Position numbers and translations under genes: made by a program | Assembly (NCBI GenBank): GCA_001643675.2 | Contig: LSRY02000054.1 | Span: 434,001 to 498,000, forward strand | Reading direction: 5' to 3' | DNA from: Monocercomonoides exilis PA203 | Taxonomy: Eukaryota > Protista > Preaxostyla | DNA: 64,000 nt | Notes under the pieces: generated by a model | Seen by the model: the letters and a program-made list of their open reading frames with translations, nothing else | Told to the model about the DNA's origin: nothing | Databases searched by the model: none | In this document: piece after piece, positions 1-64,000 of the stretch | Position numbering within the stretch: position 1 is the first letter of the stretch | Layout of the letters: the number at the start of each line of letters is the position of its first letter

Positions 1-124
1 AAAACTGTTTTATATATCTTATTCAAAATGAAATAAAAAGCAAAAAAAAATATTGTACAAAAAATTGATCAAAAATTTTGGTTTAAGTTTTTGTTAATTC
101 TGGTTTAATTGAAATATTTTTGAT

Positions 125-2380
125 ATGTCAGATATGGAAGAAAAAAAGACTATTGTTGTGCACAAAGGAAACTTTCATGCGGATGATGCCTTGTGTTGTG
201 CAATGCTTCAATTACTTCCTGAGTTTGCTTTTGCTTTTTTATTTTTCAATGATTTGATTTGATATTTCAATTTCATGCATTAATCAAATAACTTTTCATT
301 AATTCACTTTTTTGCCCCTGATATTTTCAATTGGGCATTTATATTTTTCTTCCTTTATCTTTGAAATTTTAATCATCTCGCACAATGCAGATATCATGAA
401 GCAGAAATTATCAGAACGTATGAATTGTGTTTCTCTCTTGTTCATATGCATTTAAATGAGTTATTGAAAAATCTGGAATATTGACTTTTGTTTTTAAAAA
501 AAAATATAATTTTTTTGAGAACTGATCCAGCGATTATAGAAAAGAGCACAATTGTGTGCGATGTCGGAGGCATATATGATGCTTCTATTTTAAGATTTGA
601 TCACCATCAAAAGGGATATATGGAAATATTTGGAGGAAAAAGCGCTGGAATCAAGATGGCAGCATCTGGATTAATATACCGCCATTTTGGAAAGCGATTA
701 CTCACGACTATATATCCAAATTTAGCAGAAGATGAATTTTCATTGGTATTTTAAGCTTTTAAGTTCTCTTTTAAAAAACAAATTGAAATACTTATATTTA
801 TTTTTTTCTATATTAAAACAACCTAATCATATTTTTTTATTTCTGTTTTACTGCTGTTTAGAACATTGCTTATAATAAGTTATATTCACGTCTGATAAAA
901 GAAGTGGACGCTGAAGATAATGGTTTGTATTGACTATGTGTTTTGAAGTGTTTCGTGAATAAGAAATCTCGAGGAATTTTAAGTATTTTTTGAGATTATC
1001 TCGTAAAATTTTTTTCAGATATTATTAAAATTTCAACTTTTTTTATTCTTTTTTATCAAAATTGCATCTTATGCATTTATGTTTCTGTTGATACTAATTT
1101 ATTATTATTATTTTATTATTATTTTATTTTTATTTTGACTTTTAATTTAAATTTTAATTTTTTACTCATTTCCCCATTCATTTTGAGGTATTGATCCATG
1201 GAGTGGTGTGGAAGGCTTCAAGCCGCTGTACTCGACCCACACGAATCTCGGTGCGCGTGTGGGCATGCTGAATGTGTGGTGGTGCGAAGACTACAGCCAG
1301 GAGAAAGAGAACACGCGGTTTATGGAGGCAGTGGAGATATGCCGCACGGAGCTGCTCAGCCAGATGAAGTGGGTGGTGGAGGTATGAGTATCCATACATA
1401 TATATATGAATATGTGAGGAGGAAGAGGAAAAGAAGAAGGAGAAAGGGGAAAGGGGAGGGAGAAGAGGGGGAAGAGAGGGAAATAGAAAGAAATGTGAGA
1501 GAAAGTTTATTGAAAATTAAAAAAAGATGTGTTATGAGAATGGTTATTGTGCTTTTGAGTTTGTTCTCGTTTTGTTATTCTTCTGTTTTTTATAGAAATC
1601 ATTTTTTTTTTATCATTAATTCCATTGCTATTATTATAATTCGTGAATTTAAAATCCATAAAGAACTTTTTGCCTGCACGTAAAATTGTACAAGAAGCTT
1701 ATGCAAAACGTGAGGGGCCAATTATGATCATTGAAGGGAAGTGTGGTCCTTGGAAGGAGGTTTGAAAGCAATAAAAGATAGAAAAAATATATTGGTTGCG
1801 AGTAAATAGAGAAAAGAAAGCAAATTATTAAGTTATATGAAGAGTGAGAAAGAAAGAGAAAGAAAGAAAGAGATATTTTCTCTAACATTTCTGAACTGGA
1901 TTGGATTTCTATTTTTTCTTTTTCTATCTCTTATTTATTTATTTATTTGTATGCTTCATTCAATTCTTCAAAATCACTTTGATTTTAAAAAATAATAATA
2001 AAAAATAAATAATGCCCTGAACACAGCATCTGTTTGAAATCGAGGCCGAAGCCAAAGCGGAAGAGCCTGTTTTGAATGTGGTTTCGTTTGACAGGGGAAG
2101 GCAGCAGTGGAACTGCATATGTGTGCCTGACTCCCCTCAGTCGTTTGGTTTGAGGCTTGGCTTCCCTCCTGAGTGGAGGGGGCTGCGCAATGAAGAGCTG
2201 GAGAAAGTGTCTGGGATCAAAGGAACAGTATTTACGCATGCAAGCGGGTTTATGGGTTCAAATGAAACCAAGGAAGGGGCGATTGAGATGGCAAGAAGAT
2301 CTGCTGAGCTACAGAAAGATAAGATGCCTGAAGTGATGCAGTTGTTTAAGTCAACACGTGATTTGTACGCAAGCACATGA
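125..2380 (+). CDS. MYG1: MYG1 (UPF0160) DHH-like 3'-5' exonuclease, about 7 exons
   Basis: Splicing GT-AG introns gives MSDMEEKKTIVVHKGNFHADDALCC, IIRTTDPAIIEKSTIVCDVGGIYD..RFDHHQ, IKEVDAEDNG, GPWKEHLFEIE and SFGLRLGFPPEWRGLRNEELEKVSGIKGTVFTHASGFMG. These are all MYG1 family motifs. Confidence 0.92.
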
Positions 2381-2583
2381 AGTATTTTAATAAACAGATG
2401 GAATATTATCTTTGATTATTTATAAAAAAATCATTGATTTTAACGCTTGATGAATTTTCAAAAAAATTTTTTTAAAAAAGAAAAAACATTTTGAGTGATT
2501 TTCAAAGAAATTTGAATATTTATTTCATTCTAAAAGGTAGTATTTTCAAAATCATGAAGCGTGAAATACATATCTTGTTATGA

Positions 2584-3221
2584 TCATTCTTCAGGAATTT
2601 CTGGATTTTTTTCAGCCATTGCTGTTGGTTGTTTGTTCATATAAAAATTGTACTTGAAATAAATAAAGTTGGAAAAAAAATACATTATTAAAAAAGCAGA
2701 AGCGTGGAAAAAATCAAATATCAAACTTGATATATTAAGTGTGGAATTGAAGGCTTAAATGGAACTGATTTCACTTGAAGCAATTCGGATAGCATTGAAG
2801 CATTTTCTGCAATCGAACTGCAAATAAAAAGTGCATTTTCGGAAGCAAGTTGTTTGCCCATTTCAGCAAATTTCTCCCATGCATCACGAGTTATAAATGG
2901 TGGATCAATAACAACGCAATCAAAGCTATGCTGCATTTCTGGAGGTAATGAAAGAGGTTTCTTATAATCATAGCAAATATATCCTTTTTCGCTTTCCCAC
3001 TGTGAATCAATATCAAGCAAAGCTGAATGCTCAAAAATGTCTTTACTTTGCTGCTTCAATGACATGAAAATTGAGGGACAAGCAACGCATGCAACAGAAT
3101 TGCATTTTTGCCTCTTAATCTCTTCAATAATGCAATTTATCGTTGGTTGGCTGTACCAGTACTGATTATATTCTTCTTTTTCAGGGGTTGTTGAAAGAAA
3201 TCTGTTCGGCTCTAAAGACAT
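2584..3221 (-). CDS. EEF1AKMT1: EF1A lysine methyltransferase 1 (N6AMT2/EFM5 family), 2 exons
   Basis: Contains NQYWYS, ACVACPS, YDY..PL.LP and VVIDPPF motifs. Intron about 2654-2726; last exon reads YNFYMNK...PEE*. Confidence 0.8.
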
Positions 3222-3474
3222 TAAGAAAAATTAACTTCTATTTTGAATAATTTTCCCCTAATAAAAAATTGAACATAATTGTTTTCTTTATTCCATATTT
3301 TTTTGCATATAATAAAGAAATAAATACAAAACTCAACTTATGACTACAGAAGGTATAATTGTTTTATATTTCCAATTTAGCGAATGCTTCAATTAAAATA
3401 TTTATGTAATTTGAAATTTTTTTTAAAAAACTCAAAATAAAAATGTGTAATGTTTATTATGACAAATGATAGTC

Positions 3475-4436
<962 letters not shown>

Positions 4437-4936
4437 TTACAACAATCTCTTTTGATCGCTACCATATCAATTCTTCCAGCGATCAACAAATAATAAATTA
4501 AATATGGCTGCAAACTATTTTTTATTTCTTATTTATGATTTTCTCTCATTTTAAAAAACTCTAATGTGTGCTTTACTTGTTTTATTTTTGTATTTCTTGA
4601 TAAAATTCCTGTAAATTATTAGTCTTTTTTAAGGGATATTTTATCTTTATTGTTTTTCAGTTCAAAAAAAAATGATTTTAAAAATGATAATTTAAGACAT
4701 TTCAAAGAATTGACCGGACGTTAAAAACGGAAGGAGTGGACTCAATCGACACCTTTTGTAAAAAGCATTTTTTGAGTATTTTGATTCATACCCTTTCATA
4801 ATCAAATAATTGATGAGAGAGAATGTTCATAAGTTGTAATTTAAAAAAAGTGAAGCGATAGACAAAAAAGACATAATAAAAAATTTCAATTAGTGATCTA
4901 CTTTGTAATCGGATGTACTTGCTTCGTCTTCTATAT

Positions 4937-5192
4937 GGGTTATTATTTTTGAAATCATATTTTTTCGAAGAAGTTTTTCGGTTAAAAATTTCTTTTTAGG
5001 ATAATTGTCAATGAACACAGAAAAGAAATAGCTGCAACAAAAATCATCTCTGCCTTTCTTTCACATCAAACAGTGTCTTTTGATTCAATTGAATGAATAA
5101 AACATTTCAACAAAAAGTTTATTTGTGAATTCAAAAGAATTTCATAATAATGCGCCCACAGAAAAATGTTGTGTTTTCAAAAATAATTACCC
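4937..5192. mobile_element. Non-autonomous DNA transposon (MITE), GGGT-TIR family, 4-bp TSD ATAT
   Basis: Left end GGGTTATTATTTTTGAAA and right end TTTCAAAAATAATTACCC, flanked by ATAT at 4933-4936 and 5193-5196. Related copies occur at 5999, 25467 and 55194. Confidence 0.75.
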
Positions 5193-5288
5193 ATATCTTT
5201 TGTATCGAAATTATAATAGAAAAAATCTTCAACAACATATAATTCATCTTAACTTGATTCCTCATTTGTATTTACAGAATCACTATTA

Positions 5289-5684
5289 CAGATATCGCAT
5301 AAAATACCGGACATCGCACAAAATACCGGACAAGATCGATATCTCAATAACCACAAGAAGAAAAATTCTGTTAATTTTCCTCAAAATATATCTCATTGAT
5401 TAAAACTCAGTTGATAAACGAGACTTTCAGGACAGCTTCGCTTGAGCTCAGAAAAAATTATTTTTGAAATCTCGGAGAAACTCAAAATACTATTTCTCCG
5501 AGATTTTAAAAATATTTTATTCTGAGCACAAATGAAGCTATTCATTAAGCCTCGATTATCAAATGAGTTTGAACTGATGAGATGAATTTTGAGGAAAATA
5601 GTCAGAATTTTTCTTCTTACAGTTATTGTGAAATCGACCTTGTCCGGTATTTTGTGCGATGTCCGGTATTTTATGCGATATCTG
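5289..5684. mobile_element. Fold-back (whole-length palindromic) MITE with TA TSD, Tc1/mariner/pogo-type ends
   Basis: TA|CAGATATCGCATAAAATACCGGAC...GTCCGGTATTTTATGCGATATCTG|TA. The arms pair imperfectly along nearly all 396 bp, and each TIR contains a tandem 19-bp repeat. Confidence 0.85.
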
Positions 5685-5689
5685 TATCT

Positions 5690-6833
5690 TTTTTTTCATT
5701 ATGGGTTTCGTTATCTTTAAAAAAGAAAATTTTTTGACAAAATTTGACGAAATCCAGATTCTTTCTTTTGAAAGAAATAAATCCACAATTGTATCATATA
5801 TGAACCGATCTCTGATACCTGTTGTGGATAAAAATTTTCTAAATTGCGACTAAATTCCTTCAATCATATTTGTACATACTCCGTCTTCAGTTCTGTAACG
5901 ATACTTGTGACATACTGTCTTGTGTGAATATCCATATTCAGGTAATGATCTATATGCAAGCCATTCATCGGAGCAAATCATGCTATTTTTTCTTATGTGG
6001 GTAATTCTTTTTGAAAAGTCGCAAATGTTTAATTTTCGTATAAATCAAAAATTTCATATTTTTAAAAATTATTAGAAAGAGAACATCAAACTTCACTAAT
6101 ATGGAATCTATCTCTTGATAATGCTATTTCACACATTCTGAAGAAGAATCGTGAATGAAAACTGAAATTTGAGCATTATATGAAATATTTGATATATTTG
6201 AAAATAAAACGTTTGCGACTTTTCAAAAAGAATTACCCATGTTTGTTATTATAATTGGAATAAGGCTTTCTTTTTTTTTATTTCGAACTCTAACAATTGC
6301 TTAATAACCTGGTTTGTCCAATATATTCTTTTCAACCATTCAGAAAAGTCAAATCTGTTTTATTATTTTTCCTCTTTTGCACTTTCTTCGACGAAGCAAC
6401 ATTTCATCAATATCAACAATCATATTTTTTTCCTCCAATCCACAATGATTCCTACAGCAATGACTCCAACCTTATTTTTCGAGCTGTATTTGAGTAAAAA
6501 GAAACGGTAGATGGGTCCACGTTAAGAAGAATAGATATTTGAGTTATATTTAAACGTAGGAAAAGTTAAAGAAGTAACATCAATAATTTTGAAATCCCCA
6601 ATTTTGTATGATAATTAATCAAATTGGTAAATGGTGATTTTCTTCTTTTGCATTAAGGACAGCGAAGAATAAATGATGATACTGAATTTCTTCCAAGAAA
6701 CATAAATGAACCACAAAATCTTCACTTTGTTTTTGATATATCAAGAATTTGAGTCCTAAACCATTCTCAACAACAACTGATATCATAAAACATTCGAAAA
6801 TTTGTTGATAATTCAAATTCATCTTTCTGCATG
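5690..6833 (-). pseudogene. Merlin / IS1595-family (ISXO2-like) DDE transposase pseudogene
   Basis: The minus strand reads a Zn-ribbon remnant (FCG..M...LRCP*CKRR), then IVDIDE..RRKCKRG, LIPII..IRKNSMICSDEWLAYRSL..YGYSH.TVCH and TNMIEG. It has multiple stops and is interrupted by the 5999-6238 MITE. Confidence 0.8.
5999..6238. mobile_element. MITE, GGGT-TIR family, 4-bp TSD ATGT, inserted in the Merlin transposase
   Basis: 32-bp TIRs GGGTAATTCTTTTTGAAAAGTCGCAAATGTTT / AAACGTTTGCGACTTTTCAAAAAGAATTACCC, with ATGT on both sides. Removing the element plus one ATGT restores the transposase reading frame. Confidence 0.88.
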
Positions 6834-6851
6834 CTCTTGGAAATAGAAAAG

Positions 6852-6892
<41 letters not shown>

Positions 6893-7200
6893 TGTTTAAC
6901 TTTAAAGTTCAAAAATAATCTTCGAAGTTAATTCCAGATTTTATAATGAAGTTTAAAATTCAGTTCAAATTTTATTTAATAGTGAAATGATCGAAAAATT
7001 CACACATAAAGCAAAAATGTCACACATTTACCGCAGATAATTAAGTGTGTTACAAGAATAAATACGTATAAAATATATTTCCTGACGATAGATTTGAAGG
7101 AAGCAAAACACAACGAATTACATAATTTTATTGTGTTAATGTGATGCTAAGATCAATCAATTGAGTTATATTGAAAAAACGATATTGCAAAAGTTGATGC

Positions 7201-7837
7201 TCATTTCTTTTTGTTCTTTGCAGAAGGAGCTTCAATTGTACCTTCCTCATCCTATAAAAAATATTTATTTTAAATCTTGGAAAATAGAAAAATCAATTAA
7301 AACAAAAACCATTTTATCCAAAGCACTAAACAATGCATTTGCCCTTTGTCTCCACTGTTCCACAAATGTATCGTTTTGATGTTTCAAATTAATCATCTCT
7401 GAAAGATCCATTTGTGCTTCTTCCATTTCCTTATCAAGCTGGGGCCGTGAAGGAAGAGATAGAGCCTCTTGTATTGAAGGTTGAAGCGACACAACTTTAT
7501 CTGCATCTTTTTTAGCCTGTTCCAGTTCTAAATCTAACAATGCCAAAGCTTCTGCTCTTGTTTTTGTTTCTGCTTCGATCAGACGAATTCTTTCAGCTAA
7601 GCATTTTTCATCCACAATTTTTGCTTGCCTAACTAGTTGAGCTTGATGCAATATAATTCGCATTCGCATGCATGAAGTGTAAAAAAGCTCTGCTGCCTCT
7701 TCAAGTGTCTTTTCATCAGTGTCGTCATTCTCAATAAGATCAGCTAATTTTTGCTGCTCAACAATCAATAAACGATATTCTTTATCATCTTGAAAATATA
7801 AAGCTCTTGCAGTTGCTATTTTATCGTTTAATGACAT
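7201..7837 (-). CDS. Coiled-coil protein resembling THO complex subunit 7 (THOC7/Mft1), 2 exons
   Basis: About 190 aa and helical. The pattern LELEQAK...LPSR..L.KEME..Q..L.......E..RQ....L.S.L matches THOC7 by eye. Intron about 7252-7309. Confidence 0.5.
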
Positions 7838-8084
7838 GAAATAATAATCAACAATTGATCCATAACCAACAATAATTTTTGGAATCCAAAAAACATCATT
7901 TCATGTTCATCAATTTGTAATTATATCGTTTATTGATTCCACTAAAAGCAATTAATCTACCCATTTTCAAAATTCGAAAATTTTGATTTTAAGATTTTGA
8001 GAGATTTCGTTGCATTTATTCCTGGCAAAGCACGTACGATTTTATAAAAATTACTATTTTGCAAGTGTAATTGCAAAATAATAA

Positions 8085-10411
8085 ATGGGTCATCAAACGT
8101 CGCATTATACAAGCTCACTTTTAAATTATATTATAAATCTACCACAGACTCCAGTACAAGGAATAGAATATGCAATTCATGATTCGTTACAACAAAACGG
8201 ATATGAAGACTCATATTTTTGTCTGTGGCAAATTAAACATAAAGATAAGGATTGGGAAAATGTTGGACAAGGGCCGTATGCAAAATTGCTAAATTTCATT
8301 CTCATATTATGATATAATTCATAAAAATTTCCTTCTTTTAAATGAAGTTTTTATACTCCGAATGAAAAAGATATTGGAGGATTTTTGCGACTCAGTGTTT
8401 ACTCTCAGGAATTGCATTTAAATGAACCAAATTTTCCTCCTCTTCAGCCTCTTCCAAAAGGTGCATTACTTGTTCCACTATCAGAAAGTTTCTCTGAAGT
8501 TCAGCATAAAATGACAGATACTTATCGTAAATATTTTATCCAGATGATGCTTCTTATGCAAGTGTGTCTTATTAAATTTTATAACAAAAAAATTCTAATT
8601 GTTCAAAAAAAATATCAACACGATTTCCCCTCCCTTTCACAACCCAGCCAGTCGCCCCCGCCCCTCTGTACAGCATCCAAAAGAAGCAGGTCTGCCTGCC
8701 TTTGGGGCTGATTGAGTACAGCCGGATGAGCCTTTCGCAGCTCGCCCAGGAGCTTCCGTCGCACTTGACACGCAGCCAGATGGTGAATATGGAGAAGCAC
8801 ATTTCTCTTCTCTCTGATTTTGCGTCTTCTCCTCATGCCTCCCTCGACCAGCGCGTCTGCCCTTCGTCTCAAAGAGCGTTTGTGGGGCTGTCTTCACACG
8901 AGGAAAAAAGGAAATTGGAAGAAATTTTGGGGTGGAAGAAGAAGAATATGATGATGATGATGAGGAAGAAGAAGAATTGGAATGGATGTGAAGATTGTGA
9001 AGAAGGAGATGAGAAGCAGAGAAAGATAAACAAGACTATTAATTCAATAAAGGCAAGAAATACAGTTAATTCAAATAATTCAATGAAATCTGTTAATTCA
9101 TTGAATTCAGCCAACAAGCCAGCCATTCGCACAGCTGCTGCTCGTTTGCTTCGTTTTGTCAGTCCGAAGCTTTCAAAACGTCTTCTTCCTGGTTCTTTCT
9201 CCTTTCTCAATGAAAACATTAATCAAAAATTATTCATTGAAAATAAAGAGAGAGAGAAAGAAGAGAAAGAGAAAGAAGAGAGAGAGAAAGAGAAGAGAGA
9301 GAAAGAGCTGTATTTTGCACTGAAAAGGGCGGTGGAGAAGAGGCCGGTGATTTACACAGTCCATTTGGAGAAGGTTTTTGAGTGGACAAGCAAGTTTTGT
9401 GTGATACCCTTTGGAGAAGGGCTGAGGAGGGTGTGTGAGAGAGAAGGGGGAAAAGAAGAAGAAGAGGAGAGAGAGAAAGAGAAAGAAGAGAAAGAAGAGG
9501 AGGAGGAGAAGAAAGAAGGAGAAGAAAGAAAGGAGAAAAGAGAAGGAAATGAAGAAGAAGAAGAAGAAGAAGAGGAAGAAACGAAATGGGATGGAAGAGC
9601 TCCGGAAACTCTTTTTGAAGATTTGGAAGAAGGAGAAGAAGAAGGAGAAGAAATTGAATCTGAAGATAATGAAGAAGAAGAAGATTATGCAGAAGATACA
9701 GAAGAAGAAGAAGAAGTAGAAAGAAAAGAGGAAGAAGAAGATAAAGAGGAGGAAGAAGAAAACAATGAAGAAGGCAAAGAAGATGGCTTAATCAGGTTTC
9801 GTGCGCCTTCTCCACTTTTTGCAGAGGAAGAAGAAGGAATGAGAAATGAAAAAGATAAAGCTGAAAGAAAAGAAACAATAAAAAAAGAGAAAAAAAGAGA
9901 AAAAAGTTTTCCGGACAAAAATAAAAAAAAAGGGAAGCAAAAAATGATTGAGAAAAATGCAACAAATCAGAATCATATTGAAGTTGATGAACACATTGGT
10001 GTTCTTAATGAAATAAATAAAATTAATTCTTCTTCTTCTCCTTCATCATCATCATCATCATCATCATCTTCTTCTTCTTCTTCTTCAAATTCTTCTTCTT
10101 CTTCTTCTTCATTCTCAAATAGCATCAAACAAAAGATTTCTGCTCTTTTTCCTTCTTTTAGCCACACAAAACCAGAAATTCATTCACAAAACACACAAAA
10201 CACACAAAATTCGCAAAGTCAATTAGAAAATGAAGAAAATGATAACAATCATAATAGTTATAATAACACACAATTAAATTTATCTTCTTCCTCTTCCTCT
10301 TCTTCTTCTTCTTCTTCCTCTTCTTCACAAAATTCTTCTTCTTTAACAAATTCTTCTTCCTCTTCAAATAATTCATTTTCCTCTTCCTCTTCTTCCTCTT
10401 CTTCCTCTTCT

Positions 10412-10443
<32 letters not shown>

Positions 10444-10912
10444 AATTAACCCACAAACCTCAAATAATTCTCTCTTTCGCCCTCCCAATGAAAACTTAGT
10501 TGCTTCGCCTTCTTCTGCTTTTATCCCATTTTCCGGCAGCTTTCACACCCAAAATGGAAAAATTAATATGCAAAATTCAAAATTTGAGCATAATTCGAAT
10601 GAAATAGAGAAGAAGATGTTGATTAATTCTTCTTCTTCTTCTTCTTCTTCTTCTTCTCTAAATTCTTCCTCCTCTTCTTCATTAACTTCTTCATCTTCAT
10701 TTCAAAATTCATCATCATCTTCAAATTCATCATCATCATCAAGTTCTTCTTCTTCCTCTTCTTCTTCTATCATTGAATCACAAAATTCTTGTATTATTCC
10801 TCTTTCTTCTCCTTCTCCCTCTTCTCCTCCTTCTTCTTCCTCCCCTTCTCTTTCTCCTTCTTCTCGTTCTCTTTCTCTTTCTCATCTTTCTTCTTCTTCT
10901 TCTCCTTTTATT

Positions 10913-10944
<32 letters not shown>

Positions 10945-13900
10945 TTCTTCTTCTTCTTCTTCTTCTTCTTCTTCTTCTTCTTCTTCTTCTTCTTCTTCTT
11001 CTTCTTCTTCTTCTTCTTCTTCTTCTTCTTCTTCTTCTTCTTCTTCTTCTCTTTCTCCTCCTCCTCTTCTTATTCCTCAATCAAAAACCACATCTCCTTC
11101 TTTTCCTTCTCATTCTTCTCAAATTAATTCTTCGTTTATTTCTCAAAATTCGATGAAAAACGAAGAAAACACGAAAAATTCAATGAAAAATGATGAAATT
11201 TCGCAAAATTCAATGAAATTTGAAGATTTTACTCGAAATTCAATAAAAAATGACGATTTTTCTCAAAAACAAACAGAAAATCAATCAAATTCTCTATCAG
11301 AAACAACAATTCAACCTCATCCGAAATCTCTTCCTCTTCCTATTTCTTCTTCTTCTTCTTCTTCTTCCCCTCCTCCTCCTTCTCTTCCCCTTCTTCCTCA
11401 TTCTCTTCCTCTTCCTCTACCAAATTCTTTTCCTCTTTCCTCTTCTTCTTCTTCTTCCTCTTCTTCTTCTTCTTCCTCTTCTTCTTCTCTATCTATTTCT
11501 CCGGATTCTTCTTCTATTTCTCCGAAGGAAATGATTACTCAACCAAACAACAAAATAGATACACAAATAGATCAACAACCAAATATTACTTCTTCTTCCT
11601 CTTCTTCTTCTTCCCTTTCTCCTCTTTCTTCTTCTTCCCTTTCCCCCTCTCCTCTTTCTTCTCTTTCTTCTTCTTCTTCTCCTCTTCCTCTTCCTTCTCC
11701 TTCTCCTTCTTCCTCTCCTCTTCCTCCTCCTCTCCCCGTAGAATTCCCTCCCTTCCACTCCTTCACACAGACCACGATGCTTTCTGACCCGCATTTCACT
11801 TGCAATTCGCATCAGCATTTTCATCTCTTAACTTTGAATGTGTCAAGATTTATGGAGTCATTTGTTGAGGAGATGAGGAAGAGAAGGAAAGGAAGAAGAA
11901 GAAAGGGAAAGGAGAAGAGGAAGGGAAGGAAGGGAAGTGATTTAAATTCTTCTTTGAATTCTTCTTCTTCTTCCTCTTCTCCTTCTTTCCCCTCTTCTTC
12001 TTCCTTTTCTTCTTCTTCTTCTCTCCCCCTCTCTCTCTCCTTCCTCCCTTTCATCCCTCACCTCATCGCTTCTGTAGTCCTTCAACAGCTTCCAGACGTA
12101 GTTTGCCTTCAGAAAGTTCCTTGTTCTTCGTTTTTTTTCAGAAAAAAACTGAAAAAAGTGAAGAAAAAAGCGGAGATGAAGATGGAGAAGGAGAAGGAGA
12201 AGGAGAAGGAGAGAGAGAAAGAAAGAGAAAGAGAAGAAAGAGGAGAAAGAAAAGAAGAAAAAGAAATAAATCCATTTCGAATCATTTCAACTTGTTTCAC
12301 TTCGAATCAACAGAAAAAATCACATTCACTTCAACATTCACTTCCTCCTTTCCATTTCATTGTCCCTTCTTCTTCTTCTTCTTCTCTTTCTTCTCCTCCT
12401 CTTCCTTTGAATTCCACTTCAAATCTTTCATCATCATCATCATCATCATCATCATCTTCTTCTTCCTCTTATTCTTCTTCTCCCTCTTCACCCTCCTCCT
12501 CTTCCTCCTCTTCTTCTTCTCCTTCTCCCTTCTCTTCCTTCTCCTCCCCTCTCTTTCATGTGAATGCTCCTCTTGTCGATCAGATTGCCCGGGCGCTGTT
12601 TGCACAATACGACGGTGTGGCTGCTGATGTTTGTGAGTTTGGTGATGAAAATGAATTTAATGAAGAAAATGAAAGAAACGAAAGAAAAGAAGGAAATGAA
12701 AGAGATGATGAAGGAAATACAATGAATGCAATGAATGAAGAGAGAAAAGAGAGAAAAGAAGGAAAAGAAGGAAATATAATGAATGTAAAGAAGGGTACAA
12801 GAAATAATAATTGCGATGATAAATCAGATAATAATTATAACAATAATAATAACAGTAAAAGCAATAGAAAAAGTGGTGGAAGCAATGATTATTACAATAA
12901 TTGTGAAGAACATTCAATAAGCAGCAGCAAAAAAGATAATTCTTCATTTTTTTCTTTCTCTTCGAAACACAATTTTCAATCAGAAGAGAAGAAAAAAAGA
13001 GGAAAACAAACAAATTTAAGTTCGAATTTTAGTTCGAATTACTCGAATTCCGATGTTTTTGCTTCGACTCCTGCAATTTTTCCTGATATTCCATTTGAAT
13101 ACGATGATGACAGCGAAGAAGAAGATGATGAGGAAGATGATGAGGAAGAAGATGAGGAAGAAGAGGAAGAGGAAGAGGAAGAAGATGATGAATTTTTTGA
13201 AGAAGATGATACCAATGAAGAATTTAAAGTTCATATCAATAGAAAGGAAGAAGAAGAAAATGATGAAAAAGAAGAGAATTCCAATCAAACCAACTGTTTT
13301 TCTCATTCAAAACTTAGTTTTCATTCAAAATCACACAAAATTTCATCCAAAAATTCATCCAAAAATACATTCAAACAGACAATTAAACAGAAAAATGGAA
13401 CAAGTTATGTTGACTCAGTCAACTGCATCTTCTTCAAAAGACAAGCACTTTCAGCTAAAATGATCCCATTTGTCGTGAAAATGTTTCCGGACAACTTAAA
13501 TAAGAAGAGTGGAACATGCAACTCAGAAGGAATTGATGAAGAAAAGAGGAGGAGGAAGAAGAAGGATGGGATTGAGAACAAGACGAAGAAAGAAATAGAA
13601 AAGGAAATAACAAATAAATCAGAAAAAGAGGAAAATAAGTCGAAAATGAAGAGTTTTCCTGAATATTCATTGAGAAAACTCAAATTAAACAGAGATAATC
13701 AAATTCCATCAAAAATCATTGAAAAGTCATCAATTTCAAAGAAATTGGCAAAAGAAGTGGAAAAAGAGTTGAAAATGCAGCAGGAGAAATTTATTTCAAG
13801 GAGAAGCAGATTCAAAGGATTTCGTGTTCTGCTTCCATCTGATGCAATAAGTGAAAAAGAGAAAGAGAAAGAGAATGAATTTGGAATGAAAAGAATGAGG

Positions 13901-14116
13901 CTAATTCAAAGGGAAAGTTTCAAAATGAATGAAATTTCTTCTTCTTCTTCCTCCTTTTCATCATCATTTAATCCAATGACAAATAATCAATCCTCCTCCT
14001 CCTCCTCTTCTTCTTCTTCCATTCGCTTTCTTAGGATGCGAGCACTTTGTGTTGTTCTCGAAATGAATCCAAAGACATACAACGGAACGCGTCTGGGAAG
14101 TGAATACAAAAATGTT

Positions 14117-14148
<32 letters not shown>

Positions 14149-17100
14149 TCTTCCACTTTCCGAATGCCTTCCAGATCGCTTTGCTGACAAGCTATCCATC
14201 CTTCCATGTGATGCAAGGCAAGGTGTGAAGCTTCTAGGTGATTTTATGATGTCTGACAGAATGAAGAAGGAGAAACGGTTGATGAGGGGAGAGAAGGAGA
14301 AAATTGCATTCAATCCGAATTTGATACTTCTTCAAAACTCGAGAAGGAAAAGAGCAACATATTTGTCATTAAAAAACAATTTGTTTTCACAAAATTCCCC
14401 TTTTCCACAGAAATATGCGACAAGACAACCTTTTCCTTTTCTTACTCCTTTGCAGACGGCTGTTTTGCAGACTCATTCAACAGTTTCTGCTGTGAAGAGA
14501 CACTATGTAAATACCAGTTGTGTGATGGTGGTGTCGTTTGTGTTGTTTGAGGAGGATGAAAGAGAGGAAGAAGAAAGAGAGGAGGAAGAGGGAGAAGAGG
14601 AGGAAAAAGGAGAGGAAGGAGAAGAAGAGGGAGGAAAAGAAGAAGGAGAAGAAGGAGAGAGGAAGCAGATGAATGAAGAGAAGGAGAACACAAATAAATT
14701 CGAAGAACTGGAGAAAAATGAAGGGAATTTGTCACAAAATGAAGATGAACAACAGCTATTGCAAAGGTCATACGCAAAAGAATCCACATTTAACATTTCA
14801 GATAATGAAATAGAAGCAGCTTCTTCTTCCACTCCTCCTCCTCCTACCTATTCTTCTTCTCCATCATCATCATCATCATCATCTGCAAAATATCTGCTCA
14901 CTAACAAACCTTCATCCACCCCAATCTCCTCCTCTACTCCTTGTTCCTCTTCCTCTCAATCCCTCCCCTTGATCCAGTTTATGCAACTCTTCCATCTCAC
15001 CCACGGTCTCATCGACGTTCTTCATACCGCTTTCAAAACGACAATCGAAGCAAAACAGAGAATAAGCCGAATGAATGAAGAAAACAATGCGAAGGAGAAG
15101 CTGTGGAAGTCCAGTGCTTTTCTAAGCATGCAGACAAGGACGCCTTCTTATCGACTATCAGATGCAGTGAAAGCACAATCATTACGTGAATTCTACTCAT
15201 CTTTGTTTGAAGGTCTCAAAATTATAACCCCAACACCCAGATCTTCTTCTTCTTCTCTTTCTACTTCTGCCTCATCTGCTTATCAAGATGTGCCAACAAA
15301 CCTGCTTATACCTGAAGTCCTATCACTTTCTGCAGATTCCACGAATGATAGTAACTTTGGCGGTATGTTTGCTGCTTCTCCTTCTCCTTCCCCTTTTCTT
15401 TACTCCAACAATAATGTTCATTCTTCCCAGTTTTTCCGGGCAAACCCATATTTCCGCTTCCGATTTCTCCGAAAAGTTTTTCCTCCACTCCGCCCGCTTT
15501 CTTCAGCGAGGTCAGTGGCGTGTGTGAGAATGGATGATGCAATGACATTGAGGAGGATGAAGTGGAATGTGCGGATGAAGGCAAAAGGATGGGGATGGGA
15601 ATATGAGGATGGATGTAAAGGAGAGGGAGTAGAAGGAAGAGAAGAAGGAGAAGATTATAAGTGGAATAATAATGGAATTAGTAACAGAAAGAATGAAGGG
15701 AAACTTGTGAAAAGTTTGTGCAAAGGTGAACTTTGCACATCAAACAACCCAACAAACACCCAAATTTTATCTCTTTTATCATCTTTTCCTTTGCGTCAGT
15801 CAGAAATCTATCAACCAAACATCACAGCTCCTCCTCATTTGCTCTCTGATAAGCATAGTCATCCATGGGAATTGCCTTCTCAGAACGATCCTACAAAACC
15901 TGGGAGAAATGGTTTATCTTCTTCTTCCTCCTCTTCATTTTCTGCTTCTTCTTCTTCAAGTTCTTCTGGTAATTCTTCTTCTATTTCTGATGCTTTTGCT
16001 TCTGTTCCAATCATTTTGTGCAGCGGGCTTTCCTTCTCTTTTCAAAAAAACAACTCCACAATTCAATCGCAAAACACACAAAACACACAAAACAATAATA
16101 TTTCGTTCCCTTCTTCATTAACTTCACGATCCTCCCTCTTCTCCCAGCCTGCACTTCGATTTCTGTTGAATGGATTTGAATGGAGTGGACATAAACTCTT
16201 TCAAAATGGCTCTTTTTTTGCTCGTTTGCTTTGCGAAATGGCTGGTTCAGTTGGAGTCCAATTGGTTCCTTCTGAACAGTTTTTGCATTCTTCCTTTGAA
16301 AATAACTCCATTTTGGTGAATGAAAAAAATGGAATTAATTCAAAAATTTCAAGTTTAAATCAAAGAAAAACGATAAATTTACATGTTTCAACTGAAAATT
16401 GTGGTGGTCCCTTGTCATCACCTGCGAAATTGCTTTCTTTAACTCGCTCTCCTTTCATGTTTTCTTCTCTTCATCCTCAATTTTATACCCGTTTTACCAG
16501 CTCTTCCAGCACAAATTCTCAAAATAGCACAAATTTGGGAGGTTTTGAAGGAAGGGGGCAATTCAATGGAAGGAGTTTTTTGAATTATACTTTTGGACAA
16601 ACACAAGCAAGCACATTGATTTCATCATTTCCAAATCAATCGCAACAATTAAGTGAAACAACAACAACAACAACAACTTTTCCTCCTTCCTCTTCTTCCT
16701 CAGTCTCCCTCTCTCCAAGCCACCCTCCTCCTGTTTCCCTTTCATGTTTCTGCTCTCCTCATTTCATTCTCTTTCACTCCCCCATTCAACTCACTGACTG
16801 CTTTTCTTATGTCTCCTCTGCCCGCTCTTCGTTCTCCTCTGCTGCTTTCCAATCAAAAAGGCTTGTTCGCATCCCTCATCATACAAATCCTCATCATAAA
16901 TCATTCAATTTAACTGACTCTGGCTCAGAATTCACTACTTCTCTTCTAAACCCTTTTGTTTTCGCCTCCAACAACCTCCATCCAGTGTCGATTGTTCGGT
17001 TTTCGGTTGATCAGCCTGAAAATGACTCAAAAAACGGAAATTTTGATTTGAATTGTTTTTCGGGTGTAATGCCAACTTCAATTATTTTCCACAGATTTTG

Positions 17101-17317
17101 GGATCAGCCACAACCAATACAGAAAACATTGTATTCGTGGATGATTGATCAAATGAAGAAGGCAAACAAAAAGAGCAATATTTGATTAATTCAAAGGTTA
17201 ACAAGTGAAGCTGATCCGTTGGATTACGTTTATTCTTCATTTGATTCTTGTTTGTTGCACAGAAATAAAAAATATTTTCGTTTCATGGATTGTAATTTTA
17301 GGTTTATTTTCTCGTGA
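8085..17317 (+). CDS. Giant Ser/Glu-rich protein with a CCR4/PDE12-like N-terminal module and a dispersed, degenerate EEP domain
   Basis: An uninterrupted 8.5-kb ORF (8702-17185) plus 5' exons from 8085 (WENVGQGPFYTPNEKDIGGFLRLSV). EEP-like motifs appear in order: LLTLNV, PDVVCLQKV, NCIFFKR, RALCVVLE, VPIILCSG, ALRFLLNG, HSPIQL. A possible last intron at 17131-17196 adds LDYVY. Exon ends are approximate. Confidence 0.6.
10922..11050 (+). repeat. Perfect (TCT)43 microsatellite encoding poly-Ser
   Basis: Read directly from the sequence; in frame within the giant ORF. Confidence 0.9.
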
Positions 17318-17461
17318 GGGAAAAACATTAACTTTTTAGCGTTTTAAGTTCATATGTATTTATCCTTCATTCGATGGATGCCTTCTTAATTTGAATTAAC
17401 ATTTTCCGTTTTGATTTTTCGTTCCATTATAAATTTTTATTTTAATTGAATTGATTAAAAC

Positions 17462-20400
17462 ATGACAACTGCATTGCATCAATCGCCATTCTTGATGTGC
17501 AATTATGTGGAAGGAATGTTTGTATCAATGTGGGATGAAATGATTGGTCCAAAACTGATAAAGGTAGGATTATTGTTGATTAGAAATAAAAGCTATTTAT
17601 TTTATATTCTAATGAAGTTTTGGGATGGAAAACATGAAATTGATAATAGCATAAAAAACTATTTTGTAAAAAATTCTTTAAATTCACATCAACCAAAGTC
17701 GACTGCAACAAATACATTTGAAACAAAATTGAGCTTTTTAGCTGAACCATGTGTGCATTCTTGTTATTATATATTGTATCCTTTATACCCATGATGTAGA
17801 TTGCGTTATATTAAGTTGTATGTTTTCGTGCAAGCAAAAAAAGAGATATATTCCACATTCTCTGTCAGTGATATTTCCAGGGTTTGATACTTTTGTTTAC
17901 AACTTTTTTGACATAATTGATTTATTATATGAAGTGAATATCATGAAAGAGTAAAACAAGTTCTTCATGTTCTTGATGGTTGGATTCTTTCTTTGAGCAG
18001 AAGGCTGAAGAATCTTATACAGGTTTGCAATGAATACAATTGTTGAGAAGTGATATTTATGAAATTAAAACATAGAAATCTCCTTACTCATTGCAATACT
18101 TTGGAAATTTAGTTTCTAAAAAGGCATTTGAAGTTGAGGCAATCATGCGAGCTCATGAAAAACAACCTCAAATACAGTTTTGTCTATTTTTTTGTTGATT
18201 ACGAAATGCCAACCTTTAATTATTATTGAAATCAATAAATTCAGAGATACATTTTTGTATGCTCCACCGACGGAATTTCATCCTTTGAACCAATTCGTTT
18301 CCAGGTGTGAACAAATATCACTGATGATCCAAGAAAGTCATCATAAAAATACAAAAAATATTTTTATTAATTCAGTTGATCATAAAAATATTGCTTGCAT
18401 TAACACTTAATTTAATTCTATCCTTTTTGTTTTTAAGGCAATTTTTATGCACATTTTCCATATTAATAATTTATTTATTTATTTATTTATTTATTTACAA
18501 AAATATTAATATCTTTTTTTCAGTGCTGTATCATCTCATCTTCAGACATGCTATCATTCCATCGTCGTTGGGCAAGACAAGAAGACTGTTGATAAGGTTT
18601 GTTGAAAAAGTTTGGGAATATACAAAGTTGTGTTTCAAATGCCAAATAAATTGAGAGCATTCATTATAATTCGAATAAATTCATGTTTTATGCTCTCTTT
18701 TTTATTTTTTTTTTTAAACTTCAAAAAAATTTTCCTGTTTTTTGTGACTTATGTTTTCATTAACATTCCTAAAACCCTCATTTCTCCTCCCCTCTGACTT
18801 ATTGATTATATCCTTTTCATTTTGGCTCATTCTTTTTTTTCATTTTCTTCTCTTCCTTTTCTTTCTTCTCTTCCCTCTCTTCCCTCTCTTTTCACACAGA
18901 TGATCAACACTCTTCTTGTCTTCTCCCCTCAAGACATCGCTCTTTCCACTCGCCTTTCTGTCTTTCCAAACGAAATTTCTCTTTCTTCTTCTTCTTCTTC
19001 CTCTCTCTTTTTCACTGAACCTCCTCATTCCTTCCCTTCTTATGCTTCTTCATTGTTCCATCTGCAATCCATCAAAAATTCTGCAAATGAACAAAATTCT
19101 CCTTCTTTTTCCGTTACGTCTTTATCACCAACAGCTCCTTCACTTGCTTCTTTTTCTTTTTCTCCTTCTCCAAAAGTTTCATTTCAATCAACTTCCTCTT
19201 CCTCTTCCTCTTCTCTTTCTTCTTCCTCTTCAAATTCACAAGAAAAGAATGTTTCATTGGAAGGAATGCAAAAAGAAGAAGAACAAGGAAATGAAAGCAC
19301 ATTGAAAAATCCAATAGAATTATCAAATAACATTAAAGAAACGAAAGAAAAAGAAGCAGAAGCAGAAAAAGAAGAGAAAAAGGAAGAGAAAGAAGAGAAA
19401 TCCACTTCAATTAGAGAGGAGGAAGAAGAAGAAAAACAAGAAGAAGAAAAGAAAGATAAAACAAAAGAGAAAGAGAAAGAGAAAGAAAACAATCAAAACG
19501 AAGACAATGAAGAGAATCACACAGAAAACCGAATAGAAACACGTACTTTAAGTGAAATCAGCGGCCAAAGTGTTGCTTCAACAGAAACTGATTCTTCTTC
19601 TTCCTCTTCCTCTTCCTCTTCTTCTTTTCCCTCTGAAAATGACCCATTTAATTCAAAAAATGATACTTCGCAGCAGTTTATTGCTGCTTCTGAAGAGGAA
19701 AAACGAAAATGGCTGGCGAATTTCGCGAGATTTGTACCTGGATTGGCTATTCAGGGGATTCCATCGGTATGTTGAAGAAGAAGAAGAAGAAGAAGAAGAA
19801 GAAGAAGATGGTTATGATGATGATGAATGTTTGATGAATGTTGGATGGATATTATGGAATGAGCTATTTGTGTTGAATGTGATGATTATGATTGTTGTTA
19901 TTGAAGTTGTTAATGCAATCGTAATTATTAGTAAAATTTTCGTTTTTTGTTTTTGTTTTTGTTTTTGTTTATTCTCTTTAATATTCTTCACTAATTTTTT
20001 CTCATTTCTCTTTTATTTTCTTATTTCTCTTTTTCTTTTTCTTTTTCTCTTTCTCTTTCTTTCTCTTTCTCTCCATCTCCCTCTCCCCTTCTCTCTCCCC
20101 TTACCCCAGAGCCTCTCCCCCGACTGCGACTATGTCTATTTAGCCTCTGGCCATCCCCTCACTGTCATCGACATGGACAGACAGACAGTAAAACAGCACC
20201 CCGTCCCCCGCACATTCCGCGAGGCGTGTGACGAATACGATCTTGTGGTGGAGGATGAAGACCTGAAAAGAAGCAAAATCCTTCAGGAAAAACAAAACAT
20301 GAACAAAAACCTGACTTTGCCTCTCCCGTCGTTCGAGTTTGATGTGCCAAAACTTTACGCTTCTGTTGAGAAAGCCGCAAAAATGACCAACGCAAGCGAT

Positions 20401-21210
20401 TCAATCAAGTCCAACACGTCTTACATCACCGCCATCACCATCCTCACTGACCTCCCTTCCAAACAGCCCGTTTCAGCCGTCTCTTCTTCCTCTTCCTCTT
20501 CCTCCTCTTCTTCTCTCCCTTCCCTCTTCTCCCCAGTCACGCAGCCTTGCTCCATCATCGTCAACGCCCTCAGACAAATCATGGACATCCCACAACCCGC
20601 ACCCAGGCTCTTGTCTGCTCTTCATCTTCGCTCTCTGCTTCTGAAGGAAGCACTGGGGGTGGCCCTCATTCACAGGGCAATTAGTGCGGAAGGAGAAGAG
20701 GAAAGGGCATTTGCGAGTCAGAAGCACGGGAGGAAGGGAGGGGTGGGAGGAGGAGGAGGAGAGAGAGGGGGAGGAGGGGGAGGGGGAGGAGGAAATGGAG
20801 GAGATGTGTTTGGGGAAAGAGGAGGAAGCGGAGAAGGAAGGGGAGCTTTTCCTATGAATACACAAGGTGCTGGTTCTTCTTCGTTGTCTTCTTCTTCTTC
20901 TTCTTCTTCCACCTCATCTTCCTCATCTTCCTCCTCTTTGACATCATCGCCTTCTCCTCTTTCCTTATCCACTTTGACATCTTCTTCTTCTTCTTCTCTT
21001 TCTTCTTCCTCTTCCTCATCTTCCTCCTCCTCTTCTTCTTCTCGCAGCTCCTCCATTGAAACGCCTTTAATCAAGCTGAATGCGAAGCTCTTTTTGAACT
21101 CGGACGATTTGAGGCTTCTGATTGCACTGGGCGATCGCTTCTTTCCTGGTCTGGCAGCGTCGTTTACGTCGAATGAGTATGAGAACCTGGCAGCGATTGA
21201 ATATTATTGA
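17462..21210 (+). CDS. C9orf72: C9orf72-like DENN-family protein, multi-exon, with low-complexity inserts
   Basis: Spliced motifs WDEMIGPKLIKFW, ETKLSFLAEP, HSLSVIFP, SSHLQTCYHSIVVG...DKMINTLLVF, FVPGLAIQGI, HPLTVIDMDRQTVKQHP and DLRLLIALGDRFFPGL. These parallel C9orf72 WDNILGP, SSHLQTCGCSVVVG, GLFVQGL, YPTTHIDVDVNTVKQMP and DLNIIMALAEKIKPGL. Confidence 0.85.
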
Positions 21211-22006
21211 GGAGAAGGGAAGAAGAGGAAGAGAAAGAAGAAGAGGAAGAGAAGGAAGAAGGAAGAAGGAAGAAGGAAGAAGAAGAAGAGAAAAAAAGAA
21301 GAAGAAGGAAAGAAGAAGAAGGAAAGAGGAGAAGGAAGAGAAGATATTCAGAAGAAAAAATTAAACTGAAATTGAAAATTTAATGAATGTTTATTGATAA
21401 TTTCTTAAAAAAAATAGACATTAGAATATTTCATTTTCTGTTTTTTTCATTGTTTTTGTTTGAGTTTGTTAAAATTTGAGAGATTTGTTGAGATTTGCCA
21501 ATCTTTCTGTTTTCTTATTTATTTATTTTTATTTGAAAAGTTGTTTGAATGAAGATTAAAATTGCATTGTTTTTATGAAAGTTTATGGATTTATTTATTC
21601 ATTCATTTCGTTATATTTATATTTCTTTTCTTTTCTTCCCTTTTTCGTTATATTCATTTCAGCTGTTGATATTTGCTTCTCTTCACACTCAAAGAAAGCA
21701 AGACAGCTCGAGTTCTAATATCAAACACCAAAAAAAATTAAAAGAGAGAATTTTATGTTTTTTTTATTTCATTTTTGCTTCTTCTTTCGTTTTAACTTTT
21801 TTTCTTTTTGACATTTTTTGCTCATGAAACAAATAAAAAAACATTTTGAAATGTTCAATAATAAAGAAAAAAAGATATCAAAATATCTAAATAAATAATT
21901 TCTTCAACACATCCACACAAAAATCTCTTCTCCCCTTTCGACTTCATTTCTTCCATCTCTCATATCTTCTTCTCTCACACTCTCAACTCTTCAACTCATT
22001 AACCCA

Positions 22007-23671
22007 TCAACCCATCAGCTCCTCCACCTCCTCCACCAGCTTCTCATCCGCCAGGCATTCGTCCAACGAAGGCAGCAAAATTGACACGGGCAGCTCTTCC
22101 TGCGGAATCTTCACAGGGCGCGGGGCATTTGAGTGTGAAGAGATGTATTCGGCAATCCAGCCAGCCGGAACAAGAGTTGGGTGGGGCAAAGAGAGCGTGT
22201 GATGATAGGAAGAAGAAGAAGCAAGGGGGGAGGTGGAAGGGCTGATGGAAAAGGGAGAGAAAGAGGAAGGCTGAGAAGAAGAAGAAGAAGGAGAAGGAGA
22301 AGACGATGATGAAGCTGTTATTGGTGACGTGGAGTGTCTGATGCCAGCAAGATAATCAACAGTGGCGCTGATGCAAGAAGTCAAAGGAATTGAGGAATCA
22401 CTCTTCATTGACGATGAAGGAATAGCTGAGGAAGAAGGGGGAGAAGAAATTATAGAATTAGCAGCAATAGAAGAAGAAGAAGAAGAAGAAGAAGAAGAAG
22501 AAGGTGAAGGTGAAGGATAATACGAATGTGACGAAGAAGGTGGAAGAGAAGAAAAAGCATGAGGAGGATGAAGTGGCGGGGGAAGAGGAGGAAGAGGAGG
22601 AGGAGGAGAAGGCATCGCAATTGCTGAAGAGGATGACTGCATCATTGGCATTGGCATTAATTGTGGCGGCATTGAAGATGATGACAATGGAATTTTGTTC
22701 ATTTGCTGATTAATGTGTTGTTGAGTGGCATTCACAGCTAACTGAGAAAAAGGGCTTGGATGAAAAAGCTGAGGCTGTGCAGTTGCGAAATGCTGCTGAG
22801 AAGCAGGCTGCATGGCCATTGTTGCAGTCATTGTTTGCATCTGCAACTGTGTTTGAGGCGGGCGTAACGAAGCAGGAAGTATTGGTGCAATCCCATTTCG
22901 CGAACGCTCATGAACATATGTCATTAGCTCTTTAAACAGCTGATCGCTTAATCGAATCTCATCTTTAAATTGAAACATTATTTTGTCTAATTCCATGCGC
23001 TCTTTCTTTTCTACAGTCTCGTGATATGTGGTTCTCAGAAGAAATGCCAGATAAGTTATATTTTTTTCACATAAATGAGGCCGTGCGCTCAGCAGGCTAA
23101 CAAATGTCAAACACAAGTTCCGACGAGCTTCAAACAAAGAAACACCATTTCCTCGCTGCTGAGTGCCATTTTCGACGAGTACCTTGCAACATATATAGCC
23201 AAATGCACCAAAAGGAAATGAAGTCTGATCATAATTTGAAAGTCCAATTGCAGTCTGAACTTGAGTCTGAAGATCAAAGTCTAATTCGAACGAAGATTTA
23301 CAAACAGCTATCCACTGTTCAGTCAAATTTGTATTTTGTGGCATTTGCGAGCTTGGAATTGGTAATCGCAGTCTTTTGGCTTCGGAAATGAGCGCAGATG
23401 AAATCGCTTCCGTAGATAAATGATTTTTATGGCACCACACTTGCCATTTAAAATAGTCGTTATGATCATCTTCATTCAACAAAGAAACCAGTTTGTCGTT
23501 TTTATTTAACTCAAAAAGATATTGTTTATTTATTTCACTATTTTCTGCTGTAGCTTTTGCGAAACGTTCGACTAATCGAGCAATTTCTTCGTTTTCTGGT
23601 GGCTCTATTGGATCAGCATTAAAAATCTGCTGACCTCGCAGTTGAGGAAATGAAAATTCCTTTGCATACAT
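22007..23671 (-). CDS. CHERP: SURP/SWAP-domain splicing factor, CHERP-like
   Basis: N-terminal SURP (PPENEEIARLVERFAKATAEN...YFKW), a helical CID-like region, a Pro/Ser-rich linker and a C-terminal LVPAG...EKLVEEVE motif as in CHERP. Single ORF of 554 aa. Confidence 0.6.
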   Translation of the reverse strand: MYAKEFSFPQLRGQQIFNADPIEPPENEEIARLVERFAKATAENSEINKQYLFELNKNDKLVSLLNEDDHNDYFKWQVWCHKNHLSTEAISSALISEAKRLRLPIPSSQMPQNTNLTEQWIAVCKSSFELDFDLQTQVQTAIGLSNYDQTSFPFGAFGYICCKVLVENGTQQRGNGVSLFEARRNLCLTFVSLLSARPHLCEKNITYLAFLLRTTYHETVEKKERMELDKIMFQFKDEIRLSDQLFKELMTYVHERSRNGIAPILPASLRPPQTQLQMQTMTATMAMQPASQQHFATAQPQLFHPSPFSQLAVNATQQHINQQMNKIPLSSSSMPPQLMPMPMMQSSSSAIAMPSPPPPLPPLPPPLHPPHAFSSLPPSSSHSYYPSPSPSSSSSSSSSSSIAANSIISSPPSSSAIPSSSMKSDSSIPLTSCISATVDYLAGIRHSTSPITASSSSSPSPSSSSSQPSSFSPFSISPSTSPLASSSSYHHTLSLPHPTLVPAGWIAEYISSHSNAPRPVKIPQEELPVSILLPSLDECLADEKLVEEVEELMG

Positions 23672-24388
23672 AAAATGATATTGAATAAAAAATTATTATG
23701 TGTTTGCTTTATGAAATTGGTTTAAAATTCGATAATTTCTGAAAAAAACAATGTTTTGTTCCAAACTTTTTCTGCAACTTTGCCATTAAAGTCTTTCATT
23801 CCCGTGTGAAAAGCAAAATAAAATTTTTTGAAAAATATCTGAAAGCAAAAAATGGATCATAATTCATAAAGCAAATAATGTCATCTCAAATACCTAAATT
23901 TTTCAATCTTTTTTTGGTATTCATTAACAAAAGGTAAACCGAAAACCGATTAAACACAATTTAGCATCACTCATTCAAATGGCAAATTTCAGAATTTTAC
24001 AGAATAACAAATGAAAAAATTTCATTCAGCTTCAATTTCTATTATGAAAATAAGCACAATTGTCATGTAGTGCAAGTCTTGGTATTTCCGTTGCGCAACA
24101 GAAAAGAATAGATATCACTTTTTAATATGCTTACAAAATGCAATTGCAGCAAGTAATTGACAGACAAGAAAATATATAAAACTCACGCAATTATTTGCTT
24201 TATATTTTCTTTAAATTTTTTACCCCTTTTAATATTTCAAAAACAATAAGCGATAAAAAAATAAAAAATCAAAATTTTGATAGGTTGCATTTTAACATTT
24301 TTTTACATTGCAAGATTCAAAATGACAATGTTATTTATTCAGCTAAGAAAGAAATAGAAAGTTTGAATATTTTATTTTAAAATAAAAT

Positions 24389-25101
24389 TTAAAAACGATG
24401 CATACATAAAACTTTTTTAATAAGATCATCAAGTGGCGCCAATTCTTCTTTCTGAACCAGTTTAAATTCAGTGATGAAGAACAGGAAATGCTTGAAGCAT
24501 GTGTTCAAATGTGCCTCTTCGCCAAGCGAAATGATTTTTTCGAAATGGCAATGATAAATGTGAGCATAAACGCGGAACAATCTCTTAAATATGTTTTTCA
24601 CAACGTCTTGGAAATTTCTCGGAAACGGAACTCCTGAGAATGTATTTGATGCATAAATAATGTTAAAAATAATATTTTAATTGCATGCAAACCTATTTTC
24701 GATGGGAACAGTGTTTCATCATCAAGCTGCGATTGAACCCATGTCATTAAAGCATCAACGTATTCAGGAGCTGACAATTTAACAGGCTTCTTGATTTTGA
24801 CACCATCCGCCCAACGATATTCATGCGTTGGGCCTGCGCTCATAACTGGGCAAGTCTCGTTTGTGCAAAACTCCGTGATCGTTCCATACAGCATGTTTAT
24901 CTGATTGAAAAAATCAAAAGTGTTCACAGCAAGCCATTCATTCAGATCCTCGCCTTCAGGCAAAGCAACAGCCTCTCGAAGATTACCGCTTCCAAGAGTC
25001 GTCTCAATATGCTTCAGCAAGTCTTGTTTGTGTGTGTCGTCTGCTGAAACATTTTTCTTTTTAATCATTGTTGCCTTGCTCGCAAAAAGAGCGAAACTCA
25101 T
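24389..25101 (-). CDS. MOB1: MOB kinase activator 1
   Basis: TLGSGNLREAVALPEGEDLNEWLAVNTFDFFNQINMLYGTITEFCT..CPVMSAGP and FKRLFRVYAHIYHCHF. Intron 24634-24692. Confidence 0.96.
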
Positions 25102-25466
25102 TTTTTATTTTATTATCTTTATGCTTATGGCATAGATCAATTTAAGAATAAATTCAGAATAATTCTGTTGAGACTTAATCGTGAACAAAAAAATGTGTGG
25201 TTATCATAAAAAGCGAAATGTTTTCGTGTTATTTCAAATCCGTTTTTTTCTCTGGACTGATTATGTTTAGTTTTACATAAAAAATGTATTTTCATTTGAA
25301 TGAAACAGACATTTTTTTCCTTAATCTTTATCACAGATTTTTTGAAAGATTGAACTTAACCAGCAAACCCTGCGTGACACACCAAATTCTGAAGTGATTT
25401 TTTTTTTTTTTTTGATTTTTGACAAAAGTGGTATATAACTATTCATCGACAAAAAGGTACCTATGT

Positions 25467-25721
25467 GTGTGATTATTTTTGAAATCATAACTTTTTTCGT
25501 AATGTTAATTTTTCAAAGGTTGGTTGTTATTGGAGAGATATTTTGCATTTTCATGTTAAAAGCATCACAACTATTTTCAAAACAAAATTTTTTGATTCAA
25601 ACAATATGACGACGTCTTTCATAAGCCTTTTCTCTTTTCAGTGTTCTTTTGCAGATATTCAAGGAACTATTTTCATCCGAATTTTTTGAATGAATCATTA
25701 CAATGTCAAAAATAATCACAC
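25467..25721. mobile_element. MITE, GGGT-TIR family (decayed)
   Basis: GTGTGATTATTTTTGA...TCAAAAATAATCACAC, flanked by ATGT and ATAT; 255 bp. Confidence 0.65.
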
Positions 25722-25965
25722 ATATATTATTCAATCTTATTTAAACAAAATTTTGAGAAATTAATAAATCGAAATTTTTTATCTAAAAAAACGATTTTTC
25801 ATTGAAAGATTTGCATATTATGAAATAATAAGTGATTTTTTGAATTAAATGCAGTAATCGTATATGTGGAAAATGAATAAAATGAGGCAAAAATAAAGTT
25901 TATGTGATGAAAAAAGTGATAAAAACGGATGAAAATTGAAGTCATGAACATAGCCCGGGAAAGGT

Positions 25966-28152
25966 ACAAAACCCGGGAATATCTAATGAAAAACTCAAAA
26001 AAGAAAAAGTGAGTTGAAGAATTTGATATTGAAAAAATCAAACATCTCCCTTTTGTTCTTCAACAGTGCTATATTTAACTTCTTTTTAAAATGATGAGAT
26101 TATTGAATTAATTCAATAAAATGAATGAATCACAAAGTCATAATGTTTGCTTTTTTTTTTCAATTTGTCTTATTTTCCTTCGTCTTCAGAGCTTTCAAAA
26201 GTTTTAGCCACTGAAGAATTTAGAAAATAAAAATCAAAAGCTGAAAAAAGAATTTTTTTTCTTTCAAGAAAAGAGATTTCTCACAAAAGCATAATATCTT
26301 CTGGCTTTGTCTCTTCTTCTGCACTATATCGACTAACATCAACTTTGAGACAGGGAATGGATCCACAACATAATGGAAGACCGAATTTATTTAATAATGA
26401 GGAACAAGAAGAAATAGAAGAATGTGCCAAATCTCATTCACTTTCAACGGATTAAATAACATTCAAAGATATCAGTTATATATTTTGGTTTTTGTTTTGA
26501 TATTTATATTAACTTTTTTGATGTCGTCTTTTCCGTCCGAGAATGTTTTGCAAAGAAAAACCCGAAACAAGGATGATAACAGCGAATTGACAGAAATTAA
26601 TGAAAAATAGGCAAGACGGTTCATAAAAAGAAGCAATGCTCTTCAAACGGTGAAACCAAAATCCATTGATGTGAAAAGGTTGCTTGCATCTTCAACTGAA
26701 AACATTTCATCGTGGTTTTCATTGCTGGGGGAAACAATAAGAACAAACAAAATTTCCGCTGATATGATATTAAATATAGACGAAACAGGTGTCAGTTAAT
26801 GTAAATCTGATGACAATTTCGTGGTCAAACGATCAGATCAAGAAGACACAATGTTACACTACAAACTTCCTCAGCCAAATGCAACATTGGTTTTCGGAGT
26901 TTTTGCAGATGGATCTTCTATTAATCCAGTGATGATTTGGCCTTCAAAAACTGTTCCAAAAGATCTTGCAGTAAAAAAATATAAACGATTAGTTATAGTG
27001 TCCAACTGAAGCGGGCGTAGAACAAAAAATGACTTCAAATAAATAATGATGAAAAACATTTGACCAACAGTTAACAAAAAAAGAATTGAATTACATGGAT
27101 CTGAAGCATCGGTGCTTATTATTATGGATGGGCGTTCATCGAGGCTTTGCTCGCATGTTATTACACGGAATCGTGAACATTATATTGAAATAAGTATTCT
27201 TCCTTCGCACACCACACATTTGACACAACAGCTTAATAAGTATATGTTTGGTTAAATTAAAAAAGTCTGTATTCATTTTTTTTTTGCCTCCAACAGAAAG
27301 TGGAATATCGTCATATTGAAAAACTCTTGTGTCATCATTGGCAGATGTTTTGAGTGCTGCGTTGGAACCAAGAACTATAAAAAAAATCGTTCTATGCAAG
27401 TGGAATTGAGCCCTTCTATCCTTCCGTTGTTTTGGATCGATTACCCAATCAGTTGTCAAACGAAAAATTTTTTTCAATTAGTTCATCGGCCCGTGCTTCA
27501 AATGGAGTTTTAAACATGAAAGTTTTGACAAGTGATAATTTTGTTCAGGAGAACGAACAAAGTGAAGAAGGTTTGAAAATTTTCATGAAATTTTCATGAA
27601 ATGAGTATTTTATTAATATTATTTTTAAATTTCGAGGAAAAGAAAAATGTGTATCCTGCACCTTGAAAGATAGTCTGCAAAAGCAAATGTCAATGAGAAA
27701 AGCAAACGTCGATAAATGTGATGGGAAAACAAAATAAAAGATTTCAGAACAAACTCATGAAGAAGAAATGGATGAATCTTCTTTGTTTTCAGGAGAAAAA
27801 CAAAACAGAAAACAAGTGTTTGGAACAAAATGTAGAAAACTGTTTTATTTCAGCTGAAAGTGTCTTTTCTTTTCAAACAATTTTATTTTGCTACTTGTTT
27901 ATAGAATTATTTTCTTTTTGTTCGATTATTTTCATATAGTCTCGTATCAGCGAATGTTTCTTTTCGATTGTGATTATATATGCTCGTTTCATTTGAAATC
28001 AAGAAAAACTTTTTTAAAAAACATTGAATGAACATTTTTTCAAATAAATAATTTTTTTTTTTATTTTTGTTAATTCAAAATAAAAAAGAAATCAGGAAGT
28101 GGAGTTAACAATTGAAAAACTTTTCAATTGATTGGGCATTCCCGGGTTTTGT
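25966..28152 (+). mobile_element. pogo/Tc5/Fot1-like (DDE_1) element with a pseudogenised transposase
   Basis: Inverted repeat ACAAAACCCGGGAAT / ATTCCCGGGTTTTGT. Inside it reads RRFIKR, ILNIDETG, TLVFGVFADG...PVMIW, LIIMDG and LPSHTTHLTQ.L, with stops and frameshifts. Confidence 0.8.
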
Positions 28153-29493
28153 CACTTTTTAGAGTTTTGTTTAAGACTTGATATTTGATCTGATTATTTC
28201 AGGTTTTGAATGCGAAAAAAATATGATTTTGTGATTTGTCAATTTCTTTCTCGAAAAACAAAAAACAATTATTATCTGAAAAAAAAAGATTGTTTCCAAC
28301 AGATATAAGTTCCGTCTTCAATAAAAATATTTATTTTCCTCTTTTTTGATAATGGTTCATTGAAGCGTGATAATATCGTTTGCGAAACAAGACAAAATAT
28401 TATATATGAAGAAAATAATAACAAATGAACAGACAATCAGATTATCCACATTATTCAAAGCACAATCTCCAGATTATTGTTCAATAATTGGGTCATTGAA
28501 CAAAATTCACTGTCACAATTATTCTTATTATCGTGTCGAGCTACGAATGAACATTTGAAATGCTCTAATTGAATAATAACATAGAATTTGGAGAACAACA
28601 CGAAAGAAAAATACGAGAATTACGAAAATGAGAATCATCATCACTGAAAAATATAATCGAGTTTAATATTTGAAATTATATCGAAACACAACAATAAGTG
28701 CAAATGCTTTCAAAACATAACGAAAATCGTGAGATAAAACAACTGAAATAAAATTTCTCATCATCATTTATCTCTGACTCCAAAACAAATCAACATGGAA
28801 ATCAACAAAACACAAACAAGAAAACATTTTCATGGAAAGGTATTTCAGTTTCATTTATTGATTGAGAATTTTAAACATCTGTTATTTTGCCAAATCTTTC
28901 ATTTTGTTCTCTCAATCTTTTTGTCAGTCTTTCTTTATTCACGCAAAAAATCTAATAAAATTTTCCAGAGCCATTGTTTTTTGTGAATAACCAAACTCAA
29001 TTCATTATTTTCTTTCAAATGTATTTCATTTTTTCTTTTTTTGAGTTTTATATTTTGTTTCATTTTCCAAATGGAATCTTATTTCACAGATTTCTCTTTT
29101 GTCTGCTTTGTTATTCAACTGCATTAATTTTCTAGCTATTTTGTGAATCGAGGAAAATAAAATTTTTACGTCAATTTCTTTGTTCATTTCGATAATAAAC
29201 TTTTTCTTTGTTGTTTCCATGATCTTTTTTTCGTAAAAAGAAAAAACTCTCTTTTGGATACAACCGTTCTATATTCTCTCAATTTTTTTTTTGTCTTTTT
29301 CAAAAAAAAATTAACATTTCTTTTGTCTTTTGACAAAGTTATGTTCTTGATAAACTGTGAATTTATAAAGACAAAATAAAAAAATAAAATAAAATAAAAA
29401 TACCAATTGAGCAAATGAGAATTTTTGAAAAAAGATGAATACACACTGAAGCGTGATATCAATAACATAGAAAAAAGAAAAATCCACTTGCCA

Positions 29494-32400
29494 TTAATCC
29501 TTCATTTCTTGTTCCTTGTCATCACTCTCTTCAATTCTTGATTTCCGTTTCCTCACAACAACAACAACAATCACAATCACCACAACAGCTGCCACAACAA
29601 CAACAATCGGCACAACAATGGCTGCAATGATCCCTGCCTTCCTCTTTTTGTTTTGTTCTTTCAGTTTCTCTTGTCTCACTTTCACATACTTCTCATACAC
29701 ATCCTCAGCCTCTGATTCTGCATCTTTTGCTCCCTCCACCCACCCAACAGTGGAATCATCATAATCATTCGCAAACGCAAAGGCATCTTCTTGTTTGCAG
29801 AACTTGTCGAAGTCTGGGGCAATGATGAACAGAGAAGTTGTTTTTGAGCCAGCTGTGTTTGAGCTGTCGATCTCCAGGTTGTGTTCTGAAGGGAGTTTCA
29901 GATTCGATGTTGCCTTGGGCATCTCAATGAATATTGCTCCTGATTTCCCTTCTGGTGCTGAACACGACTTGAATGAACATTTGCTTGACCTTCCAATGGC
30001 CACTCTTGATTCTTTTGAACTGAGGGTGATATCCAACCCTGCTGCTGCTCCTTTCTCCGATTTCACTTCATTCATGTTCAATCCTTCGATTGACACCTTC
30101 GAAGATGAATTGCTCCCATCATTGATGCCGATTGCTGCTCCGTTTCGAACATTCACTTTGCTGATCTCCACAGTGCTCAATGACACCTCGCTGGCTCCAG
30201 AAAATGAAAATGGTGATGATGAGAATGACACAAATGAGGTTTCATCTGTGCATTTCACTGTGTCCATTTCCACACTTCCAGATGTCACACTCACAAGACT
30301 GCTTGCCAAGGGGTTGTCTCCATCAGCATTTGAATTCATTCCTTCTTGTGATTGTGATCCAATTCTGACAAATCGACATGTCGATATTTTCAATGATGTT
30401 GAATCATATCCTGCACTGATCAATGAGTCCCAATTCTTTTCTGTTGAAGAGAATTGGAATGCCAAAAACTTGAATTCCACAATTCTCTGGCAAGAAAAGA
30501 GAATTGATGAAACAGAGACATCACAATCAATGGAAACTTCTATATTTCCTTTTCCATTTTCGTTAACTCCTTCAATTGTTATTCCATAGTTGGTTGAGAA
30601 GATGATTCTTTCAGCCTTCACAGATTCTGCAGTTTTGATAATGTCAATGAAACATTTCCCACTCTTTTCCAAGAAATCATAAGCATCGAATATGCTGTTA
30701 ATTGCTGAATTAACATTGATTCCATTCCCCTTCCCTCCATTCTTCACAAATGCCCTTATCATATAATCTGGTTTAGGGGGAGGAGGATCAAAATAAGTGC
30801 TTGCAAAATCATATTCAGTATAATTGGAATAATCATATCCAACAATAAACCAAGAGTTGTCTCTTCTTGTGTAAGCAGCTGCAAAAGAAGTTTTCATTGC
30901 ATCAGCGATGTCTTTGAATAAATAAACTCCATTCCAAATACCAATGTTTAATCCAGTATTTCTCTTTATCCCATTTTTATTTGCAGAGCAATTCTGAAAA
31001 ACAAGATTCTTCCCATTCGTTGGCCATCTCAGTTGAGATGCTGATCGTGCATTTGACAAATTCAAATAGATTCCACCAGATTCTCCATTTGTGCAACTGC
31101 ATGAGGTGAAAGATGTCACGCCTCCATCTCCCACTGTGAATGTGCTTTCACTGTTATAGCTCGAAACGTAAAATGATCCTTCACTTTCTGTTTGACATTC
31201 AGTGAAAGTGCAGTTATTCAAAGTGACATCCACCACATTATCTCCATATATTTGAACAATAGGTTTGCCACTTGATATTTTTTTCAAAGTCACATTTGTA
31301 AATGAAACTGTATTTGAATATCTTATATAAAAAACTTTATCGTTAAATGAGACGCTTCGACTATCATCAACACACTCAACATTGTCCATATAAAAATCAC
31401 CATGTTCCGAAAGCACAAGGTGATAATTCACCTTTTCATCATTTGTTGATGGCCGGATAAATTTGCAGTTTTTAATTGTCAGACTATCGCATCCGTAAAT
31501 CAAGGCACTGTCATAGTAATATCCATCACTTAATGCTATTGGAAAATGGAATGCCAAGAACATGAATTCCACTTTCCTCAAACATGAAAATAAATACTGA
31601 TCTGAATGCACATGACAATCTATCGAAACTATTGTATTCCCAGTTCCTTGGCTGTTTATTCCTTCAATTGAAATTCCATTGGTAACATTCAATATTATGG
31701 CCTCAACTTCCATTGAAATGTCCGTTTCAACAATGTCAATGAAACATTTTACACTTTTTTCCAAATAGTCATATGCTTCTGTTATTCTGCCCATAGCTGA
31801 TTCCACATCCATTCCATTTCCTTTTCCTCCATTTTTCACAAACACTCTTGTCATATTGTCTGGTCTTGGAGGAAGAGGATCAAAAAATGTGCTTACGAAA
31901 TCAAATTCTTCTTCATTGCTATACTCGTATCCAACGACATTCCATTTATTGCATATTCGAGTGTAATCAGCTGCAAAACTATCCGTCATTGCATCTGCAA
32001 TATCTTTGAATAAAGTATCATTTCTCATTTCAATATATAATCCAGTGTTTCTTTTTGACTCTCCTTCTCCACAAAAGCAATCCTGAAACACCAAATTCGT
32101 TCCATCTTTTGGCCATTTCAGCTGTGATGCTGATGCAATGTTTAACATTCTCAAAAAGATTCCACCAGATTTGCCATCAGAACAACTGCATGACGTGAAA
32201 GAAGTCACACATCCATTCCCAACTGTGAACGTGGACTCATTATAGATGCTACTCACAAAAAACACTTCATTTCCACCTGTTTTGCAATCCGTGAAAGAAC
32301 TGCCGTTTAACGTTGTATGAAAACCATGAATGGAAACGATGGAGTTATCACTTGATATTTTCTTCAAACTCACGTTCGTCAATGTAACTGTATTTAAATT

Positions 32401-33003
32401 CTCTACAATAATAATACCATTAAATGTGACGGTATTACTGTCATCCACGCACTCCACACTATCCATAAATAAATTTTCAAAATTCATTCTCACAAGACAG
32501 TAATCCGCAGTGCCAGCTTTTGTTGATGGTCGAATAAATTTGCAGAATTTAATAGTCAACATCGAGTTGTTTCCAAAAATAAATTGATCTATTGTGTTTC
32601 TTGAGTCATTTTCTTTGTAAGATGTTATTGGTAAATGGAATGCCAAATATTTGAATTCCATTATTCCAGAGCAAAAAAATAAATTTCCACTCACATTTTC
32701 ATCGCATTCAACAGAAACCATTGTGTTTCCTTTTCCATCGCTGTTTACTCCTTCAATGGTCAAACCTCTGCTGAATGTTATTGCCTGAACTTTGAATGCA
32801 GCTGCATCATTGACAACATAGATCTTGCATGCTTGATTATATCCAAGAAGATCATATGCACTTTTCAATGATTTCATTTCCTGACCGATTGATGTGCCAG
32901 TGTTGGTGTCACTTCCACTTTGCTTCACGTAAACTTCATAAATTGCTTCAGCACTCACTGCTTGGAAAATAGATAATGCGAAAGTCAGAATGACAAAGAG
33001 CAT
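29494..33003 (-). CDS. Type-I membrane surface protein with about 3 internal ~360-aa repeats (paralogue A)
   Basis: Intronless ORF. Signal peptide MLFVILTFALSIFQAVSA, repeated modules (VKNGGKGNG, TIEGVNS.G.GNT, GVTSFTSCSC, SFAADYTR), a Val/Ile-rich TM helix, a basic stop-transfer segment and a short tail. Confidence 0.85.
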   Translation of the reverse strand: MLFVILTFALSIFQAVSAEAIYEVYVKQSGSDTNTGTSIGQEMKSLKSAYDLLGYNQACKIYVVNDAAAFKVQAITFSRGLTIEGVNSDGKGNTMVSVECDENVSGNLFFCSGIMEFKYLAFHLPITSYKENDSRNTIDQFIFGNNSMLTIKFCKFIRPSTKAGTADYCLVRMNFENLFMDSVECVDDSNTVTFNGIIIVENLNTVTLTNVSLKKISSDNSIVSIHGFHTTLNGSSFTDCKTGGNEVFFVSSIYNESTFTVGNGCVTSFTSCSCSDGKSGGIFLRMLNIASASQLKWPKDGTNLVFQDCFCGEGESKRNTGLYIEMRNDTLFKDIADAMTDSFAADYTRICNKWNVVGYEYSNEEEFDFVSTFFDPLPPRPDNMTRVFVKNGGKGNGMDVESAMGRITEAYDYLEKSVKCFIDIVETDISMEVEAIILNVTNGISIEGINSQGTGNTIVSIDCHVHSDQYLFSCLRKVEFMFLAFHFPIALSDGYYYDSALIYGCDSLTIKNCKFIRPSTNDEKVNYHLVLSEHGDFYMDNVECVDDSRSVSFNDKVFYIRYSNTVSFTNVTLKKISSGKPIVQIYGDNVVDVTLNNCTFTECQTESEGSFYVSSYNSESTFTVGDGGVTSFTSCSCTNGESGGIYLNLSNARSASQLRWPTNGKNLVFQNCSANKNGIKRNTGLNIGIWNGVYLFKDIADAMKTSFAAAYTRRDNSWFIVGYDYSNYTEYDFASTYFDPPPPKPDYMIRAFVKNGGKGNGINVNSAINSIFDAYDFLEKSGKCFIDIIKTAESVKAERIIFSTNYGITIEGVNENGKGNIEVSIDCDVSVSSILFSCQRIVEFKFLAFQFSSTEKNWDSLISAGYDSTSLKISTCRFVRIGSQSQEGMNSNADGDNPLASSLVSVTSGSVEMDTVKCTDETSFVSFSSSPFSFSGASEVSLSTVEISKVNVRNGAAIGINDGSNSSSKVSIEGLNMNEVKSEKGAAAGLDITLSSKESRVAIGRSSKCSFKSCSAPEGKSGAIFIEMPKATSNLKLPSEHNLEIDSSNTAGSKTTSLFIIAPDFDKFCKQEDAFAFANDYDDSTVGWVEGAKDAESEAEDVYEKYVKVRQEKLKEQNKKRKAGIIAAIVVPIVVVVAAVVVIVIVVVVVRKRKSRIEESDDKEQEMKD

Positions 33004-35012
33004 TCTTTTTGTTGTTTTTCGATCAGGATCACAATTGATCGATTTTTGTTTAATACAAATGCATATCAGATTCATTCAAAGATTTGGTTCCAACGGGTGA
33101 ATATTTGAAATGGAAAGGAATAATCACAAACATATTCAAATATCAATGACTTCCGTCAATCGTTTTTTTGAAGAAAAAAACGGAAAAAAAATAAATAATA
33201 CATACATCAAGTTAGCGCCCATAACATATTTTCGTTGAAGGTTTTGCCATTTCGTTTTGTTTCCAACGTAAATCAAAAGAAAAAAAGATATAATTCCTTA
33301 ATAATGTTTTCGATGACTAATCACATATTTTCAGACGCGAATAACAACTTTCCCATAATTAATTCTTTTTTTATTGTTGATGAAAGAAATAATAATTCAC
33401 TTTCAATTTTCTTTTCTTCATCATGGAAAATTTTTAAAGAATTCGAATAGAAATGCAAGAATAATTTTTGATAAACCTTATGAAAAATTCAATCATAAAT
33501 TTCTTAAAAGAAATTAAATAATCAATCATTATTAGATTTTCAAATCTAACATTTTTAAAACTGCAGTGAGGGAAACTCAAAATAACAACAATGACTTAGG
33601 AAGAGTTTTTGAAAGATAATGAAGTTAAAAAAGTTTTTGTTACGAAAAAGCGTCAGTTTATGATAGTCATTTCGGAACTTCATTCCAATGTCAAGCTTCA
33701 AAGACTTGGACAGCACAGCGAATTTTAATAGACACCAACGCATCCATTTTTTTTTGAAGCAGAGAAGAATGAGGAACTTATTGCAGTCATTTGCTTCAGT
33801 TAAGTTGTTGGGAGATGAATCTCAAGATAATTGATGTATTGTAGTTTATTCAAAAGAAATACTGGCAACTGATACTTATTGCAAAATATCTGCTGCTTTC
33901 AATTCGTTCAATTGCCTTATTCTTATGTTTTTTTGAAGGAATTGAATGGCAAAGAAACGAATTTGAAAGAAGTCTAAAAAGAGACAAAGGATGAAGAGGA
34001 ATGAGAATTTGAGGGGAATGATGTGTTGAACTCAGGAAATGTTTTGAAAGACGGGATATACCAGATGACGAAAGACACAATCATGATGAAGAGGGATTTC
34101 TCATTGTATCATGAAAAATACATCTTCTTTGGGAGCCTATCTGTTTTCGTTTCAGTGAAAAATAATGGAAAGAGAATAATTCTGATAGAACTTAGGAATG
34201 AAAAGAAGAAGAGAATGTCATGGCTCATTCGATTTCTCTTTCAAAGAAACAGAGAAGAACAAGGCATCACAATCGAAAAAACAAATTGGAGTGTTGATCA
34301 GTCATTTCCTTCAGCTTTTGATATCCTCATTAAGAGATCTATGTATTCCAAATGGAATGTTTGTGATGTTTCAGAAACAGAATTGGAAATTCTTTTTTGG
34401 TTGTTTAATCTGCCTCAATTGAACAGAAAATAGATGCAATCTTTCCAACAAATCTCTCAAAATGGTGATCATTTTTCATTGTTATATTGTTTTTCCTTCT
34501 TCATTTTTGATATCTTTTGTTGAACTTCAAAGACAACAAGATTTCATTCAAAATTCTTCTTTGAAAATGATCTTTTTCAGTCTCATTGTTTATTAACAGG
34601 ATGTTGATTTCTTTTCACATTTCCTTTTTGGATGTCAAACTGTCTCTTTTTCAAATTCGAATTTTATTTGTTTCTGATGAATAACTGTTTTGGGGGGAAT
34701 TCACGATGATGATGAGTGTTTGTTAAAAATATAATAAAATTAATATTTTGTCAGAATGAAAATGAAATGATAATTTTGTCAGTGCTTTTATCAAAAAGGC
34801 TTCAAATGTTGATGTGTGTGCAGAATAGTTTTTTTGAATGAAAATTGTATTTGCACATGGTGAATATCATTCTGAGAAAAAGAAACCAAAAATTCAAATA
34901 AAGCCATTGAGATGCTCATTTCAATGTTTATTTCTCGCTTTTGATGCTCTCTTTTATGTTTTCTCCATTTTTCTCTCATTATTATTTTTCTTTCCTTTTT
35001 CCTTTCTTTTTT

Positions 35013-35640
35013 TTATTCTTCCTCATCCCCCAGCTTCACCGAATTGATCCCCATCCCGATCTGCCCTCCCTGATACGTCCCTCTCTTCAGCTTCGTCTTC
35101 GCTGCCCTGAATCCTTTTCCCCGAGTCTGCAGCAGCTTCTCCGACGCCTTCTTGCCCCACGCCTCGCCTTTCATCTCGAAGCTGTTGTCCGCCAGCCGCG
35201 GGTCAGTAATCACATACTTGGACGGATCGACACGGCGGAAGGGGGTGTGGCGAGAGGGAGAGGGAGAGGGAGAAGGAGAAGGAGAGGGAGAAGGGGAAGG
35301 AGAAGAGGAAGGAGAAGGAGATGACTCGTTATTGTTGGATGGGGATGAACTGGGAGCATGATTTGCGTTTGATGTTATTTTGTTGTTGTTCTTCTTTTCT
35401 GAAAAAGAGGAAGAAGATTCTGATTCAGAATCAGAAGAATCAGAGGAAGAATCAGGGGAAGATGAATCAGAGGAGGAGGAAGAAGAAGAATCAGAACTTT
35501 CTTCTTTCTTTGCAGAAATTGCTGGTTGAGTTTGCTTCGCCTTCTCGTTTGCATTCACTTTTTTGGCTGTTTCTTTTGCTTCTTCTTTCTTTTCTGGTTT
35601 GGCTGAAGAAGAAGAAGAGGAGGAGGAAGAAGAAGAAGAA
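35013..35640 (-). pseudogene. SRP40: 5'-truncated SRP40/Nopp140 (NOLC1) C-terminal fragment
   Basis: PFRRVDP...DNSFEMKG..WGKKASEKLLQTRGKGFRAAKTKLKRGTYQGGQI..GINSVKL is the SRP40_C domain. It is preceded by Ser/Lys blocks, but no LisH N-terminus is seen. Confidence 0.7.
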
Positions 35641-38600
35641 AAAGATGTTGAGGCGGAATGAAAATGGTGAGAGAAGGAGACGAAGCGGAAGAGCGGACTG
35701 GCAGAACAGCTGCTGGAGAATGACAAGTTCATCCGGATGAATTAGATGAAAATTTTGGAGCGAAGCTGGAAGCATAACGCAGAGGTGAAGGAGCTGCAGG
35801 AGCAGCTGGCGGAGATGAAGGAGAAGGCGGGGCTGATTGGTGTAAGGATTGAGAAGGAGAAGAAGCGGCGGACGCAGCAGGTCGGGGCGGAGAGTAAGGA
35901 CAGTGAGGGAACAGGGGCAGTGGCAGGGGCAGGGGTTCCGCTTGTCACGCTTTCTTCGTTGTCGTCTGCGGGAGGTGGGGTGGTTCCGTATTCGGCGTAG
36001 TTGATTCTGCCTTCGGGGATGTGTGAAAAGTGCCAAGAAAAGTTGCTTCGAGCATCAAAAATGGTGGAGTTGCGATGCTTGAGTCAAACCTGATTGGAAA
36101 GGAGGTTGTTGTGAAAGTGGGGAGCGAAGCGAGTGTTGTGGGAGAAGCAAACAGAGGTTGGAGAGGAGGTGGTGGAAGTGAGTGAACGAGATCTGGGATC
36201 AGCGAGGAATCAGAAAAGAACAGCGCTGGGACAAATGGAAGTGGGGGAGGCAGTCAGAGTGGTGGTGGAAGGACAGATGTAATTGTGCAGCAGAAGATGA
36301 ACAAGATGGAGAAGGAAATGAAGATGCTGATGGCGCCGTCGAAAGTGCAGTAGCAGACGTTAAGTGAGCAGAAGGCGCTGTTCAAGGAGGTGATTGAGAA
36401 TCAGAAGAATGAGCTTGCGAAATAGAAGCAGGAGAATAAGAAAATGAAGGCGTCGTATGAAGAGAAGGTGGAGCGGCTGGTTGGGTAGGTGAATGAGCTG
36501 GAGGAGCAGGTTGGGCTTGGGGACTTTGGAGGTGGAAAGGAAGGTGTGACAGAGGAGAAATGGGTAAGTGCAAGAGATGGGTCGAGGATGAAAAGGAGGA
36601 GGAACAGAAACGGAGGCGGAGAATATGATGAAGCTGAGAAAGGTGAAAAGGGAGAAGAAATAGATGAGAGCGAGCCGCATGGGTTTCATCCATCGCAGTG
36701 TAAAGATCTAACGAAAGAGTGAAAGAACTGGATGCTAGCTGTTGTTCTAAATTGTGAAGAAAAAGGGGTAGTGAAGGCGATTATGTGCAGCGGCTGTACA
36801 TGCTTCTTGAGCAGATGACAGACGGCCGAGACCGGGAAGAGTCGGAGTGGCCAGTGACTTCGCGTGGTGGAACGGGGCAGGGTTGTCTGTGGCAGGCGGG
36901 GCGCCTTTGCCAAATGGGAAGACAGAGATGAAGCCGCTGATGAGCACGGTGTCAGGTGTGCTGGGGCAAGTGACGTACGAAATGGTTTATGTGCTTCGGA
37001 TGTCGCACATATATTAGTCGTCTATTCCGATTCAGTCGAGACAGCAGTGGCTAAAGACAGGACTGCGATAGAAGCAGGTGTGGACGCTGTCGAAGATTCA
37101 GGGGATATATGGAGACAAGATATTGGCAGATTTGAGCAATGGCAGCTCTGGGTGGGAAGATGGGGTGCTTCCAAGTCAGTTGTTTTGGGGATATTTTGTG
37201 TATGCGGCTGTGTGGGAAGTGCGCGGAGAAATAGAAGAAGGAGGTGGTGCTGTTGAAGATGATCTTCGTGGTGGAACTGTTCCGAAAAAAATTTTCGGAG
37301 GTGTAGCAGTTGGGTGGTATGTGCCGGAGGAGTTTCCTGGATGCGAGCTGTATGACTTCCTGTACTGCAACACGGTGTTGTTTGAAGGTGAGCAGCAGCA
37401 GTAGCCAATGAAAGAGAAAGAGGACTTCTTGACGTTGTCGTTCCGGATGTGTCGGATGCGTATCAACATTTTGCTTGAAGGGGAATTGGGGAAGAAGATA
37501 AAGTTGTTTCTTGGGGAGTTGGAAGAGATTAAGTTGGACAAGGGGGAGGCAGAAGCGTATGTGTTTCTTGGATTGCAGCTGAACATCTGAGGAAGAAGCT
37601 GCGATGTTGAAAGAGGCGATGAATGCGCAGTCAGATGCGATATGCAGTGAAGATCCACTGATTTCATCATCTTCAGCAACATCACCGTCAATGGGTGTAG
37701 CTTGTTGAGGCAATGCGAACGATGAAGTGGAGTCTCTTCTGCATGTGCTATCCACAGACGCTATTAGCGCTGTCCCTGAGGAACTTCTAAGACGCGTGTT
37801 GGCTGTTTTGATACTGTCTGCCATATTAAGTGCTGGTACTGTGGGCATATGAGGACAACGACTTTATCAAGCTGTTCCAGCACAGCCGGATGTGTGCAAT
37901 GCTGCTTACCGACGAGAGCCTCTTTCATAGTCTGAGAATGTTGCGGTTGAAAAGATTGTGAGCTGTCACTTTGCGCTGCGGAAGCAAACACCTGACGAAT
38001 AGATGCGGGAGATGTTGTGGATGGTGCTGCTGGTTGTGGAGCTAGTGGAGCTACAGCTGTGTAGAACGATGTGGAAAGGGCGATCTGCTTTGGGCTGCTA
38101 CTGGAGGATGGGCAGCAAGTGATGCAGTTTCACAAGGAGATGGCACAACAGAGGGAGGGAGGAGGAGTCTAAATCTTGTCATGCATCATATGTATATGCT
38201 TCTTCAACACAGCACAAACAGATTTCGAGTGAGATGGTGATGGCGATCAATAACATGTTGCTGTCACTTGAGGCTGCATTTGGCTTGATCGATCCTCAGA
38301 TTTCTCCGACCATATTATCATCGGCATTATCATAATCATCAAATAAGTCTTTTTTTTATTTTTTCCTTTTCTTCTATCTCTTTAATTCTAATTATCTCTA
38401 TTTTCTTTTGAAATGCACTTTCTTTTTCTTCGATACTTGCTTCCGCTCTGTCCATTAACCTGTTTCATCTTCCATTTTTTGTTTATTATTGCCTTAATTT
38501 TCTTTTAATGAACTTGTCAAGCGAAATAAACATTTTATTAATCTTAAAATACGTTGTCTTCATTTAACAGATTTCAAATAAAATGTGAGAAATATAGAAG

Positions 38601-39900
38601 AAGAAGAAGCTCTTGACGAAGAAGCAGCAAACGTCGCAGATGAAGGGATAGACAAAAAAACGGATTTTGCAGAAGAAGCCTCATAATGTGCTTAAAGCGT
38701 GTATGACGAGAGTCTGATAATCGTCTTGTATATTTTCCCGCAGGTTGTTCCCTCTACGGAGTGCGCTTCTGAATGGTTATCGAAATGTTCGTCTTCTCTT
38801 TTATTTTTATTCTGCAATTTTTTTTTGTGATGTCTTCTTTATATGTAAGATGTTTAGATGGTTTATCTTCAATGACTTCAGAAGAGTAAGTTAACAAAAT
38901 CACGTTAAGTGAGATTGAATGACATTTTCTTCAGTGACCACACTGAACACAGCTGATGTTGTGTGCATTGCAGCTTGCAAGAGGGCTTTTCCAGCTTTTG
39001 TTAAAGCTTGAGACTATGCTCAAGCAAGTTATCATTTTTTCATTCTTCATCTTCCACTCCATCCATGTCATCTCCTCTATCCTCCTCGCCAACTTCGCAC
39101 ACCTCTTTTTATTGTTCCACTTTCGAAAAGTGTGCGCATGTCTCCTTCTGTAATAATTGAGGAGCTTGTAGTGCATAGTAGCCAGCAGTAGTTGGAGTGA
39201 GAACGACAAGCCCGATGCAGTGCCTGTAAGTGAATTGCTTGCGGTTGATATGTGGAGCGCATAAGACATAAAAGCATGCTGAGCAGCCAATTCAACATCA
39301 CTCGCTCCATCGCTTTCTGCTTCTAGATTGTTTCGACTTTATGCTTCAGATTGGTAGATGCACATAAAAATGCTCCCAATAAAGACTGAATGCGAGCTGG
39401 TTGTAGAGAAATTCGAGGATTATTTTCTCTTCACTAACTTCTGTCATTTCCATATGGTGCGTGACATCTTTTAATTATGTCTTTGTGCCTGGATTTTGCT
39501 TTAGCTTCTGTACAATTTCATCTTCTGTATTCATTTTTTCTTTTTCTTCTTCATTCTCATCTTTTCCAGTTTGAATGTTGCACGCTCCAAAAAAGATAAA
39601 GTTGTTGGCAGGATGTCGTTTTCTTTGTTCGACATTGATGATGTGAAAGAAGAACTGAAAGAGTTGATGGAGAAGAGAGAGAGAGAGAGAGAAGATGAAG
39701 GGAAAAGAAAATGGCAGATTCTGGATGGAATCGATGCATTTGAGGTTTTTGAGACTGATTTGCGATCGTGGGAATTGGATCTGACTGAATTATCTGGTGA
39801 CGATGACTATAATCGTTGTCCGCGTGATACAGAGTGCTTTCCAAAAATGAACAATTCTACCAAATTGAATCTTCAAAATATCTTTTCTTTCCTTCTCGTC
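35640..39900 (+). pseudogene. Series of degenerate coding fragments (coiled-coil and helical proteins)
   Basis: GC-richer, codon-like frames repeatedly broken by in-frame stops, e.g. NELAK*KQENKKMKASYEEKVERLVG*V and FEGEQQQ*PMKE. No family recognised. Confidence 0.5.
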
Positions 39901-39949
39901 TTTTGATGACTCATGTTCATACCAATGGTTTGAAGCTACTCTTCTGAAA

Positions 39950-41834
39950 ACTTCGCTCAGAGTTAATTCTTCTTCTTCTTCTTTTTCTTATTTCTGTTTT
40001 TCCACTTAACATTTTGGAATCTTGTATGAATCTATCCCCAGGATGTATTCAGTCGAACAACTTTCAGCCAAAAAAAATTCTGATGATTCTGAATGTCCCA
40101 AGCTTTCTCATATATTCTCTCTTTATCCTCTTTCATTCTTTTTTTCTCCCTCCCTCTCTGCTCTCCTCCACTTCTCTTCTGAAGAAGGCTCCATCGTCAC
40201 TATCTCAAACGCATTCGGATCCTTTTTGATGTTATCATCAACGATCTCCTTGTATTTTTTTGCTTCATTCTTTGCCTTTCTCCGTCGAACAACAATTAAA
40301 GATAGCAACATTATGAAGACCGAACAAGCAATCACAATTAACAATCAATAAGATTTTCCTTCTTTTCCTCCTTGTACAAGTTTCCCATCTCCATTTGTTT
40401 TCACCTCTCTTGTGTTCTTCAGAATGAAAGGCTCTGTGACCGAGGGAGCATCAGCATTTCGAAAGAGCAGACACGCATACGCCTTTGCCTCCGCTAACGC
40501 CTCTCGAAGAATGCTCTCTTGCATTATCAAAAAGGACTCTTTTTCCTAGACAATCCCTTTCGCATCGAACTCCAACAGATTCAGCAAAACCTCTCTTTCG
40601 ATGGTTGTTTACAGCCGGAATGACAAATTGTAGGATAAAAATACTCCCCCTTGAATATGATTGTGAACTCGCTTTTTGTTTCATTTTTCACCTTTTAGGC
40701 AGAATGGAGTGTTGGGATAAAGAAGAGAGATTGTCTCTAGCGGGGGATGCAGGCAAGCGTGTATTTACTGTCCAGCATCCACAGGGAGGTGTTGACTTTC
40801 GCATTGTCTTCCTCTTTCAAGCTTGCCAGTGTCAGCGATTCTCAATTAGTGTAGGCGATATTCCTGCGGGCATCCACTTAGCTGCATTCCAAAGGGATGT
40901 TTTGACCGGAGGAGCTGTTGCCCACAAACTTTGCATCTTCAATGCGGTCAGCACCTCCTGATACACATAATGCCTCATCAAAGGCGTTTGCCACGGTAAG
41001 ATACCTTATAGATGTTGTTGTGTTGCAAAGATGGACGATATGATGCTGTTTGCGTCGTTTCTGTTTCCATTTGCACTCGCAGCCCATACTGTAGGTATTC
41101 CCTCGAACACGCACATTGCAAGCGAGATAGATCGGCTGCATTGCTTGCACTTATAATGCTCCCCTGCTGCCCAGGTTAATCTGCATCGTTGCCAGAGGAT
41201 GTGTCATATTGTGAGCAGGTGAAATTTGACAGGGATATGTGTGTTGAAATGGAAGACGCAGAAAATGCAGACAATTTAAAGGAGGCATCTGTACTAGTGT
41301 TTGAGCAGTTGAGGAATGAATAGCCAGGAAAGGCAATGTCTCCTGTGGTAGTAGCGGGGAGGCAGAGGACGCTGCCCTGCGAAAACACCAGATGCTCGGC
41401 TGCCACGCTGTGCGCCAAGGCGCTCTGGCACTGGCGGAACTCGAAGGCGCTGGCTAACAGCTGGAGGTGCTGGAGGTTTATGTTTGCGAGGGCAACACGG
41501 TCGGCGGCGGAGAGGAGGAAAAGCAGAAGAGAGAACGTGAGGTGTTTGACGTAGCTGCTATCGACAGTCAAGTGGCCATTCTCGATGGCTAGCAAAGAGA
41601 AGTTGAGGAGTGCTGAATGTTCAGCTGGCGAGGTGGCTGATGAAGTGGCAGAGGAAACAAACTGGACAAAGAAGAGAAAAAGGTGGCCATCGGTGTGGCA
41701 CACAACTGCGCTGCCTGTGTGCGAAAAGTACTTGTTGAAGAGGAAGTCGAGACACTCAATCCGGACGTTTGCAGAGGTTGCAAGGATGGCAGGGCAGCGC
41801 TGAATAAAGGCTTCATTTGCATTATTGGGAACAT
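39950..41834 (-). pseudogene. Pseudogene of a second type-I membrane protein family
   Basis: Fragmented frames. A TM segment LIVIACSVFIMLLSLIVVRRRKAK is followed by FEIVTMEPSSEEKWRRAERE...SLGHSESSE, a tail I recall from the expanded Monocercomonoides membrane-protein family. Confidence 0.65.
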
Positions 41835-42373
41835 TGCAACAAAACAGTTAATTTAAAATAAATCCAAAATTTTATTAACATAAAAGAACAAACAAATCAC
41901 AAACCATCAATTTTGTTAATAATTTTGTTTATTTGGACTTGAATAAGTTGTATTAGCTTCTGTGAAACATTGATGTTCATTATGAGCAATGAAAAATTCC
42001 GATTTTATACAAAACAAGAATTCTTATTATCGTTAAAATATATTCAAAAAATAATCGAAAAATACCATGAAAATTTCATGAATCAACAATTGCAAAACAG
42101 TTTAATCAAGAAAACCCCTTTTTCATATTAAAAAACTGAAATTTTAATTTTGATCAAATACTTGGATGCATAATTTTTTGCTTCAATATATTTCTTCTCA
42201 CTAATAAGTTTGCAATTAACAAACGAACATTTTCATGCTTGTTTCAAATTTTCATAATAATTATGGTAACGGAATGATAATGAATTTTCTTCCATGGGTC
42301 ACATATTTGATCTGATGTCACTTTTCTAAAAAATTTTGACAATTAGAGAATACAATGAGTACAAATTCGGGAC

Positions 42374-44241
42374 TAGGCCTCTGCGACAGACCGACATTTT
42401 CAAAACAACTCGACAGGTCTACCGACAATTTTTATCCAGTTTAAATTTTTTAATAATTAAAAGATTGATATTTTAAATTTAATTTTTTAAAAAAAAAAAA
42501 AACGAAATGAAATATTTTTCTATATTTTTTTATCGATAAATATTATTTTTTTTATAAGGAAATGAATAATCATAATTTTTTCTTTTTTTTCTGAAATTCT
42601 GATAATAATAATGGGTTATCGACAGATCTTTGTCGAGATCAGTCGAACGACAATGATCAGTCGTTTGACAAAGATCAGTCGAGTTGTAAGATATAACCAA
42701 AAATAAATGATTTTTTAACAATTGCTTATTTTTTTTTTATTTTGAGACTTTCTCTCACTCAAAGATTTTACTTTTTTTCATTTTTGAATCATGCTAGCTT
42801 TGATTTCTTATTTTGAAGTTCAATGATTTGTACAAGTTTAATATAAAATGTTGCATTGCTCAAACAAGATTTATGATCATTATGAATAAAAGGAAATGGA
42901 GTTCAGAGTATTTCAAACAATTCTCTTTAATCTTTTTGGTTTTGATTTTTTAAAACAAATTTGATCATCGTTTCAAAAATAACATTTTATTGTTGTGGCA
43001 ATTATATGAAACAATAAAATTGCAGTTTAAAGACTATTGTTATTGCTAATAGTTGAAAAGATCTTTTGTTCAAAGTGAAAATTTGTACAAAAACATATGA
43101 TGCGATTCTTTTTCTGTTTCATGAAACGGTGATAACATATTTGTGAAGGAATATTATTTTCTAAACAAAAAAAGTGAATGAAACGAAGTTCAGATTATTT
43201 TGTATAAACCAGAGAATGAAATATCGCTTAATTGGAGTGAATTTGTGAGATGGCTTGAATATTAGGAAACCACAATGGTGATGAAGGAGCAGATGGAGCT
43301 GTATGCGAAACCGAAGAGGACTGTGGAAAAGAAGGTTGCTGGAATGATAAAATAGTCTGATGACGTGGAAAACGTCACATTTGTCGAAAGAAATTGTTTG
43401 AAAGAAGAGAGAAGGCGAAAAGTGGAAGATGACGAAGGAGAAGTGAAGGAAGAAGAAAAAGAATAAGAAGAGGAGGAAGAAGAAGAGGAGGAGGAGGCGG
43501 AAGAGAAGGAAGAAGAGGAAGAATGATTGGAAGATTTTATTGGGCTGTTACGAATGTGAGTTGAAGAAGAAGAAGAAAAGAAGACGATGAAGTTAAAAGA
43601 ACTCTTTTTGTTAAAGTCTTTTTTCGATTGCTTTCGCAAAAGTTTTCATTTGCTTGTCTTGCTAAATGCTTCACTATCATCTTCATCTTCTTTTTCGTCG
43701 CTTTCATCATCGTCGCTTTCATCCTCATCCTCATCATCATCATCGCTATCTCTCTTTTCCATCTTTGTCGTCTCCTTCATCTCTGCCCTTTCTCTTTCCG
43801 AAATCGCCTCAAACAGCCTGAATTCCTTCCACCCTGCACACACTTTCCTCTTCACCTTGTCTGGAATCATCACTTTTGGCGCTTCAAGTTCAAATCTCCC
43901 TTCTTTCGAAAAGCAAAAAGAGACGTATGAAACATGCGGGCGCGGAAGAGAGATCGGAATGAGCAGCTCAAATTCGAGCAGAAAATATAAAGTTAAAAAC
44001 GGGTGCGGATAGCAAAAGCGAACAAAAGATGTTTTTTTGGCTTTTGAAGGAGTGGAGTGACAATGTTCATTTTTTTGCCGTCTTTGCGTTGTATCGAAGA
44101 AGTTTTGCCTTTCACAAGAAAATTCGAAAGATGCTTTTCAGATAGCATTTTGTGGGTGTTGCGCACGAAAACACGAAGGGTGCGGGAGAGGATGGTGACA
44201 GACTGATCATCTGATGGGAAAAATTAAATTTATGAATAAAC

Positions 44242-44272
<31 letters not shown>

Positions 44273-46945
44273 AAGTTAATTGATTGATTAATTAATCATA
44301 ATTACTTCAAAAGCACAAACCATTGAATATTTTATTCTCTGCCAGCCTGATGAAATTCACTTTTGTTTTGATCTGCTCTTCGAGCGATGCATCCATCTTC
44401 CCACAAACATTCTCCAATTTCAGTGTCAGCGGAACAGCTTCAATTGGATTCGCCAGGCGGTTTCCGAAGAAGAGCGGGCACTGTGTCACAACTGCACGAA
44501 AATTGCGATAACCAGAAGGGAAAAGAGATAGAAAGAGGGTGGAGAAGCTGAAATCTTGGTTCCTCTCTTTCGTCCGCTCCTTCTCGGTGGTGCTGGGCTG
44601 TTCACAGAAGTCGCCCCGCTCCCAAAAACTCTGATCCAGCCAGGATGAACCAAGAAAAGGAACATATTTTGATTTTGACAGATCTTCATTCTCAATCTCT
44701 TCTCTCAGCGTTGCTTCCTCGTCTTCTTCTCCTTCTTCACATTCATCGTTATCATCGCTTTCATCCTCGCCATCATCATCTTCTTCTTCTTCATTACTGT
44801 ATTCTTCTTTGTCATCATCTTCATCTTCATCGTCATCTTTGTCGCTTCCTTCATCAGAACTTCTTTTCCTCTTCGATTTCTTTCGCTTCAAATGTGAATT
44901 TGTTCTTTTCATCTGCCCGATCTTCTTCTTCCTCTTTTGAGTTGCTTTCTTATTTGCATTGCCTTTTGCTATTTTCTGCTTTTGAATCTTTTCCAATGGA
45001 AATGAGCCGATTATCCTCTGCTTCTCTCTCATTTCTTCTTCTTCTGATTCTTCCAGAACTGAATTTATCAGATTCAATGTCCGCTCCAAAATCAGAACTT
45101 GAGGTGTTTTTTTGCTTTTGCGTAGCACTTTCTCTTTCTTCTCTGTTTTTTTCACTTTCAACTGACTCATCTTCATTTTCCCAGTTCTTTTGTCTTTTAC
45201 TTGTCATTTTGATGAAAATTTGTTACTTCTTCATTTTGGATTTCAGTTTTCTTCTGACTCTTCCATGTTTTCAGCTCCGCTTTCATCAGCATTTTGTTCT
45301 TCTGCTTTCTTTTTCTTTCGCGAAGGATCCAGTTCTGCTGGCTCTGCTTCAATGAAGTCTTTTTGCTCGAGCAATTCTTTCTTCATCGTATGCTTTTTAA
45401 TCACTCAATGCGCTGGCGATATGATGACAACCTGTGACAACTATGCATTCCGCTCATCGATGATCGTATATGAAGGCAAAACCTTGATGATCTTTGTGAG
45501 CATCTTGCGGAGAATTAATGTGAAAGTTAGTTCTGGTTCTTGCATTGGAAGGAGATTGGCTGAAAAAACAAAAGAAACAGTCATTTTTTGGATCATAATA
45601 CAAATTAGCAAAACAACAAACGTTGAACGCTAAGATCTGTTTGCACAAATAGCACTCGTGGAGAACCATATGACAGCTTTTTAGTTTAATAATCGAATAA
45701 ACAGAATAAATCAAATAAGAAAAATAACAACACACTTTTTTTGTCTCCTTTGTATAAAAAAGGAAATATGCAGAAGTTTCAGTGCGTGATCAGTCATTTC
45801 AGCAAAAAGCGTATAAGCCTCTTCTCACAGCGTCTTTTTGGCTATTCAAAAATGCACTTCGATACATTGATGCTGTTTGAAAAGAGCACAAATATGAGAA
45901 AAAGAGAAACAAATTGAAGAAGAAGAGGAAAAAGATGATGATGAAATAAAAGAAGAAAAAATCGAAAAAGGGTTTAAGAAAAAGTTATTTTAAAAAATTT
46001 CATTTTTTTTTTTCCTTCTTTTTTCTTTCACACAGAAAGCAAAACAAAATAAATAAATAAAAATAGAAAAGAAAACGAAATATATCATTTTCCCCATCAT
46101 TTTCGAATAAAACGATAAAGATGAAAAAGAATTCTTTTCAAAAATGATCGAAAAGCATACGAAAGAAAACTTTCTTCAGATTTTGCTGAGGATATGTTTG
46201 AGAAGCGAAGAAAGGAAGATTTGAGGAAGATTTGAGGAAGATTTGAGGAAGATTTGAGGAAGATTTGAGGAAGATTTGAGGAAGATTTGAGGAAGATTTG
46301 AGGAAGATTTGAGGAAGAGGAAGAAGAGGAAGAAGAGGAAGAAGAGGAAGAAGAAGAAGAAGAGGAAGAAGAAGAAGGAGGAGGAGGAGTGGAGAGGAGC
46401 CTGGCAGTGGAGAAAGGAGACATCGAAGTGAGCCGGGAAGAGCGGGAGGTGACTGGATGAAGGGAGGAGGATGGAGTTCGGTTTATTAAAGCGACTAAGA
46501 AGAGGTTAAGGAAGGATATGAGAGGAGGAAAAGGAAAAAGAGAAAGTTGAGGCACTTGTGATATGAAATATGGAGTTGTGGAGTGTAATGTGAGATGCTG
46601 TGATGAAGTGGTACAAAATGGAAATTGAGTATCAATTGATGATGGCTGTGTTGAAGTGGGCAGAAGCAAAGGAACTGGTCAAATGGAAGAGGAAGAGGAA
46701 GAAGAAGATGAATAGAATAATTCTTATTCATGAGTAAATTAACTTCGAGTATTTAAAATAGCAACGTTGAAATTATCTCAACTAATCAAATCCACATCAG
46801 CAGCAATGATATCCCAAAAAACTTCCATTCCAAATCATTGTGCTTTATAAAAAACAACAATTATTTTGATTCCTTTCATAAATCTTCTCCAGTTTTTTCA
46901 TTAATTTCTTATTTGTTTTCAAAACACAAAGTTAATTATTATTAT

Positions 46946-46989
<44 letters not shown>

Positions 46990-47127
46990 AGTGAAGTTTA
47001 GGAAACTTTGATATGTCCATGAAGTGCAAAATTAGGGAAAAAACAATCATTTCTTAATTTTCGACAAATGAATAATTTCTCGACCGACAATTTGCACTTA
47101 AAAAAAAATGTGTGTCACAGAGGCCTA
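42374..47127. mobile_element. Non-autonomous hAT-like element (4.75 kb) carrying a degenerate acidic-protein gene; no TSD
   Basis: TIRs TAGGCCTCTGCGACAGAC / GTGTGTCACAGAGGCCTA (16/18 match), with subterminal CGAC repeats clustered at both ends. The internal minus-strand frames (about 43260-45900) contain stops. Confidence 0.7.
46213..46311 (+). repeat. Perfect 11-bp minisatellite (AGGAAGATTTG)x9
   Basis: Nine exact tandem copies, read directly. Confidence 0.95.
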
Positions 47128-47247
47128 CAGCTAACCCTGCGTGACACACTAAATTCTGAAGTGATTTTTTTCTTTTTTCTTTTTCTTTTTCTTTTTCTTT
47201 TTTCTTTTTTTTTTTTTTTTTGATTTTGACAAAAGTGGTATATAACT

Positions 47248-50200
47248 TAAACGTGTGTTACTTTATGACCATTGACAATTAAAAAATTGTTATTGACGGA
47301 CGTGATTTTTATTTTCCCGTCAGGTCCTAATTAATAATTAAAATATTGAACAATTTTAACAAATGAGATTAATAAAAGAATGGAACAAGTTATTCTCAAC
47401 ATTTATTGTAAAAATAATAGAACTTTATGAATTGTCTCAAATAATCATAATTGAAAAAAAATATTACTAATAAAATAATTTCATTAAGGTTCAGTGACCG
47501 CTCAGTTAATCTGGGAATTAATAGATCGACAGACGGTCAGAAATGTCAGTGGAAAATAATCCGTCAGGAGTTGCAAGAAAAGACCACTTTGATCCTGCGA
47601 TATTATCATTTGAAGAAGTTTTTAAAGAAATACTTGAAAAGAAATAGATCGTTTGTTTATTTTAAACAAATGTCTTTTTTATTTGGATAAATTTTATTTG
47701 AAGGAGAAACTTTTCAAATTCCATTCTGAACAATTGAAAAAGTGTGGCTGTAAGTTTATTCAACTGGAAAAGCTTTGCGTATCAAAATATGGACAAGGTT
47801 TGATATTTTTCAAAAAAAGTGAAGTTCTTTCTTTATATATGCATAAAAGTTTTCAAACATCCACGTTTAAAGGAAGTATTCATGTCGAAAATTACACTCG
47901 AATCTTTGAACAACTGTTTGTGGATTTCTTATGTCAAAGTTGAAAAAGATGGAACTCCAAAAAAGGATTGGCATCGATATTTCTTATGTCCTAATTGCAA
48001 AGACGGTATAGCATGCGGAGTTACGGGGAGAAAAAATTACATCACAATAGCAAACCACAAGTGTGATTTGTTGAAAACGCAACATATTTCAACATTACTG
48101 AAACAACATCATCATCATGGCAAACGACTTTTTCTTGAAACTTCAACTTTTCCCAAATTATCTTTGCTGAATCAAGATCTGGAAAAACAGTTTGTTGCAA
48201 TGGTCAGTAAATGCAACATTTCTTTTATGGCAGCTTCATCGAAAGAAATGAACTCATTTATTGGTTCATTAATAAGATATGGACAAGAGAATCCAAATGT
48301 TTCACAGAAAAATATTTTCCCATATTTGACAAGAAGGAAAATATCCCAGATGATTATCAAAGAGAAAATCATATCTGAAAAGGTCAAGCAAAAAAGGATA
48401 GCAAACACAAGTCTCAGTGTAATGATTGATGGAGCTTTGGTTGGAAACAAGCACTTCACTGTTGTCACAGTTGTCCCAATATCATTGAAGGCTTCACCTT
48501 TCTTTTGGGGATTGTACGAGCAATGTTTCTCAACGGAGGAGTTTTTCAATCTGCTTCAACATTTGTCTCAAGAATTCTCCACATTCAATTCTTTTGTGAG
48601 AAGTTACTGCACAGACGGATTCGCTCCACAATTAAAAGCCATTCATCAAATTTCCAAAGAATGCTCAAACAAAAAGTCATTTGATAATAAATGTTTTCCT
48701 GTTGCTCCAGAATTCATTTATTGTTGCAACCATCTTGTAAATTTGGTCATATCCACATCTTTCACTAAAGTTCCTTTTTTGAATGATTTAAAAATGAAAT
48801 TGCAGGAATTTTCTCAAAAGTCCCATTGCAAAATCTACAAATCTTTACTCAGAAAATCCGTTCCTTTCTTTGTCTCAACGAGATGGCATAGTTTATATTT
48901 ATTATGTGAATTCATCAGGAAAAAATACGATGTTATTTACGCTAATTACATGTTAGACTCAATTAGTATTATTGATATAATCAAAACAGAGTTGTTTTTG
49001 TATCCTTTATTCAAATTGCATTTATTCTTTGAACATGATTCAACAAAGTTGTGGAAGGCCTTTCCTCAAATTCTGAAAACATTCGGCTATTATTTCAGTT
49101 TGCTTCAACATTCGCTTTTTTCTGAAGAAAAATGGCACAATGCCATCACAAACATTTTGGTTCAGTTGAATAACTACTTTTTGGAAGGTGCCAGAGGAGA
49201 AATACTTTCTCTTTCATTTGCGTTATCTCCAATTGGAATGCAGCAATATCGCAGAAATAAATTTGTTCAGTCTTTTGTTGAATATTCATCTTTCTTTCAA
49301 AATTTTAATAAAGCTGATTGTTTTTCAAAAACTTCAGACAAAAGTGTTGGAATCAACAAAACAAATCAAATTGCATTACATTTTAACGGAACATACAAAG
49401 ATCTTTCATCTTCAAGATGCACAACATCCAATATTATTATTGAACCGAACAATTTTCAACACCAACATTCAGTTTTGAGCACAGACGCTCAATCTCAAGC
49501 GCTAATTCGTTTGAGCTCGGAGAGTTCAAAGAAAATTAACGTTTTTTTTCAAAATCCTTTAACATGTTCTTTTGAAAATGATTCTTTATATTCGAATACT
49601 CCTTTTAAAATTATTGATCTTTTAGAAATAATATTGAGAAGTGACACATTGACACAGACATAGGATACTGATTTTGTCCAAGAAAATTCAACCGATAGTC
49701 AATCTGAAAGCGATGAATTGGGAATACTTGCAGCGGAAGAAATCGAAGCAGATGATATGTTTGAATTATCAACTGATGAAGATGATTTCGAATATTGTGA
49801 TCTTGTTGATAATAATACTTTAATATCTTCCTCTTCCTCTTCATCCTCCTCTTCCTCTTCCTCCTCTCCTCCAACCTCCACATCTTCACCTTCTGCTTCC
49901 GCTTCAGCTTCGTTATTATCATCAACTTGTTTTTCTTCCTCTTCTTCCTCCTTTTCGTCTTTTTCTTCCTCTTCCTCTTCCTCATCCTTATCCTCTTCTT
50001 CTTCTTCTTCTTTTCCTTTATCATCATCATCTCCTTCTTCCTTTTCGTTTCCACCTTCCCTCGTCTCACACGACACTTCTCTTTCCGCTTTATCATTAAC
50101 ACAAGTTGTTAGTTCAGCTGCTGATTCTTCTTATTCTTTTCCTTCCTCTTCTTCCTCTTCGTCTTCTTTAAATTTCAACTCTTCTATTGACGCAGGATCT

Positions 50201-53200
50201 GTTTTCAAGCATAATGGTTTTAAAAAATGAAATTTTTCAAAATATTTTCATTTTCAAACTTTTTTTTAGGATTTTTGGAGCAAATTGACGAAACGGAAGA
50301 ATATTCAGAAGATAAAGCAATTAAAGACAATGAAGCATCAAAAATAAACTTTAAAACTTCGAACGAAAGTGACAAGGACAAACCTAGCAACAAAAACGAA
50401 GAAATTCCCTCTCAAAGTGAAAGTGAAGATGATCTCGTCATGTTATTTTCTACGAAAAAAATTGCTCTTTGCCAAATGCCATCCAAAGAAAAGGAAATTG
50501 AAATGCAAACAAACATTAAAAACTCACTTCTAACAGACTGGTATCCAAGGTTGCATGAATCCTTCGCTGCATATACTAAAAAAACTGTGGGATGTTTGGA
50601 TGAAGACTTAACAAAGGGCTGCTTGTTACTGTTCCAAAAATCTTTGTAATTGGAACCAGAAAATCCTTACGAAGAAGATGCAGAAGTCTTTTACAAAGCG
50701 CTTTCTTCTTACGGAGATTTGCATATGATTTACTCTGGCCTTTGTCTCACTCTGGTAGCTTCTCCGTGTAGCGAGGTTAGCTGCGAAAGAGTAATTTCAA
50801 AAATGAGAAATATTCTTGGAGATAAGAGACACCTTGTTAGCGCACAGACTCTGGAAGCTCTTCTTCAGATCTAGAAGTCGGTGAAAGTTTCTTTTGTTCA
50901 ATGTATCATTATAGCAAAACTCCTTTCCTCTATTCATTTTTTCTCGTTCTGTGTTTTCAGAGAAGTATTTCAACTAGTCAATTCCGAATATGAAATAGTT
51001 GTTACAGGTTTTGAATTTATTAAAAGAATCTTTCATTCAGATTTTTTTGAAATCTTTGCATTATCACTCTTTTTCACATTTCATCAATTCGTTATTAACA
51101 AAAAAAGCTCAATAATTAAAGTATTAATTGCTATTTCGGTCAAATAAATAACAAATGATAAACTATTTGTTTTGAAGCACTTGCTTTCACAATGTTGAAT
51201 TATTTCAGATTTATTAGCTTAACTGGAGAGACAAAAGAGGAGGAAAATGCTTCCAATTCAAAAAATGAAATAATTGAAAATGAGAGAACACATCTAATTA
51301 TGTTGAGTTCATTTCTTGTTTCATTTTCTTCCTTTCCCAATCCTCTACTCCAACATCTTCATTTTCATAACCATTTTCTTCTTCTTCCACTTCAAATACT
51401 GCTGCTGCTGCTTCTAATAAATGATTCGTTGAGCATATACCATTCACTCATATCATCAATCTTCTGCTCTCACTTCTATCTCTTCCCCTCATTCCTTCCA
51501 AAATATCTTATGAATCTCACAAATCTTTTTTTTTCCATATTTTTCATATTTTTGATCAAGATCTTTCTTCTATACGTCCCTTCATTTATTGTATTCAAAT
51601 TTCTTTTTATGCAATCAGTTTCATTCTTCCCATATTCCATGCTTTTTCATTGTCGTTGAACATTCTTGTAAAAATCCATATCTCATAAAAATTAAAAAAA
51701 TATTGAATGTTATATAAATAATTATCAAAAAAACAAACATAAATCTTTCATAACGATCGCCTTTAACAGATTTTTTTTGCTTCTTTTGAAAATATTATTT
51801 ATTTCTTCCAACAAAGCTCATCTTTCTCGTTTTTGCCTCTTTTCTGCTTCATTAAATAATAATTGTTCAAGTCCTGTGATCAATAATGCTTTCACTAAAA
51901 TCAAGCCAAAAACTCTATTCAATAATAATGTCAGAATATTTTCTTTTCATCAGAATAATCCCTTCCCATCCCTTATTACTGCATCACCTTCTTCTTCTCT
52001 TCATTTTCTCTCATTGCAAAAACGCACATCTCTCACACTTCCGTTATCTCCTCCGCAAACAATAACAAAATTCTTTTTTCCTTCACTCTCAATCTCCCCA
52101 TTCTTCAAATCTCTTCTCCCAATTTAAAATATTTGCTTCCATCATTTTTCTGTATCGAATGATCGACTTCATCTTGTGGTCAGCCCCTCATCTCGCTCCA
52201 TCCCTGCTGCACATCTGCCTTCACTTCATCAATGCAGAGTCAGTATTAATGTTCCTTCTTCCCATCTTCCCCAGCATCCACATCCATCCCTTGAATGACA
52301 AATGCAAGGCGCGCACAAGCAGTCCTCTAAACAATTAGTGAAAACTCAAAAACTTCCCTCACTTTCTTCTTCATCTCTTCCTAAATGAATCACTCCAAAG
52401 TTTCCTCCCTAACAGCTCATGTTTTCACAATAATCTCCCATAGCCCACCGCATATGCCCCCTTTCTCCGTGAGTGTGTTTTTAATATAGCCATCTCCTCC
52501 CTTGTCTCTCCATTTCCTTTCCATTTCTTGTCCTTCTCTAAAAAAATATTATTTATTCGCTCCACATATCTCCATGTTTCTGTCTCCTCACTCCATCTCA
52601 ACTCATCAAATTCCTTTTATCCACAATAAACACGAACATAATTCTTCATTCGCGATGAATACAAATATAGAATACTTTTTTTTCCATCCACAATCATTCA
52701 ATGCACATCCTTGTAATTCAGAAAATTCAAGTGTTAAATATTCTCCTTCATTTCAAGCTTCTTTCATTTTATCTCCTCCATCATCCTGTGTCATCACAAA
52801 AATCATCCGTCCCTATCCAAACACATTGATGAATGAATCACGCACCTCAATAAAATCCATATTCCCTCACAGCTGCGATGCATAAAGTTGTTCAACTTTT
52901 TCTTTTAATGTCCAAAAATTTTTATGGAGAAGATCAACAAATTTCTCACAAAATAAAGAAACTTTTCTGACTGGAGAATGAAATTCGAATTCAACCAGAG
53001 TTTTCTGCACCAGAAATATAAAATTCAGTGTTGATAATGGAATATTTTGAAGATAAATATCTGGATAAAGTGAAAATTAATAATTCTATTGAAAAAAAGG
53101 AAACGAAAAGGATTCTTAATAGAAGACTGAGGGAAAAAACGAATGTTTTTAGGATGTGAGATTGATGAGCATTGAAAGGTCATTGAATGAAATTTGACCG

Positions 53201-55159
53201 AGAGAATGAGATTTGAATAACGCAGAAGGCATCAAATATTTGAAATCTTCTATTCACTTGTTTTGATACATTTAACACTGTTCTTATCACCTTCTTCTCA
53301 TCCACTTTGCTTTCACCAATAAATTAGTTGTTGACGTGCATGCTTACGGATTCATTTGCTATTCATTCTTCATTCGCAATCTCTTTGAAAAACTGTTTTT
53401 CATCTTCAATAATGTTCCGTTAATCTTTTCAAATAAAAAGCCCTTTGGACATTTTGTTTTCTTTTTGAAAGTTTGTTCACATATCGAATTGTTTCATCGT
53501 TATCACAGTCATCGCAGTGAGTGTCAAAATATTTATAACATGATCAAATTCAATAAGATTTTCATGTTCATCATTATCTTTATCTTCTTCTTCTTAGACA
53601 AAAAATTATCAAAACTTTTTTTTCAACTTGTTTTCCGTTCATTCTGAATATCCAATTTCAAATAACAACCTCATGAATGTTCCTCTTTTTACAAGCAAAA
53701 TAAAATAAACAGAAATTTTTAAGTTGAAAAAAGTGAATTCATCTCAATCACATTCGTTTTCTCATTTTTTTACCTCAAGTAATTCATTTTTCCTCAATGC
53801 AGTTTGCTGCACGTCAACATCAAAACTTCATGTTAAGAGCAATGATTATGGATCTCAAATTTTTCGTATTCTTCCAAACAGAACGCCTCCATCTGAATTG
53901 GCATTGCCTCACTCTTCTCATTCGTCAACTCCCACTGCAACTCACAGAAGTTCAAAAAACTTTCAACATTATCATCCTCCTATTAATGGGCAAAACACTA
54001 TATCGTTGTCATTCTTCCTGTTCATTTCATATATCCTCCAAAACTCTTCTTTCTTTTCATTCTTTCTATTATTCATCTTCACAAAATACTTATGTGTTAT
54101 AATCAACATTTTTGAATCAATATTTATCAATTTTTATATCTGTTATTCTTCAATCTTTTTTATCATCAAAATAAACTTCGTTGTCTCCTTTCAGATTCTT
54201 TGCAAAAGAATTTTTCACATCATAATTTATTTGCTTCACTTTCTTTTGACCAAACGCTTGAAAATTACACATTTGTTGTGAAATGTGACTTTGTTTATCT
54301 TTTCAAACATCATAACTTTTTTTCATTCAAATACACAATATAATTAATTTTCACTTTTTTGTGATTAAAAATCCAATTTCCACAAAAAATTTTGTCAGAT
54401 TTATTTCATTTTTTCTTACAAAAAAAATTGTCGTTGAAGAGAAAAAGCTTTTGATATGAAAGAAATAATAAGTGAAATGAAAGTTATTTTTGGACGTTTT
54501 TTTATCTTTAACTTCGCAATTTGCTGATTAAGAAACATTGTCTTCAGAAAAGGCATCAGTTCAATCATTTATTAAATAATAAATCTATTTCAACTGTTCA
54601 TATACTTTCAAGGTTTCTATGTATTTAATCCAAGCAAAAATGCTTTTTTAGCTTAAAAAAGAAGAAGTTAATAACTTTTTCAAGTTTTTACCCAATAAAT
54701 TGAACTTCAATCGAATGCTTTTCGTAAAATAAAGTCGAGCAGTTGTTAAATGTGGATGAAAACGGTCTAATAAGCGCAAAGAAAGGCAAACTGACAATTC
54801 CGAAGAAACAAAAAACTTGAATCGGTATTTATTTGAATTCAAAATATTTTCCATGTAAATATCAATGTTTTTGAAAAAGCATCTCTTTTAGAGCATAATT
54901 TGATGATAAAATCGAAATCTTTGAAAGAATTACTTTCACAAAGTCATTATGGTTTTTCACCAAAATTTTAAAAAAGAAAAAATTTTTTAAATAAATAATG
55001 TGAAAAAATTGCTAAATATAATTATTGAATAAAGATTTTTTGAAAAAACAATTGAAATATATAAATCCAAGTTATCTTTGGAAACTTCATAAAGACTGAC
55101 GGATTCAATTAATGACTGACGGACGTGAAAAAAATTTTTCCATCTGTAACACATGTTTA
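47248..55159 (+). mobile_element. hAT DNA transposon, 7.9 kb, 8-bp TSD ATATAACT
   Basis: TIRs TAAACGTGTGTTAC / GTAACACATGTTTA. TSD at 47240-47247 and 55160-55167. Copy A holds the empty site with a single ATATAACT. Subterminal TGACGGA repeats are present. Confidence 0.93.
47882..50874 (+). pseudogene. hAT transposase with two in-frame nonsense codons
   Basis: Motifs MIDG (D1), YCTDG (D2), CCNH (CxxH), TRWHS and the dimerisation/E motif SPCSEVSCERVISKMRNILGDKR. Intron 50217-50269. Stops are TAG at 49661 and TAA near 50648. Confidence 0.85.
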
Positions 55160-55193
55160 ATATAACTATTCATCGACAAAAATGTACCTATGT

Positions 55194-55448
55194 GGGTGAT
55201 TATTTTTGAAATCATAACTTTTTTCGTAATGTCAATTTTTCAAAGGTTGGTTGTCATTGGAGAGATATTTTGCATTTTCATGTTAAAAGCATCACAACTA
55301 TTTTCAAAACAAAATTTTTTGATTCAAACAATATGACGACGTCTTTCACAAGCCTTTTCTCTTTTAAGTGTTCTTTTGCAGATATTCAAGGAACTATTTT
55401 CATCCGAATTTTTTGAATGAATCATTACAATGTCAAAAATAATCACAC
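55194..55448. mobile_element. MITE, GGGT-TIR family (duplicate of 25467-25721)
   Basis: GGGTGATTATTTTTGA...TCAAAAATAATCACAC, flanked by ATGT and ATAT. Confidence 0.68.
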
Positions 55449-55688
55449 ATATATTATTCAATCTTATTCAAACAAAATTTTGAGAAATCAATAAATCGAA
55501 ATTTTTTATCAAAAACGATTTTTCATTGAAAGATTTGCATATTATGAAATAATAAGTGATTATTTGAATTTAATGCAGTTATCGTATGTGTGGAAAATGA
55601 ATAAAATGAGGCAAAAATAAAGTTTATGTGATGAAAAAAGTGATGAAAACAGATGTTAATTAAAGACATGAACATAGCCCGGGAAAGG

Positions 55689-57873
55689 GACAAAACCCGG
55701 GAATATCAAAAGAAAAACTCAAAAAAGAAAAAGTAAGTTGAAGAATTTGATATTGAAAAAATCAAACATCTCCCTTTTGTTCTTCAACAGTGCTATATTT
55801 AACTTCTTTTCAAAATGATGATATTATTGAATTAATTCAATAAAATGAATGAATCACAAAGTCATAATGTTTGCTTTTTTTTTTCAATTTGTCTTATTTT
55901 CCTTCGTCTTCAGAGCTTTCAAAAGTTTTTGCCACTGAAGAATTTAGAAAATAAAAATCAAAAGCTGAAAAAAGAAATTTTTTTTTCAAGAAAAGAGATT
56001 ATATACAAAAGCATTATTTCATCAGGCTTGGTTTCTTCTTCAGCTTAATATCGACTAACATCAACTTTGAGACAGGGAATGGATCCACAACATAATGGAA
56101 GACCGAATTTTTTAAATATTGAGGAACAAGAAGAAATAGAAGACTGTGCCAAATCTCATTCACTTTCAACGGATTAAATAACATTCAAAGATATCAGTTA
56201 TATATTTTGGTTTTTGTTTTGATATTTATATTTCCTTTTTTGATGTCGTCTTTTCAGTCCGAGAATGTTTTGCAAAGAAAAACCCGAAACAAGGATGATA
56301 ACAGCGAATTGACAGAAATTAATGAAAAATGGACAAGACGGTTCAAAAAAAAAACCATTGCCTTGCAAATGGTATAACCAAAATCCATAGACACAAAAAG
56401 GTTGCTTTCATCATCAACGACAAACATTTCCAAGTTATTTTCATTTCAAATGGATATACTGAAAACAAACAAAATTTCCGCTGATATGATATTTAATATA
56501 GACGAAACAGGTGTCAGTTAATGAAAATCTGATGACAATTTCGTGGTCAAACGATCAGATCAAGAAGACACAATGTTACACTACAAACTTCCTCAGCCAA
56601 ATGCAACATTGGTTTTTGGAGTTTTTGCAGATGGATCTTCTATTAATCCAGTGATGATTTGGCCTTCAAAAACTGTTCCAAAAGATCTTGCAGTAAAAAA
56701 ATATAAACGACTAGAAATAGTGTCCAACGGAAGCGGGCGTAGAACAAAAAATGACTGCGAACAAATCATGATGAAAAACATTTAACCAACAGTAAACAAA
56801 AAAAGAATTGAATTACATGGATCGGAAGCATAGGTGCTTATTATTATGGATGGGCGTTTATCGAGGCTTTGCTCGCATGTTTTTGCACGGAATCGTGAAC
56901 ATTATATTGAAATTATTATTCTTCGTTCGCACACCACACATTTGACACAATAGCTTAATAACTATGTGTTTGCTTAAATTAAAAAAGACTGTATTCATTT
57001 TTTTTGCCTCCAACAGAAAGTGGAATATCGTCATATTGAAAAACTCTTGTGTCATCATTGGCAGATGTTTTGAGTGCTGCGTTGGAACCAAGAACTATAA
57101 AAAAAATCGTTCTATGCAAGTGGAATTGAGCCCTTCTATCCTTCCGTTGTTTTGGATCGATTGCCAAATCAGTTGTCAAACGAAAAATTTTCTTCAATTA
57201 GTTCATCGGCCCGTGCTTCAAATGGAGTTTAAAACATGAAAGTTTTGACAAGTGATAATTTTGTTCAGGAGAACGAACAAAGTGAAGAAGGTTTGAAAAT
57301 TTTCATGAAATTAGAATGAAATGAGTATTTTATTATTATTATTTTTTTAAATTTCGAGAAAAAGAAAAATGTGTATCCTGCACCTTGAAAGATAGTCTAC
57401 AAAAGCAAATGTCATAGAGAAAAGCAAACGTCGATAAATGTGATGGGAAAACAAAATAAAAGATTTCAGAACAAACTCATGAAGAAGAAATGGATGAACA
57501 TTTTCTGTTTTCAGGAGAAAAACAAAAAAGAAAACAAGTGTTTGAAACAAAATGTGGAAAACTATTTTATTTCAGCTGAAAGCGTCTTTTCTTTTCAAAC
57601 AATTTTATTTTGCTACTTGTTTATAGAATTATTTTCTTTTTGTTCGATTATTTTCATATAGTCTCGTATCAGCGAATGTTTCTTTTCGATTGTGATTATA
57701 TATGCTCGTTTCATTTGAAATCAAGAAAAACTTTTTTAAAAAACATTGAATGAACATTTTTTCAAATAAATAATTTTTTTTTATTTTTGTTAATTCAAAA
57801 TAAAAAAGAAATCAGGAAGTGGAGTTAACAATTGAAAAACTTTTCAATTGATTGGGCATTCCCGGGTTTTGTC
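55689..57873 (+). mobile_element. pogo/DDE_1 element remnant (duplicate of 25966-28152)
   Basis: Same inverted repeats and DETG/MDG motifs as copy A. Some stops are shared and some are private. Confidence 0.8.
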
Positions 57874-59239
57874 ACTTTTTAGAGTTTTGTTTAAGACTTG
57901 ATATTTGATCTGATTATTTCAGGTTTTGAGTGTGAATAAAATATGATTTTGTGATTTGTCAATTTCTTTCTCGAAAAACAAAAAACAATTATTATCTGAA
58001 AAAAAAAGATTGTTTCCAACAGATATAAGTTCCATCTTCAATAAAAATATTTATTCCCCTCTTTTTTGATAATGGTTCATTGAAGCGTGACAATTTCGTT
58101 TGCGAAACAAGACAAAATATAACATATGAAATAAATAGTTATAAATGAACAGACAATCAGATTATCCACATTATTCAAAGCACAATCTCCAGATTATTGT
58201 TCAATAATTGGGTCATTGAACAAAATTCACTGTCACAATTATTCTTATTATCGTGTCGAGCTACGAATGAACATTTGAAATGCTCTAATTGAATAATAAC
58301 ATAGAATTTGGAGAACAACACGAAAGAAAAATACGAGAATTACGAAAATGAGAATCATCATCACTGAAAAATATAATCGAGTTTAATATTTGAAATTATA
58401 TCGAAACACAACAATAAGTGCAAATGCTTTCAAAACATAACGAAAATCGTGAGATAAAACAACTGAAATAAAATTTCTCATCATCATTTATCTCTGACTC
58501 CAAAACAAATCAACATGGAAATCAACAAAACACAAACAAGAAAACATTTTCATGGAAAGGTATTTCAGTTTCATTTATTGATTGAGAATTTTTAACATCT
58601 GTTATTTTTCTAAATCTTTCATTTTGTTCTCTCAATCTTTTTGTCAGTCTTTCTTTATTCACGCAAAAAATCTTATAAAATTTTCCAGAGCCATTGTTTT
58701 TTGTGAATAACCAAACTCAATTCGTTATTTTCTTTCAAATGTGTTTCATTTTTTCTTTTTTGAGTTTTATATTTTGTTTCATTTTCCAAATGGAATCTTA
58801 TTTCACAGATTGCTCTTTCGTCTGCTTTGTTATTCAACTGCATTTAAATACTAGTCATTTCGTGAATCGAGGAAAATACCATTTTCACTTCAATTTTTTT
58901 GTTCATTTCGATAATAAACTCATTCTTTGTTGTTTCCATGATCTTTTTTTCGTTAAAAGAAAAAACTCTCTTTTAGACATAACCGTTCTAAATTCTTTCA
59001 ATTTTGTTTTGTCTTCAACAAAAAAGATTAACATTTCTTTTGTCTTTTGACAAAGTTATGTTCTTGATTAACCATGAATTTAAAAAGACAAAATAAAAAT
59101 AAAAAATAGAATAAAAAAATAAAATAAAATATAAAAATATAATAAAAAATAAAAAAAACAAGGCAAATAATTTAAAAAAGATGAATACACATGGAAGCAC
59201 AAGAACAATTTTTGTTCAAAAAGAAAAATCCACTTTCCA

Positions 59240-62200
59240 TTAATCCTTCATTTCTTGTTCCTTGTCATCATTCTCTTCAATTCTTGTTCTCCTCTTCCTC
59301 ACAACAACAACAACAATCACAATCACCACAACAGCTGCCACAACAACAACAATCGGCACAACAATGGCAACAACGATCCCTGCCATCCTCTTTTTGTTTT
59401 GTTCTTTTAGTTTCTCTTGTCTCACTTTCACATACTTCTCATACACATCTTCAGGCTCTGATTCTTCATCAATTGCTCCCTCGATCCACCCAGCTGTTGA
59501 TTCATCAAAGTCATTCGCAAACGCAAAGACATCTTCTTGTTTGCAGAACTTGTCGAAGTCTGGGGCAATGATGAACAGAGAAGTTGTTTTTGAGCCAGCT
59601 GTGTTTGAGCTGTCGATCTCCAGGTTGTGTTCTGATGGGAGTTTCAGATTCGATGTTGCCTTGGGCATCTCTATGAATATTGCTCCTGATTTCCCTTCTG
59701 GTGCTGAACACGACTTGAATGAACATTTGCTTGACCTTCCAATGGCCACTCTTGATTCTTCTGAACTGAGGGTGATATCCAACCCTGCTGCTGCTCCTTT
59801 CTCCGATTTCACTTCCTGAACATTCAATCCTTCGATTGACACCTTCGACGATGAATTGCTCCCATCACTGATGCTGATTGCTGCTCCACTTTCCACATTC
59901 ACTTTGCTGATGTCCATTCCCCTCAATGACACCTCTCTAGCTCCAGAAAATGAAAATGGTGATGAAGAGAATGACACAAATGAGGTTTCATCTGAACATT
60001 TCACCGTGTCCATTTCCACACTTCCAGATGTCACACTCACAAGACTGCTTGCCAAGGGGTTGTCTCCATCAGCATTTGAATTCATTCCTTCTTGTGATTG
60101 TGACCCAATTCTGACAAATCGACATGTTGATATTTTCAATGATGTTGAATCATATCCAGCACAAATTAATAAGTCCCAATTCTTTTCGGTTGAAGAGAAT
60201 TGGAATGCCAGATACTTGAATTCCACAACTCTCTGGCAAGAAAAGAGAATTGATGAAACAGAAACATCACAATCAATTGCCACTTCTATATTTCCTTTTC
60301 CATTTTCGTTAACTCCTTCAATTGTTATTCCATAGTTGGTTGAGAAGATGATTCTTTCAGCCTTCACAGATTCTGCAGTTTTGATAATGTCAATGAAGCA
60401 TTTTCCACTCTTTTCCAAATATTCATATGCATCGAATATGCTGTTGATTGCTGAATTAACATCGACTCCATTTCCCTTCCCTCCTTTTTTGACAAACACT
60501 CTTGTCATGTTATCTGGTTTTGGGGGAGGTGGATCAAAATATGTGCTTGTGAAATCATAAAGTTGATAAACTTTCAAATCACATCCAACAATATTCCACC
60601 TGTTGTCTCTTCTTGTGTAATCAGCTGCAAAACTTAATTTCATTGAATCTGCAATATCCTTGAACAAAAAGTTATAATTCATCGCCAATAATAATCCAGT
60701 ATTTCTCTTTTCTCCATTATAAGCAGCTGAGCAGTTCTGAAAAACAAGATTCTTTCCATCTTTTGGCCATTTAAGTTGAGATGCAAATTGAATGTTGGGC
60801 ATGTCCAAATATATTCCGCCGGATTTGTCATTTGTGCAACTGCATGAAGTGAAAGATGTCACGCCTCCATCTCCCACTGTGAACGTGCTTTCACTGTTAT
60901 AGCTCGAAATGTATAATGATCCTTCACTTTCTGTTTGACATTCAGTGAAAGTGCAGTTATTCAAAGTGACATCCACCACATTATCTCCATATATTTGAAC
61001 AATAGGTTTGCCACTTGAAATTTTTTTCAAAGTCACATTTGTAAATGAAACGGTATTTGAATATCTTATATTAAAAACTTTATCGTCAAATGAGACATTT
61101 CGACTATCATCAACACACTCAACATTGTCCATATAAAAATCACCATCTTCCGAAAGAACAAGGTGATAATCCACATTTTCCCGATTTGTTGATGGCCGGA
61201 TAAATTGGCAGTTTTTAATTGTCAGACTATCGCATCCGTAAATCAAGGCACTGTCATAGTGATATCCATCGCTTAATGCTATTGGAAAATAGAATGCCAA
61301 GAACACGAATTCCACTTTCCTCAAACATGAAAATAAATATTGATCTGAATGCACATTACAATCTATCGAAACCATTGTATTCCCAGTTCCTTGGCTGTTT
61401 ATTCCTTCAACCGTAACTCCTTCATTCTTGTCGAATGCGATTTGTTCTGCTTTCAATTTATCTTTAGCATCAATTATGTTGATATAGTATCCAATAAAAC
61501 TCACATCATCCGCAAATAAACAATATCCCTTTTTCACTGACCCCGTTGGAGAATCAAAATTCAATCCATCTCCATTTTCTGCACCACTTTTCACATAACA
61601 AGTTGTGACGATGCTGTAGTACTCAGAGACAATATCGATCTCTGCGTTATCGATTCCACAAATTATAAATTCATTGTTATCTCTATTAGTGTAATTGGCC
61701 GCAAAACTTGCTTTCATTGTATCTGCTATATCTTTGAACAAATAATCATTATTCAAAACAAAATACAATACAATATTTCTTTTTGACTGTCCTTCTCCAC
61801 ATTTGCAATCCTGAAATACTAAGTTCGTTCCATCTGAAGGCCATTTCAGTTGAGATTCTGATGTTATATTTGGTCCATACAAACAGATTCCACCAGATTT
61901 GCCATCAGAACAACTGCATGACGTGAAAGATGTCACGCCTCCATCTCCAACTGTGAATGTAATTTCACTGTTATAGCAATTAACATACAATGTTCCTTCC
62001 CTTTTTGTTTGACATTCAGTGAAACTGCAGTTATTCAAAATGACATCCAACTTGTTATTGCTATAGTCTCCATTTATGCTAACAATTCCATCACCACTTG
62101 AAATTTTGTTCAAACTCACGTTCATCAACGAAACTATTTTTGTAAGATACGTAAAAAAAACTTGGTGTGAAAATATGACAGTGTTGCTCTTATCAACACA

Positions 62201-62743
62201 CTCAACAGAATTCATGAACAAATTTCCCCCACGCAAATCTAAAAGGTGATATACCAAATTTTGGCTATTTGTTTGAGGCCGAATAAGTTGACAGTTAGTA
62301 ATTGTTAGTTCTCCATCATCTCCGAAAATAAATGCACAATTGCCAAATTCTCTCAAAGATATAGGAAGATAGAATATCAAATATATGAATTCAACCTTTC
62401 CCCTGCACATGAAAAAATATTCTTCTGCATACACATCACAATCCATTGAAACCATTGTGTTTCCATTTCCATCGCTGTTTACTCCTTCAATGGTTATTCC
62501 TGAACTTTTTCCAAATATTATTTTTTCTGCTTTGAATGCAGTTGTTTCATTGACAACATAGATCTTGCATGCTTGATTATTTCCCAGAAGATCATAGGCA
62601 CTTTTCAATGATTTCATTTCCTGACCGATTGATGTTCCAGTGTTGGTGTCACTTCCACTTTGCTTCACATAAACTGTGTAAGGTTTTTCTTCATTCAATT
62701 CTTGTGATGTTGCAAATGCAAATGTCAGAATGACAAAGAGCAT
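59240..62743 (-). CDS. Type-I membrane surface protein with internal repeats (paralogue B)
   Basis: Intronless ORF with the same architecture as 29494-33003. The C-terminal third is nearly identical to paralogue A, while repeats 1-2 are patchily divergent. Confidence 0.85.
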   Translation of the reverse strand: MLFVILTFAFATSQELNEEKPYTVYVKQSGSDTNTGTSIGQEMKSLKSAYDLLGNNQACKIYVVNETTAFKAEKIIFGKSSGITIEGVNSDGNGNTMVSMDCDVYAEEYFFMCRGKVEFIYLIFYLPISLREFGNCAFIFGDDGELTITNCQLIRPQTNSQNLVYHLLDLRGGNLFMNSVECVDKSNTVIFSHQVFFTYLTKIVSLMNVSLNKISSGDGIVSINGDYSNNKLDVILNNCSFTECQTKREGTLYVNCYNSEITFTVGDGGVTSFTSCSCSDGKSGGICLYGPNITSESQLKWPSDGTNLVFQDCKCGEGQSKRNIVLYFVLNNDYLFKDIADTMKASFAANYTNRDNNEFIICGIDNAEIDIVSEYYSIVTTCYVKSGAENGDGLNFDSPTGSVKKGYCLFADDVSFIGYYINIIDAKDKLKAEQIAFDKNEGVTVEGINSQGTGNTMVSIDCNVHSDQYLFSCLRKVEFVFLAFYFPIALSDGYHYDSALIYGCDSLTIKNCQFIRPSTNRENVDYHLVLSEDGDFYMDNVECVDDSRNVSFDDKVFNIRYSNTVSFTNVTLKKISSGKPIVQIYGDNVVDVTLNNCTFTECQTESEGSLYISSYNSESTFTVGDGGVTSFTSCSCTNDKSGGIYLDMPNIQFASQLKWPKDGKNLVFQNCSAAYNGEKRNTGLLLAMNYNFLFKDIADSMKLSFAADYTRRDNRWNIVGCDLKVYQLYDFTSTYFDPPPPKPDNMTRVFVKKGGKGNGVDVNSAINSIFDAYEYLEKSGKCFIDIIKTAESVKAERIIFSTNYGITIEGVNENGKGNIEVAIDCDVSVSSILFSCQRVVEFKYLAFQFSSTEKNWDLLICAGYDSTSLKISTCRFVRIGSQSQEGMNSNADGDNPLASSLVSVTSGSVEMDTVKCSDETSFVSFSSSPFSFSGAREVSLRGMDISKVNVESGAAISISDGSNSSSKVSIEGLNVQEVKSEKGAAAGLDITLSSEESRVAIGRSSKCSFKSCSAPEGKSGAIFIEMPKATSNLKLPSEHNLEIDSSNTAGSKTTSLFIIAPDFDKFCKQEDVFAFANDFDESTAGWIEGAIDEESEPEDVYEKYVKVRQEKLKEQNKKRMAGIVVAIVVPIVVVVAAVVVIVIVVVVVRKRRTRIEENDDKEQEMKD

Positions 62744-64000
62744 TCTTTTTGATGTTTTTCGATCAGGATCACAATTGATCGATTTTTGTTTAATACAAAC
62801 GCAAATCAGAGTCATTCAAAGGTTTGGTTCCAACGGGTGAATATTTGAAATAAGAAGGAATAATCACAAACATATTCAAATATCAATGACTTCCGTCAAT
62901 CGTTTTTTTTGAAGAAGAAAACGGATCAAAAAAATAAATAATACAAACATCAAATTAGCGCCCATAACATATTTTTATTGAATGTTTTCTTATTTCATTT
63001 TGATACAAACATTAATCAAAAGAAAAAAAGATATAGTTTTTAAATAATGTTTTCGATGACAAATCACATATTTTCAGACGCGAATAACACCTTTCCCAAA
63101 ATTAATTCATTTTCTTTTGTTGATAGATTAAACAAAAATTCACTTTCAAATTTCTTTTCTTCATCACGTAATATTAAAAAAGTGGAATAAAAATGCATGA
63201 ATAATTTTTGATAAACCTTATGAAAAATTCAACATTAATTTCTCAAAAGAAATGAAATAATCAATCATTATTAGATTTTCATATTTAATATTCTTTTAAA
63301 CAGCAATGAGTAGAAAACAAAATAAAAACTCTGACTCAGGAAGAGCTCTTTTAATGATGAAAAAATTGAATGAGTTGTTGTTGAGATAAAGTGTCATCGA
63401 ATATTAGTCATTTCGGAACTTCATTCCAAATGCAAACTTCCAGAGTTGGACAGCACCGAGTATTTTCTTGAAACCCTTGAAATGTTTCTTCCATTCGAAG
63501 CAGAGAAGAATAAAGGGCTTTGTGCAGCCATTTTGCTTCAGTGACAGTTGTCGGAAGCTGAATCTCAAGATAATTAATGTATTGCAGTTTATTCAAATAA
63601 AAGGATAGCAACTGATACCAATGGCAATCGATCATATGTTTTCTGTTTTTTCAGCTGTCTTATTCTTATGTTTTTTTGAAGGAATTGTGTGGCAAAGAAA
63701 TGAATTTGATAGAAGTCTTTGAAGAGATTACAGATGAAGAATGAGGATTTGAGGGAAATGATCCATTGAGCACAGTAAATGTTTTGAAAGAAGATGTTTC
63801 AGATGACGGAAGACATAATCGCGATTAAGAGGGCTTTCTCATTGTATCATGAAAAATACATCTTCTTTGTGAGCTTATCTGATTTGGTTTCAATGAAAAA
63901 CAACAGGAAAGCGAATAATTCTGATGGCACTTAGGAATGAAAAGAAGAAGAGAATATCATTGCTTATTCGATAACTCTTTCAAAAAAACAAAGAAGAACA

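Follow-up and report, generated by a model that had tools for sequence, protein, structure and literature searches.

Mosaic tandem beta-helix proteins, predicted surface proteins of Monocercomonoides exilis: segment exchange among paralogues in a duplicated locus

Within the stretch of DNA analysed here (the window, 64,000 nucleotides of a Monocercomonoides exilis contig), two long genes, A and B, are nearly identical in some blocks and strongly divergent in others; the question raised by this locus is how such a pattern arose, and whether it reflects a dedicated system for the diversification of surface proteins, analogous to the formation of mosaic VSG or vlsE genes, as proposed in the initial annotation. 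Both reading frames are indeed open over their full length (Table 1). Translation is likely to start in both genes at Met25, where the signal peptide of A begins, giving coding sequences of 29494-33003 for A and 59240-62743 for B; the latter end coincides with the end coordinate already reported. The annotated product of gene A (P0001) has 1169 residues, while gene B, annotated as MONOS_4908, is represented by a model of 1023 residues with an intron annotated in unit 1; this model may be wrong, as may others of the family, which calls for caution in annotation.

Table 1. Position of the genes, protein modules, and duplicated or exchanged segments in the window.
Feature	Position	Strand	Length	Basis or remarks
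Gene A	29494-33075	-	1193 aa	ORF (ORF list, translation)
Gene A, unit 1	31852-32940	-		HMM of units
Gene A, unit 2	30721-31851	-		HMM of units
Gene A, unit 3	29827-30720	-		HMM of units
Gene A, TM helix	about 29554-29637	-		After unit 3 and stalk; followed by short basic/acidic tail
Gene B	59240-62815	-	1191 aa	ORF (ORF list, translation)
Gene B, unit 1	61601-62680	-		HMM of units
Gene B, unit 2	60467-61600	-		HMM of units
Gene B, unit 3	59630-60466	-		HMM of units; followed by stalk, TM helix, and tail
Conversion tract in B	60594-60826 (core 60621-60812)	-		Painting, 5-gene sliding identity, site table, max-chi2, segment tree and AU test
Divergent block of A	31668-32713	-		Most of unit 1 and the unit 1/2 junction; counterpart in B 61411-62447; dS 1.5-1.6
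Recently homogenised block	25433-31667 vs 55160-61410			Gene (3' two-thirds) with 4 kb downstream of it
Duplication, copy A	25433-35640		~10.2 kb	Gene A with its downstream flank and ~2.5 kb upstream; self-BLAST, sliding identity, extended past the window via L058
Duplication, copy B	55160-64000			Reaches the window end and continues to about window-equivalent 65712; self-BLAST, sliding identity, L058
Non-coding dispersed repeat	25940-28190		~2.2 kb	More than 20 copies at 68-85% identity; ends inverted over ~50 bp

The two proteins share one architecture, in which a signal peptide precedes three units of ~375 residues, each a right-handed beta-helix, and these are followed by a stalk, a TM helix, and a tail of some 19 residues; protein A carries 32 Cys and 15 NxS/T sites. 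A and B are intact type I membrane proteins of a lineage-specific M. exilis family, and would be exposed at the cell surface. As to the fold, the AlphaFold2 model of unit 2 is strand-rich and of high confidence (pLDDT 93.3, pTM 0.91), and according to this model the unit is a right-handed parallel beta-helix of the pectin-lyase-like type. Since Foldseek against the PDB returned matches with E-values of 0.03 or worse only (every one of them a beta-helix protein), the assignment was decided by a wide VIA-align search, whose best match was 5mqp_A (Z 22.4, rmsd 3.2, 284 residues aligned), within a group of about 50 beta-helix entries at Z 22.4-17 which includes PL6 lyases, tailspikes, and the adhesin PfbA at Z 19-21; ESM Atlas gave TM values of 0.63-0.68 to Beta_helix/DUF1565 clusters. 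The fold is therefore held in common with bacterial and phage beta-helix proteins, namely PL6 alginate lyases, the GH BT_1002, tailspikes, and pneumococcal PfbA (Z 19-22 over 250-289 residues, rmsd 2.7-4.1), at a sequence identity of 10-15%, whereas the membrane-anchored tandem arrangement of A and B is eukaryotic. Neither protein matches Beta_helix (PF13229) or related Pfam models, nor Chlam_PMP (PF02415), LRR, or VSP, at E <= 1; PF13229 is precomputed on two distant members of the family, P0032 and P0035. Judging from the modelled fold, A and B may act as putative glycan- or particle-binding adhesins or receptors at the cell surface.

The family to which the two genes belong comprises at least 38 loci in a search of the M. 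exilis genome, clustered on contigs C52 and C38, and all of the 38 protein sequence matches are M. exilis entries named "uncharacterized protein MONOS_...". Most members have two units; three are found in the subfamily of A and B, seven in one neighbour, and about 20 (up to ~21) in some relatives. A homologue in Blattamonas is annotated as "adhesin-like", and a relative with a single unit as "putative tyrosine kinase domain protein", the unit profile matching it at E = 1e-27; A and B belong to a family of two or three units, with the short tail only, which is separate from the beta-helix receptors that bear a kinase-like tail. Of the 30 best loci, about four contain internal stops, and most encode a complete protein that includes both the signal peptide and the TM helix; in each of five subfamily members the upstream flank is conserved over 1.5-2 kb. 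One paralogue which is relevant below, L004 (G000:C27:44941-48360), has one in-frame TAG. This family is not mentioned in those genome papers on M. exilis and Preaxostyla that were searched; a first description of unannotated, oxymonad-specific tandem beta-helix surface proteins is provided here. Among metamonads, the VSPs of Giardia and the BspA-like and Pmp-like proteins of Trichomonas vaginalis are lineage-specific expansions of repeat-built surface proteins of type I topology, in which a conserved TM helix is followed by a short tail, a description which applies equally to the family of A and B; no sequence relationship exists, however, and the repeated unit is here a beta-helix domain of ~375 residues.

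Genes A and B lie in a direct duplication of about 10 kb, one gene in each copy, and along this duplication the identity between the copies changes abruptly. The recently homogenised block is 93-95% identical overall, with windows at 96-100% (self-BLAST, sliding alignment) interrupted by low patches at 30796-31091 (66-76%) and 26628-26727 (73%). It contains an exact run of 450 nt (28423-28872 vs 58143-58592), in agreement with the near-identity noticed earlier for the non-coding stretches 28430-28860 and 58150-58580, and the block in the middle of unit 2 (31075-31665 vs 60830-61410), whose reported similarity amounts to 92-99%. Identity falls to 34-77% in the adjoining divergent block, and is about 83% beyond it (32714-34261 vs 62448-64000); identity between the copies thus ranges from 100%, in the exact run, down to 34-50% within the coding sequence, and the alternation of near-identical and divergent blocks is real. 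Synonymous divergence between A and B behaves in the same way, dS being 0.07 at residues 471-650 and 1.5-1.6 at residues 111-280 and 361-470, a spread of more than 20-fold, while dN/dS of these blocks is 0.3-0.5. The non-coding flanks differ four-fold: the upstream flanks are 83.4% identical (~17% diverged, path length 0.20), the downstream flanks 95% (divergence ~0.05). The most divergent stretches, the two largest blocks of this kind, have no match above 81% in the whole assembly (best 71-81%), by which a recent copying event with a recognisable donor is rejected for them; they would derive from old conversion, from donors since lost, or from retained ancient divergence.

Genes A and B are true patchworks produced by the copying of segments among paralogues, a conclusion which is well supported. 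Among 17 paralogues, the PHI test for recombination gave 0.763 observed against 0.831 permuted (z = -17.6, 0/1000 permutations). Trees of successive segments conflict with one another, joining A with B (100/100), then B with L004 (87/90), and then L004 with L005 (100/100), and AU tests reject the alternatives with p = 1e-63, 4e-4, and 0.002, for groups that were named post hoc, after the trees had been seen. The identity of the closest pair shifts accordingly along the gene, from A-B (91-99%, residues 457-647) to B-L004 (91-98%, residues 647-707), and further along from L004-L005 (91-97%, residues 727-787) to A-L002 (94%, residues 767-800). A tract of ~200 nt in B has its counterpart, at about 98% identity, in unit 2 of L004, which lies on another contig; of the sites there at which A and B differ, 52 are L004-like and four A-like (max-chi2 86, 0/300 permutations). 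Tracts of 120-213 nt with ~95% identity (93-98%) occur between the two partners in 11 of 253 unit pairs, the median unit identity being 66%, and mosaicism is found in many members of the family on several contigs. A permutation test of the longest identical run, similar to GENECONV, gave p = 0 of 500 in 49 of 136 pairs; it is confounded by regional rate differences and was set aside as evidence, since the identical runs are concentrated in the 3' part, which is conserved. The claim that gene conversion between paralogues builds mosaic ectodomains is thus upheld by PHI, segment trees, AU tests, and the B/L004 tract, and the suggestion that switches fall near conserved anchors is borne out at two junctions, EGINSQGTGNT (about residue 470 of A) and GVTSFTSCSC (about residue 665 of B). 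Exchange is not specific to the surface gene: in the non-coding transposon copy of the flank, which is affected alike, copy A agrees over the patch 26578-26728 at 92-94% with a copy on C49, against 73-83% with copy B (the dispersed repeat occurs in both flanks, its B copy at about 55665-57910).

Transfer between the repeats of a single protein fares differently. The three motif examples in which a repeat of B had been said to resemble another repeat of A are literally present in the translations; as evidence of donors they do not hold, all three being family consensus. Indeed, ASQLKWP..G, SFAADYTR, and LNG.TF.EC...ESTFTVGDGGVT.F.SCSC are present in the consensus of 48 units, and 13 of 17 paralogues begin their last unit with PDNMTRAFVK, so that the other repeats of A are not identified as donors. 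In particular, the end of B unit 2 has its nearest relative in unit 2 of a paralogue on C27 (92-99%, against 67-75% to A unit 1), and specific intragenic repeat-to-repeat donors were rejected on both grounds. Exchange between repeats, proposed to appear as repeat trees at odds with position, is seen at the level of the family only: the C-terminal third of the unit rejects positional monophyly (AU p = 0.0013), whereas the N-terminal third separates unit 1 from unit 2 (100/100).

Across the family, the membrane-proximal part is constant and the distal part variable, median dS rising from 0.24 in unit 3 to 0.75-0.90 in unit 2 at a similar dN/dS in the two units (0.3-0.44); in windows of 150 nt, many paralogues match the C-terminal 1.1 kb at 94-99% identity. 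Pairwise dN/dS, a check that had been recommended, is 0.24-0.69, and in none of 136 family pairs does it exceed 1, so that pairwise comparison gives no signal of positive selection. Selection for diversity may nevertheless act, as distal units remain diverse despite exchange.

With high probability, the mosaic arose as paralogues exchanged segments by ordinary ectopic gene conversion, which is homology-directed and non-allelic, and by unequal recombination. An old duplication of ~10 kb, whose upstream flanks have since diverged, would have been followed by a recent event of at least 6.2 kb, which re-homogenised the 3' two-thirds of the gene together with the downstream flank; patches of ~120-600 nt would then have been copied in from other paralogues, some of them on other contigs, with tract ends in conserved motif-coding stretches because recombination needs local identity. 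Frequent conversion would keep the membrane-proximal unit and the anchor alike throughout the family, the distal units remaining diverse. The driving force would be the repair of double-strand breaks by homologous recombination; the genome of M. exilis encodes the pathway of homologous recombination and lacks NHEJ (PMC6759080). Ectopic gene conversion thus shapes a beta-helix surface family across chromosomes, which bears on the upkeep of surface diversity in a gut commensal that lacks both mitochondria and NHEJ. Surface-gene families commonly evolve by such exchange, and no new mechanism is implied; the traits of such families are found here, namely a large set of membrane-anchored paralogues with phylogenetic conflict, and a homogenised anchor beside a diverse distal ectodomain. 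The var genes of Plasmodium falciparum, like similar surface multigene families of parasites, are numerous, encode type I membrane proteins, and form mosaics by non-allelic exchange, also across chromosomes, with junctions in conserved blocks; the family of A and B resembles them in its mosaicism across contigs, its junctions in conserved blocks, and its variable ectodomain with a conserved membrane-proximal part. The folds are unrelated (beta-helix units here, DBL/CIDR in var), and M. exilis, unlike the parasite that bears var, is regarded as a commensal; exclusive expression, a subtelomeric location, and measured mitotic recombination rates are further traits on the side of var.

A stronger reading, to which we assign a small probability, is that the beta-helix families with two, three, and seven units constitute a self-shuffling reservoir, in which selection would keep distal units diverse and conversion would create new variants of adhesins or receptors, possibly from pseudogenes such as L004; end-joining repair being absent, every double-strand break would be repaired from a homologous template. 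If true, a supposedly harmless commensal would possess a functional arrangement for generating diversity.

Less probable still, and on balance unlikely, is a programmed system of antigenic or adhesive variation, in which segmental conversion from a donor reservoir into expressed genes is favoured or targeted. The derivation of the mosaics from several partners, a feature of VSG, vlsE, and pilE/pilS systems, is found here; the partner of the tract in B may, given its in-frame TAG, be a pseudogene donor; and a constant anchor module stands beside variable distal ones. The defining arrangement of an expression site with a silent archive of cassettes is, on the other hand, not seen among the 30 best loci, and the analogy with a VSG- or vlsE-like system fails on this point: A, B, and most paralogues are intact over the full length of the gene, encode a signal peptide and a TM helix, and each have a conserved upstream flank of their own. 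The flanking transposon carries a comparable patch, so that exchange is not targeted to the variable surface gene, and both the pairwise dN/dS values and the orphan blocks with no close donor in the assembly argue against this reading. The mosaics of Trypanosoma brucei VSG are likewise assembled with segments from several paralogues, pseudogenes included; VSG requires 70-bp repeats and a silent archive besides its dedicated telomeric expression site, whereas in the present family each copy has the appearance of an ordinary, complete gene with an upstream region of its own. Borrelia vlsE/vls and Neisseria pilE/pilS yield patchwork surface proteins through short segmental conversion tracts, as in A and B; in those systems transfer is unidirectional, from promoter-less cassettes adjoining one expression locus, with defined cis elements, none of which is seen here. 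No dedicated switching system is indicated by these data.

A single segmental duplication followed by independent point mutation, with the fast blocks under diversifying or relaxed selection and no conversion, would account for the shared flanks on both sides (a duplication did occur) and for the greater variation of distal units than of the anchor module across the family; it is already contradicted by the heterogeneity of dS within one gene pair at steady dN/dS and by third-party tracts such as that shared by B with a gene on another contig, and, in view also of the four-fold gap between the non-coding flanks and of the strongly supported tree conflict, is very improbable. Equally hard to credit is an artefact of assembly or polishing, in which mis-joined or mis-polished paralogue reads create false mosaics, an explanation favoured by the ONT-based assembly (PMC8767320) of a highly repetitive family, since polishing cannot make patches of 200-1000 nt differing by 25-50%, long reads span the patches many times, many members on several contigs are mosaic, and 57-74% of the sampled 31-mers of gene B are found in four runs, two of them from 2016 and preceding those of 2022 (one sample and study, hence of weak independence).

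As to the remaining reading frames, a Pfam scan of the large ORFs of the window yielded SRP40_C only and no transposase domain, and the ORF of 2827 residues at 8702-17185 is unrelated to the beta-helix surface family. The remark that neighbouring TE genes decay applies in a loose sense: a transposase domain is lacking as far as Pfam is concerned, while the ORF at 47819-49663 does represent a family of many copies, with at least 72 matches and numerous broken members elsewhere.

The two neighbouring minus-strand surface-protein genes, A and B, belong to a ~10-kb segment duplicated in direct orientation (25433 to ~35640 and 55160 to ~65712 in window-equivalent coordinates, as delimited by self-BLAST, sliding alignment and extension beyond the window); the assembly searched, which is ONT-based (PMC8767320), comprises 82.3 Mb in 101 contigs, the window being G000:C52:434001-498000. 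Both ORFs are indeed open, as proposed in the initial annotation, and the alternation of near-identical and divergent blocks that it described is apparent in both self-BLAST and sliding-window alignment, low-identity patches being found even inside the high-identity block. The upstream flanks of A and B are 83.4% identical (path length 0.20) and the downstream flanks 95%, a roughly four-fold difference in divergence; re-homogenisation of the 3' 6.2 kb therefore came later than the duplication itself, and a non-coding repeat of ~2.2 kb had been inserted downstream of the gene before it took place.

Features of the window and three related loci elsewhere in the genome
Feature	Position	Strand	Description
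Gene A	29494-33075	-	Open ORF, 1193 aa
Gene B	59240-62815	-	Open ORF, 1191 aa
Open leaders of A and B	33004-33075; 62744-62815		24 codons upstream of signal-peptide Met
Public model of B (P0002 / MONOS_4908)	59240-62743		1023 aa
High-identity block	25433-31667 vs 55160-61410		93-95% identical, including a 450-nt exact run
Low-identity patches in this block	30796-31091; 26628-26727		Coding; non-coding flank
Divergent block	31668-32713 vs 61411-62447		34-77% identical
5' end and upstream flank	A vs B		~83% identical
B/L004 tract	60594-60826		B like L004 almost throughout, at sites differing between A and B
Non-coding dispersed repeat, ~2.2 kb	25940-28190; ~55665-57910		Inverted termini of ~50 bp; >20 copies, 68-85% identical
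Separate dispersed repeat, ~260 bp	25463-25726		Left edge of duplication
SRP40-domain ORF	35013-35732	-	Upstream end of duplicated segment
614-aa ORF	47819-49663	+	Between the duplicate copies
2827-aa ORF	8702-17185	+	Degenerate tandem repeats (~9.4-11.7 kb)
L002	contig C24		Three-unit gene; upstream flank common with A/B
L004	G000:C27:44941-48360		Three-unit gene; upstream flank common with A/B
L061	G000:C52:569629-577545		Intact 2639-aa ORF, seven units (six full and a terminal one); upstream flank 81-82% identical to A/B

In the annotation, translation of A begins at Met25, the first residue of a signal peptide, so that the 5' limits of the coding sequences lie at 33003 (A) and 62743 (B); the 24-codon leader open in A and B only (MNLICICIKQKS...) is probably 5' UTR, since the same leader contains a stop in the paralogues L002, L004 and L005. 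Each protein carries 32-37 cysteines, 11-15 NxS/T sites and, near the C-terminus, a single hydrophobic helix of ~28 residues followed by a short basic/acidic tail; a Pfam scan of A and B returned the TM region and no other match, while an HMM built on the repeat divides each protein into three units, of which two have ~375 aa and the third is shorter and divergent. The AlphaFold2 model of A unit 2, computed from a 48-unit family alignment (pLDDT 93.3, pTM 0.91), has no structural matches other than right-handed parallel beta-helix proteins, among them the glycoside hydrolase BT_1002 (Z 22.4, rmsd 3.2, 284 aligned) and PL6 alginate lyases, phage tailspikes and the pneumococcal adhesin PfbA (Z 19-21), in agreement with an ESM Atlas search (TM 0.68 to Beta_helix/DUF1565 clusters). 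A and B are therefore type I membrane proteins with three tandem beta-helix domains; the fold suggests a surface adhesin or receptor, whose ligands would probably be glycans. In the public model of B, unit 1 is short of ~145 aa (HMM positions 85-229); the intron predicted there is probably an annotation artefact, because it would cut through the beta-helix and the genomic ORF is uninterrupted across this stretch.

Several independent measures show that the A/B mosaic is due to exchange between paralogues, bearing out the gene conversion initially suggested. Along a five-gene alignment the closest pair shifts from A-B (91-99%, aa 457-647) to B-L004 (91-98%, aa 647-707), L004-L005 (91-97%, aa 727-787) and A-L002 (94%, aa 767-800), and for 17 paralogues the PHI statistic is 0.763, against 0.831 under permutation (z = -17.6, 0/1000 permutations). 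Trees of adjacent segments conflict in their pairings of A, B, L004 and L005, passing from A+B (100/100) to B+L004 (87/90) and L004+L005 (100/100); by AU tests, B+L004 is rejected for both the first and the third segment (p = 1e-63 and p = 0.002, respectively), and A+B for the second (p = 4e-4). A max-chi2 scan delimits B coding positions 2004-2195, with 52 L004-like and 4 A-like sites (0/300 permutations as high), and tracts of 120-213 nt at ~95% identity (93-98%) occur in 11/253 unit pairs, whose median identity is 66%. The flank contrast adds to these results, as does the synonymous divergence between A and B, which is 0.07 at aa 471-650 and 1.5-1.6 at aa 111-280 and 361-470; since it is so uneven while dN/dS stays at 0.24-0.69 across blocks, point mutation following a single duplication is ruled out as the sole source.

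Whether exchange between paralogues reflects a programmed system analogous to VSG or vlsE, as had been put forward, or ordinary ectopic repair is a separate matter, and the evidence points to the latter. Most of the paralogues are full genes, each with an upstream region of its own, rather than silent cassettes; moreover, in one copy of the 2.2-kb flank repeat a patch is closer to a copy on a different contig (92-94% identity) than to its own duplicate (73-83%), so that patchy exchange extends beyond the surface gene. Across the family, pairwise dN/dS, a check proposed at the outset, gives no signal of gene-wide positive selection (0/136 pairs above 1); dN/dS is similar between units, and median dS is 0.24 in unit 3 against 0.75-0.90 in unit 2, which fits frequent homogenisation of the anchor module. 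As non-homologous end joining is absent from M. exilis and the homologous recombination pathway is fairly complete (PMC6759080), template-dependent repair from paralogues would be a natural source of the patches. That the mosaics were instead created by the assembly is unlikely, given that patches of 200-1000 nt differ by 25-50% from the alternative sequence and that the pattern recurs on several contigs; four runs (two from 2016), all from one sample and study, contain 57-74% of the gene B words sampled, and a search for contigs encoding MONOS_4908 yielded no independent assembly.

The three motif examples adduced for specific repeat-to-repeat transfers within or between A and B dissolve into family consensus: the end of B unit 2, attributed to A repeat 1, matches L004 unit 2 at 92-99% identity and A unit 1 at no more than 67-75%, and the LNNC.FTECQT block in unit 1 of B is 86% identical to A unit 2, 84% to a two-unit paralogue and 83% to B unit 2, A unit 1 being the outlier rather than A unit 2 a singled-out relative. 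Inter-repeat exchange has support only at the level of the family: first units split from second/internal units at 100/100 in the N-terminal third, and the same grouping, chosen for AU testing after the trees were seen, is borderline in the middle third (p = 0.066) and rejected in the C-terminal third (p = 0.0013). The unit 1/2 junction is of one type in B, the paralogue L006 and the internal junctions of L061, and of another in A, L002, L004 and L005; at 53-79% identity, this exchange appears to be old. For the two largest divergent blocks, no donor above 81% was found anywhere in the assembly.

The family occupies at least 38 loci by genome search, many on contigs C52 and C38, and the product of most of them has ~810-840 aa and two units; an upstream flank of 1.5-2 kb is common to A, B, L002, L004 and L061. 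All 38 matches of a protein search with A/B are named 'uncharacterized protein MONOS_...', and no mention of the family or of gene conversion was found in the M. exilis and Preaxostyla genome papers searched. Searching 1.84 billion representatives with a profile yields only 139 relatives, including MONOS_336 (7937 aa) and MONOS_9641 (7752 aa) of M. exilis, with ~20 units each, a Blattamonas nauphoetae protein named 'adhesin-like' and, again in M. exilis, a protein with one unit annotated as 'putative tyrosine kinase domain protein'; with L061, the two giant proteins extend the unit number from 2 to ~21 across the wider family. L004 has a single in-frame TAG at ~codon 302, past which its annotated product MONOS_9155 (887 aa) begins; it is possibly a young pseudogene, or the TAG a sequencing error.

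Among the neighbouring ORFs, the 2827-aa one, which has no Pfam domain and whose strands differ strongly in composition (GC skew -0.66 at 10-12 kb), was compared with the beta-helix family and is unrelated. The SRP40 C-terminal domain ORF (E = 6e-24) recurs in part past the window end beside copy B, at ~82-93% identity. The 614-aa ORF, in which Pfam likewise finds no domain, is one member of a dispersed family (at least 72 scored matches, 318 first-look candidates); stops interrupt many of the copies, and intact ones reach ~820-950 aa. This ORF probably encodes a transposon protein.
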